The notes: generated from the sequence alone by a model not told the origin. Positions 1-64,000 are shown, counted from the stretch's first letter. The stretch is DNA of 64,000 nucleotides from a virus (IMGVR_UViG_3300037419_002054:35122-99121), one strand, 5' to 3'. Program-made: numbers and translations.

Positions 1-333
1 ACGCCACCCCGGGGTTCACCGTCACCTGCAGCACCGAGTTCATGTATACCTCGGTGTAGGCGGACGAGTCCCCGTTCGTCCAGCTCAGGTGAACGACGTA
101 ATCCGGCGTGAACCCGTCCGGCCGGCAGGAGGAGTTGTCCAGCGCGTTGGGAGTGCTCGGCGCCGCCGCCGGGGCCGCGGCTCCTCCTTGCCACGCCCCC
201 GCGACGGCGTCGTACACCCACATGCTGACGATAGGGCGCCAGACGGCGGCGGACGCGTCGTACACCCACGCCGCCACCGCCTCCCGCCACGCACCTGCCG
301 AGGCGTCGTAGACGCTGAAGGTATTGAGCGCCA
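1..333 (-). CDS. partial CDS (N-terminal 111 aa present, runs off window start); tail-fibre-region protein with three tandem WVYDA-type repeats
   Basis: Open minus-strand frame from ATG at 331-333 (TGATG overlap with stop of the 1323-aa gene) to the window edge. Translation begins MALNTFSVYDASAGAWREAVAAWVYDASAAVWRPIVSMWVYDAVAGAW. Confidence 0.45.
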
Positions 334-3300
334 TCAGCTGTGCTGGATCCAGATGGTTCCGTGTGGAGCCGTCCCGCTCGCCGCGGACGTACTCCACTTC
401 ACGCGGGCGACATCGAACCAGCTGCCCCATCCGCCGGCCCGCGTACCCGTCCTGTACTTCCACGCCCCGTTGAGGTTGCTCGTCCACGCCTGCTGGTGCG
501 AGCCGCCGCCGGAGTCACTCGTCCACTGATCGATCTGCCATGTCGCACCGTAGCCGTACCCACTGAGGCCAAGGTAGGACAGCTCACTGAACCACAGGCG
601 CTGCGCCTGCCCGCTCCCGATCGCTCCCGGGTTAGGAGCGCTGGTGCGGTAGTCTCGAAGCGCCTGCCGATCCACGTCGAGTAGGAGGCCGGCGCTACTC
701 CAGTCCAGACTGCCGACGTTTGCGCTCCCCGCGATGAAGTCCACCCGCGTGGTCAGCATCTCCATCCGGTTCGGGCTCACCGTCGTCTCGTTCTGCCCGA
801 CGATGAGCTGCGTCCCGAAGTAGCCGTAGCTGGCGATCTTCATGTTGTCCGCGTACAGCGAGAGCCCCACGCGAACGGAGTTGCTGAACTGGCTCATCGC
901 CGCGTTGGACGTGAACGCCGAAGCGGTCACGGTCCCGGAGATCGTCACGGCTCCGCCGCTCGCGACCTGGAAGTTCGGCGTGTAGATGAAGTACCCGCTC
1001 GCCGAGTCGTCAAGGTCGATGTACTTCGCCAGTCCCCCCAGCGAGTACGCGCTGGAGAGTCGCAGCCCGGCCGTGAGGCCCGGGTTCCGAATCAGGCCGG
1101 CTGTCAGCGTCCCCACGTTCGCGCTGATGGCCGAGAGCGTGGCAACGCTGATCCGGTCCGCGGTGACGGCGCCGGCAAGGATCTTCGGGGTGGTGATGGC
1201 CCCGTCAGTGATGGAGGTCGTCACCACCTTCCCGGCCTGCACGAGCCCGGTGAGGTCCAGCCCCTGGATTGCCCGTACGGCCCCGGTGTTCAGGGACCGG
1301 AGGTCAACGAGGGGGATCAGCGTGCTGTGCATCGCAGCGACCTCTTCGTCAGCCAGTACCCGCGGCGCAACGAACACGTCCTCCAGAAGCCCGTTGAACT
1401 CGTATCCCTGCCCCGGCCCGAGGTTGCCGAGAGTCAGCTGCGTCGCGGTCGAGTCCCAGTTGGCAGAGAAGGTCCCAAGCAGCTGGCCGTTGTAGTAGAC
1501 CCTGCCCGCCTGCGTGCTACGCTTGTAGCTAATCGCGAAGGCGTGCTGATCGTAGCAGGTCCCTCCGTTCGGGCGCGTGAAAACCGCACCGTTCTGCACT
1601 CCCCCGGTCGTCCACTGAACCGTGATCTGCGTGGAGGTGGTGTTGACTGCCGCCGCAAGGTAGAACTTCGGCCAGACCGCTCCGTACATGTTGTAGTTCA
1701 GCGGCACTCCGGGGTTCACCTTTGCGCGGCAGAGGAAGGTGAACTCGTCCCAGTTGTTGCTCCGGGCGTCGTCGAAGACGAGCATCCCGCGGGCGGTCCG
1801 AGACCCCTGAACGAACGCCGTCGGGAACGCCAGCGCCTCCGTCTGCACGTTCCGGTACCAGAAGACCTCGTTCACCGCCGCGCTTGCGGTATTCCCGGAG
1901 TCGTACTGCATGTAGAAGCCGATGTTGCGCGTAGCCCCGGAGGTGTTGTTCCACGTCAGGGACCACCATCGCGGAGAGATCTCCGCTGCGACCCCCACCC
2001 CGTAATCCCCGGTGAGCAGAGGCTTCCACTTGCCGCTCGGGCTGAACAGCTCCATCGAATAGGTCCGCAGGTTCCCGCTCGGATGGGCCAGCTGCGCGCC
2101 CAGCGCCGCAACGAGTCCGGCGGCCCCAACCTGGGAGACGACGACCTTGTACCAGCCTGCGAACTCCCCGTCGGTCTCCAGCGTCCGGGTCATGATGGCT
2201 CCCGGATAGACGGCGATGTTCGTCGGGTCCGGGACGAGGTTCGTCGTAGGGACGTCAATCCCCAGCGCTCCGCCGCTGATCCCCTGCTGATCGCGCAGGG
2301 AGTAGGCCGGGTACGAGGCGTTCGGCGTGAGACGCAGCCGCGAGTCCCGGGGTAGCGCGTCGAAGTTCCAGAGGAGGGCGCCCTTGTTCACGTCCTCCGT
2401 CACGTCGTAGCCCGTCTCGGGGGACCGGGCGGGGATCGTCACGTTGTACGCCGTCGTGCGCCCCGCGGAGTCCTTCACCTCAAGGTACACCTTCGTGGGG
2501 TAGTACGCGTGCTTGAGCACGTCCTCCTGCGAAGGAAGCGCGGTCGAGGCGAACGCGGACCACGTACCCTGCGTGGAGTCGACGTCGATCCTCCGGCGCC
2601 ACTGCAGGGGACCCGTACCGCCGGCCCCGAGCGCACCCTCGTACTGCACCTTGGCCTTCGTCGCGTAGTCGTACCCCGCGGTGAAGACGAAGGAGATGTT
2701 GGCCGTCGGCGGATCGATCGTGAGCGCCGCCGGAACCAGCACGCTGTCCCGGGAGTACGCCGCGCCGGCCCCGGAGGTGGGGACGTTCCCGCCCACCAGC
2801 CCGGAGTTGTAAGGCATGACCCGGACGTTCCAGGTGATGCCGCGGGTCGGGTTCCCGAAGTCGTACGTGATCTGCTGCCCGTCCGTCAGGTTCTGCTGGG
2901 ACGTGGACGCGATCGTCGAGAAGGAGTCCGCGGAGAGCTCGATCTTGCAGCTCCCGCAGAACGCTCCTCCCACGACCGTCACGCGCAGCCGGTTGTTGGC
3001 CTCATCGAAGACGAGGTCAACAGATTCAAGCCACGGGCTCTCCTTCGCGCTCAGCGTCACCGGGGACCACGAGGACCGGATGCCGGAGAGCTGGCCCTGC
3101 ACCTGCAGGTACGCGCGCTTCACCTGATCCCGCACGAGGGGGATCTGGTTCATCATCTGCGCGTAGACCGTCGAGCCTCCGGACGTACGGCAGAACCACG
3201 TGGTGGGTCCCGCCGAGGTTCCGTCCGCGAGGTAGAGCGGCGCCGGGTTGCCGTTGCCCGTACAGCTGGCCCAGATCTCGGAGGTGGTCTCGTTCTCCTG

Positions 3301-4305
3301 ATAGAAGACGCGAGCCGACTCGCTCCCGGGGGCCTCCACCTGCCCGTACACGTCCGCCTTGTCTCGGGACGTGTTGAGGCGCACGCTCGGGTTGATCCCC
3401 GGCGCCACACCCTCGTTCTTCGCCTGGAAGAGAGCCACCGAGCCGGCCGCGCTCGCGGACGTCATCGGAAGCACCTTCACGTAGGCGATCGAACCCTTGG
3501 GGCAGACGACGGTGGTCTGCACGCTTCCGGCCCGGGAGTTGATCAGCCCGTCGTTCACGGACGTCGTCGGGTCCGCCGGAGCGGACCCGATCCCGACCTT
3601 GACGTAGTGCTTGGCGGCGTCGCTATCTCCCTGCACGCTCACCGCCACCGAGCCGTCCTGCGCGAAAGCGACCTGCACCCCGGTCACGTTGGCGGCGGTG
3701 CCCACGTTGAAGGCCACCTCCTCCTGCGCGATCCGGAGGGAGCCGACGGCGTCGTAGTAGGTGATCCGGTAGCCGATCCGGCTCGCGTGCTTGTCGACGA
3801 GGGTCACGTTCGCCGTGTAGGGAGACGTCACCGCCGTCCACACGCCCCAGTTCCCGGTCCCGCTCTTGATGCGCATCTCCACCGTGACGATGCGGCACTG
3901 CGGATCGAGGATCGTGAGCGTGAGCGTTCCGGTCGTCGCGGTCTCCGAAGTCGCCTCCTGCACGATCGGGACCACGGCATCCGGAGCCCCGTAGATAAGC
4001 CCGGAGATCTCCGCCGGCTTCGCGCTCACCCAGCAGGTCGGGGCGCTCTTCGAGTACCCGTCTCGCACGTGCCGGACGCGGTACCACCGCTTCAGCCCGT
4101 CATTCGGGAGGTCGTAGTCCGTGAAGAACTGCGAGCCCTCCGGCTGGTAGAAGAACTCGCTGAGCGCGGTGTTCGGCGCCCCGGCGTTGTCCGGGGCGCG
4201 CTCGATCTCGTAGCCGTACCCCGGGGTGTCCACGGGGAACAGCCCGATGATGATCCCGTACTTGCGAACGGTACGGATGCTCGGTGTAAGCGTCGGCCTT
4301 GCCAT
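334..4305 (-). CDS. large distal tail protein / tail fibre (host-specificity-type, 1323 aa)
   Basis: Largest ORF, last in the tail module after TMP and two tip proteins. Low Arg, Gly/Thr/Ser-rich beta-type composition typical of fibres. Position-based call. Confidence 0.55.
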   Translation of the reverse strand: MARPTLTPSIRTVRKYGIIIGLFPVDTPGYGYEIERAPDNAGAPNTALSEFFYQPEGSQFFTDYDLPNDGLKRWYRVRHVRDGYSKSAPTCWVSAKPAEISGLIYGAPDAVVPIVQEATSETATTGTLTLTILDPQCRIVTVEMRIKSGTGNWGVWTAVTSPYTANVTLVDKHASRIGYRITYYDAVGSLRIAQEEVAFNVGTAANVTGVQVAFAQDGSVAVSVQGDSDAAKHYVKVGIGSAPADPTTSVNDGLINSRAGSVQTTVVCPKGSIAYVKVLPMTSASAAGSVALFQAKNEGVAPGINPSVRLNTSRDKADVYGQVEAPGSESARVFYQENETTSEIWASCTGNGNPAPLYLADGTSAGPTTWFCRTSGGSTVYAQMMNQIPLVRDQVKRAYLQVQGQLSGIRSSWSPVTLSAKESPWLESVDLVFDEANNRLRVTVVGGAFCGSCKIELSADSFSTIASTSQQNLTDGQQITYDFGNPTRGITWNVRVMPYNSGLVGGNVPTSGAGAAYSRDSVLVPAALTIDPPTANISFVFTAGYDYATKAKVQYEGALGAGGTGPLQWRRRIDVDSTQGTWSAFASTALPSQEDVLKHAYYPTKVYLEVKDSAGRTTAYNVTIPARSPETGYDVTEDVNKGALLWNFDALPRDSRLRLTPNASYPAYSLRDQQGISGGALGIDVPTTNLVPDPTNIAVYPGAIMTRTLETDGEFAGWYKVVVSQVGAAGLVAALGAQLAHPSGNLRTYSMELFSPSGKWKPLLTGDYGVGVAAEISPRWWSLTWNNTSGATRNIGFYMQYDSGNTASAAVNEVFWYRNVQTEALAFPTAFVQGSRTARGMLVFDDARSNNWDEFTFLCRAKVNPGVPLNYNMYGAVWPKFYLAAAVNTTSTQITVQWTTGGVQNGAVFTRPNGGTCYDQHAFAISYKRSTQAGRVYYNGQLLGTFSANWDSTATQLTLGNLGPGQGYEFNGLLEDVFVAPRVLADEEVAAMHSTLIPLVDLRSLNTGAVRAIQGLDLTGLVQAGKVVTTSITDGAITTPKILAGAVTADRISVATLSAISANVGTLTAGLIRNPGLTAGLRLSSAYSLGGLAKYIDLDDSASGYFIYTPNFQVASGGAVTISGTVTASAFTSNAAMSQFSNSVRVGLSLYADNMKIASYGYFGTQLIVGQNETTVSPNRMEMLTTRVDFIAGSANVGSLDWSSAGLLLDVDRQALRDYRTSAPNPGAIGSGQAQRLWFSELSYLGLSGYGYGATWQIDQWTSDSGGGSHQQAWTSNLNGAWKYRTGTRAGGWGSWFDVARVKWSTSAASGTAPHGTIWIQHS

Positions 4306-6729
4306 CTACGTCAGGTCTCCGAAGAACAGGCAGATCCCCGCCGGCCGAGGGGCCGTGTTGAGGACGAGCGAAGTCGTGAACGTTACCTGAGCCACTGCTC
4401 CCGCGCCTCCGTACGAGTCGATGTATCGCACTGCGGCGGAGTATTGCGTACCCGAGCTCAGGCCCTCGAAGGTGTACCGGCTGCTCCCCGGAGGGAGCAC
4501 GCCGATCCCGTACGACGTCGAGTTCCACCCCTCCCCGGGCACGCCGCCCTGGTTGAACAGGATCTCCATGTAGAGCGCAGAGGACGCGTTCGTCCACGTC
4601 ACCGTGGCGGTCCCGGAGTCCGACGTGGCTACGGCCATCCCGCTCGGGGCGGGGAGGGAAGCCGTGGTCACGGTCTCCGTTGCGGACCACGCCGAGGAGA
4701 TCCGGCCATCGAGGAACTGCATCGCGCGAACGGAGTAGGTCGTGCCGGAGCGGAGACCCGTGACGATGAACTGGACGGAACCCGTCACCATCTGCGCAGT
4801 GTAATCCCACGCCCAGGTATTCCCGCCGTCGTCACTCACCTGCACCCGGGCCCACGCCGGGTTGACGTCGTCTACGAGCGCGCTCACGTCCACGACGATC
4901 CCGTACTCCGGGGACGCGGAATACTGCGAAGCCGACACGAACGGGGTGACCATCGGGTTGAGGTTTGCCCCAACGTCGATGTAGTCGAATTCGTAGTAGT
5001 CCGGATAGATCCGCTTCTGCAGGATCTGAACGATTCGCACGCCGCCGCGCCCGTTGACCGAGGGGTTGGGGAACGTCGAGAGGTTGATCAAGACAAGGTC
5101 TCCCTCCGTCACCGATCCGGTCGACAGCATCCCCTGCAGCTTGCCCTGCACCGGACCGTCTCCGTAACGAGCCAGCGTCTCCCGGATGAACGGCTCGAAC
5201 ATCTTGATCCGTCGCCGAGCCATCTTATCGTTCCAGTTGTCCCCTTCCTCCGCACCCCAGTCAACTCCCTCCGGGAACCCCGGCCACGCCTTGATGTTGA
5301 GCGTCACCTGCTGCTCGCCCATCAGCGCGACGTTGTCGTGCTTGTAGACGAACCCAGGCCAGCCGGTCTTCTCGTCCGCGGAGTCCGTGTCCAGCCCGTC
5401 GATCGTATCCCAGTTGAGGGAGGAGTACCACCAGACCCCTTCCGCCTTGATCACGTTGTGCATCTCGTCGCTGCCGTGGTCCCACGTCGGCTGGGCGATG
5501 AGGTTCCCCGCGTTGAACTCGAAGAGCGTGAGCGGGTCCACGTTCTGAGGCAGCGTCACGGACCGCAGCGTCACGACTCCGTACTGGTCGATGAACGGGA
5601 TCACCCCGAGCGGCGCGAAGATGTGCTGCTCCAGGAAGTCCGAGAGGACCCACGGCTCGGTAACACGCATCGCGATCAGCGGGTAGCGCGCGTCAGCAAT
5701 TAGAGCATCCAGCGCCGCGGCGTTGTACCGCACCCCGCACTCATCGTACAGCATCTTGACGAGGCGGAACGGGTGGATGCCCGCGGCGCTTCCCGGCTCC
5801 GACGGGTACGGCGGCGGATCGTTCCGCGCCGGACTCGTCGCCGTCCAGAAGTCCTGCGGGTAGCACCCGATGTGGAGCGGGTGATCCGAAGTCACGGGAG
5901 CCCCGAACGCGTGGATATACGCCGGGAGCCACTTGTTGTTGAACGGGATGCCGCCGGGAGCGTAGACCCACAGACGCAGCTTGGTGTGGTGCGGGTCCTC
6001 GTCCGCCTTGTCCAGGTTCTCGAGGTAGTCGCCCGAATCCAGCTCCTCCGTGAAGCTGACGATCGGGTAGTCCACGCCCCCGATGCAGCAGGCCATGTAG
6101 TCGAAGTTGCTCCCGTTGCGGCCGTGGTGGGCGTCGCCCTTCTTGAGCGACTCCCAAAACGTACGGCCGCGCACCTTGCCGGCGTCCTGGATCTCCACCT
6201 TGACGTGCGTCACCGGGGAGCCCTTCGTCTTCTTCTGGACGGCGACCTTCATGTTCGTCGGGACGTACCCCGCCCACTGGTAGCGGTAGTTACCCGGGTA
6301 CAGGACGGTCGTCGTCGTCTTCTCGAAGATCTTGGACCGGCGCTCCATCCAGCGCTCGTCCTCCACCTGGATGGAGTAGGAGCCGGCGCCCTCCGTCTCC
6401 GAGATGTTGGTGAGGCGCCCCGTAGCCACCGTCACCCAGGCCCCGCCGTTATCCGCTACCTGCAGCTCCACCAGCCGGGTGATCATCTGCAGCCGGCCGG
6501 TCGAGGGGCTCGAGAGCAGCGCAGAGATCCGCCCGCCGCGGTCGATTGCTTCGACCGACCACGAGCGGGTCTCCGTCTTCCCCTCAAGCAGGCGGACCTG
6601 AGAGCCCCCGGTCTGCGGGATGGCCTTCAGGTCGTTCATGCCGATGATGAGATCGGTGGTCGTATCGTCCACCGTCGTCTCCCCGAGCTTACAGATCCGG
6701 ACCCGGTAGACTCGGTTCAGTTGGGCCAT
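4306..6729 (-). CDS. tail tip/baseplate-hub-like protein (807 aa) with C-terminal fibronectin-III-like repeats
   Basis: Lies between the distal-tail-protein candidate and the fibre. C-terminal region has repeated TVTW..YSVRA and YTFEGLSSGTQYSAAVRY FN3-like motifs. Confidence 0.5.
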   Translation of the reverse strand: MAQLNRVYRVRICKLGETTVDDTTTDLIIGMNDLKAIPQTGGSQVRLLEGKTETRSWSVEAIDRGGRISALLSSPSTGRLQMITRLVELQVADNGGAWVTVATGRLTNISETEGAGSYSIQVEDERWMERRSKIFEKTTTTVLYPGNYRYQWAGYVPTNMKVAVQKKTKGSPVTHVKVEIQDAGKVRGRTFWESLKKGDAHHGRNGSNFDYMACCIGGVDYPIVSFTEELDSGDYLENLDKADEDPHHTKLRLWVYAPGGIPFNNKWLPAYIHAFGAPVTSDHPLHIGCYPQDFWTATSPARNDPPPYPSEPGSAAGIHPFRLVKMLYDECGVRYNAAALDALIADARYPLIAMRVTEPWVLSDFLEQHIFAPLGVIPFIDQYGVVTLRSVTLPQNVDPLTLFEFNAGNLIAQPTWDHGSDEMHNVIKAEGVWWYSSLNWDTIDGLDTDSADEKTGWPGFVYKHDNVALMGEQQVTLNIKAWPGFPEGVDWGAEEGDNWNDKMARRRIKMFEPFIRETLARYGDGPVQGKLQGMLSTGSVTEGDLVLINLSTFPNPSVNGRGGVRIVQILQKRIYPDYYEFDYIDVGANLNPMVTPFVSASQYSASPEYGIVVDVSALVDDVNPAWARVQVSDDGGNTWAWDYTAQMVTGSVQFIVTGLRSGTTYSVRAMQFLDGRISSAWSATETVTTASLPAPSGMAVATSDSGTATVTWTNASSALYMEILFNQGGVPGEGWNSTSYGIGVLPPGSSRYTFEGLSSGTQYSAAVRYIDSYGGAGAVAQVTFTTSLVLNTAPRPAGICLFFGDLT

Positions 6730-6732
6730 CGC

Positions 6733-7647
6733 TTACACCACCCCCGTGAAGTTCCCGGTGGACCCCGTGATCCGGAGGCGCACCGTCTGCATGTACTCCT
6801 TCAGTAGCGCACGGTCGTGATCCTGCAGCGCCTCGATCAGGTCCCCATTCGGCTCGATGAGCAGAGAGGAGAAGGTGTTGACGTACGCGCTGTTTACGCT
6901 GCCCTTCTCCACCTGCGGGTTGCGGAACCACACGGAACCGGAGCCCCCCGAGGTCGTCGTGCGGAGGGTGAGGTACACCTTTAGCGACGTAGCCCCTGCC
7001 GGTGCCGTGACGTTGGCCACCGCGTACCGTGTGTACCCCGTCGCGGTCCCGGTGTAGTTCGTCCCGTTCGCCCCGAGCTGGTTACCGTTGGCGTCCCTCC
7101 ACTGCCAGACGAACCCGGCGGCGATCGACGCCCCGGAGATGCGGTAGTCCACGGAGAGGCTCACCACGTCCCCTCCCGCCACGCCGTAGAGAACCTGCGA
7201 GAGGTAGAGGTTGGCCGCGGCGGTCGACCCGCCGATTGTCATCTTCTGTGCCGTGTCCTCCTGCGTGTAGGTCGTCGCGAGGAGTCCGGCCCCGGACGTC
7301 GACCCCACCCACCCCTGCGCGACCTCCAGAACCGGGTTCAGCGTCATGTTGCTGTACCGGAGGAGGTTCTTCGGGTGGTAGTACAGGGTGTTCCCGTCCG
7401 CCCCCGCCGTCAGCATCGTGAGCAAGGCGTACGGGTCATCGGCGTACCGGATCTCGCCGAGCAGCTCCTGAACCCCCGTTCCCAGCGTTACGACGTCCCG
7501 CCCGGAGAAGTCCAGGCTGTCGTGGATGAACCGGCGCTTGCGGAGCCCCGCCTGCGTCTCGCGCAGGGGGGCTCGCAGCGGAAGCATCGACCAGGGGCCG
7601 ACGTCCGGCCCCCAGGCGATCATTGCGTTACCGAAAAGTGCCGCCAT
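6733..7647 (-). CDS. distal tail protein candidate (304 aa)
   Basis: Gene immediately downstream of the tape measure protein in a siphovirus-type tail module. Synteny only. Confidence 0.4.
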   Translation of the reverse strand: MAALFGNAMIAWGPDVGPWSMLPLRAPLRETQAGLRKRRFIHDSLDFSGRDVVTLGTGVQELLGEIRYADDPYALLTMLTAGADGNTLYYHPKNLLRYSNMTLNPVLEVAQGWVGSTSGAGLLATTYTQEDTAQKMTIGGSTAAANLYLSQVLYGVAGGDVVSLSVDYRISGASIAAGFVWQWRDANGNQLGANGTNYTGTATGYTRYAVANVTAPAGATSLKVYLTLRTTTSGGSGSVWFRNPQVEKGSVNSAYVNTFSSLLIEPNGDLIEALQDHDRALLKEYMQTVRLRITGSTGNFTGVV

Positions 7648-7655
7648 CTCTCAGC

Positions 7656-10600
7656 TCACACCTTGAATCCCTGGGACTTGGCAACCCGCAGCGTCTCGCG
7701 AATATAGTCCTGCCACTCCGCGTCGCGCGCAGCCTGCCGCATATCCTTCGGTCCCGGCATCCCGCTGAAGTCGAAGACGACCGCGGGCTGGGAGGACGGC
7801 TGGGCCTGCGTCAGCGCCGCCCCCGGGTCAACCACGTCCACCGGCTTAACCTGTCCGCTCACCCCGGGGAAGAAGAGCTCGGGACCCTTCTCCCCGACGA
7901 TCCACGCCTCGCCGGCGGTCATGTTGGCTCCCTTTGCCGCAAAGCCGTCAATCGCACCGCCGATGGCGCCGCCGGCCGCAGCCCCTCCGGGACCCCCGAT
8001 CGCAAGACCGACGACCGTGCCGAGCGCCCCGAAGATCCCTCCGCCTCCACCGCCGCCTCCCTGCTGGTCCATCTTGAGGGCCTTCATAATCGCCTTCATC
8101 ACCAGAAGCTTGATGATCATCTTGGCGATGTCGGCGAGCATCTGCTTCGCCCAGTCCCCCCAGTTCTTCCGTCCCTCGATCAGTCCGTCAACGATCCCGC
8201 CGATGACCTGCTCGGCGACGCTCTGGAACGCCTGATGGAGCTGGTTCGCAGACTGCTGACCCTTCGTCCGGACCTGATCCATCGCGTCCGTAATCTGCTG
8301 ACGGAAGATCTCGATGCCGGGGGCGATGGCCTGCATCTCCGCCATCAGCTGGTTCAGCATCTGGAGGGCGAGCGCCTTGTTCTCGCCCGCGGCCCGGTTG
8401 ATCTCCTGCGTCCGCCGGCTCAGGTACTCCGAAAGGACGTTGAACCGCTCCTGCTCCAGCTGCAGCTGCTCCTGCGAGCCGGCGCGGACGTGCTGCAGCT
8501 CGGAGTCGATCTGAGCGACCCGGGCCTTGTACGTGAGCTGCCCCGTCTGGAGGCGGAACTGAGCCCACGACCGCTCCTCGTCCCGGATCTGCCGCAGGGC
8601 CGTCATCTCCTGCTGCTTCAGCTGCAGGTAGAAGTCCGTGTTCGTCCGCTGCGCCTGCTCCTCCTGCGCAATCGCCTGCTGGATCAGAGCGAGGCGATCC
8701 TGAGCCCCCTTCTGCCCGGCGGAGACTTCCAGCTCCATGCGCTGCATGTTCCGCTGGAACGTCTGGTCACGGATCTGCTGTTCCGTCTGCGCCTGCTCCT
8801 GGAGCATGGAGACGTAGAAGTCCGTGTTCGTGCGGTGTGCCGCCTGCTCCTGCCCAATGATCTGGTTCAGGAAGTTGAGGCGGTCCTGCAGGGTCTTCCG
8901 CCCCTGCTGAACCTCGACGTCCATGAGGTCCAGCTGACGCTTGATCCCCTGCTCCCGCGCGTGCTCCGCCTTCTTTGCCTCGTCCTCCGTCTGCGTCGGG
9001 GTGAACCCCGCCCCGTTGGCGAGAGCGGCGGCTGCATCCTCTGCCGCCTTCTGCGCATCGCGGCGCTGACGGTCGAGGATGTTGTACTGCGTCGTCATGT
9101 CGCGGATTTCCCGCTCAGTCGTCGCGTACTGCTCGTTCAGCGCCGTCTGCTGGGCCTCGAGTCGAGCCACCTCTGCGGCGGCCTCTCGCGTGGCCCGGCT
9201 CTCGTAAGGCATGTCGCGCATCTGCGCAGGACGGGAGTTGGCCGCCTGCGTATCACTATCCTGCGACGTCTTCAGCTTGTTCCGCGCGGCCGTCAGCTGC
9301 TGCTGGAGAACCTGCTTGGCGAGGTTGATATCGTCCTCCAGCGCCATCCTCCCCGTCACGCCGGCCATCAGCTGCTCGGCGTTCATCCCGGCCAGCGATG
9401 CCCGGAAGGACGCGATGGCCGCCGCGGTGGCCGCTGCCGCCTGCTGCGCCTTGTAGGACACGTACATGAAGGCGCCCGCCAGTAGCGCCAGCCCGCCGAT
9501 GATCAGGCCGGCCGGAGTCAGGAGGCTCGCAAGTCCCGCCAGAGCCGCCTCGCCCTTCAGTACCGTGATCACCGCCGTGAGGGCGGCCACGGTCTGGATC
9601 ACCTGCCCGAGCATGAAGAGCAGCGGCCCGAGCGTTGCAAGGAACGCCGCGAAGCCGATGATCAGCAGCTGCAGGATCGGATGGAGGTTTGCGAACGTCT
9701 CCACCCACGCGCTGAACATCCCGAGGATCGGACGGATCTCCGTGAACAGCTTGCGAAGCGCCGGGATCAGCGTCTCGCCGAGCTGGCTGGCGACGTTCGT
9801 GATCTCGTTCCACAGCATCTTCAGCTGGTTCTCGGTCGTGCCGTAGAACCGCTCGGCCTCCTTGTTGAGCGCCGTGTTCTCCTCCCACGCCCGGGAGGAG
9901 GTTTCGAGCGCCCGGGTCATCAGGTCCCCGGCGCCCGCGGAGCGCAGCAGCGCGTCGCGGACTCGAGCGTCCTGGAACTCGACCGACTTCAGCACCGCGA
10001 AGACGTTTACGCCCGACTTGTTCAGGCGGTCCAGCCCGCCGACGAACGCCAGCAGCGCCTTCTCCGGGTGCTCCTTCGCCAGCTTGGCGAACTCCGCCCG
10101 CGGCATCCCCGCGACCTGCGCGAAGTTTGTCAGGGACCCCTTGCCCTCCGCAACCGCGTTGGCGATCTCCATCATCACGCGGGAGAACGCCGTACCACCG
10201 GCCTCCGCCTCGACGCCCACCGAGGAGAGGGCCGCCGAGAGGCCCATGATCTGGCTCTCGTTCAGCCCGACCACGTGACCGGCGCCGGCAAGGCGCATAC
10301 CCATCGCGACGATATCCGACTCCGTCGTCGCGAAGTTGTTACCCAGCGCCACGATCGACGACCCCAGCCGGCCGAAGTCGTTCTGCGACATTTGGGTGAT
10401 GTTCGCGAACCGGGCCAGCTCCGTTGCCGCGTCCTGCGCGTTCAGGTTCGTCGCCACCCCCATGTCGGCCATGGCCCGGGTGAAGGCAACGAGGTTCTCC
10501 TTCTTCACGCCGAGCTGGCTGGCCAGCGCCGCGATCTGCCCGAGGTCGGCGGCCGACGTCGGGATCTCCGTCGACATCGTCTTGAAGGTGTCCTTCAGCG

Positions 10601-11417
10601 TCGCCGAGAACGCTGCCACCTCCTCGTCGCTGCCGCGGAGCGTCTTGGAGACCATCGCCATCGAGGTCTCCAGATCCATCGCCGCCTTGAGCGAGAAGCC
10701 GCCCAGCGCCGTCAGAGGGGCCGTGATTCCCATCGACAGCTGCATCCCCACGTTCGAGACCCGCTGACCAACGTGGTCGAGCCGGTCCGCGAGGGACTGC
10801 TGCACCTTCTGCCCGGTCTGCTCGCTCTTCTTCCCGAGGCGGTCCAGCCCCGCGATGACCCGGTCCAGCGCCGGGAGCATCTTCCCCAGCGCCTCCTGCG
10901 AGCCGAGCACGCCCTGCTCGATCCGGTGGAGGGACGAGTTCGTCTCGTCGACCCCCGCCTTCAGCTCCTTCGTTGCCGCGTACGTTGCCTGACTGGCAAC
11001 CGCCACGCGCGCCATCCTCCCGGCAACGGTGCCCAGGTTCCCGGAGAGGACCCCGAGGGACTTGTCCAGCTGCATCGTGGAGGCGACGCCCATCGCCGAC
11101 ATCTTCTCCAGGCTCTCCTGAACCCCGGCGAAGCCGGCGGTGAGCTTGGCCTCCGTCTGCTGCCCCGCCTCCGTCAACAGATCGAGGCCGGCAACCACGT
11201 CCCCGAAGCCAACCGCCATCTTCTCGGTTGCCTTCAGGCTCGCGGTCGCGGCCTTGTCCAGAGGCTCGGCGAGTCCCTGAGTGATCCTTTCCCCCACCGC
11301 GGCAAGAAGGGTGGCGAGATCCGCGCCACCCTTCTCCGCTGCAGCAAAGGTCTTCTCCAGCCCGGTAGCGTCGCCGTCCAGGAGGACGGAAATCGTTCCC
11401 GCCGAGACCTCACTCAC
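7656..11417 (-). CDS. tail tape measure protein (about 1253 aa from GTG 11417; ORF-track TTG/M start at 11465 is the alternative)
   Basis: Very long Ala/Gln/Leu/Glu-rich ORF with periodic coiled-coil character and a Gly-rich C-terminal segment (GGGGGGGIFGALG), directly after the G/G-T chaperones. GTG at 11417 has an AAGGAG SD and overlaps the T stop as GTGA. Confidence 0.85.
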   Translation of the reverse strand: MSEVSAGTISVLLDGDATGLEKTFAAAEKGGADLATLLAAVGERITQGLAEPLDKAATASLKATEKMAVGFGDVVAGLDLLTEAGQQTEAKLTAGFAGVQESLEKMSAMGVASTMQLDKSLGVLSGNLGTVAGRMARVAVASQATYAATKELKAGVDETNSSLHRIEQGVLGSQEALGKMLPALDRVIAGLDRLGKKSEQTGQKVQQSLADRLDHVGQRVSNVGMQLSMGITAPLTALGGFSLKAAMDLETSMAMVSKTLRGSDEEVAAFSATLKDTFKTMSTEIPTSAADLGQIAALASQLGVKKENLVAFTRAMADMGVATNLNAQDAATELARFANITQMSQNDFGRLGSSIVALGNNFATTESDIVAMGMRLAGAGHVVGLNESQIMGLSAALSSVGVEAEAGGTAFSRVMMEIANAVAEGKGSLTNFAQVAGMPRAEFAKLAKEHPEKALLAFVGGLDRLNKSGVNVFAVLKSVEFQDARVRDALLRSAGAGDLMTRALETSSRAWEENTALNKEAERFYGTTENQLKMLWNEITNVASQLGETLIPALRKLFTEIRPILGMFSAWVETFANLHPILQLLIIGFAAFLATLGPLLFMLGQVIQTVAALTAVITVLKGEAALAGLASLLTPAGLIIGGLALLAGAFMYVSYKAQQAAAATAAAIASFRASLAGMNAEQLMAGVTGRMALEDDINLAKQVLQQQLTAARNKLKTSQDSDTQAANSRPAQMRDMPYESRATREAAAEVARLEAQQTALNEQYATTEREIRDMTTQYNILDRQRRDAQKAAEDAAAALANGAGFTPTQTEDEAKKAEHAREQGIKRQLDLMDVEVQQGRKTLQDRLNFLNQIIGQEQAAHRTNTDFYVSMLQEQAQTEQQIRDQTFQRNMQRMELEVSAGQKGAQDRLALIQQAIAQEEQAQRTNTDFYLQLKQQEMTALRQIRDEERSWAQFRLQTGQLTYKARVAQIDSELQHVRAGSQEQLQLEQERFNVLSEYLSRRTQEINRAAGENKALALQMLNQLMAEMQAIAPGIEIFRQQITDAMDQVRTKGQQSANQLHQAFQSVAEQVIGGIVDGLIEGRKNWGDWAKQMLADIAKMIIKLLVMKAIMKALKMDQQGGGGGGGGIFGALGTVVGLAIGGPGGAAAGGAIGGAIDGFAAKGANMTAGEAWIVGEKGPELFFPGVSGQVKPVDVVDPGAALTQAQPSSQPAVVFDFSGMPGPKDMRQAARDAEWQDYIRETLRVAKSQGFKV

Positions 11418-11809
11418 GTTGCGTTCTCCTTGCTCCGCTGACGCTGTCGCTGCACCTTCTCCCAAAGGGAGGCGAACTTGCCGCCGCTCTTCTCGCTCTT
11501 CTTCCCCTCGAGGGCTTCCTCAGCCTCCTCCAGCGAGGTGAACTTCTGCACCCGGCCGAGCAGCTCGTTGACCGAGACCCGCTTGCGGACGTGGGGCTGG
11601 ATGACGTGGGCAACGACCCAGGCCAGATCCTCCCGCTGCCTCTCACGCCGCCACTGGTAGCCCTTCAGGAGCTCGACGTACTCGGCGGGGGTAAGCGCGT
11701 AGAACTCGTGCGGCTTCAGACTGAGCGCACCGTAGGCGAATTCCTGCGTGCGCTCGATCCACCCCTTGAAGCGGGAGTCCTGATCTAGGCTCCCGCCTCC
11801 CCGTTTCCC
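11414..11809 (-). CDS. T extension of tail assembly chaperone, expressed only as a G-T fusion via -1 programmed frameshift
   Basis: -1 frame is open from slippery heptamer GGGAAAC (minus-strand, plus coordinates 11803-11809) to TGA at 11414-11416. It contains no Met. Translation ...QDSRFKGWIERTQEFAYGALSLKPHEFYALTPAEYVELLKGYQW... Canonical position between chaperone G and TMP. Confidence 0.6.
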   Translation of the reverse strand, partial: GKRGGGSLDQDSRFKGWIERTQEFAYGALSLKPHEFYALTPAEYVELLKGYQWRRERQREDLAWVVAHVIQPHVRKRVSVNELLGRVQKFTSLEEAEEALEGKKSEKSGGKFASLWEKVQRQRQRSKENAT

Positions 11810-12150
11810 TCGGGGCCGTCCGTCTCCTCGGCCGCCGGCTTGGCCGGGCCCAGGATGCCGGAGAGCTGCAGCGCCTCGGTCAGCTTGTTGACCAGCGGGG
11901 GCAGCTCACCGCCCGCGTGCAGGTGCTCCGAGATCAGGTCGCCGGCGCCGGCCATCGTGAGGCTCCGCTCCTCCCACTTGAGGGCGGCCCACAGGAGGGC
12001 GCGGATCGTGGAGAGACCCATCCGGCCGCCCACGACGAGGCTGCCGATACCCACGCCCATCACGTCCTCGAGGTCCGCCAGCGCGTTGATGTCGAGCCGC
12101 AGGCGGTAGTCCCGGCCGGTCGCGAGGGAGAGCATGGTGTAACGAGACAT
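11785..12150 (-). CDS. tail assembly chaperone (gpG-like, 121 aa)
   Basis: Small acidic ORF between major tail protein and TMP. Its 3' end carries the GGGAAAC slippery site. Confidence 0.7.
   Translation of the reverse strand: MSRYTMLSLATGRDYRLRLDINALADLEDVMGVGIGSLVVGGRMGLSTIRALLWAALKWEERSLTMAGAGDLISEHLHAGGELPPLVNKLTEALQLSGILGPAKPAAEETDGPEGNGEAGA
11803..11809 (-). other. -1 programmed ribosomal frameshift slippery heptamer G GGA AAC (G-T chaperone)
   Basis: X_XXY_YYZ heptamer in the G frame 8 codons before the G stop. The -1 frame is open for 135 codons to TGA at 11414. Confidence 0.6.
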
Positions 12151-12188
12151 TCGGTAGATCCTTGCGTTCGGAAGTTGAGGGGGCCTCT

Positions 12189-12226
12189 CAGCTGGCGAGT
12201 CCTCCGGAGTGAGGACTCGCCAGCTG
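12189..12226 (-). terminator. intrinsic terminator after major tail protein gene
   Basis: 16-bp perfect stem CAGCTGGCGAGTCCTC / GAGGACTCGCCAGCTG with a 6-nt loop. Confidence 0.6.
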
Positions 12227-12241
12227 ATCAGCAGGTACTGC

Positions 12242-12670
12242 TTACGGCTGGGTGCTGCGGGCCAGCGCGCCGCTGCCGGTGAACTCGATCGTCACCGCCA
12301 CGGCGTCGTCCATCGGGTCGCCGATCTCGTACGACATGATCATGGCGTCGCCCACCCACTGCTTCTTGCCGCTCGTGGCCGCCTGGGGACGGAAGCGCAG
12401 CTTCACCTTCGTCCCGTTCTCCAGCGCGGCATACAGCGCGTCCTGCGCCACGTCCGCGTCGACGAACAGGCCGCCGGCCGTCCCGCTCCAGCTCTTCATC
12501 CCCAGCAGGAACTCGCGCCAGCCGGCGCTGTCCTTCGAGGACGCGTCGATCTTGTCCGCCTCGACGTGGAGCGTGATGTCACGCAGCTCGCCGACGCGGG
12601 TGTAGGTCGTCCCGCCGTTGGTGCTCACCTCGAGCGAGGCGTTGTACCCGGTGATCGCCTGGGTAGCCAT
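12242..12670 (-). CDS. major tail (tube) protein, phi13/TP901-1-like small MTP (142 aa)
   Basis: About 140-aa beta-rich protein (MATQAITGYNASLEVSTNGGTTYTRVGELRDITL...) directly upstream of the chaperones and followed by a 16-bp-stem terminator. Confidence 0.65.
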   Translation of the reverse strand: MATQAITGYNASLEVSTNGGTTYTRVGELRDITLHVEADKIDASSKDSAGWREFLLGMKSWSGTAGGLFVDADVAQDALYAALENGTKVKLRFRPQAATSGKKQWVGDAMIMSYEIGDPMDDAVAVTIEFTGSGALARSTQP

Positions 12671-12685
12671 CTCGTTCCGTTCTCC

Positions 12686-13042
12686 TTACTGGGCGTGACG
12701 CAGCGCGGCCACCTTGAGCCCCGCCGCGGAGTAGTTGATCAGGACGGAGCCCGCGTCGACCCCGCTCTGCTGGTTCCACCAGGGCTGACGAAGCCGCGGC
12801 ACGTAGCCGATCCCGGTGGTCGCCGGGACGACGACCGTCAGGTCGCCGGTCCGGCCCGCCTCGTCGGCGACGCTCACGATGGTGGCCGTGATCGCGGCGC
12901 CGGTGGTGTTCTGGAAGATCAGATGCGTCTTCCCGTCGTTCGGGTACGCGTTCCCGTTCGTCTGGTCGGCGGTCGAGAACGTGATGCTGTCGATCTCGGC
13001 GTTCACCGGAACGTCGATGATCGGAAGTGCGGTGCGCGGCAT
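12686..13042 (-). CDS. hypothetical virion structural protein (118 aa)
   Basis: In the head-tail joining/tail module. Thr/Ala-rich. Confidence 0.4.
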   Translation of the reverse strand: MPRTALPIIDVPVNAEIDSITFSTADQTNGNAYPNDGKTHLIFQNTTGAAITATIVSVADEAGRTGDLTVVVPATTGIGYVPRLRQPWWNQQSGVDAGSVLINYSAAGLKVAALRHAQ

Positions 13043-13045
13043 CGC

Positions 13046-13483
13046 TTACTTGACCTCCTCCTCGGGGGCGGGTTCCGGAGCCGGCTCCTGCATCAGCACC
13101 GGCTCCACGGGGTCCTCGTCGAGCACGCCGAAGCGGCTCAGGTTGACGCCGGAGTTGGCCAGCGCGCGGGCCCAGTCGGACTTGCGCACGGTCCGCTCCA
13201 GCCGCAGTTCGAGGTCCGCCTCGGTGATCCCGATCTCGGCCCCGATCTCCTTCAGGCGCCACGTCGGCACCTTGGACAGCTTCACCGCCTCCGGCGACGG
13301 GGTCTCCGTCACGGGGGCGGGCGACGGAGGGGCGGGGGCGTCGGCATCCACCGCGATCTCCGCGGCGATCCACTCCTGCCCGACCTCGTCGTCGACCGCG
13401 TAGATGGAACCGGCAAGGTGCGTGATGGTCGCGCCCTTCTTGCCCAGCTCCTCGGTCTTCGTCTCCAGCATCAGCACCCTCAC
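13046..13483 (-). CDS. hypothetical structural-module protein (145 aa), acidic Pro/Ala-rich C-terminus
   Basis: ORF with GGAGG-type SD; synteny. Confidence 0.4.
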   Translation of the reverse strand: MRVLMLETKTEELGKKGATITHLAGSIYAVDDEVGQEWIAAEIAVDADAPAPPSPAPVTETPSPEAVKLSKVPTWRLKEIGAEIGITEADLELRLERTVRKSDWARALANSGVNLSRFGVLDEDPVEPVLMQEPAPEPAPEEEVK

Positions 13484-13875
13484 GGGCGACTCCTCATGGC
13501 TCGATAGTTCTGGACGATCTCGGGCCGGTTGTTCTGGTCGAACCCGAGAGAAAGGGGGCTGCTCAGCGCCGAGATGCCGGGGTAGTAGACCCCTCCCACC
13601 TCCCCGGTGAACCCGTGGAGTACCCCCTGCACCGCGGCCAGCAGAGCCCGCGCCTCCTCGTAGCCCCAGGCATCCCCGCGGACGCGCACCTGGAAGTGCG
13701 GGCGGTCCATGTCACTCCCGACGAGGGGAGCCATGCCCGGGTACTCGAAGAGGGAGACGACCTTGTCCGGCTCCGCCGGCATGTACGCCTTCCGGACAAC
13801 GAACCCATAGCCGGCGGCGACGTCGGTGATCAGGGTCTCGATCTCGTTGAGCAGCGAAGCCAACTGCAGGGTCAC
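13480..13875 (-). CDS. neck/tail terminator-like protein (start reassigned to GTG at 13875)
   Basis: Track ORF 13480..13938 has a Gly/Arg-rich N-terminus. GTG at 13873-13875 overlaps the upstream stop as GTGA and gives VTLQLASLLNEIETL... Confidence 0.4.
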   Translation of the reverse strand: MTLQLASLLNEIETLITDVAAGYGFVVRKAYMPAEPDKVVSLFEYPGMAPLVGSDMDRPHFQVRVRGDAWGYEEARALLAAVQGVLHGFTGEVGGVYYPGISALSSPLSLGFDQNNRPEIVQNYRAMRSRP

Positions 13876-14264
13876 AGCCCCATCTCCTTTCGGACGTGCT
13901 CCGCCATCCGTTCCGCCAGTCCGTCGGCGGCCTCCCACGCGGGGGTCTCGAGGAACTTGGCCTGCGTCTGTCCCTTGTGCTGCAGGTCCATCCGCTCGTG
14001 CACGTGGATTGCGTACGCCGTCGAGGCGTTACCGAAGCCCAGCTCCACGATGACGCGGTGCCCAGTCGTCCGGGGGTGATCCACCCAGCCGGACTCCCGG
14101 AGGTTGCCGGTGTCGAACGGCGTGATCTCCTTCGCCTTCGTCATGATCTCCTCGGCCTCAGCCGAAAGACCTGACTCCAGCGCCTTGATCGCTCGCGCGC
14201 CGTGGGCCCGGAGAAGCCTCCGGACCTGTTCCTGGCCGCGAATCAGGATCGAACGTTGACTCAC
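13872..14264 (-). CDS. HK97 gp10-family head-tail connector protein (130 aa)
   Basis: Motif ...AKEITPFDTGNLRESGW... resembles the HK97 gp10 neck family. Position between head and tail genes. Confidence 0.5.
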   Translation of the reverse strand: MSQRSILIRGQEQVRRLLRAHGARAIKALESGLSAEAEEIMTKAKEITPFDTGNLRESGWVDHPRTTGHRVIVELGFGNASTAYAIHVHERMDLQHKGQTQAKFLETPAWEAADGLAERMAEHVRKEMGL

Positions 14265-14265
14265 G

Positions 14266-14577
14266 CTACTCGCACCACAGCTTGAGGTAGAAGGGTCGGC
14301 CCTCCCCGTCCGGCATCTCCTCCACCGCGAGGATGGGGGGATTGCTGCCGTCGGTGAGGGTGAGCCGGCTCGAAGTGCTGACCACCGCGGTGGGCGGGAG
14401 CCACACCGCAGCGGTCGCGACCTTCTCCGATCCGTCCCGGGAACGGACGAGCTTCTGCTTCTTCTGCACCCGGGCCGGGTAGGTGGCGGGGGCGGCGTAG
14501 GTCGGCTTGTTGTAGCCGTCCGTGCCCGTCTTCTCCTCCACCGTCACCGTCTGGTTCAGGAGGGCGAGAAGGCTCAC
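14266..14577 (-). CDS. head-tail joining / head closure protein (103 aa)
   Basis: About 100-aa protein (MSLLALLNQTVTVEEKTG...) typical of the SPP1 gp16-type head-closure family. Synteny. Confidence 0.45.
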   Translation of the reverse strand: MSLLALLNQTVTVEEKTGTDGYNKPTYAAPATYPARVQKKQKLVRSRDGSEKVATAAVWLPPTAVVSTSSRLTLTDGSNPPILAVEEMPDGEGRPFYLKLWCE

Positions 14578-15200
14578 AGCTTCTTCCTCCGGTAGCGGTT
14601 GATGGTGCTCCTCAGCCCCGGGATGGAGTCGAGGACCGTGCTCTCGTCGAACCGCGCCCCCGCGAGCTCGTAGCGGTAGTCGCCGATCTGCTCACTGCGC
14701 AGGCCCTCCTTGCCCTTCGTCCGGAACTTGAGCGAGCATAGGTCGAGGACGACCTGCTTCAGGGACTCCGGTTCCTCCCCCACCGGGAAGCCGGCTTGAT
14801 ACGTCACCCGGATCGTGCGGGACCCGGTGCGCCAGCCGACGTACTCCACCGGGAACGGGGCGTACGCGCTCGGGGCTCCCCACGGAGAACCGTCCACGAG
14901 GAAGATCCGCCGGGGCTTGTTGGGGAGGGTCTCGTACGCCGCGGGGTCCAGCACCTTCCACGTGTCCCCGGGGAAGTCCCGCCACTCCACCTTCGTGATG
15001 CTGACGGGGTTCTCACGGAGCCAGAGAGCGTCGGACCCCTTGGGGCTCAACACCTCGACGAACTCCTTGGGCGGCCCGAAGTAGCGATCGGCCTCCCCCT
15101 CCAGGAAGGCCACCGCGCGCACCTCGAGCTTGGTCAGCACGTCGTCGAGGTCCGGGACCGTGACGCCCAGCCAGTCCTTCAGCTCCTGGAGGGGGACCAT
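14574..15200 (-). CDS. head-tail adaptor/connector candidate (208 aa)
   Basis: Synteny downstream of the capsid genes. ATGA overlap with the next gene. Confidence 0.4.
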   Translation of the reverse strand: MVPLQELKDWLGVTVPDLDDVLTKLEVRAVAFLEGEADRYFGPPKEFVEVLSPKGSDALWLRENPVSITKVEWRDFPGDTWKVLDPAAYETLPNKPRRIFLVDGSPWGAPSAYAPFPVEYVGWRTGSRTIRVTYQAGFPVGEEPESLKQVVLDLCSLKFRTKGKEGLRSEQIGDYRYELAGARFDESTVLDSIPGLRSTINRYRRKKL

Positions 15201-15604
15201 CAGGCGCCTGCCTTGTTCTTCCGGTTCTGCCGGTACTGCTTCCGCTTCTCGGCCGCGGTCAGCGGCTTCGGTTCGTCACCCTCGGCGCCGGGAGGGGTCT
15301 CCTCCTCGTCCGGGCCGGCGTCCTCCTCGGGGGCCAGCTCCTCCTCCACCGCGGTCTCCGGGTTCTCCTCCTCGGCGGCCTCGTCCTCGGCCGGCGCGGG
15401 CGGCTCCTCCTCGTCCTCCTCCTGCTCGTTCGTGGCGGGCTCCTCCGGCTCCCACCCGCCGACGATCACGTGCTCGGCGAACTCAGCGGCGAAGAAAGCC
15501 CGGGCCAGCTCCTCGGGGACGTCGTACTCGATCCCCTCCTCGTACAGGTTCACCGAGATCCCGTCGGGGGAACCCTTCTCGGTGCGCTTCATCTTGATCT
15601 GCAT
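15200..15604 (-). CDS. highly acidic hypothetical protein (134 aa, Glu/Asp-rich C-terminus)
   Basis: ORF follows a strong terminator. Sequence EEDEEEPPAPAEDEAAEEENPE... Confidence 0.45.
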   Translation of the reverse strand: MQIKMKRTEKGSPDGISVNLYEEGIEYDVPEELARAFFAAEFAEHVIVGGWEPEEPATNEQEEDEEEPPAPAEDEAAEEENPETAVEEELAPEEDAGPDEEETPPGAEGDEPKPLTAAEKRKQYRQNRKNKAGA

Positions 15605-15633
15605 CTGCAGTTCGTTATCCGGGTGAAAGAAAG

Positions 15634-15664
15634 AGGGCGGGGGCGGTCACTCCGCCCCCGCCCT
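15634..15664 (-). terminator. intrinsic terminator
   Basis: 13-bp GC stem AGGGCGGGGGCGG/CCGCCCCCGCCCT followed by CUUUCUUUC on the minus transcript. Confidence 0.65.
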
Positions 15665-15692
15665 GTCCCTACGCTGTCGGCTCAGCCGGTGA

Positions 15693-16085
15693 TCAGATCT
15701 TCACCGGGTAGTGCCGGGGGTAGCCCAGCACGACGGTGGCCGAGGTCTCGCCGCCGGTGGTGGTGCCCGCGGCCGTCACGTTCGCACGCACGTACCGCTT
15801 GTTCCCGTTGTAGTTCACCTTGACGAACTTGTTGTCGTCCGCCGCGCCGAACGCCGGGAGGGCGCCGTTGAAGTCCGAGGCCGCCACCGCGGTGAAGGTG
15901 ACGTTGTCGTCGGACTCCTCGATGGTGTAGGTGTGGGTCCCGTCCGCCACGTTGCCGGAGCGGAACAGGAACATCACGGCCTCGAAGCCGAGCACGTCCA
16001 CGCCGGTCCCGTTCACGGTGCCGTTCGTGCGGTTGGCGTACCCGACGGTGCTCACGAAGCCCAGGTTGTGCCGCAGATCCTTCAT
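15693..16085 (-). CDS. hypothetical structural protein (possible capsid decoration, 130 aa)
   Basis: Immediately downstream of the MCP, between two terminators. Gly/Thr/Asn-rich. Confidence 0.4.
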   Translation of the reverse strand: MKDLRHNLGFVSTVGYANRTNGTVNGTGVDVLGFEAVMFLFRSGNVADGTHTYTIEESDDNVTFTAVAASDFNGALPAFGAADDNKFVKVNYNGNKRYVRANVTAAGTTTGGETSATVVLGYPRHYPVKI

Positions 16086-16116
16086 CGTTCTCTCGCGTGG
16101 AGTAGTTGGGTTGAAC

Positions 16117-16138
16117 AGGTGGGGGCCGGAGCCCCCAC
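16117..16138 (-). terminator. hairpin/attenuator immediately after MCP gene
   Basis: GGTGGGGGC-CGGA-GCCCCCACC. Weak U tract. Confidence 0.45.
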
Positions 16139-16164
16139 CCCTCAGTTCAGCCGGCCGCGGCGGG

Positions 16165-17310
16165 TTACGCCGCGACGCGCAGCTTGCGGATCGCCTCGGC
16201 CATCAGCACCTGCGAGCCCACCCGCTTGCGGGCGAGGAAGCGCACGGCGTTGCTGGTCGCCTGGGTGTACGGGTCGCGCAGGATCGAGATCGCGAGGCGG
16301 TCCACGATCGTCAGCGCCTTCCGCATGTCCCCGAAGATCACCGGGGTCGAGTTGGCGGCGATGTCGGGCATGTCGATCACCTCGACGTAGGGCTTGCCGT
16401 TGATCGTCGCCGGCTCCCCGCTCGCCAGCCCCGGCTGCCAGATGTACACGCCGTTGGCGTCCTTCAGCAGGCGGATCTGCTTCAGGGTCTGGCGGTTCAG
16501 GAAGTACATCCCGTTGCGGGCGTAGAACTCCTTCACGTCGTACGCCAGCGAGATCACGCTGTCCGCGGTGATCTTGGTCGCGTCGCCGGTCTTGGTCTCG
16601 GCGATGCTCTGGTGGCCCAGCGCGCCCTGGGGCTTGCCGACGCCGTTGCCCAGCACGAAGGCCGCGCCCTCGGTCACGCCGAACTGCTCACCGAACTCCG
16701 TGCGCAGCTCCGACTCCAGGTCGAAGGCGCTGTCCTCCAGGTCCTGGTTCGAGATGTCGACCATCGCCACCATCTCGTGCGTCGGGATCTCCTCCAGCCC
16801 GTAGCGCAGGCCGTCGGTCTCCGTCCGCTGCCCGGTCTCGGTCGCCCAGCGGGCGGCGAAGGTGCCGGTCTTCCGGGGCTGCTGGATCGAACGCTGCGTG
16901 GTCGAGCGCACGCGGGCGTACTGCCGGAGGGGCGACCACTCCACCACCTCCTTCAGGATCTCCTTCACGTACTCGGTGGGGGCGAGGTAGCCGCCGGTGG
17001 TGTCGTCCGACACCGTCAGCATCTTCCGCTCCTCGGGGCTCACCTCGCCCTTGCGGGCGTACGCGAACAGCGCGTTCTTGGCCTCCGACGCCTTGGGGGC
17101 CTCGGGGGCGCCGCCCTCCCCGCCCAGCTTGTTGGCGGCGCGGGCCATCTTGGTCTCCAGCTCGCCCAGCCGCTCGTTGATCCGGTCGACGGCGGTCTTG
17201 GTCTCGCTCGAGACGCTGCCGGCCGACTTCAGCTCGCCGTCCTGGCGCTCCAGGGCCTGCCGGAACTCGGCGAAGGCGGTCTGGAACTCGGTCTTCAGCT
17301 CCTGGTCCAT
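16165..17310 (-). CDS. major capsid protein, HK97 fold, with N-terminal delta/scaffold-like coiled coil
   Basis: 381 aa with an N-terminal coiled-coil region and a C-terminal region typical of the Phage_capsid (HK97) family. Follows the prohead protease. Confidence 0.85.
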   Translation of the reverse strand: MDQELKTEFQTAFAEFRQALERQDGELKSAGSVSSETKTAVDRINERLGELETKMARAANKLGGEGGAPEAPKASEAKNALFAYARKGEVSPEERKMLTVSDDTTGGYLAPTEYVKEILKEVVEWSPLRQYARVRSTTQRSIQQPRKTGTFAARWATETGQRTETDGLRYGLEEIPTHEMVAMVDISNQDLEDSAFDLESELRTEFGEQFGVTEGAAFVLGNGVGKPQGALGHQSIAETKTGDATKITADSVISLAYDVKEFYARNGMYFLNRQTLKQIRLLKDANGVYIWQPGLASGEPATINGKPYVEVIDMPDIAANSTPVIFGDMRKALTIVDRLAISILRDPYTQATSNAVRFLARKRVGSQVLMAEAIRKLRVAA

Positions 17311-18449
17311 CAGGTCGTAGCTCCCTTGTTGTTGCGATCGGTGAGGAACTGGCGGAAGTCACGGAGCGTCGAATGGACCAGCGCCGGGTCGACGTTCTTC
17401 TGCTCCTCGGGGGCGGCTCCGCCGTTCTCACCGCCCTCGGGGTTCGGGGTGCCCTCGGGAGCCTCGGGGGGCGTGCCCCCCTTGCCGCCCTCGGGCGCGT
17501 TCGGGTCTTCGTTCTCCTCGTCCGGCTTCGCGGCCGGGCGAGCGTTGGTCAGCAGCGTGCTGAGCGCGTCGATCGCGGTCTGCACGCGGGTCAGGCTCTG
17601 CGCCGAGAGGACGCGCCCGACCTTCAGCTCGTCGGCCTCGATGTAGGCGCCGATCGTCAGCTTGCGCAGGAGGCGCTCGAACTTGTTGTCCGTGGGCTCG
17701 TTCACGTTCATCCCGGACTTGGCGAAGTAGCGGCTCAGGTGCCCGGTGAGGCGGTGCTTCACCGCCTCCGGGAGATCCGACGCCTTGAGCTCCGCGGCCG
17801 CAGCCGAGAGCGCGGCGGGGACCACCACCGGCGAGCCGTTGACGATGTCGGCGATGGCGAACTTCCGCTCCTCGCCGCTGACGTACAGGAAGCCCTTCGT
17901 CAGCTTCTCCCGGTCGTTGCCGGCCCACTCGAGGACCCGTGCCTGCGCGGCGGCGGCGTCCCACGAAACGTCCTTCGCGACCGGGAGGTCGCTGAAAGCG
18001 CTGAGGGCCTGCTTGACGGAAGTCACCTGCGCGATGGGAAGCATGGGGAAGGTGACCACGGACACCTCCCACAGGCGCACCTCGAGGAGCTGGCGGACTT
18101 CCTGCGCCCAGCTCACGGTGATCGTGTCGTAGCCGATCGAGAGGCCCTTGATGGCCCCCTGCTTGAGCAGGGAGTACGCCTCGCGTCCCTTCGTCACGTC
18201 GAGGTTGAGCTTCCCGCGGATGATCAGTCCCTGCGGGCTGTCCTCCAGCTTGCCGAGACCGATCGGGTGATACGGGTCGTGCTGCCACAGGATCACGACC
18301 TCGGGGTTCTGCTGGATGGTCCGGGTGAACGCACCCGGCATCACCATGTCACCGCCGAGATCCTCGATCCCGTAGACGGAGGCGAAGCCGACGAAGTCGC
18401 CGGTCTCCTGCAGCTCCTTGACTTCGAACTGGAATGCCTTCTTTTCCAC
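17310..18449 (-). CDS. prohead protease (HK97/U35-type) with C-terminal scaffold-like extension
   Basis: N-terminus MEKKAFQFEVKELQETGDFVGFASVYGIEDLGGDMVMPGAF matches the HK97 protease family signature. 379 aa (longer than about 200 aa) suggests a fused scaffold. TGATG overlap with the MCP gene. Confidence 0.75.
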   Translation of the reverse strand: MEKKAFQFEVKELQETGDFVGFASVYGIEDLGGDMVMPGAFTRTIQQNPEVVILWQHDPYHPIGLGKLEDSPQGLIIRGKLNLDVTKGREAYSLLKQGAIKGLSIGYDTITVSWAQEVRQLLEVRLWEVSVVTFPMLPIAQVTSVKQALSAFSDLPVAKDVSWDAAAAQARVLEWAGNDREKLTKGFLYVSGEERKFAIADIVNGSPVVVPAALSAAAAELKASDLPEAVKHRLTGHLSRYFAKSGMNVNEPTDNKFERLLRKLTIGAYIEADELKVGRVLSAQSLTRVQTAIDALSTLLTNARPAAKPDEENEDPNAPEGGKGGTPPEAPEGTPNPEGGENGGAAPEEQKNVDPALVHSTLRDFRQFLTDRNNKGATT

Positions 18450-18581
18450 GGGCTCTCCCCAGGTGGCCTATGCACGAAGCCCCGCAAGCCGACGAACGAC
18501 TAGCGGGGCTTCACGTCCACTAGGTCGTTGCTGTTGATGACCTAATGGGTACTTGAGCGACTCTCGCGCTCTCCAGCGTGC

Positions 18582-20507
18582 TCAGCGTCCGAAGGCGAGG
18601 AAGCTCGTCAGCGCTGCGAGAAACTCCTTCACGCCGAAGCCCTTCCCGTATCCGCCGAGGACGAAGGCGGTGTACTGCCCGCCGAGCGCGATGACCTCAG
18701 CCTTGCCGATGCTCCCCATCCCCGTCGCACCGAGGGAGAAGATCCGGGAAGCAGGAAGACGGAGCGTGATCAGGATCTGCCCTCCCTTCTCAGCCGGCTG
18801 ACCGAGTCCGTAGCTCACCGCGGCACCGACGTCCGTCGTGAAGCTGCTCAGCGGCTGAAACTTCAGCTTGGCCAACTCGCCTGCAGCCGGGAACGAGGAG
18901 GCGATCCGCATCCCGCGGAACAGCGTCATCTCGGTGATGTTACGCGACGAGAGCCACCCCTGCGTCTCCTCGTACTGAGCCCGCAGGAACGGGTCGAGTA
19001 TCCCCGCATGCGACTGACCGAACGCTCCCGCAGCCCGAGCCGCCAGCGGGTCGAAGTGCCCCATTGCTGCGGCGCTGATCCCGAACTCCCGCTTCGCCCG
19101 CAGCTGTAGGGCGGTCGCCAGCTCGTCAGCTCCTCCGGTCCCGAAGTTCCAGGTGTTGACGATGAGGTTGGCAACCTCCTGTGACGCGGCGGCGGAGCCG
19201 ATGAGATCCTCCCGACCCATTGCGATCAGGAAGTCGTCCATCGGGAGGGAGCGCATACGCTGCGCGATCCTCTCCACCGCCTGCGTCTTGACCGCAGCGG
19301 CCTGGGCCGGAGTCAGTTGCTGCAGCATCTCCTTTCGCACGGTCACGTTCTCCTCCTCCGAGAAGCTGACCTCGGGCTGCACCGCCGGGGGAGGAGGGGG
19401 CGGCGGGGGAGAGGGCTCCGAAGCATCGGAAGGCTGTGCCGCGGCAACCGGCTTGAGCCCGATCGCGCATCGGCACGAGGGGTGGGCCGGAGGGGTCATC
19501 ACCGAGTCGCCGATACCCGTGATGAACGGCTCCTTCATACCCTTGAGCTGTCCCTTCATCGGCGGGCAGACGTGCTTGCACTCCCGCCCGTCCCGGTGCA
19601 TGATCCAGATCCTCTTCGTGAGCGCGCCGTCGATGTAGCCCTGCTCGGCGCTGTCCTCCCACAGACGCTGCTGGCCCTCGGCGCTGGCCCGGATCGTTTC
19701 GGTACGTGCGATGTTCTCCGCGCGCCGCCGGATCATCTTCTTGCGGTACGCCTCCACCATGCTGTCCAGCCTCTTACCCCGGACTCCATCCGCCACGAGC
19801 TGTTGACGGTAGCGGTCCAGGGTCGAGGACTGACGGGACGTCAGGCCGATGTGCTGCCGGATGAGCTTCGCACTCTCCCGGGGGTGCATCGCCGTCTTCG
19901 GGTCGAAGGCGGTGTGGATGATGTCGCGGATGGCGAGCATGGACTCCTGCGAGACCTGCGTCACCAGCTCCGCCGCGTGCGCGCGAATCCAGTCCAGCGA
20001 GTGCGGGTTCGTCCGGTTGAAGAACGCCGAGACCACCATCGGCGGGTCTCCGGGGTTGTCCCCCGCGGCCTTCTTCTCACGGGCGGGAGGCAGCGACCAG
20101 CCGAGGTCCCGCCACAGAAACTCCGCCGCCTGCCACCGGGAGCGGGTGGACACGAAGCTGAGAGGACTGACGACCCGCATCAGTTCCTCTTCGAACGTCT
20201 TCCATGGGACCGCCATCTCGGCCCGGTGCCGGTCTCCGGAGAGGGCGGCCTGCGCGAGCTCCTCGGCGTCGGTGGCGTTCACCGTCGCGGCCACGGCCTC
20301 CGTGAAGATCCGGATGACCTTCTCCACGCGACTGTCGGCGATAGCCCAGTACGCCTCAATGTCGCCGTCGAACGGGGTCTCAACCCCGTCCTTCCATTCG
20401 AAGAGGCGATACGCCCCGGTCTCCCAAAACCTCCGGGCCGGGTGCCCGTACACGACGGGCGAGGGCAGTCCCGCCTTGGGACTGCCCTCGTGGACGTTGA
20501 ACTGCAT
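18582..20507 (-). CDS. minor head protein, Mu F / SPP1 gp7 family, with about 230-aa C-terminal extension
   Basis: 641 aa immediately after the portal gene (TGATG overlap). Central region is MuF-like. C-terminal extension carries LFRG...SSFTTD motifs. Confidence 0.7.
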   Translation of the reverse strand: MQFNVHEGSPKAGLPSPVVYGHPARRFWETGAYRLFEWKDGVETPFDGDIEAYWAIADSRVEKVIRIFTEAVAATVNATDAEELAQAALSGDRHRAEMAVPWKTFEEELMRVVSPLSFVSTRSRWQAAEFLWRDLGWSLPPAREKKAAGDNPGDPPMVVSAFFNRTNPHSLDWIRAHAAELVTQVSQESMLAIRDIIHTAFDPKTAMHPRESAKLIRQHIGLTSRQSSTLDRYRQQLVADGVRGKRLDSMVEAYRKKMIRRRAENIARTETIRASAEGQQRLWEDSAEQGYIDGALTKRIWIMHRDGRECKHVCPPMKGQLKGMKEPFITGIGDSVMTPPAHPSCRCAIGLKPVAAAQPSDASEPSPPPPPPPPAVQPEVSFSEEENVTVRKEMLQQLTPAQAAAVKTQAVERIAQRMRSLPMDDFLIAMGREDLIGSAAASQEVANLIVNTWNFGTGGADELATALQLRAKREFGISAAAMGHFDPLAARAAGAFGQSHAGILDPFLRAQYEETQGWLSSRNITEMTLFRGMRIASSFPAAGELAKLKFQPLSSFTTDVGAAVSYGLGQPAEKGGQILITLRLPASRIFSLGATGMGSIGKAEVIALGGQYTAFVLGGYGKGFGVKEFLAALTSFLAFGR

Positions 20508-21877
20508 CAGGCGTCCTCTGCGTCGATGCCGTCATCCGCGGCCGTGGGGTCCTCCTCCTTCGGCTTGGTCCCCTGCCCGGGCTTCTGCGCCAGCGGCTGG
20601 TTCGGGTCCACCGGCTCCACCTCCGGGTTGAGCAGCATCTCCAGCGGCTGGACGGTCGTCGGCACGAGGGACTGGTCCCACCCCTCGTACTCCTCGATGT
20701 CGAGTTCGCAGATCTCAGCGATCTGGCTGACCGGCACTCCCATGGAGAACAGCTTCGCCCCGGTGTCGACCTTCCCCTGCATGTCCTCCCGGACCGCGGA
20801 GACGTTGCTCAGGTCGTAGTTGATCCAGAGGTCATCCGGGTTCCCGAAGAACGGGAGGATGCCGAGGTTCAGCGCGTCCCGGACCTCGTCGAGGAGCGGG
20901 ATGATCGTGTCCAGCCAGAAGATCTTCCGGGCCGTCTCGATGTTGGCGAGCGTCGCGTTATCGTAGATGCCGACCATCGGGGGCGGTACGCGGTACACCG
21001 CGCAGATCTCCTCCCGGGTGAGCTTGCGGCTCTCCAGCCAGTCCATCTCGGCCGGCGTCAGGCTCATCGGCTTCCAGTCCGCCCCGCCGCCGAGGATCAG
21101 CGGAGTGCGGGCGTTGTCCCCGCCCTGGTACTGCTCCCGCAGCTGCTGACGCGCGTCGTCCCACGCCTCGTCGTCCAGCGCCTCCTTGAACGTGAACACG
21201 CCGTCGGGAACGGTGCGGTTCTGGAGAGAGGCCATGTTCCACTTCACGGCCTCGATGTCGGTATCCACGACCCGGGCAGCGGCCTGCAGGGGGCTCATCC
21301 CCCAGTAGGGCGTGCTGGGGTCTACCAGCATCATGTGGATGACCTCCTCGGCCGGGATCTTCTCCTGCTGGCCGTTCGGCTTCGTCCACTCGTAGGCGGA
21401 GATGAAACCGAGCGGATCGGGGATCGGCTTGAGCCCGGAGGGATCGATGGGCCAGATCTCGCCGAGGATCTGCCTCCCGCCACGACCGGAGACCATGATC
21501 TTGCGGAACAGTCCGTTGCCGCCGAGCATCAGGTGCGCGGCGAGCCGCTTCATCAGCTGCGCCCGGGTGATGAACGGATTCGGGCGGTCGAGCAGCCTCT
21601 GCAGCGGGGAGCCCTCCGCGGGCACCCACTCCTTCCCGTCACGCTTGTTCGCCGTCCACGGGACGGAGCCGACCGCCTGCATGATGGCGTTCACGTTGGT
21701 GTAGACCCACGTGGACGCCTTGAAGCCCTCCTTCACCGCCCGGTGAGTGCTCCATTCCGAGAACGCGGCCCCGGCGCTCGTCTTCTGAACGAGAGCCGAG
21801 AACGCCCCCGGAGGCGCGGACTTCGCCGCGCCGACCTCGCGCATCCGGTGCGTTGCGCGGGCAAAGGGATTGGCCAT
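20507..21877 (-). CDS. portal protein (HK97-family portal)
   Basis: 456 aa, acidic C-terminus. Precedes the MuF-like and protease genes in canonical order. Confidence 0.85.
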   Translation of the reverse strand: MANPFARATHRMREVGAAKSAPPGAFSALVQKTSAGAAFSEWSTHRAVKEGFKASTWVYTNVNAIMQAVGSVPWTANKRDGKEWVPAEGSPLQRLLDRPNPFITRAQLMKRLAAHLMLGGNGLFRKIMVSGRGGRQILGEIWPIDPSGLKPIPDPLGFISAYEWTKPNGQQEKIPAEEVIHMMLVDPSTPYWGMSPLQAAARVVDTDIEAVKWNMASLQNRTVPDGVFTFKEALDDEAWDDARQQLREQYQGGDNARTPLILGGGADWKPMSLTPAEMDWLESRKLTREEICAVYRVPPPMVGIYDNATLANIETARKIFWLDTIIPLLDEVRDALNLGILPFFGNPDDLWINYDLSNVSAVREDMQGKVDTGAKLFSMGVPVSQIAEICELDIEEYEGWDQSLVPTTVQPLEMLLNPEVEPVDPNQPLAQKPGQGTKPKEEDPTAADDGIDAEDA

Positions 21878-21960
21878 GCCGGTTCCTTTGGTAGTTGAGG
21901 CCCTATGATGCGAACCTAACTAACTGCGGCGACTTCAAACGGAGCAACGGCAAGAAACTG

Positions 21961-21989
21961 TTGACCAGTAGGGGAGGGGGATGTATATT
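21961..21989 (+). promoter_or_regulatory. sigma70-type promoter, plus-oriented copy of the repeated promoter family
   Basis: GAAACTG-TTGACC-17nt-TATATT-tctccacggttaagcgc. Drives 22032..23275. Confidence 0.6.
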
Positions 21990-22031
21990 TCTCCACGGTT
22001 AAGCGCAGGCCCTTCACCCAAGAGGAACCCC

Positions 22032-22619
22032 ATGCAGCTCCCCGACCTCTCCAGCTTCCGCGATCGGATGCACGCCGCGGCCGACAACGTCTCGCGCGCC
22101 GAGGTAGTGGAGGAGTACGAGGCGGTACTGGATGCGGACGAGACGGTGGAGCTACCGGCGGAGTGCTACGAGTTCCTCGATGAACTCTGGTTCCTCTCCG
22201 CGGCGCTGGACCCCGCGGTGCAGGAGGCCGTGCGCCTCGCGTACGCCCGGCAGGTCGCACTCGGTCACGCCCCGGTGAGTGAGCTGGACTTCCGCCGCGG
22301 ATACGTGAACCGGCGCGGGAGCCAGAACCCGCCGGACGCCGACCGCATCGGGGGCGGGACGGACGCGGAGCGCTCGGAGGCCCACGGGTATTTTGTCGCT
22401 CTCGCTGAGCAGGAGACCGACCCCATGCAGCGCGCCGCGACGGAGTGGTACGGGGCGGCGGGCTGGAGGAACGAGGACGCTCGTAGCGCCTTCATTACCG
22501 GATGGAAGAACTTCCTCGCGGGCAAGAAGCAGCCGAAGGCGGCCAATCGCCTGAGCCGCGCCCGGTTCTACGGACACGCCGCTGCCCAGCAGCACTTCAC
22601 CCAGGAGACCGAGAGATGA
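22032..22619 (+). CDS. hypothetical protein (195 aa), first gene of plus-strand island 1
   Basis: ATG at 22032 preceded by AAGAGGAA, 45 nt downstream of the plus-oriented promoter. The track ORF starts upstream inside the promoter. Confidence 0.6.
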   Translation: MQLPDLSSFRDRMHAAADNVSRAEVVEEYEAVLDADETVELPAECYEFLDELWFLSAALDPAVQEAVRLAYARQVALGHAPVSELDFRRGYVNRRGSQNPPDADRIGGGTDAERSEAHGYFVALAEQETDPMQRAATEWYGAAGWRNEDARSAFITGWKNFLAGKKQPKAANRLSRARFYGHAAAQQHFTQETER

Positions 22620-23023
22620 CCGAGATCAGCCACGAAGAGGCGCAGGAGCTGTTCCGCCGCGCGCGGGAGACGCGACCCGAGGATATGACCCCGGAGTTCA
22701 TCGCCCAGCTCGACGAGGCACAGGCCGCTGAGGTCCGGCGCGCCCCCAAGCGTGAGCCCCTCGCCGACGGCTACGGGATCAGCGGTCGGGAAGCCGCGGA
22801 CCTGTTCGTTCAGGGCGCGTGGCGGCGTAGCCGCGACAACGGGGAGAAGATGAAGGAGATGGTCACCGCGCTGCGCCGGTACTTCTTCACCACCGGCGGG
22901 GCGTTCGGCGTGACCGGAGACGAATGCCACCCCAACGTGCCGGGAGTGAACTGGTACATGGCCCAGTGGCAGGACGACTTCCTGCGTGCGCTGGAGGAGC
23001 ACATCGCGCAGATCCGCGTCTGA
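22616..23023 (+). CDS. hypothetical protein (135 aa)
   Basis: ATGA overlap with the upstream gene. Sequence MTEISHEEAQELFRRARETRPEDMTPEF... Confidence 0.55.
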   Translation: MTEISHEEAQELFRRARETRPEDMTPEFIAQLDEAQAAEVRRAPKREPLADGYGISGREAADLFVQGAWRRSRDNGEKMKEMVTALRRYFFTTGGAFGVTGDECHPNVPGVNWYMAQWQDDFLRALEEHIAQIRV

Positions 23024-23071
23024 GGCCGGCCGAGGGGCCGTCTCTGTTTCACCTACACCCGGGAGGGACCA

Positions 23072-23275
23072 ATGCCGGAGCCGTACAGGGAGGGCGACCG
23101 CGTCGTCTTCGAGAATGCGGAGGACGAAAACCAGACGTACGAGGGAACGGTCCGGGAGGCGAACGAGAGGCTGATCCGGGTCCACCCGGACGGGGTAGCG
23201 TCCCCGGACACGCTGATGACGTTCTACGCGTCAAACGGGTGGCGCGACGCGCTGGAGAAGCACCGCCTGCGGTGA
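23072..23275 (+). CDS. hypothetical protein (67 aa)
   Basis: ORF with GGGAGG SD, followed by a bidirectional terminator. Confidence 0.5.
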   Translation: MPEPYREGDRVVFENAEDENQTYEGTVREANERLIRVHPDGVASPDTLMTFYASNGWRDALEKHRLR

Positions 23276-23280
23276 ACGGA

Positions 23281-23309
23281 AGAAGGGGGAGCCCGGGAGG
23301 CTCCCCCTT
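23281..23309. terminator. bidirectional terminator between convergent genes
   Basis: GAAGGGGGAGCC-CGGGA-GGCTCCCCCTTC, 12-bp stem. Confidence 0.6.
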
Positions 23310-23314
23310 CTGCG

Positions 23315-23650
23315 TCAGCGGTTCTTCCGGCGCGCCTTCTTCGCGGCCTTCCGAGCTCGCGCCCGCTTCCCCTTCTCCACCGGCGTCAGCATCTTCTGCA
23401 CGTACTTCTCGCCGCCGTCCGTCCGGGACTTGCGGCGCTGCTTCCGCTCGTCCTGCAGCAGCTGGGCCGTGCCGGCGGAAGCGAGGAAGTCCCGGACGGC
23501 CTCGGGGGACGGATCTCCTCCGGTCTGCCGCGAGAGGAAGCCGTCCAGCTCCGCCTGCGCGGCGTGGATCGTGCGGAACCGTCCTTCGACGACCGCCTCC
23601 TTCAGCTCGGGGATGAAGAAGTGGGCGGCCGGCGGGGTCTCGATCATCAT
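23315..23650 (-). CDS. hypothetical protein with Lys/Arg-rich C-terminus (111 aa)
   Basis: Start overlaps the upstream stop. Ends at a bidirectional terminator. Confidence 0.45.
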   Translation of the reverse strand: MMIETPPAAHFFIPELKEAVVEGRFRTIHAAQAELDGFLSRQTGGDPSPEAVRDFLASAGTAQLLQDERKQRRKSRTDGGEKYVQKMLTPVEKGKRARARKAAKKARRKNR

Positions 23651-23943
23651 TTCGAGTTGCTGTCCTTCGAGAGGGTATACAGGCCGTCACGGAAGACGGT
23701 CCAGAGGAACCTCCAGCCGACGAAGCTCAGCAGGAGGATGCCGTAGCTGATTTGCCAGACGAACGGCGTCGTGAGGCCGGCGATCCCCCAGGTGAGGAGG
23801 GTCCAGCCGGACAGGAGGGCGCATACGAGGAAGATCTCGCTCAGGTGCGATCCCACCCACGCAGGGGTAGCACGTACCCGAGCGAGGATGAGATCGCACC
23901 GCTTACGCAGACGGGCGCGGCGGGTGAGGGCGACCTCCATCAA
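23647..23943 (-). CDS. small membrane protein (98 aa, 2-3 predicted TM helices)
   Basis: Hydrophobic stretches LSEIFLVCALLSGWTLLTWGIAGL and ISYGILLLSFVGWRFLW. TGATG overlap with the TerL stop. Confidence 0.5.
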   Translation of the reverse strand: MMEVALTRRARLRKRCDLILARVRATPAWVGSHLSEIFLVCALLSGWTLLTWGIAGLTTPFVWQISYGILLLSFVGWRFLWTVFRDGLYTLSKDSNSK

Positions 23944-25472
23944 ACCCTCCCGATCCGGATGCGGGTCTCCGGGATATCGGCGAACGCCAGCATGATGGAC
24001 TCCGCCCGGTCCGGGCTCTTGACGCCGCGCTTCTTCATAGTATCCTTGTCCTCAATCACGATCTGCCCGCGGGAGTTGTGCTCGTACTTGATGGCCGCGA
24101 GCTGCGCCTTCGCGACGTCCGCCCCCTTGAAGTTGAGCCCAATCAGGTCTCCCTGTTCGAACCTCTCCCGGAGGCCCCAAAACAGCTCGGCCTTCAGGTT
24201 CTTGTACTTCTCCTTGTTCTTCGGGCTCTTCTTGGTGACCCCCGCGCCGACGTTCACCGGGATGATCCTGTAACCCTCGTCTTTCAGGTGCATCGCCATG
24301 TAGTGGCCGATGCCGACGGAGTCCACCATCCCCTTCTCGACGTTGTCCCGGAACGGAGCGAGCGCCGCGACGACCTTGCCGCGGGGGTCCGGGTCCTGCC
24401 ACGCGTGCTGCTCGAGGATGAGCGGACCCTTCCGGATCGTGAGCACGGTCTCGTCCTCTCCCGGGCCGGCCACGTCCAGCCCGAAGCGGATGCCGTCCGC
24501 AAGGTAGTCGGTCTTGCGCTTGGCCGAGGCGTTCTTCCCGTCGCCGGCCTCGTCGGCGTCGATCTCGAACTCGTCTTCGTTCCGGAGGATCCAGTCATCC
24601 AGCGTAGTGCGGGCGGCGTCCTCCAGCCATGCGAGCGAGATCAGCGAGTCCTCGGACTGGTCCGGGAACTGCCCGAGCACCTTCGAGCGGAACAGCGGGC
24701 TGTCCCAGCCCCACTCCAGGTAGCGTTCCTTCACCCACCGGCGGGTCACGAGGTACGGCCGGATGTTGTCGTCCAGCTCGTCCTCGCTCATCGAGAGGAG
24801 GTCATCCAGCGAGACGCCGGCGAGGTTCGGGGTGTCGAACGCGCTGATCGTCATCGGGTTGTACCCGATACGCTTGCCGGTATAGATCTCGTAGAACGGA
24901 CCCGTGGGCTCGATCGGGTTGCCGATCGCGAGGATGCGCACGTCACCGCCGGCTCGGATACCGTCGATGGCGTCCCACACCTCCGGACGCACGCCGGGGG
25001 CCTCGTCGAGGATGATCAGGATGCGGCCGTGCCAACCCTGGAACCGTACGCCCTTGTCCGTGGAGAGCCCCTGGGCGTAGTTCTTTGGCCCCATCTTGAG
25101 CTCGGTCAGGTTAGGCAGCGGATACAGCCCAGGGATGCGGCACTGCTGGAGGGACGCGTGGATCTCCCCCCAAAGCAGCTTCTCCACCTGCGTCCAGGTG
25201 GGGGCCGTCGTCACCACGACTCCGTCCGGGAAGCGGCTCACCCACCAGAGGGCGGCCATGGAGGCGGTCTTGGTCTTGCCGGAGGCGTGGCACGCCTTTA
25301 CTGCCGTGCTCTTGTTCGTTGCGACGGACCGCAGGATCTGCTGCTGGAGGCCGTACAGGTCTTCGCCGAAGAAGACCTTGGCGAAGTGCGCGGGGTCGCG
25401 GAGAGCCACGGCCATCCCGTACTGCATGGCCTCGGCTTCCGTCTTGAAGGTCTTGCCGTCGATCTCGTACAT
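23940..25472 (-). CDS. terminase large subunit
   Basis: 510 aa with Walker A-like ACHASGKT, ILDEA (Walker B) and a C-terminal nuclease region. Terminase_6-like. Confidence 0.9.
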   Translation of the reverse strand: MYEIDGKTFKTEAEAMQYGMAVALRDPAHFAKVFFGEDLYGLQQQILRSVATNKSTAVKACHASGKTKTASMAALWWVSRFPDGVVVTTAPTWTQVEKLLWGEIHASLQQCRIPGLYPLPNLTELKMGPKNYAQGLSTDKGVRFQGWHGRILIILDEAPGVRPEVWDAIDGIRAGGDVRILAIGNPIEPTGPFYEIYTGKRIGYNPMTISAFDTPNLAGVSLDDLLSMSEDELDDNIRPYLVTRRWVKERYLEWGWDSPLFRSKVLGQFPDQSEDSLISLAWLEDAARTTLDDWILRNEDEFEIDADEAGDGKNASAKRKTDYLADGIRFGLDVAGPGEDETVLTIRKGPLILEQHAWQDPDPRGKVVAALAPFRDNVEKGMVDSVGIGHYMAMHLKDEGYRIIPVNVGAGVTKKSPKNKEKYKNLKAELFWGLRERFEQGDLIGLNFKGADVAKAQLAAIKYEHNSRGQIVIEDKDTMKKRGVKSPDRAESIMLAFADIPETRIRIGRV

Positions 25473-25500
25473 CCGCCACCTAATACGGGGAACGCTAAAA

Positions 25501-25531
25501 CGCCTCAGTAGCCTGGGACGCTACTGAGGCG
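25501..25531 (-). terminator. terminator-like hairpin upstream of TerL
   Basis: CGCCTCAGTAGC-ctggga-GCTACTGAGGCG followed by UUUUAGCGUU on the minus transcript. Confidence 0.5.
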
Positions 25532-25563
25532 AGTTAGTACGAGACAACGGTAGGGGTGAGGAT

Positions 25564-26118
25564 CTAGGCGGCCATCTTCCCCTGCAGGCCGCAGTGCTCA
25601 CAGCAGTTCAGACAGCGGTCGCACTCAAGGCATCCGTGGATCGCCGAGCAGTCGCAGCGGTGGAGCTGAGGATGCCCTCCGTGTCCGCCGCAGCACCTGC
25701 AGATCACCCGGAGAAGGGAGCAAAGCTTAGCGTTCTTCTGCTGAACGTAAGACTCCACCCGCCAGACCCGGGAGTCCGTGTCGAAGATGAGGCCGCGGTA
25801 CAGGACCGCGTAATGCCACCACTTCACCTGCGGGTTCACCGAGCGGATGCTCAGGATGCCTTCGTCCTCCTCCGTGTTGAACTTGGGTCGGCGTACGAGC
25901 CGGGAGCCGAGGTGTACGGCGGCCCGCTGCAGGTCTACGATCTTGGTGCCGTACCGCTTGCCCGCTCCTCCGATCGCGTTGGGGTTCACGTGACGGATGG
26001 CCTGGAACGCCATCTCGTAGGGTACACCGAGCGCCATTGAGAGGGAGGCGGCGCCGCAGTCGTCTTTCTTCTTCTGCGGGTTCACCTGCATGACCTCTCC
26101 GTACATTCCCCGGATCAT
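25564..26118 (-). CDS. C39-like papain-fold cysteine peptidase domain fused to Cys/His-rich C-terminal cluster (184 aa)
   Basis: N-terminal QKKKDDCGAASLSMALGV (Cys motif) and WHYAVLYRG (His motif) match C39-family catalytic signatures. C-terminal CRCCGGHGGHPQLHRCDCSAIHGCLECDRCLNCCEHC. Confidence 0.45.
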   Translation of the reverse strand: MIRGMYGEVMQVNPQKKKDDCGAASLSMALGVPYEMAFQAIRHVNPNAIGGAGKRYGTKIVDLQRAAVHLGSRLVRRPKFNTEEDEGILSIRSVNPQVKWWHYAVLYRGLIFDTDSRVWRVESYVQQKNAKLCSLLRVICRCCGGHGGHPQLHRCDCSAIHGCLECDRCLNCCEHCGLQGKMAA

Positions 26119-26121
26119 CGG

Positions 26122-26460
26122 CTACCTCAGCTGCTTGCCGAGGGTGAGGGGACTCAGGGCGACATAGATCTGCACCTGCGCGTCACCGATGATCCGCAAC
26201 TGCTCCTCTACCCGGGCGCGGATGGCGCGCGGAAGGGCGGAGAGGGCTGGGGAGTCCTCGAGCTCCGCGAGGAGCCGGCGCGGCTCGTCCACTAAATGTT
26301 GATGGACGGTTCCGGCCGCCTCCTTAGCCGCGGGTAGATCCACGGGGGCAGGAGGCTCTTGGACTACGGGTGTACGGACTTCCTCCTTCGGCGTCGGGCG
26401 TGGGGGCTCCGGGGGAGCGGTGGGCTCTACCGCCGGAGCGATGATGTCGAAGATGCCCAC
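26122..26460 (-). CDS. hypothetical protein (112 aa), Pro-rich N-terminus
   Basis: ORF in an operon with neighbours. Confidence 0.4.
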   Translation of the reverse strand: MGIFDIIAPAVEPTAPPEPPRPTPKEEVRTPVVQEPPAPVDLPAAKEAAGTVHQHLVDEPRRLLAELEDSPALSALPRAIRARVEEQLRIIGDAQVQIYVALSPLTLGKQLR

Positions 26461-26470
26461 GGACGGAGGA

Positions 26471-26863
26471 TTAGTTGAGCTCCCCCCGCATCATCCGGAG
26501 CGCCTTCGCTCGGGCGCGATCCCCCAGCTGCCGGCGCTCGTCCGTGTCTTCCTTCAGCTTCGTGCGCTGACCCTTCTCGCTGCGCTCGTACACCGTCCCG
26601 TCGTGCACCACGTCGAAGCGCCTCTCGTCCCTGCCCCCGGGGACGCTGGGGAGCGTGAGCTGGATGGGCTTGTACCCCATCCGGCGCTCCTTGCTGCGCT
26701 TCGGCTTCGTGCGGGTCTCCGTCCCCGCGGTGGGTTCGTCCGTCGTCATCTTTCTGATGGGTAGGGGTTGGGTCCCGGGGACGTAGCGCCCGCGGTTCTT
26801 CGGGCGCCGTGGTCTCCGGTGGGGCTTGGTGATCGGGAGTGAACGGGGAGAAAGGTAATGCAT
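26471..26863 (-). CDS. basic hypothetical protein (130 aa; possible later start MTTDEP)
   Basis: Follows a strong terminator (GAAGGAAA then ATG). Very basic N-terminus (KPHRRPRRPKNRGR) suggests nucleic-acid binding. Confidence 0.4.
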   Translation of the reverse strand: MHYLSPRSLPITKPHRRPRRPKNRGRYVPGTQPLPIRKMTTDEPTAGTETRTKPKRSKERRMGYKPIQLTLPSVPGGRDERRFDVVHDGTVYERSEKGQRTKLKEDTDERRQLGDRARAKALRMMRGELN

Positions 26864-26912
26864 TTTCCTTCAAAACTCAACGTGACCCTTTTGGGGCGGA
26901 CGGGTAGCAAAA

Positions 26913-26943
26913 GGGGGAGGGGGCCGCCCTAGCCCCCTCCCCC
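26913..26943 (-). terminator. intrinsic terminator
   Basis: GGGGGAGGGGGC-CGCCCTA-GCCCCCTCCCCC then UUUU (minus). Confidence 0.65.
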
Positions 26944-26966
26944 GCTCACTCCGGGTCCCGGGGCTT

Positions 26967-27395
26967 CTACCGCCCCAGGACGTACGTCAACACCTTCTGC
27001 CGCAGGACGTCGCGCCGGGTGTCTTCCGTCTCCTCTCCGTGAATCCCCAGGGTCAGATCCCACGCCCTCCGCAGCGCATCTACCAGACCCTCCGGGAAGG
27101 CCGGGCATACTCCGATCAGTTGGTAGATCTGCGGGAACGTACCGTAGAAGTCCCCGTCGAACTCCTCCAGCTGCCGCGCTCCCTTCCCCATCCGGACGGA
27201 CAGCTGACCGATCACGCAGCAGGGCTGACCGCCTTCTTCGAACCGGCAGTTGCCGGGGTTCCGGGCCGCCGCGATCGAATCCTCCAGCAGCTGCAGCTTC
27301 TCGTCCGTGAGCCAGTCGGGCCGGCGGTCCTGCGGGAAGGCGTCGGGGGAGAGCCGCATCTGCTTGGTCCTTTCGGGGGAGGGTGGGTTGTGCAT
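26967..27395 (-). CDS. hypothetical protein (142 aa)
   Basis: ORF followed by a 12-bp-stem terminator plus U tract. Confidence 0.5.
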   Translation of the reverse strand: MHNPPSPERTKQMRLSPDAFPQDRRPDWLTDEKLQLLEDSIAAARNPGNCRFEEGGQPCCVIGQLSVRMGKGARQLEEFDGDFYGTFPQIYQLIGVCPAFPEGLVDALRRAWDLTLGIHGEETEDTRRDVLRQKVLTYVLGR

Positions 27396-27430
27396 TTCGA
27401 CGTCAGCGTACCCGGAGGCGGGGACGGTGT

Positions 27431-27637
27431 TCAGAGCACCCGCTGCGCGGCCGCGATGAGCCGCGTCAACGTCCTGTCCGGCAGATCGTATACGGACGAG
27501 AGGCTCCCGTACAGGGAGAGGAACAACGGGTGGGCCCTGAACTCCTCCAGCGCCCCGGGAGTCACCGCGGCGGCTCCGCTTTCGCGGACGCGCGCCGCGA
27601 TCGTCTCGGCCAGCTCCTCGTATTTGGTTTGTCCCAC
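27431..27637 (-). CDS. hypothetical protein (68 aa)
   Basis: ORF, compact spacing. Confidence 0.4.
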   Translation of the reverse strand: MGQTKYEELAETIAARVRESGAAAVTPGALEEFRAHPLFLSLYGSLSSVYDLPDRTLTRLIAAAQRVL

Positions 27638-27646
27638 GAGAGCCCC

Positions 27647-27844
27647 CTAGCTACCTGACACGGCGGTCAACGTAACGTAGGAGGCCGGGAGGGTCATCGT
27701 GTCGGTCCGGAGCTCTCCGCAGCGCACCTCGACGGACTTCCCCACGCGACGGGCGTAGTCGAACGCCTCGCCACGGTGGTAGATCTTGTGGTCCCGCTTG
27801 AGCACCGCCGTGAACGGGTGCGTCTCCCGCAGAGAAAGTTCCAT
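27647..27844 (-). CDS. hypothetical protein (65 aa)
   Basis: ORF preceded by a terminator hairpin. Confidence 0.4.
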   Translation of the reverse strand: MELSLRETHPFTAVLKRDHKIYHRGEAFDYARRVGKSVEVRCGELRTDTMTLPASYVTLTAVSGS

Positions 27845-27865
27845 TGCGTCAACAGGTAGAAGAAA

Positions 27866-27891
27866 GGAGGGGGCGGTCTTCCGCCCCCTCC
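27866..27891 (-). terminator. intrinsic terminator
   Basis: GGAGGGGGCGG-TCTT-CCGCCCCCTCC then UUUCUUCU (minus). Confidence 0.65.
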
Positions 27892-27930
27892 GTTACGCCT
27901 CCGTCACTTCCTTGTTCGCCCGCGCCGGGG

Positions 27931-28587
27931 TCAGTCGATGACGGTCTCGGTGGGGTTCTTCACCAGCTCCTCCAGCCGCTCGATGTCGCGGCGGGTGAGG
28001 GAGGTCAGGTTCAGCGCGTCGCAGTCCCGCTTGATGTCGATCCGCTCGCCGGTGAGGGCGCCCTTCACCGGCTTCGCCGTGAGGCTGGCGAACTTCATCT
28101 CCTGCGCGGTGGAGCCCACCAGCGCCTTCAGCGCCGGCAGGAGGGACTGCGCGAAGCTGACCGTGGTCGAGCCCACCGTGAGGCGGACGTAGCCCGACCG
28201 CACCACGGCCTCGGTGCAGGTGCTCACGGTGATCTTCCGCTCCTTGGTCTCCGAGACCGGGTAGCGGCTGCGCAGCTCGCCGGGGATCGACGAGTTCGCG
28301 CGGTAGTCCAGGCTCAGCACCGCGCGCGACCGGCGACCGGCGTCGTATGCCTCCCGCTCCATCCGCGCGACCTCGTCGGCGGTCAGCTGCTTGTTCCCGT
28401 CGAACTTCTCCGCGGGCTTGGCCGGCGGCTCGGCCATCTTGCGCAGCTCGCCGAGGAAGGACTCCTCGATCTTGCCCATGTCGATCTTCAGCGTGAACGG
28501 CTTCGCCGGGAGGGGGTACAGGCCGGCGTAGGGGTCGAGCCCGTAGCCGCCCCCGTACGGGTAGCCGCCGTAGTATTTGTTGCTCAT
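27931..28587 (-). CDS. paralog family member 3 (218 aa), unknown function
   Basis: Shares EAYDAGRRS, RYPVSETKERK and C-terminal LEELVKNPTETVID blocks with the two upstream genes. Confidence 0.6.
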   Translation of the reverse strand: MSNKYYGGYPYGGGYGLDPYAGLYPLPAKPFTLKIDMGKIEESFLGELRKMAEPPAKPAEKFDGNKQLTADEVARMEREAYDAGRRSRAVLSLDYRANSSIPGELRSRYPVSETKERKITVSTCTEAVVRSGYVRLTVGSTTVSFAQSLLPALKALVGSTAQEMKFASLTAKPVKGALTGERIDIKRDCDALNLTSLTRRDIERLEELVKNPTETVID

Positions 28588-28607
28588 CTCTCTTGGTGCG
28601 GGGGTGG

Positions 28608-28628
28608 AGGAGCGCCCTTCGGCGCTCC
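28608..28628 (-). terminator. hairpin between paralog genes
   Basis: GGAGCGCC-CTTC-GGCGCTCC. No clear U tract. Confidence 0.35.
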
Positions 28629-28637
28629 CGTAGTCGT

Positions 28638-29102
28638 TCAGACGGAGACCGTCTCGAAGGGCTGCTTCGCCAGCTGCTCCATCTTCTCCAGCTGCGAGCG
28701 GTTCAGGGTGAGGCCGCTCTCCCGGGCGCCCACGGCCTTGATGGCCACGCCGCCGTAGGTCTTCTCGGCGCTGAACCCGTTCCAGCTCATCGCCGTACCG
28801 CTCGGCGCGTCGAAGAGCCCGCGGATCACCGGCAGGATCTCCGCCTGGAAGCGGTAGGTGTTGACCACCGTCAGGACCACCACCTTGCCGGCGTCCTCGG
28901 TGGTGAAGGTCACGGCGCCCTCGTTCAGCGTCCGCACGCGGCGCTCGGTGATGGGGTACAGGCGCTGCACGCGGGTCAGCACGGAGCCGGGGCTCACGTA
29001 CGCCAGCGAGCTGCGGTCCGCCTCGGCGCGTCCCATCTCGTACGCCTTGCGGCAGCGGCGGTGCGCGTCGTTCAGGGAGATCGTCTGCTGCTTCTCGTCC
29101 AC
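28638..29102 (-). CDS. paralog family member 2 (154 aa), unknown function
   Basis: Shares KAYEMGRAE, RLYPITERRVRT and C-terminal LEKMEQLAKQPFETVSV blocks with neighbours. Confidence 0.6.
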   Translation of the reverse strand: MDEKQQTISLNDAHRRCRKAYEMGRAEADRSSLAYVSPGSVLTRVQRLYPITERRVRTLNEGAVTFTTEDAGKVVVLTVVNTYRFQAEILPVIRGLFDAPSGTAMSWNGFSAEKTYGGVAIKAVGARESGLTLNRSQLEKMEQLAKQPFETVSV

Positions 29103-29133
29103 GCTTCTGTCTCGTTCGGGGTGGTTGGTGGCC

Positions 29134-29757
29134 CTACCGGCTCACGGTCTCGGTCGGGTTCTTCAGCAGGTCGGCCAGCTTCTCCAGGTCCGCCTGCGTC
29201 AGGTGGTACGTCACGATGTGCGGGCGGCGACTGGCCGTCTTGGGCGCCGAGTACCGGAGGATGCCGATCTTGCCGCCGTTCAGCACCTTCACGTCGTAGT
29301 GCGCGTCGACGCCGTTCTGGTAGCTCAGCTCGCCGTAGCCGGCCGCGCGGATCGGCTCGAGGATGGGGAGGATGTTCCCCGGGATCAGGACCGGCGGGCT
29401 GTTCCCGTACGTCACCTGCACCGTGCCGAACCCGCCGCTGACGAACGAGGCCACGCAGCCGTCGTGCATGACCGCGGTGCGGCTCTTCGTCTCGGTGATC
29501 GGGTACAGCTTCTTCAGGTGGGCCTCCACCTGCTCCTCGTGCACCGCGGTCGTGTACCGGCGGGTGCCGTGGCTGGTGTAGGGGTTCTCGCTCCGGCCGC
29601 GACGGTACGCCGCGCGGGCGATCTCCATCTCGCGCTCGCTCAGGGGCTGCACTTGCTTCTCCGTGGGGAGGGGGAATGGGAGGCACCGGCAGTTCGGATG
29701 CGCCCCGTAGACACCCGCATAGTAGCGGGCCTTTGCATTCGTGTTCGTGACCGGCAT
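29134..29757 (-). CDS. paralog family member 1 (207 aa), unknown function
   Basis: Shares AAYRRGRSE, KLYPITETKSRT and C-terminal LEKLADLLKNPTETVSR blocks with the two downstream genes. Confidence 0.6.
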   Translation of the reverse strand: MPVTNTNAKARYYAGVYGAHPNCRCLPFPLPTEKQVQPLSEREMEIARAAYRRGRSENPYTSHGTRRYTTAVHEEQVEAHLKKLYPITETKSRTAVMHDGCVASFVSGGFGTVQVTYGNSPPVLIPGNILPILEPIRAAGYGELSYQNGVDAHYDVKVLNGGKIGILRYSAPKTASRRPHIVTYHLTQADLEKLADLLKNPTETVSR

Positions 29758-29834
29758 CTTCGCTCCGGAAGGGATGACCGACCCCGGCAGTGTTCCCCGC
29801 CTCCGGCAGCATGTTCGGGCTTTAACAGAAAGTG

Positions 29835-29863
29835 TTGACTACCCCGTGGAGGACGTTTATATT
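29835..29863 (+). promoter_or_regulatory. sigma70-type promoter, plus-oriented family copy
   Basis: GAAAGTG-TTGACT-17nt-TATATT-tctccacggttgagc. Drives 29906..32589. Confidence 0.6.
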
Positions 29864-29905
29864 TCTCCACGGTTGAGCAAGCTACCCCGGACCCACGGAG
29901 ATCCG

Positions 29906-31900
29906 ATGACCGCCACCGCCGCCCCCGAGACCATCACCGCGACCTACCGGCTCCCGGAGGAGAACCAGCCGGAGCTGGAGCGCCGCCTCGCCAAGATCAA
30001 CCGCGCCGCCCGCAAGATCGGGGTTGCCGAGGTCACGTACCGCGTCCTCAGCACCACGGTGGAGAAGATCCGGAAGCCCGACTGCACGGGGTTCCTGGAG
30101 GATACCGGGCGCGTCCGTCGGGTCCATACCATCGAGGTCACGGGGGAGCGGCCGCAGATCTCCGGCTGGACCTTCATCGCCGCCCTCCGGCACTTCGGCG
30201 AGGACGGGACGATCGTGGCCGGCCTCCCCGGGTACGAGATCCCGGAGCGCTACCGGAACGCCGGGAGCGACTGTGACCACTGCGGTCACCGGCGCCAGCG
30301 GAACGACACCTACCTCCTGCAGAACGAGGCGGGGGAGATCAAGCAGGTCGGCTCCACCTGCCTCGTGGACTTCCTCGGCCACCCGGACCCGCATACGGTA
30401 GCCCGCATGTGTGAGTGGCTCCGCGAGATCGAGGTAGCCTGCGGAGACGAGGAGAGCTGGGGGATGCGCGGCGGGGACAACCTCTTCGACCTGCGCTGGT
30501 ACCTCGGGTGGGTGGCGCTGGCGACCCGGTGCTACGGCTGGGTTTCCCGGAAGCGCGCCCGGGAGCTCTCGGACGAGCGCGGCTACAGCGTCTCCTCCAC
30601 TTCCCAGTCCGCGTGGTTCCTGGAGGGGCTCACCAGCCGCGGCGGCGGGATGAGCGAGAGCGAGCGCCGGAAGGAGCTGGACAAGTTCGTCCGGCAGTTC
30701 GGGTTCCAGCCGGTGCCCTCGGAGGAGGACCGGGCGCTGGCCGAGGACGCGGTGGAGTGGGCGCTCGCGCTGGAGGAGCGGGAGGCGAGCCTCAACGAGT
30801 ACGAGCACAACCTCCTGGTGGTGGCCCGGATGGGGATCACGAACTGGAAGGTGATGGGGCTTGCGGCCTCGCTCATCGCCGCGTATAAGAAGGCGATGGA
30901 CCTGATCGAGGAGCGGACGCGTACCGCCCGCCCGGTCTCCCAGCACGTCGGGACCGTCGGCAAGCGCGAGGTCTTCACCGTAACCGTCCGGAAGGTGATC
31001 CCGCTCTCCAGCGACTTCGGCCCGTCCATCGGCCTCCACATCATGGAGACCCCGGAGGGGAACCGCCTGAAGTGGTTCGCCACCTCGGCCAAGGATCTGG
31101 AGGAGGGGAAGACCTACGTGGTGAAGGCCACGGTAAAGGAGCACGGGGAGTACAAGGGGAACTTGGAGACCGTGGTCAACCGCGTGGCGGTGGTCCGCGA
31201 GGTGGAGGAGGAACCCGCCGCACCCGCGGCGGAGACGGAGACCCCGGCGCCTGTGGAGGCGCCCCAGCCCGCTACCCAGGAGACGGAAGCGACGGAGCCC
31301 ATGAAGCGTTCCAGCACGGTGGAGAGCCCGGTCAAGCGGGTCCGCGAGATCGCCGCGGAGATGTACGCCGCGAACCCGCAGGTGTCCCGGAAGGAGGTCA
31401 TCGCCCGCTGCGTCTCGGAGGGGATCTCGCCGGCCACCGCGGCCACGCAGTACGGCCACTGGAAGCGGGCGCTGCCCGCGGCGGCGGAGACGCCGGGGGA
31501 GGGGAACGCTCCGGCGGCGCCGGAGGACGTTGTGGGGAAGATCAAGCTGTCCGGACCCCAGCGCGCCGCCCTTCTCGCCGTAGCGGCCGGCCGCGGCCCC
31601 TTCCCGGGGAAGCCCCGCACCCTCGGCATCCTGAAGGAGAACGGGCTGGTGGAGTACGACGGCGTCCCGCAGGAGGGGGTCGTACGGGGGTGGTACCTGA
31701 CCGAACAGGGCGCGGAGTGGGTGCGGCGGTGGCAGGCCACCCGGCCGCCGCTGGACGAAGGCGGAGAGGAGGAGACCACCGGGCAGGAGGAGGACGGCCC
31801 GGTGGTGGAGATCGACGGGTCGGCCCTCATCCAGGTCCCCGCCGGCCGCCGCCGGAAGAAGATGCCCGAGGAGCCGCCCACGCGGCGCCGGATTGCGTGA
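29906..31900 (+). CDS. large hypothetical protein (664 aa), first gene of plus-strand island 2
   Basis: ATG at 29906 with GGAG SD, 43 nt downstream of the plus-oriented promoter. Contains CDHCGH and Ala/Pro/Glu-rich linker segments. No recognisable domain. Confidence 0.6.
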   Translation: MTATAAPETITATYRLPEENQPELERRLAKINRAARKIGVAEVTYRVLSTTVEKIRKPDCTGFLEDTGRVRRVHTIEVTGERPQISGWTFIAALRHFGEDGTIVAGLPGYEIPERYRNAGSDCDHCGHRRQRNDTYLLQNEAGEIKQVGSTCLVDFLGHPDPHTVARMCEWLREIEVACGDEESWGMRGGDNLFDLRWYLGWVALATRCYGWVSRKRARELSDERGYSVSSTSQSAWFLEGLTSRGGGMSESERRKELDKFVRQFGFQPVPSEEDRALAEDAVEWALALEEREASLNEYEHNLLVVARMGITNWKVMGLAASLIAAYKKAMDLIEERTRTARPVSQHVGTVGKREVFTVTVRKVIPLSSDFGPSIGLHIMETPEGNRLKWFATSAKDLEEGKTYVVKATVKEHGEYKGNLETVVNRVAVVREVEEEPAAPAAETETPAPVEAPQPATQETEATEPMKRSSTVESPVKRVREIAAEMYAANPQVSRKEVIARCVSEGISPATAATQYGHWKRALPAAAETPGEGNAPAAPEDVVGKIKLSGPQRAALLAVAAGRGPFPGKPRTLGILKENGLVEYDGVPQEGVVRGWYLTEQGAEWVRRWQATRPPLDEGGEEETTGQEEDGPVVEIDGSALIQVPAGRRRKKMPEEPPTRRRIA

Positions 31901-31923
31901 ACCCTTCACCTACGGAGAGCCCG

Positions 31924-32268
31924 ATGGAGTACAACGTGGAGAACGCCGCGCGCTACGCGCTGGCGCGGATGGTCCTGCTCGCGGTGGAGCAGGAGGAACT
32001 TCCCCCGGAGGAGAACGAGAACCCGTCCGCCGCTGGCTACCTCTTCGCCGAAGGGGAGTACGACGGGGACGAGATGCGGGAGAAGTGCCGGGAGGCCCTC
32101 ATGCGGCAGGAGCACCCGGAGCAGTTCGAGCAGATCCACTCCGGGCTGGTTTTCTACGACGTCCCCGAGGACGTTCTGGAGGCCACGCAGAAGAGGGCGT
32201 GCGAGCTGGCGGTGGGCCTCGCACTCCTCTTCAACCCGGACGTACGCGAGGACCCGTACGTCTACTGA
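31924..32268 (+). CDS. hypothetical acidic protein (114 aa)
   Basis: ATG 31924 with GGAGAG SD. The upstream track ORF is an Arg-rich artefact frame. Confidence 0.5.
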   Translation: MEYNVENAARYALARMVLLAVEQEELPPEENENPSAAGYLFAEGEYDGDEMREKCREALMRQEHPEQFEQIHSGLVFYDVPEDVLEATQKRACELAVGLALLFNPDVREDPYVY

Positions 32269-32328
32269 CCCACCCCGGGGCCGGGGACGCACCTCCGGCC
32301 CCATCCTTCTCACGCGGGAGACAACGCG

Positions 32329-32589
32329 ATGAACCGGGACAGGATTACGCTCGTCCGGAGCGAGCGGCTGGACACACTCGAGGCCGACTGGGAGAAGCCG
32401 CGGGACGTCAACGACTACGTGGAGGCGGTGGGAACCGCCAAGCAGCTCGCGGCAGGGGACGGCCACACCTGGGAGATCCGGATCGGGGAGCCCACGGACC
32501 TCGAGAACTACTACCAGCTGGCCGAGGTAGACCCGGACGGGGAGATGCGGTTCACGCGGGCGGGCTACGACTGGCTCGAGCGCCAGTAA
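32329..32589 (+). CDS. hypothetical protein (86 aa)
   Basis: ORF followed by a 13-bp-stem bidirectional terminator. Confidence 0.5.
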   Translation: MNRDRITLVRSERLDTLEADWEKPRDVNDYVEAVGTAKQLAAGDGHTWEIRIGEPTDLENYYQLAEVDPDGEMRFTRAGYDWLERQ

Positions 32590-32602
32590 GGAGAGCAAGG
32601 GA

Positions 32603-32635
32603 GAAGGCCCCGGGGTTCTATCCCCCGGAGCCTTC
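32603..32635. terminator. bidirectional terminator between plus island 2 and convergent minus operon
   Basis: GAAGGCCCCGGGG-TTCTATC-CCCCGGAGCCTTC then TTCTATTTGTT. Confidence 0.65.
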
Positions 32636-32659
32636 TTCTATTTGTTGACGCTTCCCGTC

Positions 32660-33376
32660 CTACTGGACGATGGAGAGGAGAGACGAGGAGACCGCCTGCA
32701 GGGTCGAATCGGAGAGAGCGGCCCGGTACGCAGCGATCACCATGTAGTCCGATACGTTGACGCTCCGCATGATCTGGAGCGCGGCCGTACCCGAGGGGAG
32801 GGCCGTAGACGTGGCGCTCGCGACGAGGTCCCCATCCACGAAGATCTCCTCCGTGTTCCCGTCCCGGTGCCGGGCCGCGTAGACGTGCCACGCGTTGCTG
32901 GGGGCGTTTACCGAGATTGCCGAACCAGGGTCACGAAAGTACAGGTCCCCGCCGTAGATGAAGAACGAGGTCTGCCCGCCCGCTCCCTGCCAGATCGTGA
33001 AGCCGGTGTCGTTGACGGCCTTCACGTTGGCCAGGACGAAGATGGTGATATCCGCGTCCGGCTCCACGAGAGCCTCCGAGCTCACGCCCGGCCGCTGAAG
33101 CCCGGTATACACCCCGTCGACCCCGCGGAAGACCGGGAGGCCCTTCACCACGTTCTTCGCGAACTTCATCGGGGTCGCGTCGGTCGGCTGCGTGAGGTCC
33201 AGACCGTTCCCGCTCCAGTCCTTGACCGAGGTGACGTTCGCCCCGTCGGCAAACGCCTCCTGCCGGGCGTCGTACCAGTAGGCCATCGGCCCGGCCTGCG
33301 TCAGGTCGAAGATCGCCGGACCGGAGGGGGCCGCGGAGCACCCGATCCCGAGGTGGAGCCCGATGCAGCGCGCCAT
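32660..33376 (-). CDS. hypothetical protein (238 aa), possible lectin/LamG-like beta-sandwich
   Basis: Start ATG 33374-33376 (TGATG overlap). Sequence MARCIGLHLGIG...WSGNGLDLTQ... The track ORF extends into an Arg-rich frame. Confidence 0.45.
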   Translation of the reverse strand: MARCIGLHLGIGCSAAPSGPAIFDLTQAGPMAYWYDARQEAFADGANVTSVKDWSGNGLDLTQPTDATPMKFAKNVVKGLPVFRGVDGVYTGLQRPGVSSEALVEPDADITIFVLANVKAVNDTGFTIWQGAGGQTSFFIYGGDLYFRDPGSAISVNAPSNAWHVYAARHRDGNTEEIFVDGDLVASATSTALPSGTAALQIMRSVNVSDYMVIAAYRAALSDSTLQAVSSSLLSIVQ

Positions 33377-33639
33377 CAGGCCAGCCCGATGAGGTTCGTC
33401 GCCGTGGTACCCGTGGCGGCGATGATCTGGACCCGCACCGAGAGCACAGTCCCGGTCGGCACGGACTTGAAGGTGACGGTGTCCCCGTCCTCCGTGGTGA
33501 CGGTCAGATCCCCCGAGCCGCCGACGTAGATGGCGCGCGTGAGGTAGGGGAGCTGCGTCCCGTCCGCGGGAGCCACGGCGAACGCACGAGTGGCGGGGCT
33601 CGTCACCCCGCGGCTGAAGCTGCTGAACGGATCGAGCAC
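33376..33639 (-). CDS. hypothetical protein (87 aa)
   Basis: GTG/ATG start with an AGGAG SD embedded in the downstream arm of a nested hairpin. Confidence 0.45.
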   Translation of the reverse strand: MLDPFSSFSRGVTSPATRAFAVAPADGTQLPYLTRAIYVGGSGDLTVTTEDGDTVTFKSVPTGTVLSVRVQIIAATGTTATNLIGLA

Positions 33640-33690
33640 TAGAACGCTCCTGAAGCCGTGAGTTGTTGATCGTCAACCCACAAGCTACAG
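33630..33690 (-). promoter_or_regulatory. nested inverted repeats (outer GAACGCTCCTG/CAGGAGCGTCC; inner TTGATCGTCAA) overlapping the SD of gene 33376..33639
   Basis: Outer 11-bp arms 35 nt apart. The downstream arm contains the AGGAG 7 nt before the start codon. Confidence 0.4.
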
Positions 33691-33708
33691 GAGCGTCCCG
33701 GCCGGAGG

Positions 33709-33849
33709 TCAATCCCCGTGGGGGATATGCAGGACGTGCAGGAGGAGGTGGAGGAGGGCGGCACCCATCCCGAGAAGCGCCGCGATCCACGGGCTGCGAT
33801 ACCGGAGACCGGCCACCCACAGCCACGCCCGGGCAAGCGAGGCGGTCAT
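33709..33849 (-). CDS. small hydrophobic membrane peptide (46 aa)
   Basis: Not in the ORF track (<60 aa). ATGA overlap with the upstream stop, AAGGAGG SD. Translation MTASLARAWLWVAGLRYRSPWIAALLGMGAALLHLLLHVLHIPHGD. Confidence 0.35.
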   Translation of the reverse strand: MTASLARAWLWVAGLRYRSPWIAALLGMGAALLHLLLHVLHIPHGD

Positions 33850-34043
33850 CCCTCCTCCTTCTTCCCGATCCGGGAGAGGATCATCCGCACCTGCTCGCTC
33901 TGGAAGTCCCGTGTCAGCGCGAGCGCCTCGACCGGGTTGAAGCCCTCCTCGGTGAGGGCGACGAAGTACCGGCGGACCATCCCCGCCAGCGTGCGGAGCG
34001 CGGCAAACGCCTGCTCCATCTCGTGGATCTCTCTCGCGTCCAT
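33846..34043 (-). CDS. hypothetical protein (65 aa)
   Basis: Start MDAREIHEMEQ one nt after the upstream stop. The track ORF N-terminus is Arg/Ser-rich. Confidence 0.4.
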   Translation of the reverse strand: MDAREIHEMEQAFAALRTLAGMVRRYFVALTEEGFNPVEALALTRDFQSEQVRMILSRIGKKEEG

Positions 34044-34044
34044 C

Positions 34045-34344
34045 CTACAGCTCCGGGTTGACGTGGCTCCTGGGGTTCCCCGGTCCTTCGTGCTCGCGCA
34101 CCCAGCAGGTGACGGCGTTGCGCTGCATCCCCTCCTCGTACTGCTCCGCGGGTCCGGGTCCACCGCGGCGGATGAAGGGGACGAGGGTGTTGTTATCGAT
34201 CGCGAGGCTTAGCCCCTCCCCGTTCACCTCGGCGGTGTGCCCGTCCGGGAGGTAGCGCCCCCGGACGAGTCCACAGCTACAGGAGCGGACCGGGAAGTCC
34301 AGCTTGAACAGATCGAAGCACCTCGAACAGAAGAGTAGCTTCAC
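34045..34344 (-). CDS. Cys-rich zinc-ribbon protein (99 aa)
   Basis: Contains CSRC...CSCG. GTG start overlaps the upstream stop as GTGA. Confidence 0.45.
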   Translation of the reverse strand: MKLLFCSRCFDLFKLDFPVRSCSCGLVRGRYLPDGHTAEVNGEGLSLAIDNNTLVPFIRRGGPGPAEQYEEGMQRNAVTCWVREHEGPGNPRSHVNPEL

Positions 34345-34574
34345 TCGCCGGCCGGCCGCAACAGGTACACGCCGTGCTCCGGGTCTCCGCCCTCCACCTG
34401 CTGGGCGCCGGCCTCCACCGCGAGCTCCTCCAGCGTGATGCCGTAGTAGTTCAGGCGGTCGTCCGTGACCCGGACCGGGTAGCCGAGGCCGAAGAGGGCC
34501 TTGATGTTGTTGACGTACGCCTCCCGCCGCGGGGAGGGGTCCAGTACGGGGATCTCCGTCTCGCTCGTTGCCAT
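34341..34574 (-). CDS. hypothetical protein (77 aa)
   Basis: ATG 34572-34574 (MATSETEIPVL). The track ORF N-terminus is a low-complexity Arg/Gly frame. Confidence 0.4.
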   Translation of the reverse strand: MATSETEIPVLDPSPRREAYVNNIKALFGLGYPVRVTDDRLNYYGITLEELAVEAGAQQVEGGDPEHGVYLLRPAGE

Positions 34575-34585
34575 CGTTCCGTTGA

Positions 34586-35128
34586 TCAGAAGTTGCGCTT
34601 GGCGTTCTGCCCGGGGGTGTCGCCGTACATCCGGAACTGCCGGGCCGGGACGAGGTCGGTCAGGAAGACCCGCAGCACCTGCAGGCCCCAGCCGTCCATC
34701 GCCTCGTTCAGCTCCGCGACGAGCGCTGTCTCCAGCGCCTTCCGGTCCCGCTTCAGCTCCTGCCACGTCCGGGAGGCCACCGCGGTGGCGAGCGCCCCGA
34801 AGGCCATGTTCACGACCGAGTCGTCGAAGCGATAGATCTTGACCCAGCCGGCCCGGATGCTCGTGACCTTGTAGCAGACGTTCGCCGAGTAGACCACGGA
34901 CACCCCGTCCTCGGTGACGACCGAGCCGGTGGGGAGATCCACGGTCATGTCGGACCGCGTCGTCTTGTTGATCTCGTCGATGAAGGGGACGCGGAGATGC
35001 AGGCCCGGTTCCAGCTCCTCCCGTACCTTGCCGCAGCGCACCCGGAGACCCTGCTGCCACGTGTAGACGCGGGCCACCGGCCAGAACGCCATGAGGTTCT
35101 TGATGATGAACTCGATCAGGGCCTGCAC
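34586..35128 (-). CDS. SPFH/band-7 (stomatin/prohibitin-like) domain protein (180 aa)
   Basis: Hydrophobic N-terminus, then VPFIDEI..TRSDMTVDL...VSVVYSANVCYKV...ALATAVASRTWQELKRDRKALE...GLQVLRVFLTDL, matching the SPFH domain pattern. Confidence 0.55.
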   Translation of the reverse strand: MQALIEFIIKNLMAFWPVARVYTWQQGLRVRCGKVREELEPGLHLRVPFIDEINKTTRSDMTVDLPTGSVVTEDGVSVVYSANVCYKVTSIRAGWVKIYRFDDSVVNMAFGALATAVASRTWQELKRDRKALETALVAELNEAMDGWGLQVLRVFLTDLVPARQFRMYGDTPGQNAKRNF

Positions 35129-35144
35129 CAGCTACTCCTTCTCG

Positions 35145-35315
35145 TCAGGTTGGGCGGGGCCGGTAATCCTCCCCGCGTTGGTAGAGCCGCTGCCTCCAGC
35201 GGTACTCGGTCGCGCACTCCGCCTCTCCGCACAGCTGCGTGGATGCGTCGTATCGGATCAAGCCGGGCTTCCCGCAGCAGACGCAGAAGCCCGGCTGACG
35301 CCGCGGTACGCTCAC
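35145..35315 (-). CDS. small zinc-ribbon protein (56 aa)
   Basis: GTG start overlaps the upstream stop as GTGA. Sequence VSVPRRQPGFCVCCGKPGLIRYDASTQLCGEAECATEYRW... Confidence 0.35.
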   Translation of the reverse strand: MSVPRRQPGFCVCCGKPGLIRYDASTQLCGEAECATEYRWRQRLYQRGEDYRPRPT

Positions 35316-35641
35316 CGCGCCTTGACCGCCTCGGTGTCCCGCACGATCTCCTGCATCTCCACCGTGATGGAGATCTCCACCTCGCACTTCATCACCGCGG
35401 TGAACGGGGCGATGGCGATGCGGGCGCCGGTGATCAGGTCCACGGCCGTGCGGTAGCCGCGGGTGGTGTAGGTCTCCCCGGGCAGCTTGTCCTCGGGGGC
35501 GTCGGTCATGATGTAGGCGCGGTCGGTACGCAGCCCGGCGGTGCCGGGGCTCCCCGCGTACGACACCATGAAGTAGTCGCCGGCGGCCAACTTCTCGGCG
35601 TCGGCGCTCGCGGCCTGCAGGTTGGTGATCCTGAGCTTCAC
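35312..35641 (-). CDS. hypothetical protein (109 aa)
   Basis: ORF. Confidence 0.45.
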   Translation of the reverse strand: MKLRITNLQAASADAEKLAAGDYFMVSYAGSPGTAGLRTDRAYIMTDAPEDKLPGETYTTRGYRTAVDLITGARIAIAPFTAVMKCEVEISITVEMQEIVRDTEAVKAR

Positions 35642-35719
35642 TACGTCTCTCCGATCGGGTTTGAACTTGAGGTGATCCCCCGAAGCGTTAGATCGGCTCC
35701 GGGAGCGTGTTCGTCGACC

Positions 35720-35739
35720 GAGGGGCTACTCAGCCCCTC
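35720..35739 (-). terminator. hairpin downstream of the nuclease gene
   Basis: GAGGGGCT-ACTC-AGCCCCTC. Confidence 0.35.
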
Positions 35740-35778
35740 GCGACGAGATCCTGCGCAGGGAGACGCGCAGGGCGGGGC

Positions 35779-36546
35779 TCAGACGAGCCCCGTGGTCAGG
35801 TAGCGGTACAGCAGGTGGGTGTAGTCGTGCGCCATCTTGATCTCCGCCTCCTTCCCCTTCGGCAGGTGGACGATGACCGCCCCCTCCGTCGGGATGCCGA
35901 CCTCGGCCAGCATCAGGCGGTAGAGACCGACCTGCATACTGTACTTGTTGAGCTCGTTCCCCTCGAGGAAGTGGAACGGAGGCCGGAACCGCTCGAAGGA
36001 GAAGTCCTGGTTCGTCCGGATGCGCTTGTTGGTCTTCCAGTCGGCGATCCAGAAACGGCCATCCTTCTCCAGCAGGGCATCCAGCGTCCCGGAGAGCCCC
36101 CAGCGCAGGCTGAAGATCTTCCTCTCGCACGCGACCACGCGGAAGCCGGCGAAGTGTACCCCCCAGCCCCTCCACCACGCCGTAAGGCGGGCCTGGGCCT
36201 CCGGGAGGTGGGCGAGGCTCCGGATGACCTCTCCGGGGTCCTCTCCCGTGAACACCCGCTCGATACCGTCGTGTACCGCGTGCCCCAGCACCGTGGACTC
36301 CCGGGCGGTGGCCTCCCACTCCGCCAACACGTCGGCCGGGGAGCACTTCCGCTCCTCGGCCTTCCGTGCCGCCCAGTATTCCGCGTCGAACTCGTGCGTC
36401 CTTGCCTTGATCCAGCTGCTGACCGCGGTCAGCTCATGTTCCCCGTAGAAGTAGCGATGTTCCTCGGGGTTGATCCGGAACAGGGGGTCGTCGAACACCG
36501 TGAGCCGGTGCCGGACGTAATCAAACCATTGATCAGCTACCTTCAC
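35779..36546 (-). CDS. PD-(D/E)xK nuclease superfamily protein (RecB/Cas4-like exonuclease, 255 aa)
   Basis: Motifs ...FRVVACERKI... and IADWKTNK (D-x-K) are typical of PDDEXK_1 phage exonucleases. Confidence 0.55.
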   Translation of the reverse strand: MKVADQWFDYVRHRLTVFDDPLFRINPEEHRYFYGEHELTAVSSWIKARTHEFDAEYWAARKAEERKCSPADVLAEWEATARESTVLGHAVHDGIERVFTGEDPGEVIRSLAHLPEAQARLTAWWRGWGVHFAGFRVVACERKIFSLRWGLSGTLDALLEKDGRFWIADWKTNKRIRTNQDFSFERFRPPFHFLEGNELNKYSMQVGLYRLMLAEVGIPTEGAVIVHLPKGKEAEIKMAHDYTHLLYRYLTTGLV

Positions 36547-36787
36547 GTTTCCCCTTCACGGCATCCCAGCTTTCGAAGACGGAGGGCACCTCACTCCAGT
36601 GCCGGCGCTTCCCGCGGTACGGGCCGGCGAGCTTCGCTGCTCGGGCGTAGGAGAGCGTTGCGTTCGTCTTGCGAGCGAGCTGGTCGAGCCGGAGGGCGGT
36701 CTCGAGATCCCCGGCCTCGCGCGCTGCCCAGGCCCCGTTGAACAGCGCTTCGAAGTCCTTCTCGGACACGTCAACCGTCTTCGCCAT
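36533..36787 (-). CDS. hypothetical protein (84 aa)
   Basis: ATG 36785-36787 (MAKTVDVSEKDF), TGATG overlap. The track ORF N-terminus is low-complexity. Confidence 0.4.
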   Translation of the reverse strand: MAKTVDVSEKDFEALFNGAWAAREAGDLETALRLDQLARKTNATLSYARAAKLAGPYRGKRRHWSEVPSVFESWDAVKGKREGS

Positions 36788-37293
36788 CAGTCGTCGAAGC
36801 TCGGGATCGGGGGCTCCGCCGGCTCCCAGCCCTCCGGCTCGTTGCGCGGCCGGAACAGGAGGACGTTCGGCTCGACGCCGTGGAGGGCGCGGTGGTAGCA
36901 GAGCAGCTCGCGCTTCGGGTCCGATCCCAGCAGCGCCTGCATCAGGATGCGCTCCAGCAGGGGCACGTCCTGCGTCAGGTGTACCCGGGCGTGGCGGCTC
37001 CCCTTGATCTGGCTGTTCCGCGAGCGGCGGATCTCCGCGGCGCCGATCGGGAGGCCCTTGGCCCGGGCGAGGGGCAGCTGCTCCATGAAGAACTTGACCG
37101 CGTCCCACGAGTCGAGGTCCAGCTGCAGGACGTTCGGGCCGGCCACCTCCACGTCGCAGTCAAACCCGTCGGCCAGCGCGCCCACCTCCCGCTCGCGGTC
37201 GTAGTCGGCGACCGGCTCAAGCGGGGGCAGCTTCGGCGCGGGGGAGTCGTCCAGCTCGGTCAGGAAGGCATCGAAATCGTCGTCGGGAATCAC
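36787..37293 (-). CDS. hypothetical acidic protein (about 168 aa)
   Basis: GTG 37291-37293 overlaps the upstream stop (GTGA). Sequence VIPDDDFDAFLTELDD... Confidence 0.4.
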   Translation of the reverse strand: MIPDDDFDAFLTELDDSPAPKLPPLEPVADYDREREVGALADGFDCDVEVAGPNVLQLDLDSWDAVKFFMEQLPLARAKGLPIGAAEIRRSRNSQIKGSRHARVHLTQDVPLLERILMQALLGSDPKRELLCYHRALHGVEPNVLLFRPRNEPEGWEPAEPPIPSFDD

Positions 37294-37460
37294 CGCGGTC
37301 TCCGGAGGAAGAAGTCCGTTGCGACGAACCCCACCGTCGTCGCAACCACCATGAATGCCCCCGGGACGGTGGGAGGGGAGGGGATCGGAAGCTTCAGGAG
37401 CCGGATGATCACGCCGATGAGGAGGCAGACGGCGAGGCCGGTCCATTCGGTACGGGTCAC
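37290..37460 (-). CDS. small membrane protein (56 aa)
   Basis: GTG start in a GTGA overlap. Hydrophobic GLAVCLLIGVIIRLL and FMVVATTVGFVATDFFL. Confidence 0.3.
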   Translation of the reverse strand: MTRTEWTGLAVCLLIGVIIRLLKLPIPSPPTVPGAFMVVATTVGFVATDFFLRRPR

Positions 37461-37843
37461 GGGGCAGAGATCTCCATGTAGTCGAGTAGCTTGATCGGGG
37501 CCACGGCCTCGGGCCTCCACTGGACCGCTCCCAGGTCGTACCCCGCCCGGAGGACGACCCGGAACCTGCTGACGCCGGAGGGGACGTGGTAGACCTTCAG
37601 CCCCGGCGCCTCCCCACGGGGAAGCCCCTCCCGCTGGTGCAGGATCTCCGCTTCGTAGAAGGCGGTCCGGTTGCACGAGACGACGCGGGTGTGGTGCGCC
37701 GGCTTCTCCTCGATCCGGTACTTCGCCGGCTCCCCCGGGTACGCGTCCTCGAAGACGGCCACGATGACCCGCGGCGGCCGGTACGAGAACAGGAAGGGGA
37801 GGAGGTGGCGCTGCTTGGCGCTCTGCAGCTCGAGCCCGTTCAC
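37457..37843 (-). CDS. hypothetical protein (128 aa)
   Basis: ORF, GTG start in a GTGA overlap. Confidence 0.45.
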   Translation of the reverse strand: MNGLELQSAKQRHLLPFLFSYRPPRVIVAVFEDAYPGEPAKYRIEEKPAHHTRVVSCNRTAFYEAEILHQREGLPRGEAPGLKVYHVPSGVSRFRVVLRAGYDLGAVQWRPEAVAPIKLLDYMEISAP

Positions 37844-38004
37844 GGGTCCCTCCGGTAGACGAGGCGGTACAGGTCGTCACGGTCCCGGACGAAGGTGGTG
37901 GCGGAGCAGTTACGCACTCCGCCCTTCCCCTCGTCCTTGATCCGGATCTCCACGGCGTCCCCCGGGAGCTCGGTCCCGTCGGGCAGGCGTACGGTGACGG
38001 TCAC
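37840..38004 (-). CDS. hypothetical small protein (54 aa)
   Basis: GTG 38002-38004 with a GGAGGA SD (VTVTVRLPDGTELPG...). Confidence 0.3.
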   Translation of the reverse strand: MTVTVRLPDGTELPGDAVEIRIKDEGKGGVRNCSATTFVRDRDDLYRLVYRRDP

Positions 38005-38009
38005 GTTGA

Positions 38010-38249
38010 TCAGTCCTCCGGATCGCAGTCCTGGTAGAGCGCCCCGCAGGCGGGACACCTCCACTCGTCGACCGTCTCCGGCATCGTCTTCCCCTCGTGG
38101 AAGCAGAGGCCGCACACGTCCTCCGGCTCGTACTCGGGGCAGGTGTCGTGCACGCAGAAGACGCACTCGCCTCCCGGCACGATGTGAACGTCGAAGGGGT
38201 GCCCGCAGACGCAGTCGGTGTTCACGAAGAGGTTGGCGAGGGTCGTCAC
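38010..38249 (-). CDS. Cys-rich zinc-binding small protein (about 79 aa)
   Basis: Contains CVCGH...CVFCVHDTC...CGLCFHEG...CPACG. GTG start in a GTGA overlap. Confidence 0.4.
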   Translation of the reverse strand: MTTLANLFVNTDCVCGHPFDVHIVPGGECVFCVHDTCPEYEPEDVCGLCFHEGKTMPETVDEWRCPACGALYQDCDPED

Positions 38250-38407
38250 GCGCCCTCGGTCCGGTAGACGTACTCGTCGAGGCACCGCTTGTCGCAGAAG
38301 TGCACCTTGCGGATGCGGCAGAAGTTGAGCGCCCACTTCCCGCAGATCACGCAGAAGAACCCGCTGTCCCCCTTCACTGCCCCCACCAGCTCACGGATCA
38401 GCTGCAT
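38246..38407 (-). CDS. treble-clef zinc-finger microprotein (53 aa)
   Basis: Not in the ORF track. Verified translation MQLIRELVGAVKGDSGFFCVICGKWALNFCRIRKVHFCDKRCLDEYVYRTEGA. GGAGGG SD. Confidence 0.4.
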   Translation of the reverse strand: MQLIRELVGAVKGDSGFFCVICGKWALNFCRIRKVHFCDKRCLDEYVYRTEGA

Positions 38408-38826
38408 CCCTCCTCCACGGTGAGGTCGTCGGCGAGGACCATGAACGGCTCCTTGCAGTCCAGGTCCGTGGCGACGAGGTAGACGTAGTGCCGGCGCTCC
38501 TGCTTGAACCCGGGGACCAGCTTCCCGCCGAAGTAGGTCTCGTACTCCGTCGCGTCGTAGATCGTCCCGGAGAGCATCACCTTGCGGCCAACGATCATCC
38601 CGTGGCCGCGGAACTCGAAGCCTTCGTCCTCCGGGTCGAAGCGGCGGCTGAGCTGGGAGGGGACCTTGCCGCGGGGCAGAAGCTGACCCCGCTCGCGGTA
38701 CAGGTAGTTCGAGAAGACGACCCGGGTGCCGAGCTGGAGCTCGGGCCGCCAGCTTCCCGCCGGAGCGCGGGGACCGAACTCCTCGTGGTCCCCGCCGCTC
38801 AGGTTGTTCAGGTCGAACCGGCTCAC
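38398..38826 (-). CDS. hypothetical protein (about 142 aa)
   Basis: GTG 38824-38826 in a GTGA overlap. The track ORF N-terminus is an Arg-rich artefact. Confidence 0.4.
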   Translation of the reverse strand: MSRFDLNNLSGGDHEEFGPRAPAGSWRPELQLGTRVVFSNYLYRERGQLLPRGKVPSQLSRRFDPEDEGFEFRGHGMIVGRKVMLSGTIYDATEYETYFGGKLVPGFKQERRHYVYLVATDLDCKEPFMVLADDLTVEEGCS

Positions 38827-39320
38827 GCCCGGGCCTTCTTGGTGGGCAGCTTCGGCATCTTCACGCCGATCAGGTCGCACAGGCGCTGGATCTCCGCCGG
38901 GGAGAAGTAGTGGCACCCCGCCTTGACGCCGAGGGGCTGGTAGCCGTTCTCGTCGGTGCCGATCGGGCACGTGACGTGCCACGCGTCGAACATCCCCGTG
39001 CTGACGCGCACCTGCTCGCCATCCTCCGTGTACCGGCCGCGCAGCTTCGGGAGCAGCTTGAGGACGCGCTTCACCTCCTCCACCGAGGCGTTGTAGCCCA
39101 GGTTGGTCTGCACGTACAGCTCGCCCTTCTCCACGTGATGCGGGCCGCTGTAGCGGTCCTTCTCCTCGCCCTTGCGGAGGACGCGGACCACGTTGCCGTC
39201 GCGAATGCTCAGCGCCAGCTCGGCACGGCAGTGGATGGTGTCGCTGCGGCCGGAGCGCCACGGCTCCAGCAGCTTCTCGGCGTGGGCGCCCAGCGGGGTG
39301 TCGCAATTGACCTTGGCCAT
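38823..39320 (-). CDS. hypothetical protein (165 aa)
   Basis: ATG 39318-39320 (MAKVNCDTPLG). Confidence 0.45.
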   Translation of the reverse strand: MAKVNCDTPLGAHAEKLLEPWRSGRSDTIHCRAELALSIRDGNVVRVLRKGEEKDRYSGPHHVEKGELYVQTNLGYNASVEEVKRVLKLLPKLRGRYTEDGEQVRVSTGMFDAWHVTCPIGTDENGYQPLGVKAGCHYFSPAEIQRLCDLIGVKMPKLPTKKARA

Positions 39321-39398
39321 CGTTCCCTCGAGTAGGGGGTGATCTTGGAAAAAGAATCGAGCCGACACCCCGCGGTGGAGGTGACGGCTCGTCGGTGT

Positions 39399-39971
39399 TC
39401 AGCAGGAGATGAGGCGTGCGGTCTGCAGCGACTCCAGCCGTTCGGCTGTGTCCTCGAGGGACGTGTGGAGGATGGCCGTCCCGCCGGCCGCCTCCCACTC
39501 CTTGCAGTTGCTGGCCCGGTCATCGATCAGCACCTGGATGCGGTCCCGGTTGTACCGCCCCACGTAGGCGCCCTTGCTCTCCCGCTCCCCGGTGGGGTCG
39601 AACCAGAGATCCGAGTGCACCGGGAGGTGGGCCGAGAGCCAGTCCCTCTTGCCCCGGCGCGCCTCCTCCCTGCCCCGCACCGAGAGCCGGCCCGGGGTGG
39701 CCGTCAGGATGCTGAACCGTCCGTGCGTCTCCGCGGTGCGGTTTACGAGGCGGAGCATCTCGTTGAACGGCAGGAGGCTCCGAAAGAAGGTGTAGGGGTC
39801 CTCCTCGATGATCCCCGCCACCTTCCGCTTCTGCGCCCGGCCCTCGGGGGTGAGGGCGTGGGCGTTGTCGTTCGTGTGGTGGATCTCCTCCCCGGCCAGC
39901 ACCCGGCGCTTCGCCGAGTCGAAGTCCGCGAGTACCCCGTCCATATCCCAGTAGATCTGCAGCTTGCGCAT
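39399..39971 (-). CDS. HAD-superfamily 5'(3')-deoxyribonucleotidase-like protein (about 190 aa)
   Basis: N-terminal MRKLQIYWDMDGVLADF carries the HAD motif I (DxDGV), typical of the NT5C family. AAGGAG SD. Confidence 0.6.
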   Translation of the reverse strand: MRKLQIYWDMDGVLADFDSAKRRVLAGEEIHHTNDNAHALTPEGRAQKRKVAGIIEEDPYTFFRSLLPFNEMLRLVNRTAETHGRFSILTATPGRLSVRGREEARRGKRDWLSAHLPVHSDLWFDPTGERESKGAYVGRYNRDRIQVLIDDRASNCKEWEAAGGTAILHTSLEDTAERLESLQTARLISC

Positions 39972-40131
39972 GAACTCCTTCAGTGAAAGGCGTAGGCGAT
40001 CAGCCCGATCCCTGCGATCACGAGGAGCGTCAACAGATCCAGCCAGCCGAGCGGCTCCGGGGTCACGCAGGGGTCCTCCTCGCGGTGGTAGCCGCGGCAG
40101 CACGGGCATCGCCCGTCGTAGTAGTGCGAGA

Positions 40132-40278
40132 TCAGCGCCCCACCTCCACGTTCTCGTCGTAGTTGTGGGCCGCGTGATCGTGCTCGGCCTTCCCCGAGAC
40201 CTTCCCGCAGCTGACGAGCAGCGCGAGGACGAGGAGGGCCGCGCAGACGGTCCACGGATGACCCTTGACCCAGGTCAT
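40132..40278 (-). CDS. small putative lipoprotein (48 aa)
   Basis: MTWVKGHPWTVCAALLVLALLVSCGK: signal peptide with a lipobox-like LVSC. Confidence 0.35.
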   Translation of the reverse strand: MTWVKGHPWTVCAALLVLALLVSCGKVSGKAEHDHAAHNYDENVEVGR

Positions 40279-40514
40279 CCGCCGTACCCGGCCGGGAGGG
40301 TGATGTAGTAGCGCTCCTCGCGGCCCCCGTCCTCCTCCCACACGGCGTCGTTGTGGAGGAGTACCCCGGAGGCGTCCCGCGCCTCGAGCTCCTCGGGGGC
40401 CGGCGTCCGGAGGAAGCAGTGGGAGAAGGTCCGCTTCATCTCCCGCACCGTGGTGAGCCCGTGCCGGACCTCGTAGGGGTACGGGTTCCCGTTCGCGATG
40501 ACCTCAACGATCAT
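40275..40514 (-). CDS. hypothetical protein (79 aa)
   Basis: ATG 40512-40514 (MIVEVIANG). Confidence 0.4.
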   Translation of the reverse strand: MIVEVIANGNPYPYEVRHGLTTVREMKRTFSHCFLRTPAPEELEARDASGVLLHNDAVWEEDGGREERYYITLPAGYGG

Positions 40515-40990
40515 ACCTCGTCCCTCCGGTCCGAGATGCACGGCTCGCACCACCACTCGTACTTGTTGGGGTCCCCGCTGATCCCCTCGGCGGCGAAGGG
40601 GTCCACGTCGAAGATGCTGGCCCGCTCCTTACCGCAGCGGTTGCACTTCCGCTCCACGCCGGTGCCGAAGCAGGCGTCGCACCCGATGGGGTTCTCCCCT
40701 TCGCACCGCGGGCAGACCCCTCCCACGTCGGTGAACGTGAAGCTCACCCCGGGGATCTCGATGCCCCGGCTCTTCATCGCCGAGAGGAGGTCGCCCAGCT
40801 CACGGGTGTCGAGGACGACCCGCTGCTTGCCCCGCTCCATCTCCATGTCGAGGGCGATGATGGGAACCTCCTCCGTCCCGCCCCGCACGAACCCCTTCGA
40901 GAACCCCGCGGTCACGCCGTACGGGGTGTCGTCGATGGACCTGAGCCCCACCCGGTCCGCGACCTCCGGCCACTCCATCTGCTGAGTCAC
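40511..40990 (-). CDS. hypothetical protein with zinc-ribbon (159 aa)
   Basis: Contains CPRCEGENPIGCDACFGTG...CNRCGK. Confidence 0.5.
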   Translation of the reverse strand: MTQQMEWPEVADRVGLRSIDDTPYGVTAGFSKGFVRGGTEEVPIIALDMEMERGKQRVVLDTRELGDLLSAMKSRGIEIPGVSFTFTDVGGVCPRCEGENPIGCDACFGTGVERKCNRCGKERASIFDVDPFAAEGISGDPNKYEWWCEPCISDRRDEV

Positions 40991-41013
40991 TAACCTTCCC
41001 TCCAGAAAGTGTT

Positions 41014-41042
41014 GACCACTCCCTACGTTTGTGTGATATTCC
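41014..41042 (+). promoter_or_regulatory. sigma70-type promoter, plus-oriented family copy
   Basis: GAAAGTG-TTGACC-17nt-GATATT-ccgctaaggttgagagagcgcaccc. Drives 41084..41693. Confidence 0.55.
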
Positions 41043-41083
41043 GCTAAGGTTGAGAGAGCGCACCCCTAACGGAGACTACCCCG

Positions 41084-41332
41084 ATGGCCACCATCCGCTT
41101 CTACGGCCTGACCGCAAGCCTCGCCCAGTGGCGCACCGTCGTCGCCACCCGGGTCGGCGCCGAGGGGACCGCGGTGCAGGTGGAGTCAAAGCGCCGCAAG
41201 AACCCCGCCGGCAACTTCTATCTGGACGAGCGGCACTACTTCGACGTAGAGCTCACGGACGGTCAGCGTTCGGACCTCATGACGGAGTGGCGCGCCGGCT
41301 GGAACGAGCGGATCACCTACAAGGAGGTATGA
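41084..41332 (+). CDS. hypothetical protein (82 aa), plus-strand island 3
   Basis: 44 nt downstream of the plus-oriented promoter; GGAG SD. Confidence 0.5.
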   Translation: MATIRFYGLTASLAQWRTVVATRVGAEGTAVQVESKRRKNPAGNFYLDERHYFDVELTDGQRSDLMTEWRAGWNERITYKEV

Positions 41333-41333
41333 G

Positions 41334-41693
41334 ATGGACGGCGTGCGCTTCTACACCGAGATCTCCCCAACCGAGGGGAACCCCCGGGCCGCCCGCCCCT
41401 CCCTCGACGCGCCGTTCCGTCGGTACTCCCGGACGGACGCCGAAGTGGAGCGTGACGGCTATGAGACCGGGCTCCGCTGGACCGACACCTACCGCCCCGG
41501 TGGTCCGTGGTCCTCCGGGTACGACCCCCAGCGGGATCACCCGGACTGGGTGGCCTACGCCAAGACCCTCGAGCGACACCGCGAGCTGTGGCTGCAGGCG
41601 TTCGACCGCGGGCTTGCCCGTCAGCGCGAGGCCCGGGCGTGGACTCCGCTCCCTCGGCCCTCCTTCTCCGCCCTCAGCTCGGCCACCTCCTGA
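41334..41693 (+). CDS. hypothetical protein (119 aa)
   Basis: AAGGAGG SD. 3' end overlaps a convergent minus-strand ORF by about 70 nt. Confidence 0.45.
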   Translation: MDGVRFYTEISPTEGNPRAARPSLDAPFRRYSRTDAEVERDGYETGLRWTDTYRPGGPWSSGYDPQRDHPDWVAYAKTLERHRELWLQAFDRGLARQREARAWTPLPRPSFSALSSATS

Positions 41694-41830
41694 GCGAGGG
41701 CCAGCACCAGCTTGTCCCCCGTGAGCGTCCGCCATGGCTCCCCGTACCGGAGGGCCACGGCGGCTCCGTTCTCGAACTGCACGACCGTGTACTTCCCTTC
41801 CTCCAGCTCCACCCGCAGCACTTCCTTCAC
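41621..41830 (-). CDS. hypothetical protein (69 aa)
   Basis: GTG start in a GTGA overlap with a GGAGGTG SD. Confidence 0.35.
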   Translation of the reverse strand: MKEVLRVELEEGKYTVVQFENGAAVALRYGEPWRTLTGDKLVLALAQEVAELRAEKEGRGSGVHARASR

Positions 41831-42147
41831 CGCCGCACCTCCTTCATCCACGGGGGAGGGGTACAGTTGACCGGGTCGCTCTCGTACTTCGCCTTCAGCC
41901 GGCCCAGCTGCTCTGCCTTCCCCGGGTAGCAGTCGTGCAACCCCTCGAAGATCTCGATCAGGTTGCGCATCCCCGCGGCCCACCGGGACAGGGGCCTCCC
42001 GTCCTCGAGGTAGCGGGCCAGATCCGCGGTGGCGTGCTTCCCGATGTGGGCGACGAGGTCATCCGGGCAGGTGCCGTCCCGGAAGTCCTGCACGATCGCT
42101 GCGATCCACGCGTCCAGCCGCTCCCCGTCGCTCTCGCACGCCGCCAT
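41827..42147 (-). CDS. hypothetical protein (106 aa)
   Basis: ATG 42145-42147 (MAACESDGERL). Confidence 0.4.
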   Translation of the reverse strand: MAACESDGERLDAWIAAIVQDFRDGTCPDDLVAHIGKHATADLARYLEDGRPLSRWAAGMRNLIEIFEGLHDCYPGKAEQLGRLKAKYESDPVNCTPPPWMKEVRR

Positions 42148-42317
42148 CAGTTGTACCCGACGAGGAAGGGGCCGGTGATGTGGCACTCCCCGTCGCAGCC
42201 TCCGGCGTGGCTGCAGTCGTCCCGGACCGCGGCGCAGGGGACCGGGCCGCAGTCCTCGCACTCCCAGCGGGGGCAGTCCCCCGGGTCGCATGAGCAGTAG
42301 CTGCGCTCAGTAGCCAT
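42147..42317 (-). CDS. Cys-rich microprotein (56 aa)
   Basis: MATERSYCSCDPGDCPRWECEDCGPVPCAAVRDDCSHAGGCDGECH. Confidence 0.35.
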   Translation of the reverse strand: MATERSYCSCDPGDCPRWECEDCGPVPCAAVRDDCSHAGGCDGECHITGPFLVGYN

Positions 42318-42582
42318 GGCACTCCTCGCAGCACTCGTCCCCACAGCACCGCCCTCCGCAACAGGCGGGGGTCTCCTCCTTCACGAAGACGAGCGGGGGA
42401 GGGATCACCGGGTAGGGAGGGAAGGTGAGGCCCACCTCCTCCTGTTGACGCCGGATCAGCTCCTTCACGTCGTCGGGGGTCACGGGGGTACGCTCCCCGA
42501 AGATCCGGGCGAAGTTGCGGTCGTACGTCTCCTTCGGGACGCTGAGCGGCCGGGGTGCGTCTCCCTTGCCGTTGTCGCTCAT
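42307..42582 (-). CDS. hypothetical protein with Cys-rich C-terminus (91 aa)
   Basis: MSDNGKGDAPRPL...CCGGRCCGDECCEECHGY. Confidence 0.4.
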   Translation of the reverse strand: MSDNGKGDAPRPLSVPKETYDRNFARIFGERTPVTPDDVKELIRRQQEEVGLTFPPYPVIPPPLVFVKEETPACCGGRCCGDECCEECHGY

Positions 42583-42826
42583 CGGAAGGCCCACCCGATC
42601 AGCCGCAGCATCACCCCCACGAACGCGGTCGCGGTCAGGGCGAAGAAGGCGGACAGGAGGAGGCAGAAGAAGAGGCACCCCCACTCCACGGGGTTCCGGG
42701 GCAGGGGGATACGACGCCTCGGCTTCCTCAGCTTCGGCGGCTGCGCCCCTTCTACGACCTTGCGGTTCTCCGGACCCAACGGCCGGGCTCGGTAGCCTCC
42801 CAGCGGGGGAGGCGTCCATCCGTCTC

Positions 42827-42958
42827 TCAAGGGATCTCCTTTTGTGGATCGTACCTGCGGCAGAATAGGCCGCAGAACCAGCAGCGTACCCGGGTCATCT
42901 TCTCCGGGGAACGCCCTCCGCAGCCACAGCGTGTGCAGAGGTAGGTGTAGAGGTTCAT
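42827..42958 (-). CDS. zinc-ribbon microprotein (43 aa)
   Basis: Not in the ORF track. Verified translation MNLYTYLCTRCGCGGRSPEKMTRVRCWFCGLFCRRYDPQKEIP. ATGA overlap. Confidence 0.35.
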   Translation of the reverse strand: MNLYTYLCTRCGCGGRSPEKMTRVRCWFCGLFCRRYDPQKEIP

Positions 42959-43125
42959 CCGGCCCGGAGCTCGTCGACGTAGGCGAGCGTGGAGCCGAGG
43001 TGGGACGAGAGGTCATCCAGCACCTCGGCCTCCTCCTGGGTCACGTCCTCCTTCGGCCCGAGGATCACCGCGATCGCGCTCACGACCGCCCGGGCCTGCT
43101 CCTCCGTCAGCTCGAAGGGGTTCAT
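42955..43125 (-). CDS. hypothetical small acidic protein (56 aa)
   Basis: Not in the ORF track. Verified translation MNPFELTEEQARAVVSAIAVILGPKEDVTQEEAEVLDDLSSHLGSTLAYVDELRAG. ATGA overlap. Confidence 0.35.
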   Translation of the reverse strand: MNPFELTEEQARAVVSAIAVILGPKEDVTQEEAEVLDDLSSHLGSTLAYVDELRAG

Positions 43126-43268
43126 CGTGCGCCCAGGTACTGGAAGAGCAGGAAGCCCCCGCCGAGGAGGGCTGCGATCAACAAGACGAGGCAGGAGAGG
43201 CGGGTATCCCGCGCCGCCTTCTCCCTACGCTTGCGCTGGGCCTCACAGAAGGGGCACCCGTCGCTCAC
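43122..43268 (-). CDS. small membrane protein (48 aa)
   Basis: GTG start (GTGA overlap). C-terminal TM LSCLVLLIAALLGGGFLLF. Confidence 0.3.
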   Translation of the reverse strand: MSDGCPFCEAQRKRREKAARDTRLSCLVLLIAALLGGGFLLFQYLGAR

Positions 43269-43651
43269 CTCCACACCTCCTCCTGCTGGGGGTGATCCCA
43301 GTCGTGCAGGAGCCACTGGAAGTGGGAACGCATCTCGCTGGGGTCCCAGGCTAGCCGCTCGACCTCGGGCCGCCACGCCTTCCGCTGGTCCTGGATGAAC
43401 TTGCGAGGGCTCGGCCGGGAGCGGATATGGAAGTCCGCGGGGTTCACCTCCCAGCTCATCCCGTAGGCGAAGTCAGCGAAGATCCTCTCCCCGCGGATTG
43501 TCACCCCCACGAGGAGATCCGACTCGTTGACACGGTAGTGGAGGGGAGCCACCGGGGCGGTCTCGAGGACGACGTACTGCCCGACGTAGCGGGAGAGGAG
43601 CCAGCGAAGGTCTTCGAGCGGCAGGTATCGCGTCGAGTATTCGTTGTCCAC
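43265..43651 (-). CDS. hypothetical protein (128 aa)
   Basis: ORF. Confidence 0.5.
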   Translation of the reverse strand: MDNEYSTRYLPLEDLRWLLSRYVGQYVVLETAPVAPLHYRVNESDLLVGVTIRGERIFADFAYGMSWEVNPADFHIRSRPSPRKFIQDQRKAWRPEVERLAWDPSEMRSHFQWLLHDWDHPQQEEVWR

Positions 43652-43754
43652 GTCTAAGCCGTTTCAGGGGTCGCCTCCAGAGGCCGGCCCCAGTCGAGGT
43701 GGATTTTGAGCCGGGGGCGGAAGCAGAACCTGCCCCCGGATCTCCCCGAGGATC

Positions 43755-44096
43755 TCAGGAGCGCCGACCGGGCGCTATGAGCCTGGGGCGCGTCGGGAGG
43801 GCGGAGCGGTAGGACTTCCGCAGGTACGCGGTCGCCTCCCGGGCCTCCTCCTCCGTGGCCCCCTTGCAGTGGATGAGGTACGCCTCGGTGATCGGGATGT
43901 ACAGCTGGGCCCGGGGAGTACGGTAGCCCATCAGGATCGCGGTCCAGTGCCGCTCGTTGATCCCGCAGAGCTCGGCGGCGGGGAGGCGACCGAGGACGTT
44001 GGCCAGGGCCTGCAGCTTCCGCGGGAGGGTCGCGAGCTGCGAGTTCTCAAGACGGCCCATAGGCCACTTGTTGTCGGTGAGTCGGGGCGTGGGCAA
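43755..44096 (-). CDS. hypothetical protein (113 aa)
   Basis: ORF downstream of a 300-bp intergenic region. Confidence 0.45.
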   Translation of the reverse strand: MPTPRLTDNKWPMGRLENSQLATLPRKLQALANVLGRLPAAELCGINERHWTAILMGYRTPRAQLYIPITEAYLIHCKGATEEEAREATAYLRKSYRSALPTRPRLIAPGRRS

Positions 44097-44208
44097 GGCT
44101 CTCGTGAGATCGCAGGGGAGAGGGGCGTACGCTGCGCAGGGGACCTCGATCTGATGACCGGGTCGGGCGCGCGCGTATAGGGCAGGTGCGAATTAGGACC
44201 CGTGAGGG

Positions 44209-44232
44209 CATCTCGCATATAAATGCGGGATG
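44209..44232. promoter_or_regulatory. AT-rich near-palindrome CATCTCGCAT-ATAA-ATGCGGGATG in a 300-bp intergenic region
   Basis: 10-bp arms with 1 mismatch centred on TATAAA, in an otherwise about 70% GC genome. The surrounding 44097-44396 region has no ORF. Confidence 0.4.
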
Positions 44233-44396
44233 GATCCACGGGAGACCTGGCACCCGTCAACAGCTTGTATCCGACGTGGAGGGAGGGGGTTATCAGCGAT
44301 CGGGGAGGAGCGATCCAGCGGGGTACAACAGGAGAGGGTGCAGACGAGTCATCGCCTACACCCTCACTACCGTCTCCCAAGGGTGGGAGGGGGTTC

Positions 44397-44747
44397 CTAC
44401 CCGATCCCGATAACCGTCACGTCCAGGGGTTCACCCGAGGCGTCGAGGACGGCTTCGAAGCAGAGGGGCTTGAGCCGGGGGAGACCGAGGTTGATGAGGT
44501 GAGCGCAGTGTCGGCAGTAGTAGCGGTACGTCCCGCGGTTGTAGAAGGTGGCCGGGGTCTCCTTGCACACGGTACGGTTGCACTCTCCTCCCCAGTCCCC
44601 CTTCTTCGGCTGGAGGGCGAGGATTCGTTCCTCGATGGCCGAGTAGTCGACCGCGGGGCTCGGCGCGACTTCGGGGAGGAAGCTGCGACGCTCCCCAAGC
44701 CTCACCGGGATGTTCTGGAGGGGAGGGTGTCGGCGCGAGCGGCTCAC
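44397..44747 (-). CDS. hypothetical protein with CxxC..CRHC motif (116 aa)
   Basis: ORF. Confidence 0.45.
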   Translation of the reverse strand: MSRSRRHPPLQNIPVRLGERRSFLPEVAPSPAVDYSAIEERILALQPKKGDWGGECNRTVCKETPATFYNRGTYRYYCRHCAHLINLGLPRLKPLCFEAVLDASGEPLDVTVIGIG

Positions 44748-44911
44748 CGTCCCTCCTCGTCGTTCATTGCTTCGAGGTACGCGGCCACCTCGCGCTCCAC
44801 GCTCTCCAGGGCTTCGCGTACGTTCTCCCGGTTGTCGGCGCGAAGGTCGAAGATCCTGCCCACGGCCACGCAGGCGTCGATGCGGGCCTCCTCGATCTTC
44901 CCCTTGCTCAT
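44744..44911 (-). CDS. hypothetical small protein (55 aa)
   Basis: ATG 44909-44911 (MSKGKIEEARIDA), GGAGAT SD. Confidence 0.4.
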   Translation of the reverse strand: MSKGKIEEARIDACVAVGRIFDLRADNRENVREALESVEREVAAYLEAMNDEEGR

Positions 44912-45171
44912 CGGCCGATCTCCATCACCGTGCGCTCCACGTTCTCCAGCGCGTCCACCAGCTCCTTCGGCGCGACCCGGCTGAAGTCCACGTAGAAAGC
45001 ATCGAAGAGCGCGATCCCCACGATCAACAGCTTCACGCTCCAGTGGAGGCCGGTGAGGTGGAGGTAGGTGAAGACCGCCAGCCCCACGTTGAAGAGGATG
45101 GAGAGCGGCCAGCGGATGACGGGCGGGACGTTCCTCCACCAGCGGCGGGCGTTGCGAAGGGTGTCTCGCAT
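44908..45171 (-). CDS. small membrane protein (87 aa; alternative GTG start at 45333)
   Basis: ATG 45169-45171 with a perfect AAGGAGGTG SD. Two TM helices. The upstream 160 nt in-frame are low-complexity Arg/Gly. Confidence 0.45.
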   Translation of the reverse strand: MRDTLRNARRWWRNVPPVIRWPLSILFNVGLAVFTYLHLTGLHWSVKLLIVGIALFDAFYVDFSRVAPKELVDALENVERTVMEIGR

Positions 45172-45329
45172 CACACCACCTCCTTCCGCGGCACGCGCTT
45201 GGGGACGGCGTAGGAGACCACCGCGGTGATCTTGTCCTCGGGCACGTACGTCGAGTGATACGTGTGGCCGACGCAGCGGTACCAGACCCCCTCGGGCTCC
45301 CCGCGCGTCGTCGTGCTGTATCGTCTCTC

Positions 45330-45686
45330 TCACTTTAGCAGGAGGTTACGGAGCCGTCCCATGATCAGCTCCTCCACGTTGTTGGCCACGCGCTCGATCG
45401 TCTCCAGCCGCTGCCCCTTCGCGATGAGGAGCATCGTCCCCTCGGCGCAGGACCGGCAGGGGCTCCCCGGCACCTCGCTGAGCTGGTTGGCCTCCTCGTC
45501 GCACTGGTCGCACCGAATGAGGTCGTGGGGCCACGTGCTGCTGACGTGGACCCGTACGTTCGCCGCGTCCAGCGGAACCAGCTGCACCGTCTCCCTCACC
45601 GTGTTGACCTCCACGACGAAGTAGAGCCGGCCGCTCCAGCGGGCCACATTCCCGTGCGCCAGCCACTTCCAGGCTTCCTCGCTCAT
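45330..45686 (-). CDS. hypothetical protein with CDQC..CRSC motif (118 aa)
   Basis: ATG 45684-45686 with a GGAGGAGG SD. Confidence 0.45.
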   Translation of the reverse strand: MSEEAWKWLAHGNVARWSGRLYFVVEVNTVRETVQLVPLDAANVRVHVSSTWPHDLIRCDQCDEEANQLSEVPGSPCRSCAEGTMLLIAKGQRLETIERVANNVEELIMGRLRNLLLK

Positions 45687-45943
45687 CTCGCCTCCTCCGG
45701 CCGCGGGTGCATCGCGACGAGGACGGATCTCCGGTTGTAGTCCTCCATCGCGAGGCCCATCGCCATCTCGCGGATGCGCTCCTGTTCGGGAGCGCGATCC
45801 GTGCATCCGGTGTAGGCATGGAGGAGGCCGGAGAGCGCGCCGTCCCGCTGCTCCGGCGCGAGGTTCCAGAAGCTGCGGCTTCCCAGCGCCTCCATGAAGG
45901 CCCGGTGCTCCTGAAGGAAGTAGTCGTGCGTCGTCTCCAGCAT
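45683..45943 (-). CDS. hypothetical protein (86 aa)
   Basis: ATG 45941-45943, TGATG overlap. Confidence 0.4.
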   Translation of the reverse strand: MLETTHDYFLQEHRAFMEALGSRSFWNLAPEQRDGALSGLLHAYTGCTDRAPEQERIREMAMGLAMEDYNRRSVLVAMHPRPEEAR

Positions 45944-46209
45944 CAGTTCTCCTTCCCCTCGGCGCGCGCCCTCACCCCGGTCACGAGGAGGACGAGCTGC
46001 TGGAGGGCGTAGGCGTGGGCGGCGTCGAACTGCTCCTCGGTGAACGGCGGCTCCTTCCCGCGCCGGAGGTCGTGCGTCCGGGCGACCTCGAGGAAGGTCT
46101 GCTTGGCGATCTCCTCGGCGAGGTATCCGCCGACCTCTCCGCTGGCGAACGCCTCCAGAGCGTTCGCCAGCCCGATCATCGCCGCGGTGTTCAGCTCGTC
46201 CTGGGTCAT
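45943..46209 (-). CDS. hypothetical protein (88 aa)
   Basis: ATG 46207-46209 (MTQDELNTAAM), ATGA overlap. Confidence 0.4.
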   Translation of the reverse strand: MTQDELNTAAMIGLANALEAFASGEVGGYLAEEIAKQTFLEVARTHDLRRGKEPPFTEEQFDAAHAYALQQLVLLVTGVRARAEGKEN

Positions 46210-46451
46210 CCGTTCTCCACGAGTTTGACGAGGGAGGTGCAGCCGCACGGTACGCCGCACCCACAGTTGTGCTTGATCCGGATCACTCCCCGCTGGACGA
46301 GCGGCCAGAACGACCGCCCGTCGTAAAGGTCGTCCGCCTCCACCAGCGTCATCGTCCCCCGCTTCTTCGCGCGCGTGCGGAGGTCGTTGACGATCGCGCG
46401 CTGGTTGGCGGTTAGGTGCACTTTTAGTCCTCCTCGGGCAACTCGGCGCAC
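46206..46451 (-). CDS. hypothetical protein with CGCGVPCGC motif (81 aa or shorter)
   Basis: ORF. Confidence 0.4.
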   Translation of the reverse strand: MRRVARGGLKVHLTANQRAIVNDLRTRAKKRGTMTLVEADDLYDGRSFWPLVQRGVIRIKHNCGCGVPCGCTSLVKLVENG

Positions 46452-47029
46452 TCGGGGCAGAAGATCTCCTCGACCGGCGGAGCATCCTCATCGGCGCAGT
46501 CCAGCACCACCGGGGCGCCACAGCCGTGGCAGACGTAGGGGGCGAGCTCCGAGAGGATAAAGGCGTCGCTCAGCGGCTCCTCGATCTTCTCCGCGGCGCG
46601 AAGGTCGATGATGTAGACCTCATGGTCCGTCCCGGCGTACAGGCACCACCCTCCCACGGTGGAAGCGTGGGCGATCTGCTCCGCGGTCCCGGGGTCGCCG
46701 TGGCCGTGCTTCTCCAGCTGCGCGCGGAGATCCTCGTAGGTCGGCGCGTACCGGCTCTGCTGATCGGCCTCGTGGTACCAGCGGTACTGATTCCCGTTCG
46801 CGAGCAGCTCGTTGAGCGCGGCGAGCCAGAGGGGAACGCGGGCGCTGTGGCCCTCCTTCCCGTAGAGCTCGGGGTCGCTATCCGGGTGGGCGTAGTATTC
46901 CACCCACTCGATGATCCCGTCCATCCGGTCCGCGTCCGTCTCCCCGGGCTTGCACCCCTGGAGGACGCCGGCCACCAGCATCCGCTCGGCGGTGGTCAGC
47001 AGGTCGTTGTAGGTCTTCGCGTAGGGCAT
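46424..47029 (-). CDS. hypothetical protein (201 aa)
   Basis: ORF with a C-terminal CHGCG...CPEC. Confidence 0.5.
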   Translation of the reverse strand: MPYAKTYNDLLTTAERMLVAGVLQGCKPGETDADRMDGIIEWVEYYAHPDSDPELYGKEGHSARVPLWLAALNELLANGNQYRWYHEADQQSRYAPTYEDLRAQLEKHGHGDPGTAEQIAHASTVGGWCLYAGTDHEVYIIDLRAAEKIEEPLSDAFILSELAPYVCHGCGAPVVLDCADEDAPPVEEIFCPECAELPEED

Positions 47030-47041
47030 GGGTTCCTCGGT

Positions 47042-47551
47042 TCAGAAGGAGGTGAAGAAGACGCGCCAGCCGGAGACCTTCTTCGCGCGCTTCCGGCGGG
47101 GGTTCGGGTTTTTGTCCCGGGCGTAGGCGGTCACGGTTCCGTGGCGGCCGCCGATGAAGACGTGGATATGGCAGTCCGCGAGGCAGTGCTCGTGCGGGGA
47201 GTCCTTCCGGCCGATGGTGACCGACATGCTGAGGTCCCCGCGGGGCAGACGCTCCACGTAAGCGTTCTTCACGAAGTAGCGGTCCGCGTACTCGTCCCCG
47301 TAGCGCGAGCGGGCGAAGTTGGCGAGAACCCACTCCTGCGCCTTGATCTGGCTGGGAGTCACCTCCTCCGCGCGACGCTTGGGCTCCCGGCGCGGGATCT
47401 TGTGCCCGCAGTTCCGGCACTCCCACACGGGAACGAGGCCGGTACGGTCCTCGTTAAGGTCCAGCTCGCGGCCCAGGATCGCTCCGCCGTCCGGGCAGCA
47501 GCGGGGGCAGGCGGCGATCTTGTAGTCCTTGCGGTAGCCGAGGTCAGCCAT
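47042..47551 (-). CDS. hypothetical protein with zinc ribbon (169 aa)
   Basis: ATG 47549-47551, 40 nt downstream of the cassette promoter at 47598-47626. Sequence MADLGYRKDYKIAACPRCC... Confidence 0.5.
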   Translation of the reverse strand: MADLGYRKDYKIAACPRCCPDGGAILGRELDLNEDRTGLVPVWECRNCGHKIPRREPKRRAEEVTPSQIKAQEWVLANFARSRYGDEYADRYFVKNAYVERLPRGDLSMSVTIGRKDSPHEHCLADCHIHVFIGGRHGTVTAYARDKNPNPRRKRAKKVSGWRVFFTSF

Positions 47552-47597
47552 TGGAGTCTCCGGGGGGTGCGGCGTGCGCTCTCTGAACCTTGGGAGA

Positions 47598-47626
47598 ATA
47601 ATACACGAATCCCCTCCCGGCGTCAA
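47598..47626 (-). promoter_or_regulatory. cassette promoter (minus) embedded in a hairpin; terminator-promoter module 47575-47650
   Basis: Minus strand TTGACG-17-TATTAT. Arms GAATCCCCTCC/GGAGGGGATTC (47607-47646) flank the -35. Leader CTCCCAAGGTTCAGAGAGCGCAC. Confidence 0.65.
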
Positions 47627-47668
47627 CAACTTCCGAGAGGGGATTCTTTCACTGCCCGTCGGGCGGAC

Positions 47669-47995
47669 CTACTCGCCGCTCATCCGGTGGTCGATGCACC
47701 AGCGGACGGTCCGGTGCTGGGTGGGAACACGACGGGTGCACCCCCGGACGAGCTGCCCGGGCTGCAGCCGCTGGGATACCTCGGCCCGCGGCACCCAGTA
47801 GAAGACGCGACGGCGGCCCAGGGACTGCAGCTTCACTTCCGCCTGCTGGATCTCCACCACCCGGTAGTGCGCGGTCCGGGAGGGAGGCCGCTGGTGTACC
47901 TGCGCTCCCGAGGAGGTGGCGAAGGAGAGGGCGGCGAGGAGCGCGGTCACCATCGCGGCGGCACGGCTCGGGTACTTCCGGGCGAAGTTCAGCAT
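47669..47995 (-). CDS. small secreted protein (108 aa, N-terminal signal peptide)
   Basis: MVTALLAALSFATSSGAQV is signal-like. AGGAGAT SD. Confidence 0.45.
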   Translation of the reverse strand: MLNFARKYPSRAAAMVTALLAALSFATSSGAQVHQRPPSRTAHYRVVEIQQAEVKLQSLGRRRVFYWVPRAEVSQRLQPGQLVRGCTRRVPTQHRTVRWCIDHRMSGE

Positions 47996-48023
47996 CTTCC
48001 GATCTCCTGTAGATGAAGGGGGC

Positions 48024-48052
48024 GGGTGCGGCCGGCTTCTCCAGCCGCACCC
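48024..48052 (-). terminator. terminator-like hairpin
   Basis: GGGTGCGGC-11nt-GCCGCACCC. Confidence 0.4.
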
Positions 48053-48061
48053 CGGGTGGTC

Positions 48062-48418
48062 CTACTCCTCTTCGGACTGACCGCGGACCCACCCACAGTG
48101 CGGGCAGGGCTCGCCGTGCTCCACGTACTCGTAGGGGTAGGAACCGCCGCACTTCTCGCAGATGGTTTCGTCCTCCTCCGGCACGTCCGAGGTCTCCACC
48201 AGCCCCAGGCTCGCCGCCACCTCGAACCCGCGCGCCGTGGGCTTGTACTGCTCCTCCGTCTCCTCGGCGAGGCCCAGCTCGATCAGCCGGCGGAACGTCC
48301 TCGGGGCTCCGAGCGCGTGCGCCACCGTCTTCTCCACTCCGCCCTCGAACCCGCAGAGGTCGCGAAGGACCCGCTCCTGCGTCTCGGTGAGCTCCGGGAT
48401 ACCGCTCGTCTCGGTCAT
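48062..48418 (-). CDS. zinc-ribbon protein (118 aa)
   Basis: CEKCGGSYPYEYVEHGEPCPHCGW. Downstream of the cassette promoter at 48467-48495. Confidence 0.5.
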   Translation of the reverse strand: MTETSGIPELTETQERVLRDLCGFEGGVEKTVAHALGAPRTFRRLIELGLAEETEEQYKPTARGFEVAASLGLVETSDVPEEDETICEKCGGSYPYEYVEHGEPCPHCGWVRGQSEEE

Positions 48419-48466
48419 CCTGCCTCCTCATGAAAGGGGTTGGACTGCGTCCGACCTACGTGGAGA

Positions 48467-48495
48467 ATAATACACGAATCCCCTCCCGGAGTCAA
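48467..48495 (-). promoter_or_regulatory. cassette promoter (minus) with hairpin over -35
   Basis: TTGACT-17-TATTAT; arms 48477-48487 / 48505-48513. Confidence 0.6.
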
Positions 48496-48526
48496 CAACT
48501 TCCGAGAGGGGATTTCATCGATGCGG

Positions 48527-48712
48527 TCACTTCGTAGGTCCGCCCTTGTACTTGCCGAGGTTCTCCTGATGTTGACGTCCCCGCTCGTGCGATCCGCGGG
48601 CAAGGGCGTTGGTGCTGATCCGAACGTAGCAGATCCGGCACGTTTGGTGCCGCGGGCCGTTTGGGGTGTAGAGCGGCCGAGGGAGCCCCGGCCGGCGGTC
48701 TTCCTCGCCCAT
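48527..48712 (-). CDS. small basic protein (61 aa)
   Basis: AGGAGG SD; CRICYVRIS. Confidence 0.4.
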   Translation of the reverse strand: MGEEDRRPGLPRPLYTPNGPRHQTCRICYVRISTNALARGSHERGRQHQENLGKYKGGPTK

Positions 48713-48715
48713 AGG

Positions 48716-48907
48716 TCAGTCCTCCTGCAGCCACCACTCCGGGACGAGCGCCATGGTGAGCCCGAAGGCCACCTCCTTCTTCCCGTCCTTGTCCCCGATC
48801 AGCATCCCGCGGGAGCCGTTCGGGATGCGGTCGATGACGACGTCGGCGTCGTCGAGGACCGTGAGCTGGCCCCAGGGGCTGTTGAGCTTCACGTAGCGGG
48901 CCGCCAT
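48716..48907 (-). CDS. hypothetical protein (63 aa)
   Basis: ORF. Confidence 0.4.
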   Translation of the reverse strand: MAARYVKLNSPWGQLTVLDDADVVIDRIPNGSRGMLIGDKDGKKEVAFGLTMALVPEWWLQED

Positions 48908-48908
48908 C

Positions 48909-49049
48909 TCAGCCTCCGGTGAGAACGTACGTGAGGAACCAGACGCCCATCACGAGCCCCGCGAAGCGGTAGCTGCCGGTCTTGCCGAGCACGGCCACCG
49001 CGGCGTAGATCGCGAAGAGCAGGGGGAGCCAGAAGCGGAGCGCGTTCAT
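48909..49049 (-). CDS. small membrane protein (46 aa)
   Basis: MNALRFWLPLLFAIYAAVAVLGKTGSYRFAGLVMGVWFLTYVLTGG. GGAGGT SD. Confidence 0.35.
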   Translation of the reverse strand: MNALRFWLPLLFAIYAAVAVLGKTGSYRFAGLVMGVWFLTYVLTGG

Positions 49050-49561
49050 TCTACCTCCGGAGCCGAGGGTAAGGACTGTCGCAGCCCGGCGTTGAGCCGG
49101 AGCAGCACGTAGTGGAAGAGCGTAACCGAGAACAGGGCGAAGAGGTTCGCCTCGTCCTCCTGCCGCTGGAACGCCCGCACCTCGTCCGGCGCAAGGCGCG
49201 CGGGATTGAGCGCGTATGCGGAGTTCGGGGTGTGCGGGAGCAGGTGATGCCCGAGCTCGTGGAGGATCGCGTGGGCCTGCTCTACGAGGTCCAGGTCCGT
49301 GTCCAGCCAGATCACGGACAGCGTGGCCGTCTTGATGAGGCAGGCCGGTAGACTCGGCGCGGGCCGCCGCCGGATCTCCAGCCCGTGGGCCGAGGCGGCC
49401 AGCTCCGCCCAAAGGAGGAGGGCGGAGTCCACGGAGACGCAGCGGGCCATGTCCGGGATGCCGTTCCAGACCACCACGCTGGCGGTGTCAACGGCACGGA
49501 GGAGGATCGCGCCCGTGCGATCCTCCTCTACCGGGAGGCTACTCCTCGTCATCGTCTTCAA
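49046..49561 (-). CDS. ImmA/IrrE-family (COG2856) HExxH zinc metallopeptidase domain protein (171 aa)
   Basis: Motif AHAILHELGHHLLPH is the diagnostic HExxH block of the ImmA/IrrE family. Confidence 0.55.
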   Translation of the reverse strand: MKTMTRSSLPVEEDRTGAILLRAVDTASVVVWNGIPDMARCVSVDSALLLWAELAASAHGLEIRRRPAPSLPACLIKTATLSVIWLDTDLDLVEQAHAILHELGHHLLPHTPNSAYALNPARLAPDEVRAFQRQEDEANLFALFSVTLFHYVLLRLNAGLRQSLPSAPEVE

Positions 49562-49682
49562 CGGAGTCGATGTTGAGCACTCCGTCCCGGACGTACGCCT
49601 CAGCCTCCGGGTAGCCGTCCACGATCACCTCCATCTCGTCCGGGAGGCCGGCGAGGGCCTCCCGCAGCTGACGCACGTTCAT
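49539..49682 (-). CDS. small acidic protein (47 aa)
   Basis: Not in the ORF track. Verified translation MNVRQLREALAGLPDEMEVIVDGYPEAEAYVRDGVLNIDSVEDDDEE. Confidence 0.35.
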   Translation of the reverse strand: MNVRQLREALAGLPDEMEVIVDGYPEAEAYVRDGVLNIDSVEDDDEE

Positions 49683-49694
49683 AGTTCGCCCCTT

Positions 49695-49844
49695 TCAGGC
49701 GTAGTAGGTGTCGCGTGGATCCAGCCCGGGCTCCGGCCGGTATTCGGGGATGGCGACGACCTCGCCGCGAAGGATCTCGGGGCACTGCTCGCAGGAGCCG
49801 GCCGCGTCCAGCCGCAGGGAGCAGAGGGGGCAATGCGTCGGCAT
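49695..49844 (-). CDS. zinc-ribbon microprotein (49 aa)
   Basis: MPTHCPLCSLRLDAAGSCEQCPE... GGGAGG SD. Confidence 0.4.
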   Translation of the reverse strand: MPTHCPLCSLRLDAAGSCEQCPEILRGEVVAIPEYRPEPGLDPRDTYYA

Positions 49845-49848
49845 CTCT

Positions 49849-50088
49849 TTACGCCTCCCTCTCGACGCCCAGCGTCTCCAGGGTCGGGAGCCCGCAGTCC
49901 GGGTGCTCCGCGAGGTACTGCTCATACGCGTCCGTGGGGCAGTAGCCCCAGCCGAGGTTGCCGGCCGTGGCGTTCCACGCCTGCAGGTTCAACGCATTCA
50001 CCTCGTCCTGGGTGGTGAGCGCGCGTGCCTCGTAGAGGTTGCCGCCGTCTCCGTCCGAGAGGACGTACAGCTTGGGCTTCTGTTCCAT
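49849..50088 (-). CDS. hypothetical protein (79 aa)
   Basis: ATG 50086-50088, downstream of the cassette promoter at 50135-50163. Confidence 0.45.
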   Translation of the reverse strand: MEQKPKLYVLSDGDGGNLYEARALTTQDEVNALNLQAWNATAGNLGWGYCPTDAYEQYLAEHPDCGLPTLETLGVEREA

Positions 50089-50134
50089 CGGGATCTCCCG
50101 CGGTAGGGGGTAAAGGGCCACTCAACCTGTGAGG

Positions 50135-50163
50135 ATAATACACGGAGCCTCCTCCGGAGTCAA
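50135..50163 (-). promoter_or_regulatory. cassette promoter (minus) with covarying hairpin
   Basis: TTGACT-17-TATTAT. Arms GAGCCTCCTCCGG / CCGGAGGAGGC (50145-50181) have different sequence but the same structure. Confidence 0.6.
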
Positions 50164-50195
50164 CATCTTCCGGAGGAGGCCGGGCCTTATGGATC

Positions 50196-50687
50196 TCAGC
50201 TGACGTAGGGCTTCAGCTCCGGGTGCTGCCGGAGGCAGTCCGGGCCAATCGGAAGACCGCCGACGTATCCGGCGTCATTCACGTCCGCGCTTCCCGGAAC
50301 CGCGGCGTAGGCGCCACCGTCCACCACCTCCAGGTAGTGGCGGGGGTTCTTCACCTCCCGGCCGCAGACCACGCAGGGGTCCTTCTCGCAGGGCTCCCGG
50401 TAGGGCTTTGTCGACTCCGGGATGCGCACGCGGGGCTCGGGGATGAGGAGAGCCGCCGGGACGGCGCAGGTGAACTTCTTGAACCGGACCAGCGCCAGCT
50501 GCACGCCGTCCCCGCAGATGGCGCGGAGCCCGGCCGCGCGCTCCTGCTCAGACGGCGTGGAGTCCCGGAGGCCGAGAACGACGCCGGCCGTTCCCACCAC
50601 GGGCGCGTCCTGGATCTCGCGCGCCTGCAGGTCCGCGTACGCCGCGGGGGTCATGAAGATCTTGGCGCCCTTGGTAATCTCCGTCAT
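50196..50687 (-). CDS. hypothetical protein (163 aa)
   Basis: Downstream of the cassette promoter at 50732-50760. Confidence 0.5.
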   Translation of the reverse strand: MTEITKGAKIFMTPAAYADLQAREIQDAPVVGTAGVVLGLRDSTPSEQERAAGLRAICGDGVQLALVRFKKFTCAVPAALLIPEPRVRIPESTKPYREPCEKDPCVVCGREVKNPRHYLEVVDGGAYAAVPGSADVNDAGYVGGLPIGPDCLRQHPELKPYVS

Positions 50688-50731
50688 CTCTCCGCTCTCC
50701 GTTTGGGGGTGGACCGCTCAACCATGGGAGA

Positions 50732-50760
50732 ATAATACACGAATCCTCTCCGATGGTCAA
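50732..50760 (-). promoter_or_regulatory. cassette promoter (minus) with covarying hairpin
   Basis: TTGACC-17-TATTAT. Arms GAATCCTCTCCG / CGGAGAGGATTTC (50741-50782). Confidence 0.6.
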
Positions 50761-50803
50761 CACTTTCTGCGGAGAGGATTTCGTTGACGGGTGACGGAGC
50801 AGG

Positions 50804-51370
50804 TCAGGCCGGGTAGACTAGCACCACGCCGTCGCTCCAGTTCTCGAGGTGGAAGCCTTCCGGGGTGGCCCACGGGTGAACGAGCCAGGGCGTGCCGTCG
50901 TCCCAGCAGTAGTCGATCTGCGTGCCGAAGGGGAGGAAGGTGAGGCCGCCTACATCGATGCCGATACCCCACAGCGCGCGGCGGCCGGCGCGCTCGTTCA
51001 CCTCCGGGGTCAGCACCTTCACGTTCTCCGGACCCGCGCCCACGGTCCCGAGGATCACCCGCGCGGCCTCGGCCAGCTTCTCCGCCACGCGCTCCGCGGT
51101 CTCCGGCTCCTTCGCCATCTGCCGGGCGTGCTCCCGGAGGGCGGAGATGATCCAGTCCCGGGAGACGTCGGTGCCGTCCGGGTTCTCGATGAGGGGGACC
51201 TTCCGGAGGGCTTCCGGGTTAGCGGTCCCGTAGTGCCACGCGATCCAGCCCTTCGGGAGCCCGTGCTTGGTGAGCCCGGCGAACTCCTCGTCGGTCATCC
51301 CGCCGTTGGCGAAGCGGCCGACCGTCCCGTTGATCCGGCGGCCCAGGTGGTGCGCGATGAGTCCCTGCAT
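50804..51370 (-). CDS. hypothetical protein (188 aa)
   Basis: ORF. Confidence 0.5.
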   Translation of the reverse strand: MQGLIAHHLGRRINGTVGRFANGGMTDEEFAGLTKHGLPKGWIAWHYGTANPEALRKVPLIENPDGTDVSRDWIISALREHARQMAKEPETAERVAEKLAEAARVILGTVGAGPENVKVLTPEVNERAGRRALWGIGIDVGGLTFLPFGTQIDYCWDDGTPWLVHPWATPEGFHLENWSDGVVLVYPA

Positions 51371-51401
51371 CGTTCGGTCTCCAGTTCGGGGGTTTTAGAT
51401 C

Positions 51402-51653
51402 TCAGCGGCCGGCGGCGGTCCCGCGACGGTCCTCGGCGTCCGCGAGGATCTCCACGAGTTCCTTCATCCACTCCTCGAGGGTGAGGTCCGCGAGGAGGTA
51501 GACGTTCACGCTGGTGGTGAAGGCGCCTTCTACGGCGGCGCCGGTGAAGTAGAAGTACCCGGAGCCCTTCACCAGCTGGGCGTCGATTCCGGCGGCGCGG
51601 ATCACCTTGTTGACGTCGGCCACGGCGCGGGGATAGCGCTGCATGTTAGGCAT
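51402..51653 (-). CDS. hypothetical protein (83 aa)
   Basis: ATG 51651-51653, 41 nt downstream of the cassette promoter at 51695-51723. Confidence 0.45.
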   Translation of the reverse strand: MPNMQRYPRAVADVNKVIRAAGIDAQLVKGSGYFYFTGAAVEGAFTTSVNVYLLADLTLEEWMKELVEILADAEDRRGTAAGR

Positions 51654-51694
51654 CGGGGTCTCTCCGTTTGGGTGCGCTCTCTCAACCTTGGGAG

Positions 51695-51723
51695 AATAAT
51701 ACACGAATCCCCTCCCGGCGTCA
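51695..51723 (-). promoter_or_regulatory. cassette promoter (minus) with hairpin
   Basis: TTGACG-17-TATTAT. Arms 51704-51714 / 51734-51743. Conserved leader CTCCCAAGGTTGAGAGAGCGCACCC. Confidence 0.65.
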
Positions 51724-51862
51724 ACACTTTCCGAGAGGGGATTTCACTGACCGCTATCGCTTCCGTTCCGGCGGCCCCCACGTGAACCCGATGAACCACC
51801 GCCAGAGGACGAAGCCGACCCCCGGCCGGCCCTCCACGTCGTGTATCCCGAACCGGGGCATT

Positions 51863-52114
51863 CTACGCCTCCTGCGGAAGGTCGATGATGACGGCCACGC
51901 GGCGGGGGTCGTCCGCCGCCTCGCCGAGCTTCTTCATCAGCTCCGCGAGGATCGCCTTCACCGCGGCGCTGGCGTCGTCCAGCGCGACCGTGGACAGCTC
52001 GCCCTCGTCGGCCATATCCTCCAGGTTCTCCTCCAGATCGCGCTCGAAGTCCCGATCCCCGAGGGCGGTGGCGATCACGTTCAGCGCGGCGCGCGTAGCA
52101 GCAGAGGTTGGCAT
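51863..52114 (-). CDS. hypothetical acidic protein (83 aa)
   Basis: ORF. Confidence 0.45.
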   Translation of the reverse strand: MPTSAATRAALNVIATALGDRDFERDLEENLEDMADEGELSTVALDDASAAVKAILAELMKKLGEAADDPRRVAVIIDLPQEA

Positions 52115-52118
52115 CGGT

Positions 52119-52298
52119 TCAGCTCTCCAGTAGGGCGTCGACCTTGGGGTTGTGGCTGATGATCCCGAGGATCTTCCAGCCCTCTCCGTATAGCGTCGTG
52201 AAGTCCACGTCGTATTCGAAGCCGGCGTCCTCCAGCTCCTGGGACACGCGGATCACGTCGTCTTCCTCGAGGTGGTATTCGGCGCGGTGCTGCGGCAT
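52119..52298 (-). CDS. hypothetical small protein (59 aa)
   Basis: Not in the ORF track. Verified translation MPQHRAEYHLEEDDVIRVSQELEDAGFEYDVDFTTLYGEGWKILGIISHNPKVDALLES. Downstream of the cassette promoter at 52349-52378. Confidence 0.4.
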   Translation of the reverse strand: MPQHRAEYHLEEDDVIRVSQELEDAGFEYDVDFTTLYGEGWKILGIISHNPKVDALLES

Positions 52299-52348
52299 GA
52301 CGGGGGCTCCCGTTGGGGTAGTGGGTGCGCTCTCTCAACCTGTGGAGA

Positions 52349-52378
52349 AAGATACACGCACCCACCTCCCGTGGTCAA
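52349..52378 (-). promoter_or_regulatory. cassette promoter (minus), degenerate copy
   Basis: TTGACC-18-TATCTT; leader CTCCACAGGTTGAGAGAGCGCACCC. Only a weak 7-bp inverted repeat. Confidence 0.45.
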
Positions 52379-52620
52379 CAGTTTCCGTTCTCTCCCTCCT
52401 CCGGGAGGATGGGTTCGCGGCACCGCTTGCAGGTGGAGTCGTACTGCTCCGGGTAGGTCTCCAGTAGGTAGTCCAGCTCACCGGAGTCCAGCGGGTACGC
52501 CTGGGTACGCTCGGTGCGATCCTTCTTCGCCTCCCCCTCCCGAATGCTCTCGCCGCAGGAGGGGCAGAGGATCATGCTCGCGTCCCCGATCCCGTAGATG
52601 TAGGCGACGGTCTTGCTCAC
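52375..52620 (-). CDS. zinc-ribbon protein (about 81 aa)
   Basis: GTG start in a GTGA overlap. CPSCGES...CKRCREP. Confidence 0.4.
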   Translation of the reverse strand: MSKTVAYIYGIGDASMILCPSCGESIREGEAKKDRTERTQAYPLDSGELDYLLETYPEQYDSTCKRCREPILPEEGENGNC

Positions 52621-53036
52621 GCGTCCACCCCCTGGAAGAGGAGGCCCAGGGCCGTAAGGCGTCGCACGTCGTCCGCGGTGATACCGCTCTCGGCCGGGAG
52701 CGTACGGAGCCGGCCGACGAGCTCCGCGAGGTACTCGGCCGTGGTCCCCGGCTCCTCCTCCGGGGCCTGATCCCCGCGCGGGCGCTCGCACGAGTTGCAA
52801 ACGTCATCGGGATAGAGCCGCACGCAGAGGTTGCGGTAGCCGCAGGCGCTGCACTCCCACTCCGCGCCCCCTCCCGCGGGGCGCTGCCGGATATCGACCA
52901 CGTGGGCCGCGTCCGCCCCGATCTCGTCCCGGACCCACCCGAGGACCCGGGCGATGGCGTGGTAGGGGTCGTTCGCGGACTCCTGACGGGCGAACGGGAC
53001 GATAGCGATCCCCGATACTACGCGTTCGAGCGACAA
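52617..53036 (-). CDS. hypothetical protein with CSACGY..CNSCERP zinc-ribbon (139 aa, TTG start)
   Basis: Downstream of the cassette promoter at 53083-53111. Confidence 0.45.
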   Translation of the reverse strand: MSLERVVSGIAIVPFARQESANDPYHAIARVLGWVRDEIGADAAHVVDIRQRPAGGGAEWECSACGYRNLCVRLYPDDVCNSCERPRGDQAPEEEPGTTAEYLAELVGRLRTLPAESGITADDVRRLTALGLLFQGVDA

Positions 53037-53082
53037 GGTGCACCTCCTGCGGGTAAGGGGTAGGACTGCTCAACCTGTGAGG

Positions 53083-53111
53083 ATAATACACGGCACCCAA
53101 CCCCGCGTCAA
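53083..53111 (-). promoter_or_regulatory. cassette promoter (minus) preceded by a separate terminator hairpin
   Basis: TTGACG-17-TATTAT. Upstream (minus) GGGGAGGGGCC...GGCTCCTCCCC hairpin at 53117-53143, then UUUCUG. Confidence 0.6.
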
Positions 53112-53171
53112 CAGAAAGGGGAGGAGCCTCTCGGCCCCTCCCCCTCCCTTCGGTTCAGCCTCGCTCCGCGC

Positions 53172-53864
53172 TCAGCGGTGCGTGGTATCCCTCGAGGCCG
53201 CCACGGTGCCGTCGGCCGGCGCGCCGAAGTCGATGGCCTCCTCCTTCCCCGTCTCGAAGGAGTGCAGCGTTCGGTCGTCGAGCACCTGCGTACGGATCAT
53301 CTGCAGCGCGGCCTCGCCGGTGACGAACCCGTCGCCCTTGCGCACCCGGAGGACGTTGCTGGGGAAGTACATCTTCACGAAGAACGGGCGGATCACGCCG
53401 TCGTTCGTCCACGCGTCGTACACGGCCACCCGCTGCGCCAGCTCGTCCTGCTTGTTCTTGAACTCGGTACGGCCGGCGCTGATCGCGTCGAAGAGCCGGT
53501 CCTGGGCCTTGGCGAGCTGCGACAGGTCCGGGTACGCCTCGCGCATCGCGGAGATCAGCTGGCCGTTGCTCTGGAAGCCGCCGGTGCCGTACCGCCCCTG
53601 CACCGCGTCGCGCAACACGGTGTCGAGCTGGGCGCTCTGGACCCGGACGATGCCGGCCTGCTCCTTCACCGTCTTCACGTAGGTCGAGAGCGCGTTCTGG
53701 TTGGCCGTGTACTGCGCCGCCAGCTGCGTCTCCTGCCGGATTCCCTCCCGCTTGACGCTTCCGACGTAGCCGAAGGCGCCCACCAGGAGGACGACGACCG
53801 CCGCGAGGGCGATCCCGCCGATCGCGAGGCAGCCGAGGCCCGCGGCCTTGCCCGTGTTGCTCAT
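53172..53864 (-). CDS. LemA-family-like membrane protein (about 230 aa)
   Basis: ATG 53862-53864 (MSNTGKAAGLGCLAIGGIALAAVVVLLVGAF): single N-terminal TM followed by a Gln/Ala-rich soluble domain, typical of LemA. Confidence 0.45.
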   Translation of the reverse strand: MSNTGKAAGLGCLAIGGIALAAVVVLLVGAFGYVGSVKREGIRQETQLAAQYTANQNALSTYVKTVKEQAGIVRVQSAQLDTVLRDAVQGRYGTGGFQSNGQLISAMREAYPDLSQLAKAQDRLFDAISAGRTEFKNKQDELAQRVAVYDAWTNDGVIRPFFVKMYFPSNVLRVRKGDGFVTGEAALQMIRTQVLDDRTLHSFETGKEEAIDFGAPADGTVAASRDTTHR

Positions 53865-53895
53865 TCTGTTGATCCCCGAGGGATGGAGGGTTTGC

Positions 53896-55323
53896 CTACC
53901 GCAGCCCGCGGTAGGGACGGAACGCCGGGACGGAGGAGTACCGCCGCCGGTTGGGCTCACCGAAGAACGCCGCGCCGCCCCAGGCGACGAGCGAGCCCGC
54001 GAGAGCAATGAGGAAGATCCAGACCTTCGCCTTCGTGGACGGCTGGATCTCTCCCTTCAGGTACAGGTAGCCCCCGCCGTGGGAGTCTCCGTTCATACTG
54101 ACCCGGGCGAACCGCGTGGCGGGGTTCTCGAGGCCGAAGACGACGGACTCGATCACGCCGTTCCCGTGGAGGGAGGTCACGGCCTGCCCGCGGATCTGTC
54201 CGCGTACGGAACCCACCACGGCCTCCGGGGTGAGCGGAGTACCCGCAAGCCGGCGGTTGAGCACCGTCGTCATCAACTCGTTGCCGGAGGGCATCCCGGT
54301 CACGGCTCGGCCCCACGCGGCGGTCTTCCCGTCCAGCGTACCCACGGCCACGATGATGGTGTTCTTCGCCGCCGTGTTCCGGTCGAACGCGGTCACGTCC
54401 TGCCAGCGGGCCTTCAGTGCCATGATGTAGGCGTCCGCGTTCGGGACCTTCTTCGCGTCCACGAGGACGAGGAGGAGATCCCCGCGGAGCTCGTTGCCGA
54501 GTGCTGCGTTCAGCTTGCCCACCGCGTCCTGCCACGCCCGCGCGTTGGGCGGCACGAACCCGGCGAACACCACCTTGTCCGAGAGGTAGTGCGAGTAGAT
54601 GTTGCTCGGGACCGCGGGCAGCAGCTGCCGGGAGAGGAACGAGTTCACGTCCGAACTGCGCTCCTGTAGGATCGTGCCGTCCGAGGCGAGGATGTAGTTC
54701 TTGTAAGTCGCTCGCTTCACGACGGGTCCGGGGTTCCCGGAGAGGACCCGCTCGCGCGCCTGGGACCAGAACGCGGGGTAGCCCGTACCGGCGTTCGAGA
54801 TCACGCTGGAGGGGAGATCCTCGCCGCGCTCCGGCTCCCACCTCTCGCTGTGCGGGTTGGCCGGGAAGCGGCCGGAGTCGATCAGGTACTCGCCCAGGGT
54901 CGTCTGCACGTAGTACGCCCACTCGGTCCGGACGTACGGGCAGTGATGGTACTCGGTCGTGTAGTACGTCGTGCACGAGCGGGTCTTCCCGCTCCCCGAG
55001 CAGGAGGTGTGCGAAACGAGGTACGGATCGCAGTTGTAGCAGTGCTGACAGCTGCCGTCCCGGGTGCAGTTCGTCGGCACCGCCCGGACGCCGGACTCCC
55101 ACCCGTTGTGGAACTCGTTGAACGTCAGCTTGGCGTCCACCGCCGTCTTCCAGCCCAGGCCCACGCTCAACGGGACGATGAGGAGGGAGATGGCAAGGCC
55201 GTAGCCGAGCAGCTCCGCGCGGGAGATCTGCAGGCCGTGCTCGGGGTGCGTGTCGAGGTACCACTTGAGCGCGGCGCCGGCCCCGAAGGCGGCGACGAGG
55301 GACCAGAATCCGATGACCCACAT
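53896..55323 (-). CDS. large membrane protein (about 475 aa) with N- and C-terminal TM helices and a Cys-rich ectodomain segment; possible TPM-like partner of LemA
   Basis: ATG 55321-55323 (MWVIGFWSLVAAFGAGAAL). Cys cluster NCTRDGSCQHCYNCDPY...CSGSGKTRSCTTYYTTEYHHCPY. C-terminal TM VWIFLIALAGSLVAWGGAAFFG. Confidence 0.45.
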   Translation of the reverse strand: MWVIGFWSLVAAFGAGAALKWYLDTHPEHGLQISRAELLGYGLAISLLIVPLSVGLGWKTAVDAKLTFNEFHNGWESGVRAVPTNCTRDGSCQHCYNCDPYLVSHTSCSGSGKTRSCTTYYTTEYHHCPYVRTEWAYYVQTTLGEYLIDSGRFPANPHSERWEPERGEDLPSSVISNAGTGYPAFWSQARERVLSGNPGPVVKRATYKNYILASDGTILQERSSDVNSFLSRQLLPAVPSNIYSHYLSDKVVFAGFVPPNARAWQDAVGKLNAALGNELRGDLLLVLVDAKKVPNADAYIMALKARWQDVTAFDRNTAAKNTIIVAVGTLDGKTAAWGRAVTGMPSGNELMTTVLNRRLAGTPLTPEAVVGSVRGQIRGQAVTSLHGNGVIESVVFGLENPATRFARVSMNGDSHGGGYLYLKGEIQPSTKAKVWIFLIALAGSLVAWGGAAFFGEPNRRRYSSVPAFRPYRGLR

Positions 55324-55384
55324 AAGGCTGTGTCCGGGGGAAAGGGATGGAGGGAACCGGCGGCTAAGTGCTCCGCCGGTCCCG

Positions 55385-55795
55385 TCACTGTTCGTCCTTC
55401 GCGGCCGCGATCCGCTCAACGGTGAGGAGGAGGTCAAGGAGGGCCTGCAGCTCCGGTTGCCACGCCCAGTCCTCCAGCGCCGGCTCCATCGCCTCCAGGA
55501 GCTCGTTTAGCGCCTCGCGGACCTTCTCCTGCATGATCTCTCCGGCCTGCTCCAGCGCGTAGCGGATGAGCGCGGCGCACGCCTCGTCCCGCATCCTCTC
55601 GCAGAACTCGAAGGCGTCGCCGCCCGGCGCGAAGCCCGAGGGCCGGTAGGTGAGGACCGCCCACTGCTTCTCCACCACACGGTCCGCCATCCGCCGCGCC
55701 CGGCCGCTGAGCGTGGAGGCGTGCCGGGTGAGGAACGGCCGGTACTCCCGCGGGAGCCGGGCGCGGAGTACCGGGGAGCAGAACGGGTCCAGCAT
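55385..55795 (-). CDS. hypothetical protein (136 aa)
   Basis: ATG 55793-55795 (MLDPFCSPVL). Confidence 0.4.
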   Translation of the reverse strand: MLDPFCSPVLRARLPREYRPFLTRHASTLSGRARRMADRVVEKQWAVLTYRPSGFAPGGDAFEFCERMRDEACAALIRYALEQAGEIMQEKVREALNELLEAMEPALEDWAWQPELQALLDLLLTVERIAAAKDEQ

Positions 55796-55796
55796 C

Positions 55797-55961
55797 TCAG
55801 TAGTCCTGACGCTCGCGGACCTTCCGGTCCTCCTCAAGCCGGTGCTCGACGGCGTCGTTGAACGCGTCCTCGAGGGCCACGCGTTGCTCGACCGTGAGGC
55901 CGCCGACGGCGTCCGCCAGCAGCTTCACGAACTTCTCGGTGGGGGTCAGTTCCACCAGCAT
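55797..55961 (-). CDS. hypothetical small protein (54 aa)
   Basis: Not in the ORF track. Verified translation MLVELTPTEKFVKLLADAVGGLTVEQRVALEDAFNDAVEHRLEEDRKVRERQDY. Downstream of the cassette promoter at 56006-56034. Confidence 0.4.
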   Translation of the reverse strand: MLVELTPTEKFVKLLADAVGGLTVEQRVALEDAFNDAVEHRLEEDRKVRERQDY

Positions 55962-56005
55962 CTTGTCCTCCCGGGTGCGGGGGTGCGCTCTCTCAACCGT
56001 GGAGA

Positions 56006-56034
56006 ATAGTACACGAATCCCCCGGACTGGTCAA
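56006..56034 (-). promoter_or_regulatory. cassette promoter (minus) with covarying hairpin
   Basis: TTGACC-17-TACTAT. Arms GAATCCCCCGG / CGGGGGATTC (56016-56055). Leader CTCCACGGTTGAGAGAGCGCACCC. Confidence 0.6.
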
Positions 56035-56075
56035 CACTTTCAGCTCGGGGGATTCGTCGTAGGGGTCGGTAGCGT

Positions 56076-56900
56076 CTACACCCTGATGGTGGGCGGTCCT
56101 CCCGCGGTGAGCCGCTCGATCCGGTTGGCGACCTCCTTCAGGTGCAGGGACAGCTCGGTGATCCGTCCGCCGCGGATGAAGGTGAACTTCCGCTCCCGGC
56201 AGAACGCCTCCACCTTGCTCACCGTCTCGCCACCCAGCCCCACCAGCGCCTCCAGCAGCTCGACGTTCGCCCGTACCTCGGACTCGCCGACGGTGGGCGG
56301 GAAGGTCTGCCCGTGTAGCTTCTCCATCGCCTCCACCTTCCGCTTGGAGACGTTGCCGCCCTCGCCGGCCTCGGCCAGCTTGGAGAGCCCGACGATCGAG
56401 ACGTCGACCTCGTAGCCCAGTTCCTGGGCGAGCGCGCGCTTGGCTTCCTTGGAGCCGCCGCGCTTCTTCCACACGTCGGTGAACTGCTGGATGAACGTAC
56501 GCAGCTGCTCGTTGCTGATTCCGGCGCGGGTACGCACGGAGGCGGTCGCGGTCACGGTCGGTTCCTCCTCGAGGGGAAGGGTCTGCTGGGGGACGGCGGG
56601 CTCGCCCACGATCAGGCGGCCGCAGTGGTAGTGCTCCCCGCGCTCGCGGATGCTCAGGAGGAGCTGGTAGAGCGACGGGTTCATCCGGCCACCGTTGTAC
56701 CCGGTCAGCCAGTTGCCGATGGCGCTGACGGAGACGCCCATACGCTTCGCGAGGCGCTCCTTGGCGACCGCTGGGCTGCGCTCGCCGCCGAACCGCTTGA
56801 GGACCACGATCAGCGTGCGAACGCGCTCCTCGAACGCAGCGCGGCCCTCCGGCGAGAGCGTCTGCAGGTCCTTGCTGCTTCCGTACTTGATCTCGGGCAT
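56076..56900 (-). CDS. helix-turn-helix DNA-binding protein (274 aa, two HTH-like segments); candidate transcriptional regulator
   Basis: LAKRMGVSVSAIGNWLTG and LAQELGYEVDVSIVGLSK resemble XRE-type HTH segments. Confidence 0.45.
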   Translation of the reverse strand: MPEIKYGSSKDLQTLSPEGRAAFEERVRTLIVVLKRFGGERSPAVAKERLAKRMGVSVSAIGNWLTGYNGGRMNPSLYQLLLSIRERGEHYHCGRLIVGEPAVPQQTLPLEEEPTVTATASVRTRAGISNEQLRTFIQQFTDVWKKRGGSKEAKRALAQELGYEVDVSIVGLSKLAEAGEGGNVSKRKVEAMEKLHGQTFPPTVGESEVRANVELLEALVGLGGETVSKVEAFCRERKFTFIRGGRITELSLHLKEVANRIERLTAGGPPTIRV

Positions 56901-56901
56901 C

Positions 56902-57462
56902 TCAGCCCCTCGTCTTGTGGATGCGGTAGCCCGCGGTGATATCGCTCGCCCGCAGGAAGCCGGCGGGCTCCGGGGCGTAGGGGTTGCCGTAGATGACCCG
57001 CTCCTCCTCCGAACGGAGCCAGGACTCGAGGCCGCTGGTGCCGTACATGATGGAGAGCCAGAGCGGGTGCTGCTTGGCGGCGCGGCGCTGGGGCGCGCTC
57101 ACCAGCTCCCAGCTCTCCAGTCCGTAGATCCTCTGCGCCGCCCGGTCCAGCCGGCGGTTGTTCTCCCGGTGGAGCATCAGCTCGGCGTAGGCGAACGGGT
57201 CCGTGCGGTATCGCAGCGCTTCCTCCACGGTGATCTCCCGTCCGATCGCGCGCATCCGGGCCATCTGCTCCTCGGCCTTGATGGCCGCCTCGAGCGTCGC
57301 CTGCAGCGCCCTCCCGAAGGAGGTCAGCGAGACCCCGAGGGCCTTCATCGCGTTCACCGCAGCCAGCGTCTTGCCGCACTGGTGCGCCGCCGAGATCACC
57401 GTCTCCCGGGAGGCGAATCGCCCGGTGGTGACGCCCACGAGGTTGAGTCCGTCTCTGTTCAT
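56902..57462 (-). CDS. hypothetical protein (186 aa)
   Basis: ORF. Confidence 0.45.
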   Translation of the reverse strand: MNRDGLNLVGVTTGRFASRETVISAAHQCGKTLAAVNAMKALGVSLTSFGRALQATLEAAIKAEEQMARMRAIGREITVEEALRYRTDPFAYAELMLHRENNRRLDRAAQRIYGLESWELVSAPQRRAAKQHPLWLSIMYGTSGLESWLRSEEERVIYGNPYAPEPAGFLRASDITAGYRIHKTRG

Positions 57463-57987
57463 TTACGCGTTGCGTGAGGGAACGAAGCGGGTCCCCTCGT
57501 TGGCGATGATGTTCAGCATGATCGCGCGCAGCCGGTCCCGCGCGTCCGGGTAGCGACGGAAGAAGCGCCGTGCGCGACTCTCCGGCCCCCGGTCGTTGTA
57601 GCCCTCGAAGGCGCGCTCGATCTTCTCGAGCTCGGCGGCCGGGAAGAAGCCCTGGGTGACGTCCTCGAAGTTGTAGAGCGCGTCCCCGTACGTGACGATG
57701 CCGAACCTCTCCGCGAGGTGCCCGCGCGCCAGCGTGAACGCGGCGACGAAGATGGCTCCCCAGGCGCACGCCTGCACCCGGCGCGTCCGCAGCAGCGAGG
57801 ACAGGTTGACGTAGGTCTGGCGGTCCCCGGGGAATTCGAGGTACACCCCCGTGCTCGCGTCGACCAGCCCGCGGTCGAGCTGGCGGACGACTTCCTGCGC
57901 GATCGCGACGCGGCGGAGATCTTCGTCGAGGGAGAGGAACTCGCTCTCGGCGAGCGGGAACAGCGGGGAGGACGAGCGGGTCTTCAT
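57463..57987 (-). CDS. hypothetical protein (174 aa)
   Basis: ORF. Confidence 0.45.
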   Translation of the reverse strand: MKTRSSSPLFPLAESEFLSLDEDLRRVAIAQEVVRQLDRGLVDASTGVYLEFPGDRQTYVNLSSLLRTRRVQACAWGAIFVAAFTLARGHLAERFGIVTYGDALYNFEDVTQGFFPAAELEKIERAFEGYNDRGPESRARRFFRRYPDARDRLRAIMLNIIANEGTRFVPSRNA

Positions 57988-58070
57988 CGGTGGCCTCCTG
58001 CGAGGGGGTCGGTCGGTGCTGAACCTCTGGACCCCCTCACCGTCGGCCGAGTCGTTCTCGGTGTTCGGCG

Positions 58071-58454
58071 TCAGATGCTGATGCCGAAGACCTGGAGCAC
58101 GCGGCGGAGCCAGCCCGGGGCCAGCGCCTTGTGCATGCCGGTCACGTTCACCACCTCGGGGTGGGCCGCCCGCAGCATCTCGTACGCCTCCAGCGCGCTC
58201 CCCGCGAGGCCGCGGTAGAACTGGAAGCGGGCGACGAAGCCCTGCCGCCGGGCCTCGGCCTCCTTCACCGCGCTGACGCGCTGCTCGATGGCGGCGCGGA
58301 TCGGGGCCGTGTCCTCGGGGCTGAAGCCGAAGCCCTCGGCGGTCTCGATCAGCGGCAGGCCCTTCTTCGCGGCCTGGAAGTTGATGTGCGCCTGCACCTC
58401 GTCCGCGGTCAGGTCCAGCACCTGCGCGTCCGTCAGCTTCTCGAACTGGATCAA
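58071..58454 (-). CDS. hypothetical protein (127 aa, TTG start)
   Basis: ORF with an AAGGAG SD. Confidence 0.45.
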   Translation of the reverse strand: MIQFEKLTDAQVLDLTADEVQAHINFQAAKKGLPLIETAEGFGFSPEDTAPIRAAIEQRVSAVKEAEARRQGFVARFQFYRGLAGSALEAYEMLRAAHPEVVNVTGMHKALAPGWLRRVLQVFGISI

Positions 58455-58489
58455 CTGCGCTCCTTGGGAAGAGGGAGAAAGAGAAAGGG

Positions 58490-58513
58490 GAGCGACCTCT
58501 GCTGGTCGCTCCC
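58490..58513 (-). terminator. intrinsic terminator after gene 58546..58830
   Basis: GGAGCGACC-TCTGCT-GGTCGCTCC followed by a pyrimidine/U-rich tract on the minus transcript. Confidence 0.5.
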
Positions 58514-58524
58514 CTGAAGTGTCA

Positions 58525-58538
58525 CCCCCCCCCCCCCC
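58525..58538. repeat. C14/G14 homopolymer tract
   Basis: 14 consecutive C on the plus strand (poly-G in the minus transcript 3'UTR), between the stop at 58546 and the terminator hairpin. Confidence 0.9.
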
Positions 58539-58545
58539 TCCGTGT

Positions 58546-58830
58546 TCATGCCTCCGGGGCGAGGGAGGTGGGCGCCGACTTGACCCGCGTCCCCATCCGC
58601 ACCCGCACGATGTTCACCCCGTGCCCCTCCTTCGCGCGGTACGCCTTCCAGTCCGGGCGGTCGTTGATCCACCCGCGGGCGCCGGCGATGGTCCCCCAGG
58701 TCTTCGCGTCCTCCACATAGGTGGACAGCTCCCCCTCCATGTGCATCCCGACCTGACGGGAGACGTAGCGCGGGGCGTTCGGGACCTGCGGGAAGACGAC
58801 CTGGATGGCGTAGCGGAAGGTCTCGGTCAT
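58546..58830 (-). CDS. hypothetical protein (94 aa)
   Basis: Downstream of the cassette promoter at 58875-58903. Its 3'UTR contains a G14 tract and a terminator. Confidence 0.5.
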   Translation of the reverse strand: MTETFRYAIQVVFPQVPNAPRYVSRQVGMHMEGELSTYVEDAKTWGTIAGARGWINDRPDWKAYRAKEGHGVNIVRVRMGTRVKSAPTSLAPEA

Positions 58831-58874
58831 CGTTGGATTCTCCGTTGGGGGTGCGCTCTCTCAACCTGGGGAGA

Positions 58875-58903
58875 ATAATACACGCATCCCCTCCATTGGT
58901 CAA
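58875..58903 (-). promoter_or_regulatory. cassette promoter (minus) with covarying hairpin
   Basis: TTGACC-17-TATTAT. Perfect 11-bp arms GCATCCCCTCC / GGAGGGGATGC (58884-58926). Confidence 0.65.
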
Positions 58904-58947
58904 CACTTTCTGACGGAGGGGATGCGCTATCCGACCGGGCAGGGAGC

Positions 58948-59265
58948 TCAGCGCTTCAGGCGGACCATGCCGAGCTTCTCCGCGGTGCAGTACGCGTCCT
59001 TATCGGGGACCGAATCCCAGCCTCCCTCCGGCGGGAAGTAGGTGATGGATCCCATCTCGTTGACCTGGGTTCCCTCCGGCACGCGCATGAAGAAGACCTT
59101 GTCGCCTTCCCCGGCGCCCTCCCGCCGGCACGCCTTGAGCGCGTCGACCCCGGTCTTCCCGCGGCCCCACACGTAGGGACCCACCGCGAGGATGATCTTC
59201 CCCTCGCCGCCCTCCAGCGCGCGGGCGGCCTGCAGCGTGATGCTCTTGAAGTCCTTGGCTTCCAT
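58948..59265 (-). CDS. hypothetical protein (105 aa)
   Basis: ATG 59263-59265 (MEAKDFKSITL), GGGAG SD. Follows the terminator at 59296-59316. Confidence 0.45.
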   Translation of the reverse strand: MEAKDFKSITLQAARALEGGEGKIILAVGPYVWGRGKTGVDALKACRREGAGEGDKVFFMRVPEGTQVNEMGSITYFPPEGGWDSVPDKDAYCTAEKLGMVRLKR

Positions 59266-59295
59266 CGGGTCGTCTCCCTTGGGAAAGGAAGTGAA

Positions 59296-59316
59296 GGCCC
59301 CCGCCGGAGCGGGGGC
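59296..59316. terminator. hairpin terminator
   Basis: GGCCCCCGC-CGGA-GCGGGGGCC. Confidence 0.45.
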
Positions 59317-59324
59317 CAGGGAAC

Positions 59325-59834
59325 TCAGGCCGCGAACATCTTCTTGTAGGCCGCGGCCGAGATGAACTTGCGGTCCACGTAGATCCGCGCGGGGAACTGG
59401 TGGAAGAGCGTCCCCTGCCCGGAGACGTTCAGGATCATCTGCTGCTCGATCTCCACGTTGCGGCCGGCGCGGGTGCCCGTGATCCGGAAGCTCACCCCGT
59501 CCATCCGGTGCACGGTGCCGGTCTCCAGCTCGCCGATCTTCTCCTCGATCTTGCCCACCCACGCCTCCACCACCTGCTGCGCGTACTCCTCCGAGACCCG
59601 CGTGAGCTTCGCCTCGTTCAGGCTCTTGGTCTGGTCGGTGGAGGAGGCCGAGACGAGGAACTGGCTGACGGTGTTCCGCAGGGGCTTGGCGAACCGGAAG
59701 CTGTTGTAGATGCCCTTCAGCTCGGGGCCGTGCGCGGCGACCATATCGGCGAAGAGACCGCGGACGATCGCGACGTAGCGGGCGGCGATCTGCGGCTTGT
59801 ACTCGTTCATCGCGGCGGCGAGGGAGGCGTGCAT
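59325..59834 (-). CDS. hypothetical protein (169 aa)
   Basis: ATG 59832-59834, downstream of the cassette promoter at 59880-59908. Confidence 0.45.
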   Translation of the reverse strand: MHASLAAAMNEYKPQIAARYVAIVRGLFADMVAAHGPELKGIYNSFRFAKPLRNTVSQFLVSASSTDQTKSLNEAKLTRVSEEYAQQVVEAWVGKIEEKIGELETGTVHRMDGVSFRITGTRAGRNVEIEQQMILNVSGQGTLFHQFPARIYVDRKFISAAAYKKMFAA

Positions 59835-59879
59835 CTTCGGTTCTCCGTGGGCTTGGGTGTGTCCGCTCAACCTGTATCT

Positions 59880-59908
59880 AATATACAACGATCCCCCGCC
59901 GTGGTCAA
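59880..59908 (-). promoter_or_regulatory. cassette promoter (minus) with covarying hairpin
   Basis: TTGACC-17-TATATT. Arms GATCCCCCGCCG / CGACGGGGGATC (59891-59928). Confidence 0.6.
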
Positions 59909-59948
59909 CACCTTTCGACGGGGGATCTTTTTGATCGGTCCAGCGGGG

Positions 59949-60414
59949 TCAGTGACCGAGGCGCCTGACGTTCTCCTTCCGCGGCACCCACACCACCTCC
60001 ACCTCCACTCCCTGCTCCTCGAGGTGGTCCCCGATCTTCCGGGCCTTCTCCCACAGCGCGTCCAGCGCCTTGTCCTTCACCTGCCAGCGCAGGTTGAACT
60101 GGTTGACGATGAGCTGGCTGTCGGAGTGGACACGGACCTTCGTGTACTCCTTCCCGGCCAGCTCCTCGATCTCGCTGAGCCGGGTGAGCGGCGCGGTTGC
60201 CGGGTTGATGAAGAGCGCGGCCTGGGTGAGGCCGTCGATCAGGGCCATGTACTCGGCCGGATTGTTGGTCTTGTACCGCGGGTTCTGCGCGTAGACGACG
60301 ACCCGGGAGTCGTCCTTCGCGATGTCAACACCTACCGACCAGTAGATGGCGGAGCCGGGGTTGCCACCCACGACCCCGCCGTCGACGTAGAGGTACAGCG
60401 TGCTCGGGTCCATC
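59949..60414 (-). CDS. RNase H (RNase HI-like, about 154 aa)
   Basis: MDPSTLYLYVDGG...AEYMALIDGL...VHSDSQLIVNQ are canonical RNase H motifs (DGG, E, D). Confidence 0.65.
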
Positions 60415-60511
60415 ACGGCCTCGGGCTGAGGAGGAGTGTGCTTGCGTCGGCGACGGGTCTTCGCCGAGTGATGTGGGGAGAAGTGCCCGCCCCGCGCGTC
60501 CCTCCGGGAGG

Positions 60512-60760
60512 TCACGAGCCCTCGACGGGGTCGAGCTCGATGAGGACGCAGGGGAACTCGGGGTCGCTTTCGTCGACCCGGGCCCACCCGACCCGAGAGC
60601 CCTCCCACGTCACGGGTACAGGCTCGGCCTCCTTGAACGCCGAGACGTACACCGCGCGGGGGAGGACGGAGCCGCCGAGGGGCAGCTCCTCCGGGATCAG
60701 GGACGTCAGCGTGCGGGGCAGCTGACTCGGTTGTTCCTGCAGCCGGACTTCGTTGTTCAT
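60512..60760 (-). CDS. hypothetical protein (82 aa)
   Basis: ORF. Confidence 0.4.
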   Translation of the reverse strand: MNNEVRLQEQPSQLPRTLTSLIPEELPLGGSVLPRAVYVSAFKEAEPVPVTWEGSRVGWARVDESDPEFPCVLIELDPVEGS

Positions 60761-61305
60761 CCGCCCTCGATGGTCTCCCGCAGGTTCTGCAGCGTGATCG
60801 GGCCGCCGTCCTTGCCCGTGACCTCCGTCTTGTCGATGAAGATCCCGAGGTGCCGGCCCAGCTCGGTCAGGGCGCCCTTCTTGTCATGCAGCTTGAACTT
60901 CAGCGTCGTCTTCTCCATCTCGCCGACGACGATCGTGGTCTGCTCCAGGCCGGCGACGCACGCGGCGTCCTCCTCCGAAAGCTGCTCGCTGTCCCGGAGG
61001 ATGATCCCGTCCGGACCCCAGCGGGCGAAGCTCGTCATCTTGGAGAAGCCCAGCTTCGCCAGCTCCTGCACCACCCGGTCCGCCGTAACCTGCGTACGGG
61101 CGCTGCGGGCCTCCATCGCGGCGGCCACGGCCGCCTTGACCTTCGGGTTCTTCAGCAGCTTGTGTGCCTCGACCCCGGCCACGTTGTTCGTCTTCGCCTT
61201 GTATCCCGCCCGGAGGTACGCCTGAGTGGCGTTCAGGTCGACGAGGTACTCCTCGACGAACCTCCGCTGCTTGGGTGTCAGGTCGTACTGCTCCAAGTCC
61301 AGCAT
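60757..61305 (-). CDS. terminase small subunit-like protein (Terminase_2 family, 182 aa)
   Basis: N-terminus LTPKQRRFVEEYLVDLNATQAYLRAGYKAKTNNVAGVEAHKLL is the hallmark Terminase_2 HTH signature. Confidence 0.65.
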   Translation of the reverse strand: MLDLEQYDLTPKQRRFVEEYLVDLNATQAYLRAGYKAKTNNVAGVEAHKLLKNPKVKAAVAAAMEARSARTQVTADRVVQELAKLGFSKMTSFARWGPDGIILRDSEQLSEEDAACVAGLEQTTIVVGEMEKTTLKFKLHDKKGALTELGRHLGIFIDKTEVTGKDGGPITLQNLRETIEGG

Positions 61306-61411
61306 TGCCAGTCGCTTCGGGGTTGCAAGAGAAGGGGTGGACCGCCCGGCCCACCCCCAAGCTGCACTAACGTACTACCCCGACTGAATCCCGATCAACG
61401 GGTAGTGGCGC

Positions 61412-63787
61412 TCACCCGCACTGGCTGTAGCCGGAGCACATCGGGCACTTCACGCAGCCCTCCTTGTACGTCAGCTCCGAGCTGCACTCCGGGCACGTAC
61501 CGAAGAAGCTCTTCCCCAGCTCCTCCAGGACCGTCCGGGTGATCTCGCCCACGTCCACCTGCACCGAGATCGAGAGCCCGGAAGGGCTCCACGCCTCCAG
61601 CGCCTGGGCGATCGCGTCCGGGAGGCTCGAGACCTTGTTCTCCCCGAAGCCCACGGCGCGGTCCGAGCTGATCCCGCGCAGCTGCATGATGATCTCCCGG
61701 TGCGAGACACCGGAGCGCATCGCGAGGGAGATCAGCCGGCCGAGCGCCTCGCACTCCGCGGCGACGATGCTGCCGGCCTTGCCGACGACGATGAAGACCT
61801 CGAAGGGCTTCCCCTCGTGCTCCGAGATGGTGATGAACGCGTCCCCGACCGGGGTCGTCATCTCCCGCGTGGAGCTCGAGAGGACAGCCGGGCGCGCCCG
61901 CGGCACGGCCGGAGCCGGCTTCTCGTCGGCCTTCTTGTCCTTGTCCGTCTTGCCGGTGCTCAGCACCTGCCCGGAGCGGGAGCCGTCCCGGTACACGGTC
62001 ACGCCCTTGCACTTCGCACGGTACGCCTGCAGGTACACCTCCCGCACGTCCGCCTCGGTGGCCTCCGTGGGGAAATTCGTCGTCTTGCTGATCGCCGAGT
62101 CCGTGTACTTCTGCCACGCGGCCTGCACGGCGACGTGCTCCGCCGGGGTCACGTCGTGGGCGGTACGGAACAGCCGCTGGATCTGCTCCGGCACCTCGTC
62201 GAAGTGGATGTGCCCCTCCTCCTTGATCCTCTCCATCAGCTCGTCGGAGAAGAAGCCCCACGCCTTCGCGATCCGCACGAAGTCCTCGTTCACGTCCGTC
62301 ATGTACGCGCCGGCCTGATTGCGCATGAACGTGACCGCGAAGAGGGGCTCGATCCCGCCGCTGCAGTTGGCGAAGAGGCTGATCGTGCCGGTCGGCGCCA
62401 CCGTGTTCACGTTGCAGTTGCGCAGGCGGCGCTCGGGGCGGATGCGGTTCCCGTCGGCGTCCCGGGCGCACGTGGCGTCCGGACCCCAGATCGAGCGCTC
62501 CCACTCCGGGAAGGTGCCGCGCTTCTCGGCCAGCTCCTCCGAGGCGGCCTTCTCCACCGAGTCGATGTAGGCGGCCAGCTCCTCCGTCACGCGGATCGCC
62601 TCGGCCGAGCCGTACGGGATGCCCAGCCGCACGAGCAGATCCGCGTAGCCCATCACGCCGTTGCCGATCCGGCGGATGCGCTGTGCGAGGTCGGTGATCT
62701 CCGGGAGCGGGTAGCAGTTCGCGTCGATCACGTTGTCGAGGAAGTGCGTGCTCAGACGCAGCACCTGCCGCAGGCGTCCCCACTTGATCCGCGCGTTCCA
62801 GTCCTCGAGGTCATCCGCCTCCAGGTCGACGAAGGCGCCGAGGTTGGCGGAGCCGAGGTTGCAGACGTCGAAGGCGAGGAGCGGTTGCTCGCCGCAGGGG
62901 TTCGTCGCCTCGTAGCTGCCCAGGTGGGGCACGGGGTTGTAGCGGTTGGCCTCGTCGATGAAGAACAGGCCCGGCTCGCCGGTCGCCCAGGCGTTCTTGA
63001 TGATGAGGTCCAGCACCTCGTTCGCGTCCAGCTCGCCGGCCTTCTCGCCGGTGCGGGGGTCGCGCAGCGGGTAGGTGGTCCCCGCCTCCACGGCGCGCAT
63101 GAACTCGTCCGTGACGGCGACGGAGATGTTGAAGTTCGTGTTCTTGCTCGTGTCCGCCTTGCAGGTGATGAAGGCGAGCACGTCGGGGTGGTCGACCCGG
63201 AGGATGCCCATGTTGGCCCCGCGGCGGGTGCCTCCCTGCTTCACCACCTCGGTCGAGGCGTCGTACAGCCCCATGAAGCTGACGGGGCCGGAGGCGACGC
63301 CCATCGTGCTCCGGACGACCGCCCCGGACGGGCGCAGGCGCGAGAAGCTGAACCCGGTGCCGCCGCCGGACTGGTGCACCAGCGCCATGGACTTCAGGGT
63401 GTCGTAGATCCCGGCCTTGTAGCCGTTCCTCCCATCCGACGACAGCGCGTCCTCCACGGGCAGCACGAAGCACGCCGAAAGCTGCCCGAGCGGGCGGCCG
63501 GCGTTCATCAGGGTGGGGGTGTTGGGCTCCCACTCCCCGCGGACCATCATCTCGTAGAAGTCCCGCGCGAGCTGCGTGACCTCCTCCTCCGTCGCGCCGT
63601 ACTTGGCGTCGACCGCGGCGATCGTGTAGGCCACCCGCCAGAACATGTCCTCGGGCTCCTCCGTCACCTTCCCGGCGTCGTCCTTCATCAGGTAACGCTT
63701 CGCGAGCACGATGCGGGCGTTATCCGACAGCAGCGCGGCCGGGAGGTCGTCCGGCCGCGCGGGGAGCGCGGTGTTCACTTCTGCCAT
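61412..63787 (-). CDS. nrdJ: class II (adenosylcobalamin-dependent) ribonucleotide reductase
   Basis: 791 aa with N-terminal ...NARIVLAKRYL..., catalytic-core motifs, and a C-terminal zinc ribbon CPECSSELTYKEGCVKCPMCSGYSQCG typical of NrdJ. Confidence 0.85.
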   Translation of the reverse strand: MAEVNTALPARPDDLPAALLSDNARIVLAKRYLMKDDAGKVTEEPEDMFWRVAYTIAAVDAKYGATEEEVTQLARDFYEMMVRGEWEPNTPTLMNAGRPLGQLSACFVLPVEDALSSDGRNGYKAGIYDTLKSMALVHQSGGGTGFSFSRLRPSGAVVRSTMGVASGPVSFMGLYDASTEVVKQGGTRRGANMGILRVDHPDVLAFITCKADTSKNTNFNISVAVTDEFMRAVEAGTTYPLRDPRTGEKAGELDANEVLDLIIKNAWATGEPGLFFIDEANRYNPVPHLGSYEATNPCGEQPLLAFDVCNLGSANLGAFVDLEADDLEDWNARIKWGRLRQVLRLSTHFLDNVIDANCYPLPEITDLAQRIRRIGNGVMGYADLLVRLGIPYGSAEAIRVTEELAAYIDSVEKAASEELAEKRGTFPEWERSIWGPDATCARDADGNRIRPERRLRNCNVNTVAPTGTISLFANCSGGIEPLFAVTFMRNQAGAYMTDVNEDFVRIAKAWGFFSDELMERIKEEGHIHFDEVPEQIQRLFRTAHDVTPAEHVAVQAAWQKYTDSAISKTTNFPTEATEADVREVYLQAYRAKCKGVTVYRDGSRSGQVLSTGKTDKDKKADEKPAPAVPRARPAVLSSSTREMTTPVGDAFITISEHEGKPFEVFIVVGKAGSIVAAECEALGRLISLAMRSGVSHREIIMQLRGISSDRAVGFGENKVSSLPDAIAQALEAWSPSGLSISVQVDVGEITRTVLEELGKSFFGTCPECSSELTYKEGCVKCPMCSGYSQCG

Positions 63788-63841
63788 GCTTCTCCTCGAA
63801 ATGTTGAACCGAAACGGCTTGCGGCAAAGTCATCCAACTTA

Positions 63842-63867
63842 GAGTAGTGACCCGGAGGCCACTACTC
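63842..63867 (-). terminator. hairpin overlapping stop codon of the partial upstream gene, ahead of nrdJ
   Basis: GAGTAGTG-10nt-CACTACTC, then UAAGUUGGAUGACUUU. Confidence 0.3.
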
Positions 63868-64000
63868 CTGCGGCAGCTCGTACATCCTGCCCTGTGCCTC
63901 ACCCCAGCCGACCTCCGGCTTCTCCCCCGCGGGGGCGTAGGTGATGTGCCAGTAGTTCTCCGGGAGGATCACGTAGTCGCGGAACTTCAGATCCTCCCGC
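63862..64000 (-). CDS. partial CDS (C-terminal 45 aa; gene begins beyond window end), hypothetical
   Basis: Open minus frame ...REDLKFRDYVILPENYWHITYAPAGEKPEVGWGEAQGRMYELPQE then TAG at 63862-63864. Confidence 0.4.
   Translation of the reverse strand, partial: REDLKFRDYVILPENYWHITYAPAGEKPEVGWGEAQGRMYELPQE

What the first reader, a model, noticed from the sequence alone, without database searches (positions are those of the whole stretch)
21961..41693. Three antisense (plus-strand) gene islands, each driven by the same promoter family but without the hairpin
The window is otherwise transcribed on the minus strand. Three plus-strand islands (22032-23275 between portal and TerL; 29906-32589; 41084-41693) each start 43-45 nt downstream of a plus-oriented copy of the TTGAC-17-TATATT promoter. 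Each ends at a bidirectional terminator or converges on minus genes. None of the three plus copies has the inverted repeat, which is consistent with the hairpin acting as a terminator for an upstream co-directional gene. Antisense-oriented, independently promoted islands inside structural and early regions are typical of morons and anti-defence cargo.
Basis: partly seen in the sequence, partly recalled or inferred. Interest (0 to 1): 0.6.

Follow-up and report, generated by a model that had tools for sequence, protein, structure and literature searches.

The report
Reversed early-promoter gene cassettes in phage
Three small gene groups in a novel high-GC phage run against the direction of every other gene and each carries the phage's own early-type promoter; this is real, but it is a familiar way for phages to package accessory early genes, and no anti-defence role could be shown.

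Summary
Frame-specific GC3 and an independent gene call give eight plus-strand genes in three islands: 22032-23275, 29906-32589 and 41084-41693. Every other gene in the 64 kb is on the minus strand.

Each island starts 43-44 nt after a plus-oriented TTGACy-N17-(T/G)ATATT promoter. These belong to a 13-copy family. The other 10 copies are all minus-oriented and lie at 47.6-59.9 kb. No family copy heads any minus gene at 0-47 kb.

The plus copies lack the inverted repeat that brackets the -35 box in 8 of 10 minus copies. Islands 1 and 2 end in strong hairpins. Island 3 has none and overlaps a convergent gene by 73 nt.

Seven proteins match no family. One of them, g1, has just one full-length homologue among 1.84 billion representatives, in another context behind the same promoter type. 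The largest protein, g4, belongs to a widespread uncharacterised phage family (phrog_2319) with an OB fold and a zinc ribbon, and its relatives sit in early gene arrays. No anti-defence evidence was found, and composition is native.

Best reading: these are detached, reversed early transcription units, closest to the promoter-early stem-loop (PeSL) plus ORFan cassettes of T4-type phages. This is a new member of a known kind, of modest interest.

The parts
21961..21989 (+). Island 1 promoter: TTGACC-N17-TATATT, followed by TCTCCAC-GGTTAAGCG leader; no inverted repeat
   Evidence: 55.6 bits
22032..22619 (+). g1, 195 aa, acidic (pI 5.0). It has one full-length homologue in 1.84e9 representative proteins, and its C-terminal half resembles an early-array protein of relative L002
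22616..23023 (+). g2, 135 aa, matches no family; its start overlaps the g1 stop (ATGA)
23072..23275 (+). g3, 67 aa, matches no family
23281..23311 (.). 13-bp perfect GC-rich hairpin between the convergent stops of g3 and minus gene 23315-23650. It is stable on both strands and has no clear U-tract
   Evidence: z -5.1 / -5.0
29835..29863 (+). Island 2 promoter: TTGACT-N17-TATATT, followed by TCTCCAC-GGTTGAGC leader; no inverted repeat
   Evidence: 55.7 bits
29906..31900 (+). g4, 664 aa. Residues 1-430 match the phrog_2319 family: an N-terminal domain with no solved-structure match and invariant C123/C126/C152, then an OB fold at about 350-433. The C-terminal extension has a three-helix domain and a possible winged helix
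31924..32268 (+). g5, 114 aa, very acidic (pI 4.2), matches no family
32329..32589 (+). g6, 86 aa, acidic (pI 4.4), matches no family
32599..32639 (.). Hairpin followed on + by TTCTATTTGTT, then TTGACGC (a -35-like remnant with no -10). It acts as the island 2 terminator and lies between convergent genes
   Evidence: z -4.2 / -3.8
41012..41040 (+). Island 3 promoter: TTGACC-N17-GATATT with TG extended -10, followed by the exact family leader GGTTGAGAGAGCGCACCC (41048-41065); no inverted repeat. It lies only 21 nt from the start of the divergent gene 40511-40990
41084..41332 (+). g7, 82 aa, matches no family
41334..41693 (+). g8, 119 aa, matches no family. Its last 73 nt overlap the convergent minus gene 41621-41830, and no terminator follows

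Best explanation
The three islands are detached, reversed-orientation early transcription units of a novel phage (67% GC, contig of about 99 kb) that is probably lytic.

Each unit has a host sigma-70/sigmaA-type promoter of the phage's own early family, the family's conserved leader, and Shine-Dalgarno-led genes. Islands 1 and 2 also end in a strong hairpin at the convergent junction.

Because the rest of 0-47 kb carries no promoter of this class, these units let eight genes be expressed with the early gene set at 47.6-59.9 kb while sitting among middle and late genes. The reversed orientation, plus the hairpins in two cases, keeps them out of the long minus-strand transcripts.

The plus copies lack the -35-bracketing hairpin because no co-directional transcription arrives from upstream that would need stopping.

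The genes are early accessory functions. One is a widespread OB-fold and zinc-ribbon protein that probably binds nucleic acid. The other seven are small, mostly acidic proteins with no detectable family, plausibly for host takeover or counter-defence.

The units probably reached their positions by cassette shuffling at the repeated promoter/stem-loop elements, as proposed for PeSL cassettes in T4-type phages.

Shown: gene content, orientation, promoter family membership, hairpin distribution, and the homologues' contexts. Inferred: early timing, promoter and terminator activity, protein functions, and the shuffling mechanism.
For: - Eight + genes are confirmed by two methods.
- The promoter family has 13 discrete copies. 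The three plus copies are the only ones at 0-47 kb.
- Hairpins bracket -35 in 8 of 10 minus copies, and their stems covary between copies. A ninth copy (53111) has a hairpin just upstream. The plus copies have none.
- The same rule holds in relatives. L002 and L003, where an upstream gene runs the same way, have a hairpin around -35. L004, which is divergent, has a plain TTGACA-17-TATAAT promoter without one.
- Islands 1 and 2 end in significant hairpins.
- g4 homologues sit in arrays of small early-type genes or head their own short reversed block. See L002, L003, L024, L025, L004, Tunturi_5 gp318, Zuko gp84 and KVP40.0369.
- The only full-length g1 homologue lies behind its own promoter with the same GGTTGAG leader, after a co-directional gene and a hairpin. 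A partial relative is the third gene of an L002 early operon.
- PeSL precedent: strong sigma-70-like promoters combined with stem-loops that may overlap the -35 box, sitting upstream of ORFans and mediating modular shuffling (PMC2839356).
Against: - No transcription data exist. 'Early' rests only on resemblance to the host consensus and on the family's clustering in a region of small genes.
- The host is unknown.
- Island 3 has no terminator and no room for a separate promoter for the downstream minus gene 40511-40990. Head-on transcription with the minus-strand operon therefore seems unavoidable, which insulation does not explain.
- No promoter type was found for the minus-strand blocks that begin at 21877 and 29757, so the overall transcription programme is unresolved.
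- No close relative differing in island content was found, so cassette mobility is inferred from only two gene families.
- Five of the eight genes (g3, g5-g8) rest on composition, Shine-Dalgarno sites and gene calling alone.
Confidence: 0.6

Rival explanations
1. These are classical morons or anti-defence cargo: recently acquired foreign cassettes, each bringing its own promoter and terminator, inserted between genes that are adjacent in relatives, and encoding inhibitors of host defence systems.
For: - Islands 1 and 2 have the promoter-genes-terminator architecture.
- Seven of the eight proteins have no family, and 50,697 phage records give no tblastn match.
- g1 has one full-length homologue, in a different context.
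- In the nearest annotated TerL relatives (Arthrobacter phage Amigo, about 30% identity) the portal follows TerL directly. Here 2,062 bp intervene.
- g5 and g6 are small and very acidic, as DNA-mimic inhibitors often are.
Against: - The promoters are the phage's own family, down to an identical 18-nt leader in island 3. They were not imported.
- GC, GC3 and codon-position pattern match the rest of the genome.
- g4 is widespread in phages and lies in ordinary early arrays elsewhere.
- No match to any characterised anti-defence or defence protein.
- The phage shows no lysogeny genes in the window, whereas morons are defined in temperate phages.
- Presence or absence in close relatives is untested.
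Confidence: 0.22
2. The main role is regulatory, not coding. Early promoters firing head-on against the minus-strand operons act as timed roadblocks or antisense RNA sources. They would delay read-through into the next block (portal and head genes after island 1, the 40990 block after island 3) until early transcription is shut off.
For: - The islands sit exactly at the boundaries between four minus-strand blocks.
- Island 3 is nested in an operon with no terminator, overlaps a convergent gene by 73 nt, and leaves no room for a separate promoter for gene 40511-40990.
- No other promoter class was found for the downstream blocks.
Against: - All eight ORFs have strong coding signatures and Shine-Dalgarno sites.
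- g1 and g4 are conserved as proteins in relatives, where they are co-directional with their neighbours. The genes therefore have functions that do not depend on being antisense.
- No transcript data are available.
- Islands 1 and 2 carry hairpins that would stop the plus transcripts before they enter the neighbouring minus genes.
Confidence: 0.1
3. It is an artefact: the plus ORFs are shadow ORFs typical of high-GC DNA, and the promoter-like sites are chance matches.
For: High-GC DNA produces many long spurious ORFs on both strands. There are 409 ORFs of at least 50 aa in the window.
Against: - The codon-position GC pattern (GC3 high, GC1 > GC2) fits the + frames and not their minus shadows.
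- GC and AT skew flip sign within the islands.
- An independent gene caller agrees.
- g1 and g4 have protein homologues.
- Promoter matches far exceed chance.
Confidence: 0.02

Closest known systems
PeSL (promoter-early stem-loop) + ORFan cassettes of T4-type phages RB49/phi1 (Arbiol et al. 2010, PMC2839356)
   Same: - A repeated, roughly 60-100-nt element combines a near-consensus sigma-70 promoter with a G/C-rich stem-loop that can overlap the -35 box.
- It sits directly upstream of genes with no known homologues, together with a Shine-Dalgarno site.
- The stem-loop is interpreted as a terminator for upstream transcription.
- The elements cluster in a plastic early region, with a few outliers elsewhere.
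- Cassettes are proposed to move by recombination at the repeats.
   Different: - This is a different phage lineage (67% GC, unknown host) with unrelated sequence.
- There is no AT-rich upstream tract, and there is an extra conserved leader (GGTTGAG...).
- The three units studied here are reversed relative to all other genes and lack the stem-loop half of the element.
- Promoter and terminator activity and recombination products are untested here.
Morons of lambdoid and other temperate phages (Juhala et al. 2000 and Hendrix et al. 2000, from my own knowledge; review PMC3594210 listed)
   Same: They are independent transcription units with their own promoter and terminator, inserted among genes of another programme, sometimes on the opposite strand, and encode accessory functions.
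   Different: - Morons are defined by presence or absence between conserved neighbours in related phages. They are typically expressed from prophages and often differ in composition.
- Here there are no lysogeny genes, composition is native, the promoter is the phage's own, and no comparison with relatives was possible.
SPO1 host-takeover module (26 early genes behind host sigmaA promoters; abstracts of PMC6873191 and PMC13401047; operon detail from my own knowledge)
   Same: Many short operons of small, mostly uncharacterised early genes are each driven by a strong host-type promoter. Their products remodel the host.
   Different: - The SPO1 module is one contiguous cluster in the terminal redundancy.
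- Here three units lie detached and reversed among middle and late genes.
phrog_2319 protein family (e.g. KVP40.0369, Aeh1, phiCbK-like phages, Streptomyces phage Zuko gp84, Tunturi_5 gp318)
   Same: - Residues 12-430 of g4 match the family profile at E = 8.6e-75.
- The invariant W88, C123, C126 and C152 are conserved, as is the C-terminal OB fold.
   Different: - g4 carries a 230-aa C-terminal extension, with a three-helix domain and a possible winged helix, that homologues lack.
- The family has no known function.

Membership tests
PeSL-type promoter/stem-loop cassette | Repeated element with a near-consensus sigma-70 -35/-10 promoter | tested here: met
   The family has 13 copies, each matching 9-10 of 12 consensus positions with a 17-nt spacer. 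They score 44-63 bits on the family matrix, and nothing else in the window exceeds 12 bits.
PeSL-type promoter/stem-loop cassette | Stable stem-loop adjacent to or overlapping the promoter | tested here: not met
   This is met for 8-9 of the 10 minus copies but not for the three plus copies that head the islands (-6 to -10 kcal/mol, no inverted repeat). The islands use the promoter half of the element only.
PeSL-type promoter/stem-loop cassette | Sits immediately upstream of ORFan genes | tested here: met
   Seven of the eight island proteins match no family. g1 has one full-length homologue in 1.84e9 representatives.
PeSL-type promoter/stem-loop cassette | Recombination between elements creates insertions, deletions or mini-circles between close relatives | not testable with these tools
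   The only near relative found (L014) is identical over g2-g3. No relative with different island content was found.
Moron | Own promoter and own terminator | tested here: inconclusive
   By sequence, islands 1 and 2 have both. Island 3 has a promoter but no terminator. Activity was not measured.
Moron | Absent between the same flanking genes in related phages | not testable with these tools
   The only evidence is a distant comparison. TerL and portal are adjacent in Arthrobacter phage Amigo, whose TerL is about 30% identical.
Moron | Nucleotide composition differs from the surrounding genome | tested here: not met
   Islands have GC 0.68-0.72 against 0.64-0.70 elsewhere, and GC3 0.85-0.94, like other genes.
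Anti-defence proteins | Homology to a characterised inhibitor, or a demonstrated inhibition phenotype | tested here: not met
   No significant Pfam, PHROG, NCBIfam, PADLOC or PDB sequence match. No dedicated anti-defence library was available. Phenotype cannot be tested here.
RecT/Redbeta-type single-strand annealing protein (name given to the Tunturi_5 homologue of g4) | Sequence or fold similarity to RecT/Redbeta/Rad52 annealases | tested here: not met
   [not shown]
OB-fold single-stranded nucleic-acid-binding proteins (RPA/SSB type) | Five-stranded OB barrel structurally similar to ssDNA-binding OB domains | tested here: inconclusive
   [not shown]

The most novel reading that the evidence does not exclude
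The reversed early units may be a programmed timing device. Head-on early transcription would hold back read-through into the next minus-strand block until early promoters are shut off, most clearly at island 3, which is nested in an operon with no terminator and a 73-nt convergent overlap. A separate possibility is that the g4/phrog_2319 family is a new class of early phage nucleic-acid-binding protein. Its 345-residue N-terminal domain matches no solved structure, and it repeatedly heads its own transcription unit in unrelated phages.
Probability: 0.15. Interest if true: 0.55.

Novelty: new member of a known kind. Interest (0 to 1): 0.3.

Why it matters
This gives a clear example, in an uncultured high-GC phage lineage, of the promoter-plus-stem-loop cassette system known from T4-type coliphages. 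It includes an internal control: copies with no upstream co-directional gene lack the stem-loop, which supports the view that the stem-loop terminates upstream transcription.

It also marks eight genes as likely early accessory functions worth screening. One of them belongs to a widespread uncharacterised phage family with an OB fold. None of this changes current understanding of phage genome organisation.

Tried and rejected
- The literal pattern TTGAC-N17-TATATT finds nothing. The spacing is hexamer to hexamer.
- Megablast of 12 kb against 50,697 phage records gave no match.
- A search for TerL relatives in IMG/VR found none.
- Motif scans for relatives gave nothing useful. The 18-nt leader had 0 hits in IMG/VR and 8 unrelated contigs in JGI metagenomes. 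A -10-plus-leader pattern hit only 35%-GC unrelated phages. A 21-base pattern had 0 hits in GTDB genomes.
- Two large protein searches with concatenated island proteins returned nothing, not even the query proteins themselves, although those are in the collection. These searches are uninformative and are not evidence of absence.
- tblastn of the seven small proteins against phage records gave no match.
- PDB sequence searches of all small proteins and of the g4 C-terminus gave only E > 0.01 noise.
- The weak match between the upstream gene of L013 and window 41651-41809 is spurious on inspection.
- The 'RecT-like' label for g4 is not supported.
- A search for a shared late or middle promoter motif upstream of minus-strand blocks found only GC-rich terminator stems.
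- No tRNA and no Rfam family was found in the window.
- The afdb50 structure library was unavailable.


Full report
**What the window is**

The window is 67% GC throughout. It has no nucleotide match among 50,697 GenBank phage records. It encodes:
- a portal (PF04860, 20507-21877, minus strand) and a Mu-F-like head protein;
- a large terminase (23940-25472, minus), at most about 35% identical to any known phage terminase;
- long tail genes;
- a PD-(D/E)XK exonuclease and a deoxyribonucleotidase-like protein;
- a ribonucleotide reductase, an RNase H and a small terminase.

The identical sequence occurs on a 99,121-bp JGI contig and a 50-kb Logan contig. The window therefore comes from a large, novel phage. 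No lysogeny genes were seen, so it is probably lytic.

**Check of the observation**

High-GC DNA is full of spurious ORFs, with 409 ORFs of at least 50 aa here. I therefore used GC by codon position. Real genes show GC3 of about 0.85-0.99 with GC1 > GC2.

By this test the window is minus-strand throughout except for eight plus-strand genes:

| Gene | Coordinates | Length |
|---|---|---|
| g1 | 22032-22619 | 195 aa |
| g2 | 22616-23023 | 135 aa |
| g3 | 23072-23275 | 67 aa |
| g4 | 29906-31900 | 664 aa |
| g5 | 31924-32268 | 114 aa |
| g6 | 32329-32589 | 86 aa |
| g7 | 41084-41332 | 82 aa |
| g8 | 41334-41693 | 119 aa |

Gene calls stored with the identical Logan contig give exactly the same eight plus-strand genes, and only minus-strand genes otherwise, between 19.9 and 41.9 kb. 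Each gene has a GGAG-type ribosome-binding site. GC and AT skew change sign inside the islands.

**The promoters**

Each island is preceded by TTGACy-N17-(T/G)ATATT, at 21961-21989, 29835-29863 and 41012-41040. The third copy has GATATT with a TG extended -10. The start codons follow 43, 43 and 44 nt after the -10 hexamer.

Listing every TTGAC in the window revealed ten further copies. All are minus-oriented, at 47626, 48495, 50163, 50760, 51724, 52378, 53111, 56034, 58903 and 59908.

The family consensus is GAAAGTG-TTGACs-N17-TATTAT-TCTCC-N2-3-GGTTGAG(AGAGCGCACCC). The 18-nt leader is exact in island 3 and in four minus copies.

A weight matrix from 12 copies scores them 44-63 bits. No other position on either strand exceeds 12 bits, and 20 shuffles reach at most 8.4. 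The generic sigma-70 scan gives:
- none at 1-20 kb;
- the two island promoters plus one chance-level site at 21-41 kb;
- 13 at 40-60 kb, against 1.1 expected.

The three plus copies are thus the only members of this class in the 47 kb that hold the structural and middle genes.

**The hairpin**

In 8 of 10 minus copies an inverted repeat brackets the -35 box (-20 to -31 kcal/mol). The stem sequences differ between copies but stay complementary. Examples are GATCCCCCGTCG/CGGCGGGGGATC, AATCCTCTCCG/CGGAGAGGATT and GGCCTCCTCCGG/CCGGAGGAGGCT. That pattern points to a structure rather than a protein-binding site.

Copy 53111 has a hairpin immediately upstream of the promoter instead, and copy 52378 has only a weak one. 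The three plus copies fold at -6 to -10 kcal/mol and have no repeat.

Relatives found through g4 and g1 obey the same rule:
- L002 and L003 have a co-directional upstream gene. They carry hairpins around the -35 box with unrelated stem sequences, TATTAT/TATATT -10 boxes and a GTGAGCG leader.
- L013, also co-directional, has a hairpin after the upstream gene, about 130 nt before the promoter.
- L004 is divergent from its neighbour. It has a plain TTGACA-17-TATAAT promoter and no hairpin.

**The island ends**

- Island 1 ends at a perfect 13-bp hairpin (23281-23311) between convergent stop codons. It is stable on both strands (z about -5) but has no clear U-tract.
- Island 2 ends at a hairpin (32599-32639) followed by TTCTATTTGTT (z -4.2 on +, -3.8 on -). 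The sequence then continues with TTGACGC, which looks like the hairpin-plus--35 arrangement of copy 53111 without a -10 box. It may be a vestigial element.
- Island 3 has no hairpin (z 0.07), and g8 overlaps the convergent gene 41621-41830 by 73 nt.
- The island 3 promoter lies 21 nt from the start of the divergent gene 40511-40990. That gene can seemingly be reached only by minus-strand transcription running antisense through island 3.

**The small proteins**

Seven of the eight proteins have no significant match in Pfam, PHROGs, NCBIfam or PADLOC. PDB sequences give nothing, and neither does tblastn against 50,697 phage records.

They are small and mostly acidic, with g5 at pI 4.2 and g6 at pI 4.4. 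Their 90% clusters hold only themselves, apart from a near-identical g2 fragment on a 1.8-kb JGI contig with the same gene order.

An exhaustive HMMER search of g1 against 1.84 billion representatives found one homologue (45% identity). It sits on a 1.25-kb contig after a co-directional gene and a hairpin. It has its own GATATT -10 box and the same GGTTGAG leader.

The C-terminal half of g1 also aligns with the third gene of an early operon in L002.

Two large searches with concatenated queries returned nothing, not even the queries themselves. I treat them as failed, not as negative evidence.

**g4**

- Residues 12-430 match phrog_2319 (unknown function) at E = 8.6e-75.
- Relatives occur in 188 GenBank phages, including KVP40-like, Aeh1, phiCbK-like and jumbo phages and Streptomyces phage Zuko. 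A further 37 cluster representatives come from metagenomes.
- W88, C123, C126 and C152 are invariant.
- One GenBank record calls its homologue 'RecT-like', but neither sequence nor fold searches support that label.
- BFVD matches are all uncharacterised phage proteins.
- g4 also carries a 230-residue C-terminal extension that homologues lack.

I infer a nucleic-acid-binding role, not shown, at roughly even odds.

**Where g4 relatives sit**

| Context | Position of the g4 relative |
|---|---|
| L002, L003 | Co-directional, behind its own hairpin-promoter |
| L024, L025 | Inside long arrays of small early-type genes |
| Zuko, KVP40 | Last gene of such an array |
| L004, Tunturi_5 | First gene of a short reversed block |

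g4 is therefore a widespread early-region gene, not a rare import. In this phage it has become detached from the early array while keeping an early promoter.

**Explanation**

I conclude that the islands are reversed, detached early transcription units. The promoter, leader and ribosome-binding sites are those of the early array. Reversal, plus the hairpins in two cases, keeps the units separate from the long minus-strand transcripts. The stem-loop is absent because nothing needs terminating upstream.

The closest described system is the PeSL cassette of T4-type phages RB49 and phi1. There, strong sigma-70-like promoters are combined with G/C-rich stem-loops that may overlap the -35 box. They sit upstream of ORFans, have been shown to act as promoter and terminator, and are proposed to mediate modular shuffling (PMC2839356).

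The family here works like PeSLs, but the three island copies fail the stem-loop criterion. Recombination between copies could not be tested.

Classical moron status is also unproven. Composition is native, the promoter is the phage's own, and no suitable relative was available. The only comparative hint is that TerL and portal are adjacent in a distant relative.

No evidence supports or excludes anti-defence activity.

**What remains unexplained**

- I do not know how the minus-strand blocks starting at 21877, 29757 and 40990 are transcribed. No second promoter class was found.
- I do not know what happens when early plus-strand and minus-strand transcription meet in island 3. A roadblock or antisense role for the islands cannot be excluded, but the conserved, co-directional homologues of g1 and g4 in relatives argue that the genes matter in their own right.

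**Verdict**

Interest is modest (0.3). It could rise if the head-on arrangement proves regulatory, or if the g4 family turns out to have a new function.

Noticed in passing
window 47598-59908, minus strand (copies at 47626, 48495, 50163, 50760, 51724, 52378, 53111, 56034, 58903, 59908): Ten early promoter units carry an inverted repeat that brackets the -35 box, so the -35 lies in the loop and the T-rich -10 region follows the stem like a terminator tail. Stems covary between copies. Relatives L002 and L003 have the same architecture with unrelated stem sequences.
   Followed up: partly
window 41048-41065 (+) and 47572-47589, 51670-51687, 52323-52340, 55981-55998, 58849-58866 (-): An 18-nt leader, GGTTGAGAGAGCGCACCC, starts about 8-9 nt after the -10 box. 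It is exact in five copies and has two mismatches at 47572-47589. A shorter GGTTGAG/GTGAGCG core is kept in relatives (L013, L002, L003). Its role is unknown. The 18-mer also resembles part of a tRNA D-arm/anticodon stem and hits unrelated metagenome contigs.
   Followed up: partly
[not shown]
   Followed up: partly
window 60757-61305 (-) versus 23940-25472 (-): The small terminase (Terminase_2, E = 7e-37) lies about 35 kb from the large terminase, next to RNase H and ribonucleotide reductase genes.
   Followed up: no
window 32660-33639 (-): A LamG-like protein (weak PF13385) and an 87-aa tail-fibre-family protein (phrog_12296, E = 9e-23) lie just after island 2. This is more than 20 kb from the main tail gene block at 334-11465.
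   Followed up: no
window 44097-44396: This is a 300-bp stretch with no gene call, no tRNA and no Rfam match, inside the otherwise tightly packed minus-strand region.
   Followed up: no
window 41621-41693: Gene g8 (+) and gene 41621-41830 (-) overlap convergently by 73 nt with third codon positions in register, and no terminator lies between them.
   Followed up: partly
window 27845-27891 (-) and 32599-32650 (+): Strong hairpins are followed by TTCT...TGTTGACGC with no usable -10 box. These are possibly decayed promoter/stem-loop elements.
   Followed up: no
window 21878-21960, 29758-29834 and 40991-41011: The minus-strand blocks that start beside each island promoter have no recognisable promoter of their own. 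At island 3 only 21 nt separate the gene start from the plus -35 box.
   Followed up: partly

Follow-up and report, generated by a model that had tools for sequence, protein, structure and literature searches.

Composite promoter and hairpin modules in the presumed early-gene region of an uncultured high-GC phage: probable PeSL-type elements with covarying stems

Introduction

Promoter-early stem-loops (PeSLs) were described in the T4-type myoviruses RB49/phi1, PST/T4 and nt-1/KVP40 (Arbiol et al. 2010, PMC2839356; Comeau et al. 2014, PMC4122927) as composite motifs of a sigma-70 promoter and a stem-loop terminator that flank ORFans, with both activities assayed (PMC2839356; PMC4122927). [quoted passage not shown] According to a review, in the haloarchaeal myovirus HGTV-1 (also a high-GC virus) most left-part ORFs, including small ones, are preceded by a repeated TATA-box-like motif with an inverted repeat, interpreted as PeSL-like (PMC3950731); at the level of that description, the promoter is of the archaeal TATA type and not a bacterial -35/-10. 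Lambdoid morons are likewise autonomous transcription units among other phage genes (PMC2839356), but they have no conserved flanking motif, and their promoter and terminator stand unfused at opposite ends of the gene.

Here, we analyse a 64,000-nucleotide stretch (the window) of an uncultured high-GC phage (67% GC genome), the presumed early-gene region of which is punctuated by ten copies of a promoter combined with a hairpin. Both these modules and PeSLs have near-consensus sigma-70 -35/-10 boxes with a 17-nt spacer and a sequence-variable stem-loop with G.T pairs (between or overlapping -35 or -10, or just upstream), and both are dense among small ORFan genes. The proposed logic of terminating upstream and then restarting is also common to them, and for PeSLs it has experimental backing. 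The phage is, however, unrelated to the T4-type (HK97-type capsid PF05065, 67% GC, metagenomes only), and its modules lack an AT-rich tract upstream of -35, have longer stems (11-14 bp) with large loops (10-21 nt), carry a conserved 18-nt leader and are nearly uniform in geometry (-35 in the loop in 8/10, as opposed to the five position classes of PeSLs). The analogy suggests that the ten modules are the same kind of element as PeSLs, and the architecture, which an earlier note on this DNA had taken to be undescribed in phages, thus has a precedent.

Results

Ten modules on the minus strand

All ten minus-strand copies reported in the earlier note were located and their -35 boxes mapped (first bases 59908, 58903, 56034, 53111, 52378, 51724, 50760, 50163, 48495 and 47626). 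Their consensus, GAAAGTG-TTGACN-17-TATTAT with a conserved initial transcribed leader after it, is strongly over-represented: a pattern search for TTGAC-N18-TANNNT in the 64-kb window returned 11 matches (0.22 expected), a scan of 44.5-64 kb found 12 sigma-70 promoter-like sites (1.0 +/- 1.0 expected), and the leader GGTTGAGAGAGCGCACCC was matched six times with up to three mismatches allowed (0.14 expected). The description of repeated, near-consensus sigma-70 type promoters with a conserved leader is thereby borne out. The features of each module are as follows.

59855..59927, minus strand: module 1; 5' arm GATCCCCCGTCG (59927-59916), 3' arm CGGCGGGGGATC (59901-59890), 14-nt loop with -35 TTGACC (59908-59903); -10 TATATT (59885-59880); leader GGTTGAGCGGACACACCC (59872-59855); hairpin -30.4 kcal/mol, z -4.35
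58849..58925, minus strand: module 2; arms GCATCCCCTCC (58925-58915) and GGAGGGGATGC (58894-58884), 20-nt loop with -35 at 58903; -10 TATTAT (58880-58875); leader GGTTGAGAGAGCGCACCC (58866-58849); hairpin -34 kcal/mol, z -4.78
55981..56056, minus strand: module 3; arms CGAATCCCCCG (56056-56046) and CGGGGGATTCG (56024-56014), 21-nt loop with -35 at 56034; -10 TACTAT (56011-56006); leader 55998-55981; hairpin -29.4 kcal/mol, z -5.08
53057..53143, minus strand: module 4, unfused form; canonical hairpin GGGGAGGGGCC-GAGA-GGCTCCTCCCC (53143-53118), TTTCT tail abutting -35 TTGACG (53111); -10 TATTAT (53088-53083); leader GGTTGAGCAGTCCTACCCC (53075-53057); hairpin -40.7 kcal/mol, z -3.66
52316..52385, minus strand: module 5; arms GGGAGGTGGGTGCG (52370-52357) and CGCACCCACTACCC (52329-52316) bracketing the -10/+1 region; -35 TTGACC (52378), whose TGA is the stop codon of the ORF upstream; spacer 18 nt; -10 TATCTT; leader 52340-52323; hairpin -38 kcal/mol, z -4.11
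51670..51743, minus strand: module 6; arms AATCCCCTCTCGG (51743-51731) and CCGGGAGGGGATT (51718-51706) with one U.G pair, 12-nt loop with -35 (51724); -10 51701-51696; leader 51687-51670; hairpin -27.6 kcal/mol, z -2.86
50705..50780, minus strand: module 7; arms AATCCTCTCCG (50780-50770) and CGGAGAGGATT (50752-50742), 17-nt loop with -35 at 50760; -10 50737-50732; leader GGTTGAGCGGTCCACCCCC (50723-50705); hairpin -20.1 kcal/mol, z -2.51
50106..50181, minus strand: module 8; arms GGCCTCCTCCGGA (50181-50169) and TCCGGAGGAGGCT (50158-50146) with one G.U pair, 10-nt loop with -35 (50163); -10 50140-50135; leader GGTTGAGTGGCCCTTTACCCCC (50127-50106); hairpin -30.4 kcal/mol, z -2.80
48440..48514, minus strand: module 9; arms AATCCCCTCTCGGA (48514-48501) and TCCGGGAGGGGATT (48490-48477), 10-nt loop with -35 at 48495; -10 48472-48467; leader divergent, without GGTTGAG; hairpin -29.5 kcal/mol, z -3.50
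47572..47646, minus strand: module 10; arms GAATCCCCTCTCGG (47646-47633) and CCGGGAGGGGATTC (47620-47607), 12-nt loop with -35 at 47626; -10 47603-47598; leader GGTTCAGAGAGCGCACGC (47589-47572); hairpin -32.2 kcal/mol, z -3.12

An inverted repeat of 11-14 bp (10-13 bp by the earlier count) brackets the -35 box in eight of the ten copies, with loops of 10-21 nt, folding energies of -20 to -34 kcal/mol and z scores of -2.5 to -5.1. The remaining two, previously regarded as lacking a hairpin, both have one (around -10/+1 at 52378, abutting the -35 at 53111), and a significant fold is present in 10/10 tandem modules. The hairpins start 12-23 nt downstream of the upstream stop codon.

Hairpins accompany upstream genes

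Three additional copies of the promoter and leader, on the plus strand, were found in the window outside the range given earlier (47575-59930), all in divergent intergenic regions.

21953..22019, plus strand: promoter copy adjoining the portal gene start; -35 TTGACC (21961), -10 TATATT, leader GGTTAAG...; no significant hairpin (z -0.61 and -0.30)
29827..29890, plus strand: promoter copy; -35 TTGACT (29835), -10 TATATT, leader GGTTGAGCAAGC...; no hairpin around -35 (z -1.55), and a 9-10 bp inverted repeat around -10 that is not significant (z -1.74)
41004..41065, plus strand: promoter copy; -35 TTGACC (41012), exact leader GGTTGAGAGAGCGCACCC (41048-41065); no hairpin (z +1.35 and -0.40)

A hairpin is thus found at 10/10 promoters with a co-directional upstream gene and at 0/3 divergent ones (Fisher p=0.0035).

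Stems covary

All copies are paralogues within one genome (no phage relatives were found, and the tests below rest on these paralogous copies), and those at 47626, 48495 and 51724 share 90-94% mutual identity, which brings the independent arm sets down from eight to about six. We built the covariation alignment in register, anchoring the 5' arms on the outermost pair and taking 4-6 nt out of the loop, which somewhat favours structure; in it, 90.2% of cells are paired (70.9 +/- 2.6 in shuffles; reached by 0/500), 8/14 stem pairs are changed on both sides (reached in 4/500 shuffles), and the covariation score is 0.523 vs 0.192. Sliding the partners by 1-3 columns lowers pairing to 41-63%. Among six distinct arm sets, the pairing of each 5' arm with its own 3' arm ranks first, with no tie, among 720 permutations, and exchanging arms between copies costs a mean of 18/75 pairs. 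On the sense strand the stems contain three independent G.U pairs and zero A.C pairs, and this strand folds better than the antisense in 6/8 copies. Arm sequences therefore vary among copies while complementarity is kept, as had been claimed, and the covariation argues for a selected hairpin over a fixed binding sequence.

The same data bear on whether the inverted repeats could be DNA operators, at which one or more dimeric phage regulators would cover the -35 and silence the early promoters. Five of the eight copies have the outer arm GAATCC...GGATTC, overlap with -35 is the classical operator position, and the array encodes both an ImmA-like protease and an HTH-like 274-aa protein (weak Pfam hits, E ~0.003, below curated cut-offs). 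Nevertheless, it is complementarity and not sequence that is kept: we find six different arm sequences with 8/14 positions doubly changed, a half-site distance that varies with the loop (10-21 nt), and G.U pairs on one strand only; the repeat is also missing from the three divergent promoters of equal class, and sits elsewhere in two modules (around -10, or upstream of -35). Varied arms, varied spacing and strand bias make this reading very improbable. The stoperators of cluster A mycobacteriophages and the SAS/ESAS of cluster K, which are protein-binding or translation-associated sites, resemble the modules as short, transcription-oriented intergenic repeats near gene starts of high-GC phages, but they are conserved in sequence, whereas the arms here vary and covary.

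Paralogy within one genome, with three nearly identical copies, would also suit a functionless complementarity left over from the duplication of one ancestral palindromic module. We consider this scarcely credible, given that divergent copies stay paired through double changes, that arm exchange breaks pairs, and that the hairpin was moved, not lost, in 52378 and 53111 and is missing where there is no upstream gene.

Tails and terminator quality

In read-through RNA the bracket hairpins are followed by (C)GTGTATTATTCTCC, in agreement with the earlier note. The note also proposed that the -10 hexamer serves at once as the terminator's U tract. As a general rule the proposal fails: the hairpin of module 52378 has no U-rich tail, so the mechanism cannot cover all copies, and 53111 has a canonical hairpin in the equivalent slot with its own TTTCT tail. 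Like classical intrinsic (Rho-independent) terminators, the bracket hairpins have a GC-rich stem 12-23 nt past a stop codon and then a T-rich stretch; they differ in their loops (10-21 nt vs 3-8 nt) and in a U run that is interrupted, starts 2-5 nt past the stem and doubles as the next -10. The tail rule of a simple terminator scan, which asks for five or more T within 8 nt and a start no more than 2 nt from the stem, holds for 6/8 of them, and the scan itself called none. By classical rules they are poor terminators.

Cassettes and stand-alone hairpins

The modules had been thought to separate single small genes. The cassettes between them hold 2, 5, 4, 2, 2-3, 2, 1, 7, 2 and at least 2 genes, mostly ORFans, and the only single-gene cassette is the one preceded by module 7. 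Every intergenic gap of at least 59 nt between 47 and 61.4 kb contains a strong hairpin. Hairpins outside the modules are as follows.

61325..61358, minus strand: stand-alone terminator-like hairpin GGGGGTGGGCCGGGCGGTCCACCCC followed by TTCTCTTGC, after the ribonucleotide reductase gene
59287..59317, minus strand: stand-alone terminator-like hairpin GGCCCCCGC-TCCG-GCGGGGGCC followed by TTCACTTCC, cassette 1, no promoter after it
58476..58515, minus strand: stand-alone canonical terminator AGGGGAGCGACC-AGCAGA-GGTCGCTCCCCT followed by TTCTCTTTCT, cassette 2
57992..58048, minus strand: GC-rich intergenic hairpin GAGGGGGTC...GACCCCCTC, cassette 2
55350..55386, minus strand: intergenic hairpin ACCGGCGG-N9-CCGCCGGT with a C/T-rich tail, cassette 3
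48024..48052, minus strand: intergenic hairpin GGGTGCGGCTGG-AGAAG-CCGGCCGCACCC, cassette 9

Since genes without a promoter come after stand-alone hairpins inside cassettes, some hairpins of the region must let polymerase pass or act on RNA stability. The hairpins could be RNA 3'-end stabilisers or processing sites of the RNase III/RNase E type (as are the RNase III sites of the T7 early region) and not terminators. A long read-through transcript would then be cleaved into mRNAs the size of one cassette, with protected 3' ends. Covariation and the sense-strand G.U bias suit any RNA-level role equally, the large loops and poor U tracts agree with weak termination, the promoter-less genes require read-through, and 52378 has no U tail. 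Yet 11-14 bp is a short stem for an RNase III substrate, the stand-alone hairpins at 58.50, 59.31, 61.33 and 53.14 kb have T-rich, terminator-typical tails, a promoter per cassette makes processing unneeded for separate mRNAs, and PeSL stem-loops were shown to terminate (PMC2839356). We regard this alternative as a real but rather unlikely one.

Discussion

The modules have a mosaic make-up: in 48495 the hairpin and promoter are shared with 51724 and 47626 (92-94%) but the leader is not (46-49%), while 58903 shares the leader (86%) and not the arms. The genes they flank are unrelated, and cassettes have no paralogues in common. The modules may serve as recombination points for cassette shuffling. 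It is, however, improbable that their primary role lies at the DNA level (through mini-circles, or through folded single-strand sites of the attC kind) with transcription secondary. Cruciform extrusion in duplex DNA is unlikely with non-palindromic spacers of 10-21 nt such as these, and homologous recombination would rely on the conserved promoter and leader and have no need of a covarying stem. Integron cassette arrays are similarly split by imperfect palindromes conserved in structure rather than sequence, but the arms here lack the attC core sites (RYYYAAC/GTTRRRY), the stems have no extrahelical bases, no integrase-like domain was found among the proteins scanned (a subset of ORFs), and the cassettes carry their own promoters, unlike the promoter-less ones of integrons. 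PeSLs were shown to recombine and form mini-circles (PMC2839356), and a recombination role is compatible with a composite promoter and terminator.

On balance, we think it somewhat probable that the modules are PeSL-type composite cassettes, in which a host sigma-70-type promoter is combined with an RNA hairpin acting against read-through, by termination or attenuation. Promoter activity, and termination rather than another RNA-level role for the hairpins, are what we infer from the sequence features. Each module would thus provide a strong promoter for the host primary sigma factor, driving 1-7 mostly ORFan, presumably early, genes. A GC-rich inverted repeat of 11-14 bp is superimposed on the promoter, its arms free to drift as long as they remain complementary. 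As the promoter's own transcript begins downstream of the 3' arm, the hairpin would form only in read-through RNA from the preceding cassette. There, followed by what may be the weakest RNA:DNA hybrid of a 67% GC genome (GUGUAUUAUU), it would bring about intrinsic termination or attenuation. With its 3' arm in the 17-nt spacer, which is sequence-neutral, and the -35 in its loop, the hairpin would compact the order of terminator then promoter, an order that is visible in uncompacted form at 53111. The hairpin would insulate the promoter from upstream polymerases, preventing promoter occlusion and transcription pile-up, and each cassette would thereby obtain its own start and stop.

A repeated sigma-70-like promoter with a conserved leader

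All ten minus-strand elements listed in the earlier note were recovered by reading the minus strand of 47.4-60.4 kb and by scanning the whole window, their -35 boxes starting at positions 59908, 58903, 56034, 53111, 52378, 51724, 50760, 50163, 48495 and 47626 (hereafter used to name the modules, i.e. the ~75-bp promoter and hairpin elements). The consensus reads (A/G)GAAAGTG-TTGACN-17 nt (18 in one copy)-TATTAT/TATATT-TCTCCNN(N)-GGTTGAG..., with a GGAG-type Shine-Dalgarno sequence and a start codon (ATG) 35-50 nt past the -10 box. The repetition of promoter and leader is far beyond chance: TTGAC-N18-TANNNT was found 11 times in the window (0.22 expected), a sigma-70 scan of 44.5-64 kb returned 12 promoter-like sites (1.0 +/- 1.0 expected) and the 18-nt leader had 6 matches (0.14 expected). 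This excess of sites sustains the claim that a near-consensus sigma-70 promoter is repeated here. The promoter element is present in 13 copies in the window, including three on the plus strand that the earlier note had overlooked. These three promoters head small islands of plus-strand genes, while the rest of the genome is mostly minus-strand.

Promoter and leader copies
21953-22019, plus strand: extra promoter and leader copy (-35 at 21961), divergent intergenic region
29827-29890, plus strand: extra promoter and leader copy (-35 at 29835), divergent intergenic region
41004-41065, plus strand: extra promoter and leader copy (-35 at 41012), divergent intergenic region
41048-41065, 51670-51687, 52323-52340, 55981-55998 and 58849-58866: 18-nt leader GGTTGAGAGAGCGCACCC, identical in these five copies
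47572-47589: near-copy of the same leader, 2 mismatches

As the five copies with an identical leader all differ in their hairpin arms, it is the leader, and not the arms, whose sequence is constrained. A second leader class follows the pattern GGTTGAG-N8-12-ACCCC. The leader may serve as an operator, an mRNA stability signal or a translation signal; a structured leader RNA was dropped from consideration, since none of the leader-region folds was significant (z +0.7 to -0.9).

Hairpins at tandem and divergent promoters

Eight modules contain an inverted repeat of 11-14 bp (mostly G-C pairs, perfect or with G.U pairs only) that carries GAAAGTG-TTGAC, and hence the -35 box, in a loop of 10-21 nt. 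The 3' arm of these bracket hairpins occupies the promoter spacer and ends 2-5 nt ahead of the -10 hexamer. Folded as RNA, they reach -20 to -34 kcal/mol, with z between -2.5 and -5.1 relative to dinucleotide shuffles, in agreement with the inverted repeat described earlier around the -35 box in 8 of 10 copies. The two copies that had been treated as hairpin-less have hairpins as well. Module 53111 carries a canonical one (11-bp stem, GAGA loop, TTTCT tail) that continues directly into the -35 box, and module 52378 a hairpin with 14-nt arms (-38 kcal/mol, z -4.1) that runs from the spacer to the leader, with both the -10 box and the start site inside it; at 52378 the TGA stop of the upstream ORF sits within TTGACC, so that no space is left for a hairpin further upstream. 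Every tandem promoter (i.e. one with a co-directional upstream gene; 10/10) thus has a significant hairpin (-20 to -41 kcal/mol, z -2.5 to -5.1), placed around the -35 box in eight cases, around the -10 box in one and abutting the -35 box in one.

The three plus-strand promoters, whose intergenic regions have no gene reading into them, showed no significant hairpin (z -0.3 to +1.4, leaving aside a repeat at the -10 box of 29835). That repeat has a geometry like the -10 hairpin of module 52378, and is not significant against shuffles (z -1.7). The contrast between tandem (10/10) and divergent (0/3) promoters gives a Fisher p of 0.0035, or 0.035 when the eight -35-box hairpins alone are counted.

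Further hairpin features
29843-29873, plus strand: 9-10 bp inverted repeat CCGTGGAGGA / TTCTCCACGG enclosing the -10 hexamer of promoter 29835
49486-49528, minus strand: perfect 12-bp hairpin GAGGAGGATCGC-N6-GCGATCCTCCTC, then CGTGCC-GTTGACA without a -10 hexamer, where the ImmA-like metalloprotease ORF begins

The hairpin at 49486-49528 may be a decayed module. At least 5 T in 8 nt, starting no more than 2 nt from the stem, follow six of the eight bracket hairpins, in a run that is interrupted and dictated by the -10 hexamer; the hairpin of module 52378 has no U-rich tail. A simple terminator scan misses the bracket hairpins because of their 10-21 nt loops. A search of the whole window against Rfam 15 at gathering score gave no match, and the tRNA scan found none. 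Loops of the lambda boxB/nut kind were also considered and rejected, as the loop motif GAAAG is present in hairpin-less promoters too and hence is part of the promoter; the idea that in read-through RNA the TCTCC discriminator pairs with the GGAGA Shine-Dalgarno was set aside because such pairing appeared in some folds only.

Covariation of the hairpin arms

MAFFT alignments of the raw modules failed to bring the arms into register because loop lengths differ, and the arms were therefore anchored by hand (5' arm fixed on the outermost pair, 3' arm on the -10 box, 4-6 loop bases omitted). Standard pairs filled 90.2% of cells as opposed to 70.9 +/- 2.6 in column shuffles (0/500 as high), changes on both sides were seen at 8 of 14 pairs (4/500 shuffles) and the covariation score was 0.523 versus 0.192 (0/500), shuffle counts that are not strict probabilities, given that the modules are paralogues of one genome in a hand-anchored alignment. 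Sliding the partners by 1-3 columns brought pairing down to 41-63%. For the re-assignment of arms six distinct arm sets were used, as three modules are near-duplicates. Each 5' arm finds its best partner in its own 3' arm, the 75 in-register pairs being the unique best of 720 re-assignments (mean 56.8), and a neutral duplication as the source of the complementarity is disfavoured.

On the sense strand the stems hold three independent G.U pairs and zero A.C pairs, and sense folds better than antisense in 6 of 8 copies; a reading of the inverted repeats as cruciforms is likewise disfavoured. Covariation, own-arm pairing and sense-strand bias together indicate that selection targets a hairpin formed by the transcribed sense as a single strand, not a fixed double-stranded binding site. 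The earlier proposal of a hairpin selected through compensatory change is thereby borne out, by pairing level, two-sided changes and permutations (1/720) alike. Were the repeats repressor operators or stoperators, one recognition sequence common to all sites would be expected, whereas six distinct arm sequences with compensatory changes are found, and the repeat is missing from three promoters of the same class; we regard this explanation as disfavoured.

Gene content of the blocks

The modules had been described as separating single small genes, which proved wrong: the blocks between successive modules carry 2, 5, 4, 2, 2-3, 2, 1, 7, 2 and at least 2 genes. The intergenic gaps that hold the modules measure 76-135 nt (209 nt in one case), and the hairpin starts 12-23 nt past the upstream stop codon. 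Nearly all genes of the array (the 47-61 kb region) are ORFans; set apart from these are an ImmA-like metalloprotease, a member of one PHROG family of unknown function and, immediately before the array, an RNase H-like gene. PHROG matches were obtained for just 3 of 20 scanned proteins (19 from the array plus the adjoining terS-like gene). No paralogues were found between cassettes among the cassette proteins.

A strong GC-rich hairpin is present in every intergenic gap of at least 59 nt within 47-61.4 kb, and besides the modules stand-alone hairpins lie at 61.33, 59.31, 58.50, 58.03, 55.37 and 48.04 kb. Three of these have T/C-rich, terminator-typical tails, and the terminator scan calls the one at 58515-58486. 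Some polymerase flux must pass the stand-alone hairpins, because promoter-less genes follow some of them. Just upstream of the canonical terminator at 58515-58486 is an intergenic 14-C homopolymer (58525-58538; 14 G on the coding minus strand), which could be a slippage-prone or assembly-sensitive site. The unusually long 209-nt gap (51654-51862, minus strand) holds an uncalled 35-codon ORF and two extra strong hairpins upstream of module 51724.

Midway through the early array, 53172-55323 (minus strand) encodes a cysteine-rich membrane protein (about 475 aa) and a 230-aa membrane protein. The former has 26 strong matches at 32-46% identity and two weak ones at 22-26%; the two named homologues belong to a candidate-phyla-radiation bacterium ('Spechtbacterales') and a cyanobacterium, and in the three contigs inspected the surroundings were non-phage (cellular), so the gene looks like an acquisition from a cell. 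A Terminase_2 (PF03592) small-subunit-like gene (60757-61305, minus strand) adjoins the array, approximately 36 kb from the portal and TerL-like genes (20.5-25.5 kb), rather than directly upstream of the large terminase.

Mosaic modules

Over hairpin and promoter, module 48495 shares 92-94% identity with 51724 and 47626, and over the leader only 46-49%, while 58903 has a shared leader (86%) and different arms.

Mosaic modules
47572-47646, 48440-48514, 51670-51743 and 58849-58925

The pattern suggests that recombination or gene conversion took place, its breakpoints lying close to the -10 box, and allows for within-module recombination as a further property. Integron attC-like sites are nonetheless disfavoured as an explanation of the inverted repeats: the arms, of the GAATCCCC type, lack RYYYAAC or GTTRRRY cores and extrahelical bases, and no integrase domain (IntI being the third attC feature) was present in the scanned proteins. 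MITE or REP elements were rejected, as there are no terminal repeats or target duplications and the modules contain a promoter.

The carrier phage, its relatives and host

The window (67.4% GC) is phage-like: at 0-22 kb its minus strand encodes the portal, an S78 protease, an HK97-type capsid, the tape measure and tail proteins; the capsid (PF05065) is accompanied by the S78 protease and a Mu-F-like protein. Among isolates the best matches were a Rhizobium phage, whose capsid is 45% identical, and Marinomonas/Geobacillus phages, whose portal is 35% identical. Rhizobium phage RHph_X2_25, the closest isolate by capsid, has no array and just two promoter-like sites in 35 kb.

A search for the module motif in related genomes, suggested in the earlier note, recovered no related array, by DNA motif or by protein, from the phage, viral-contig, genome and metagenome collections. 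Among 50,697 phage records, megablast of 47.4-53.4 kb gave no match; the exact leader and a degenerate promoter pattern had 0 matches each in IMG/VR; among 185,579 reference genomes the promoter pattern had 9 single matches, which lie in unrelated taxa and can be put down to chance; and a looser pattern returned 118 single generic promoters from JGI metagenomes, none with leader or hairpin. No loci were obtained in IMG/VR when seeding with the 474-aa array protein or the capsid, and homologues of the terS-like protein (up to 61% identity) came from unrelated phages, in which terS and terL have their ordinary order and no array is present. Exact-protein look-ups returned the same phage only, at 99.97-100% identity, in two other assemblies. 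The Logan SRR35145553 and JGI 3300037313 assemblies are fragmented, with contig ends inside near-identical modules, and one of these contigs corresponds exactly to window 51713-47599; short-read assemblies are broken at the modules because these are near-identical repeats.

Gene adjoining the array
61412-63787, minus strand: class II (B12-dependent) ribonucleotide reductase

The homologues of this reductase are bacterial (60-66% identity, almost full length), and the best taxon-named ones are all Gemmatimonadota (Longimicrobiales, Gemmatimonadetes; 61-63%, near full length, with one 71% partial match), which is a weak hint, and the only one, that the host may belong to this phylum.

Comparison with known promoter-terminator elements

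The architecture had been thought undescribed in phages. Promoter-early stem-loops (PeSLs), published in 2010 for the T4-type phages RB49 and phi1 (Arbiol et al. 2010, PMC2839356), show otherwise: they are repeated intergenic cassettes that combine a consensus sigma-70 early promoter with a stem-loop of variable sequence containing G-T pairs, and they border ORFans in hyperplastic regions. One PeSL stem-loop was as effective as the rrnB T1 terminator in lowering reporter expression, and the strength of the promoters led most clones to pick up mutations (PMC2839356). Comeau et al. 2014 (PMC4122927), who call them 'composite conserved promoter-terminator motifs', added examples from the T4/PST and KVP40/nt-1 pairs. 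A comparable motif, with a TATA-like box and an inverted repeat ahead of most ORFs, is reported for the haloarchaeal virus HGTV-1 (PMC3950731).

Like PeSLs, the array modules pair sigma-70-like -35 and -10 boxes across a ~17-nt spacer, recur intergenically (13 copies, ten of them with stem-loops that overlap or abut the promoter boxes) and span the stop-to-start gaps; their ORFan surroundings appear comparable. Unlike PeSLs, they have GAAAGTG and a GC-rich 5' arm in place of an AT-rich tract upstream of the -35 box, and their carrier, with its HK97-type capsid, is not a T4-type myovirus. As for the mini-circle and cassette-indel trait of PeSLs, the mosaic modules are suggestive; three independent assemblies are 99.97-100% identical and differ only in breaking at the repeats. 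The array is an independent element of the PeSL kind, with putative promoter and terminator roles, and the resemblance is one of kind and not of descent. Compared with a classical intrinsic terminator, the stems are likewise GC-rich (11-14 bp, at least 5 bp being usual), whereas the loops of the eight bracket hairpins are longer (10-21 versus 3-8 nt). Of the U-rich tract expected right after the stem, six of the eight have an interrupted form.

Putative mechanism

The best-supported reading is that of a composite element, in which a host primary-sigma promoter would be fused to an intrinsic terminator or attenuator of upstream transcription. Because the promoter's own transcript starts downstream of the 3' arm, the hairpin can form only in RNA from the preceding block. 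In such read-through RNA it would be followed by GUGUAUUAUU, predicted to give the weakest RNA:DNA hybrid available in this GC-rich genome, while the 3' arm would be accommodated in the sequence-neutral promoter spacer. The unfused module (53111) has a canonical terminator in the hairpin slot, and hairpins are absent exactly where nothing reads in. We consider it somewhat better than an even bet that the hairpins terminate upstream transcription, and go no higher because of the long loops, the interrupted and offset U run, the tail-less module 52378 and the read-through at stand-alone hairpins. The main rival is that the hairpins act at the RNA level by 3'-end protection or processing, without termination. 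Of the earlier interpretation, the promoter and the selected RNA hairpin stand and the terminator is plausible; single-gene insulation and novelty do not stand.

It is further conceivable, albeit improbable, that the fusion goes beyond compaction and that upstream polymerase is freed at the next -10/+1 and handed over for re-initiation, the modules doubling as portable recombination joints for ORFan swapping. If so, DNA-retained polymerase would be recycled after termination and supply an equal, position-independent dose to each cassette, and the array, with its uniform -35-in-loop geometry, would be the first of the PeSL type in a bacterial phage outside the T4 group, possibly a Gemmatimonadota-infecting one.

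The principle itself was published in 2010 (PMC2839356), and the array adds a clean natural example with built-in compensatory variants. Its six naturally covarying arm sets form a ready-made compensatory-mutation series, usable for the effect on termination and initiation of a hairpin whose loop holds the -35 box and whose tail is the -10 box, and such compact bifunctional parts could provide insulation in synthetic constructs meant for high-GC hosts. For annotation, the motif flags early transcription units of an uncharacterised phage, and its repeats account for assembly breakpoints in this phage. Should the modules function as proposed, cassettes that combine promoter and terminator would not be peculiar to T4-type phages, and would represent a convergent way, in an unrelated high-GC lineage, of running many small accessory genes as insulated units.
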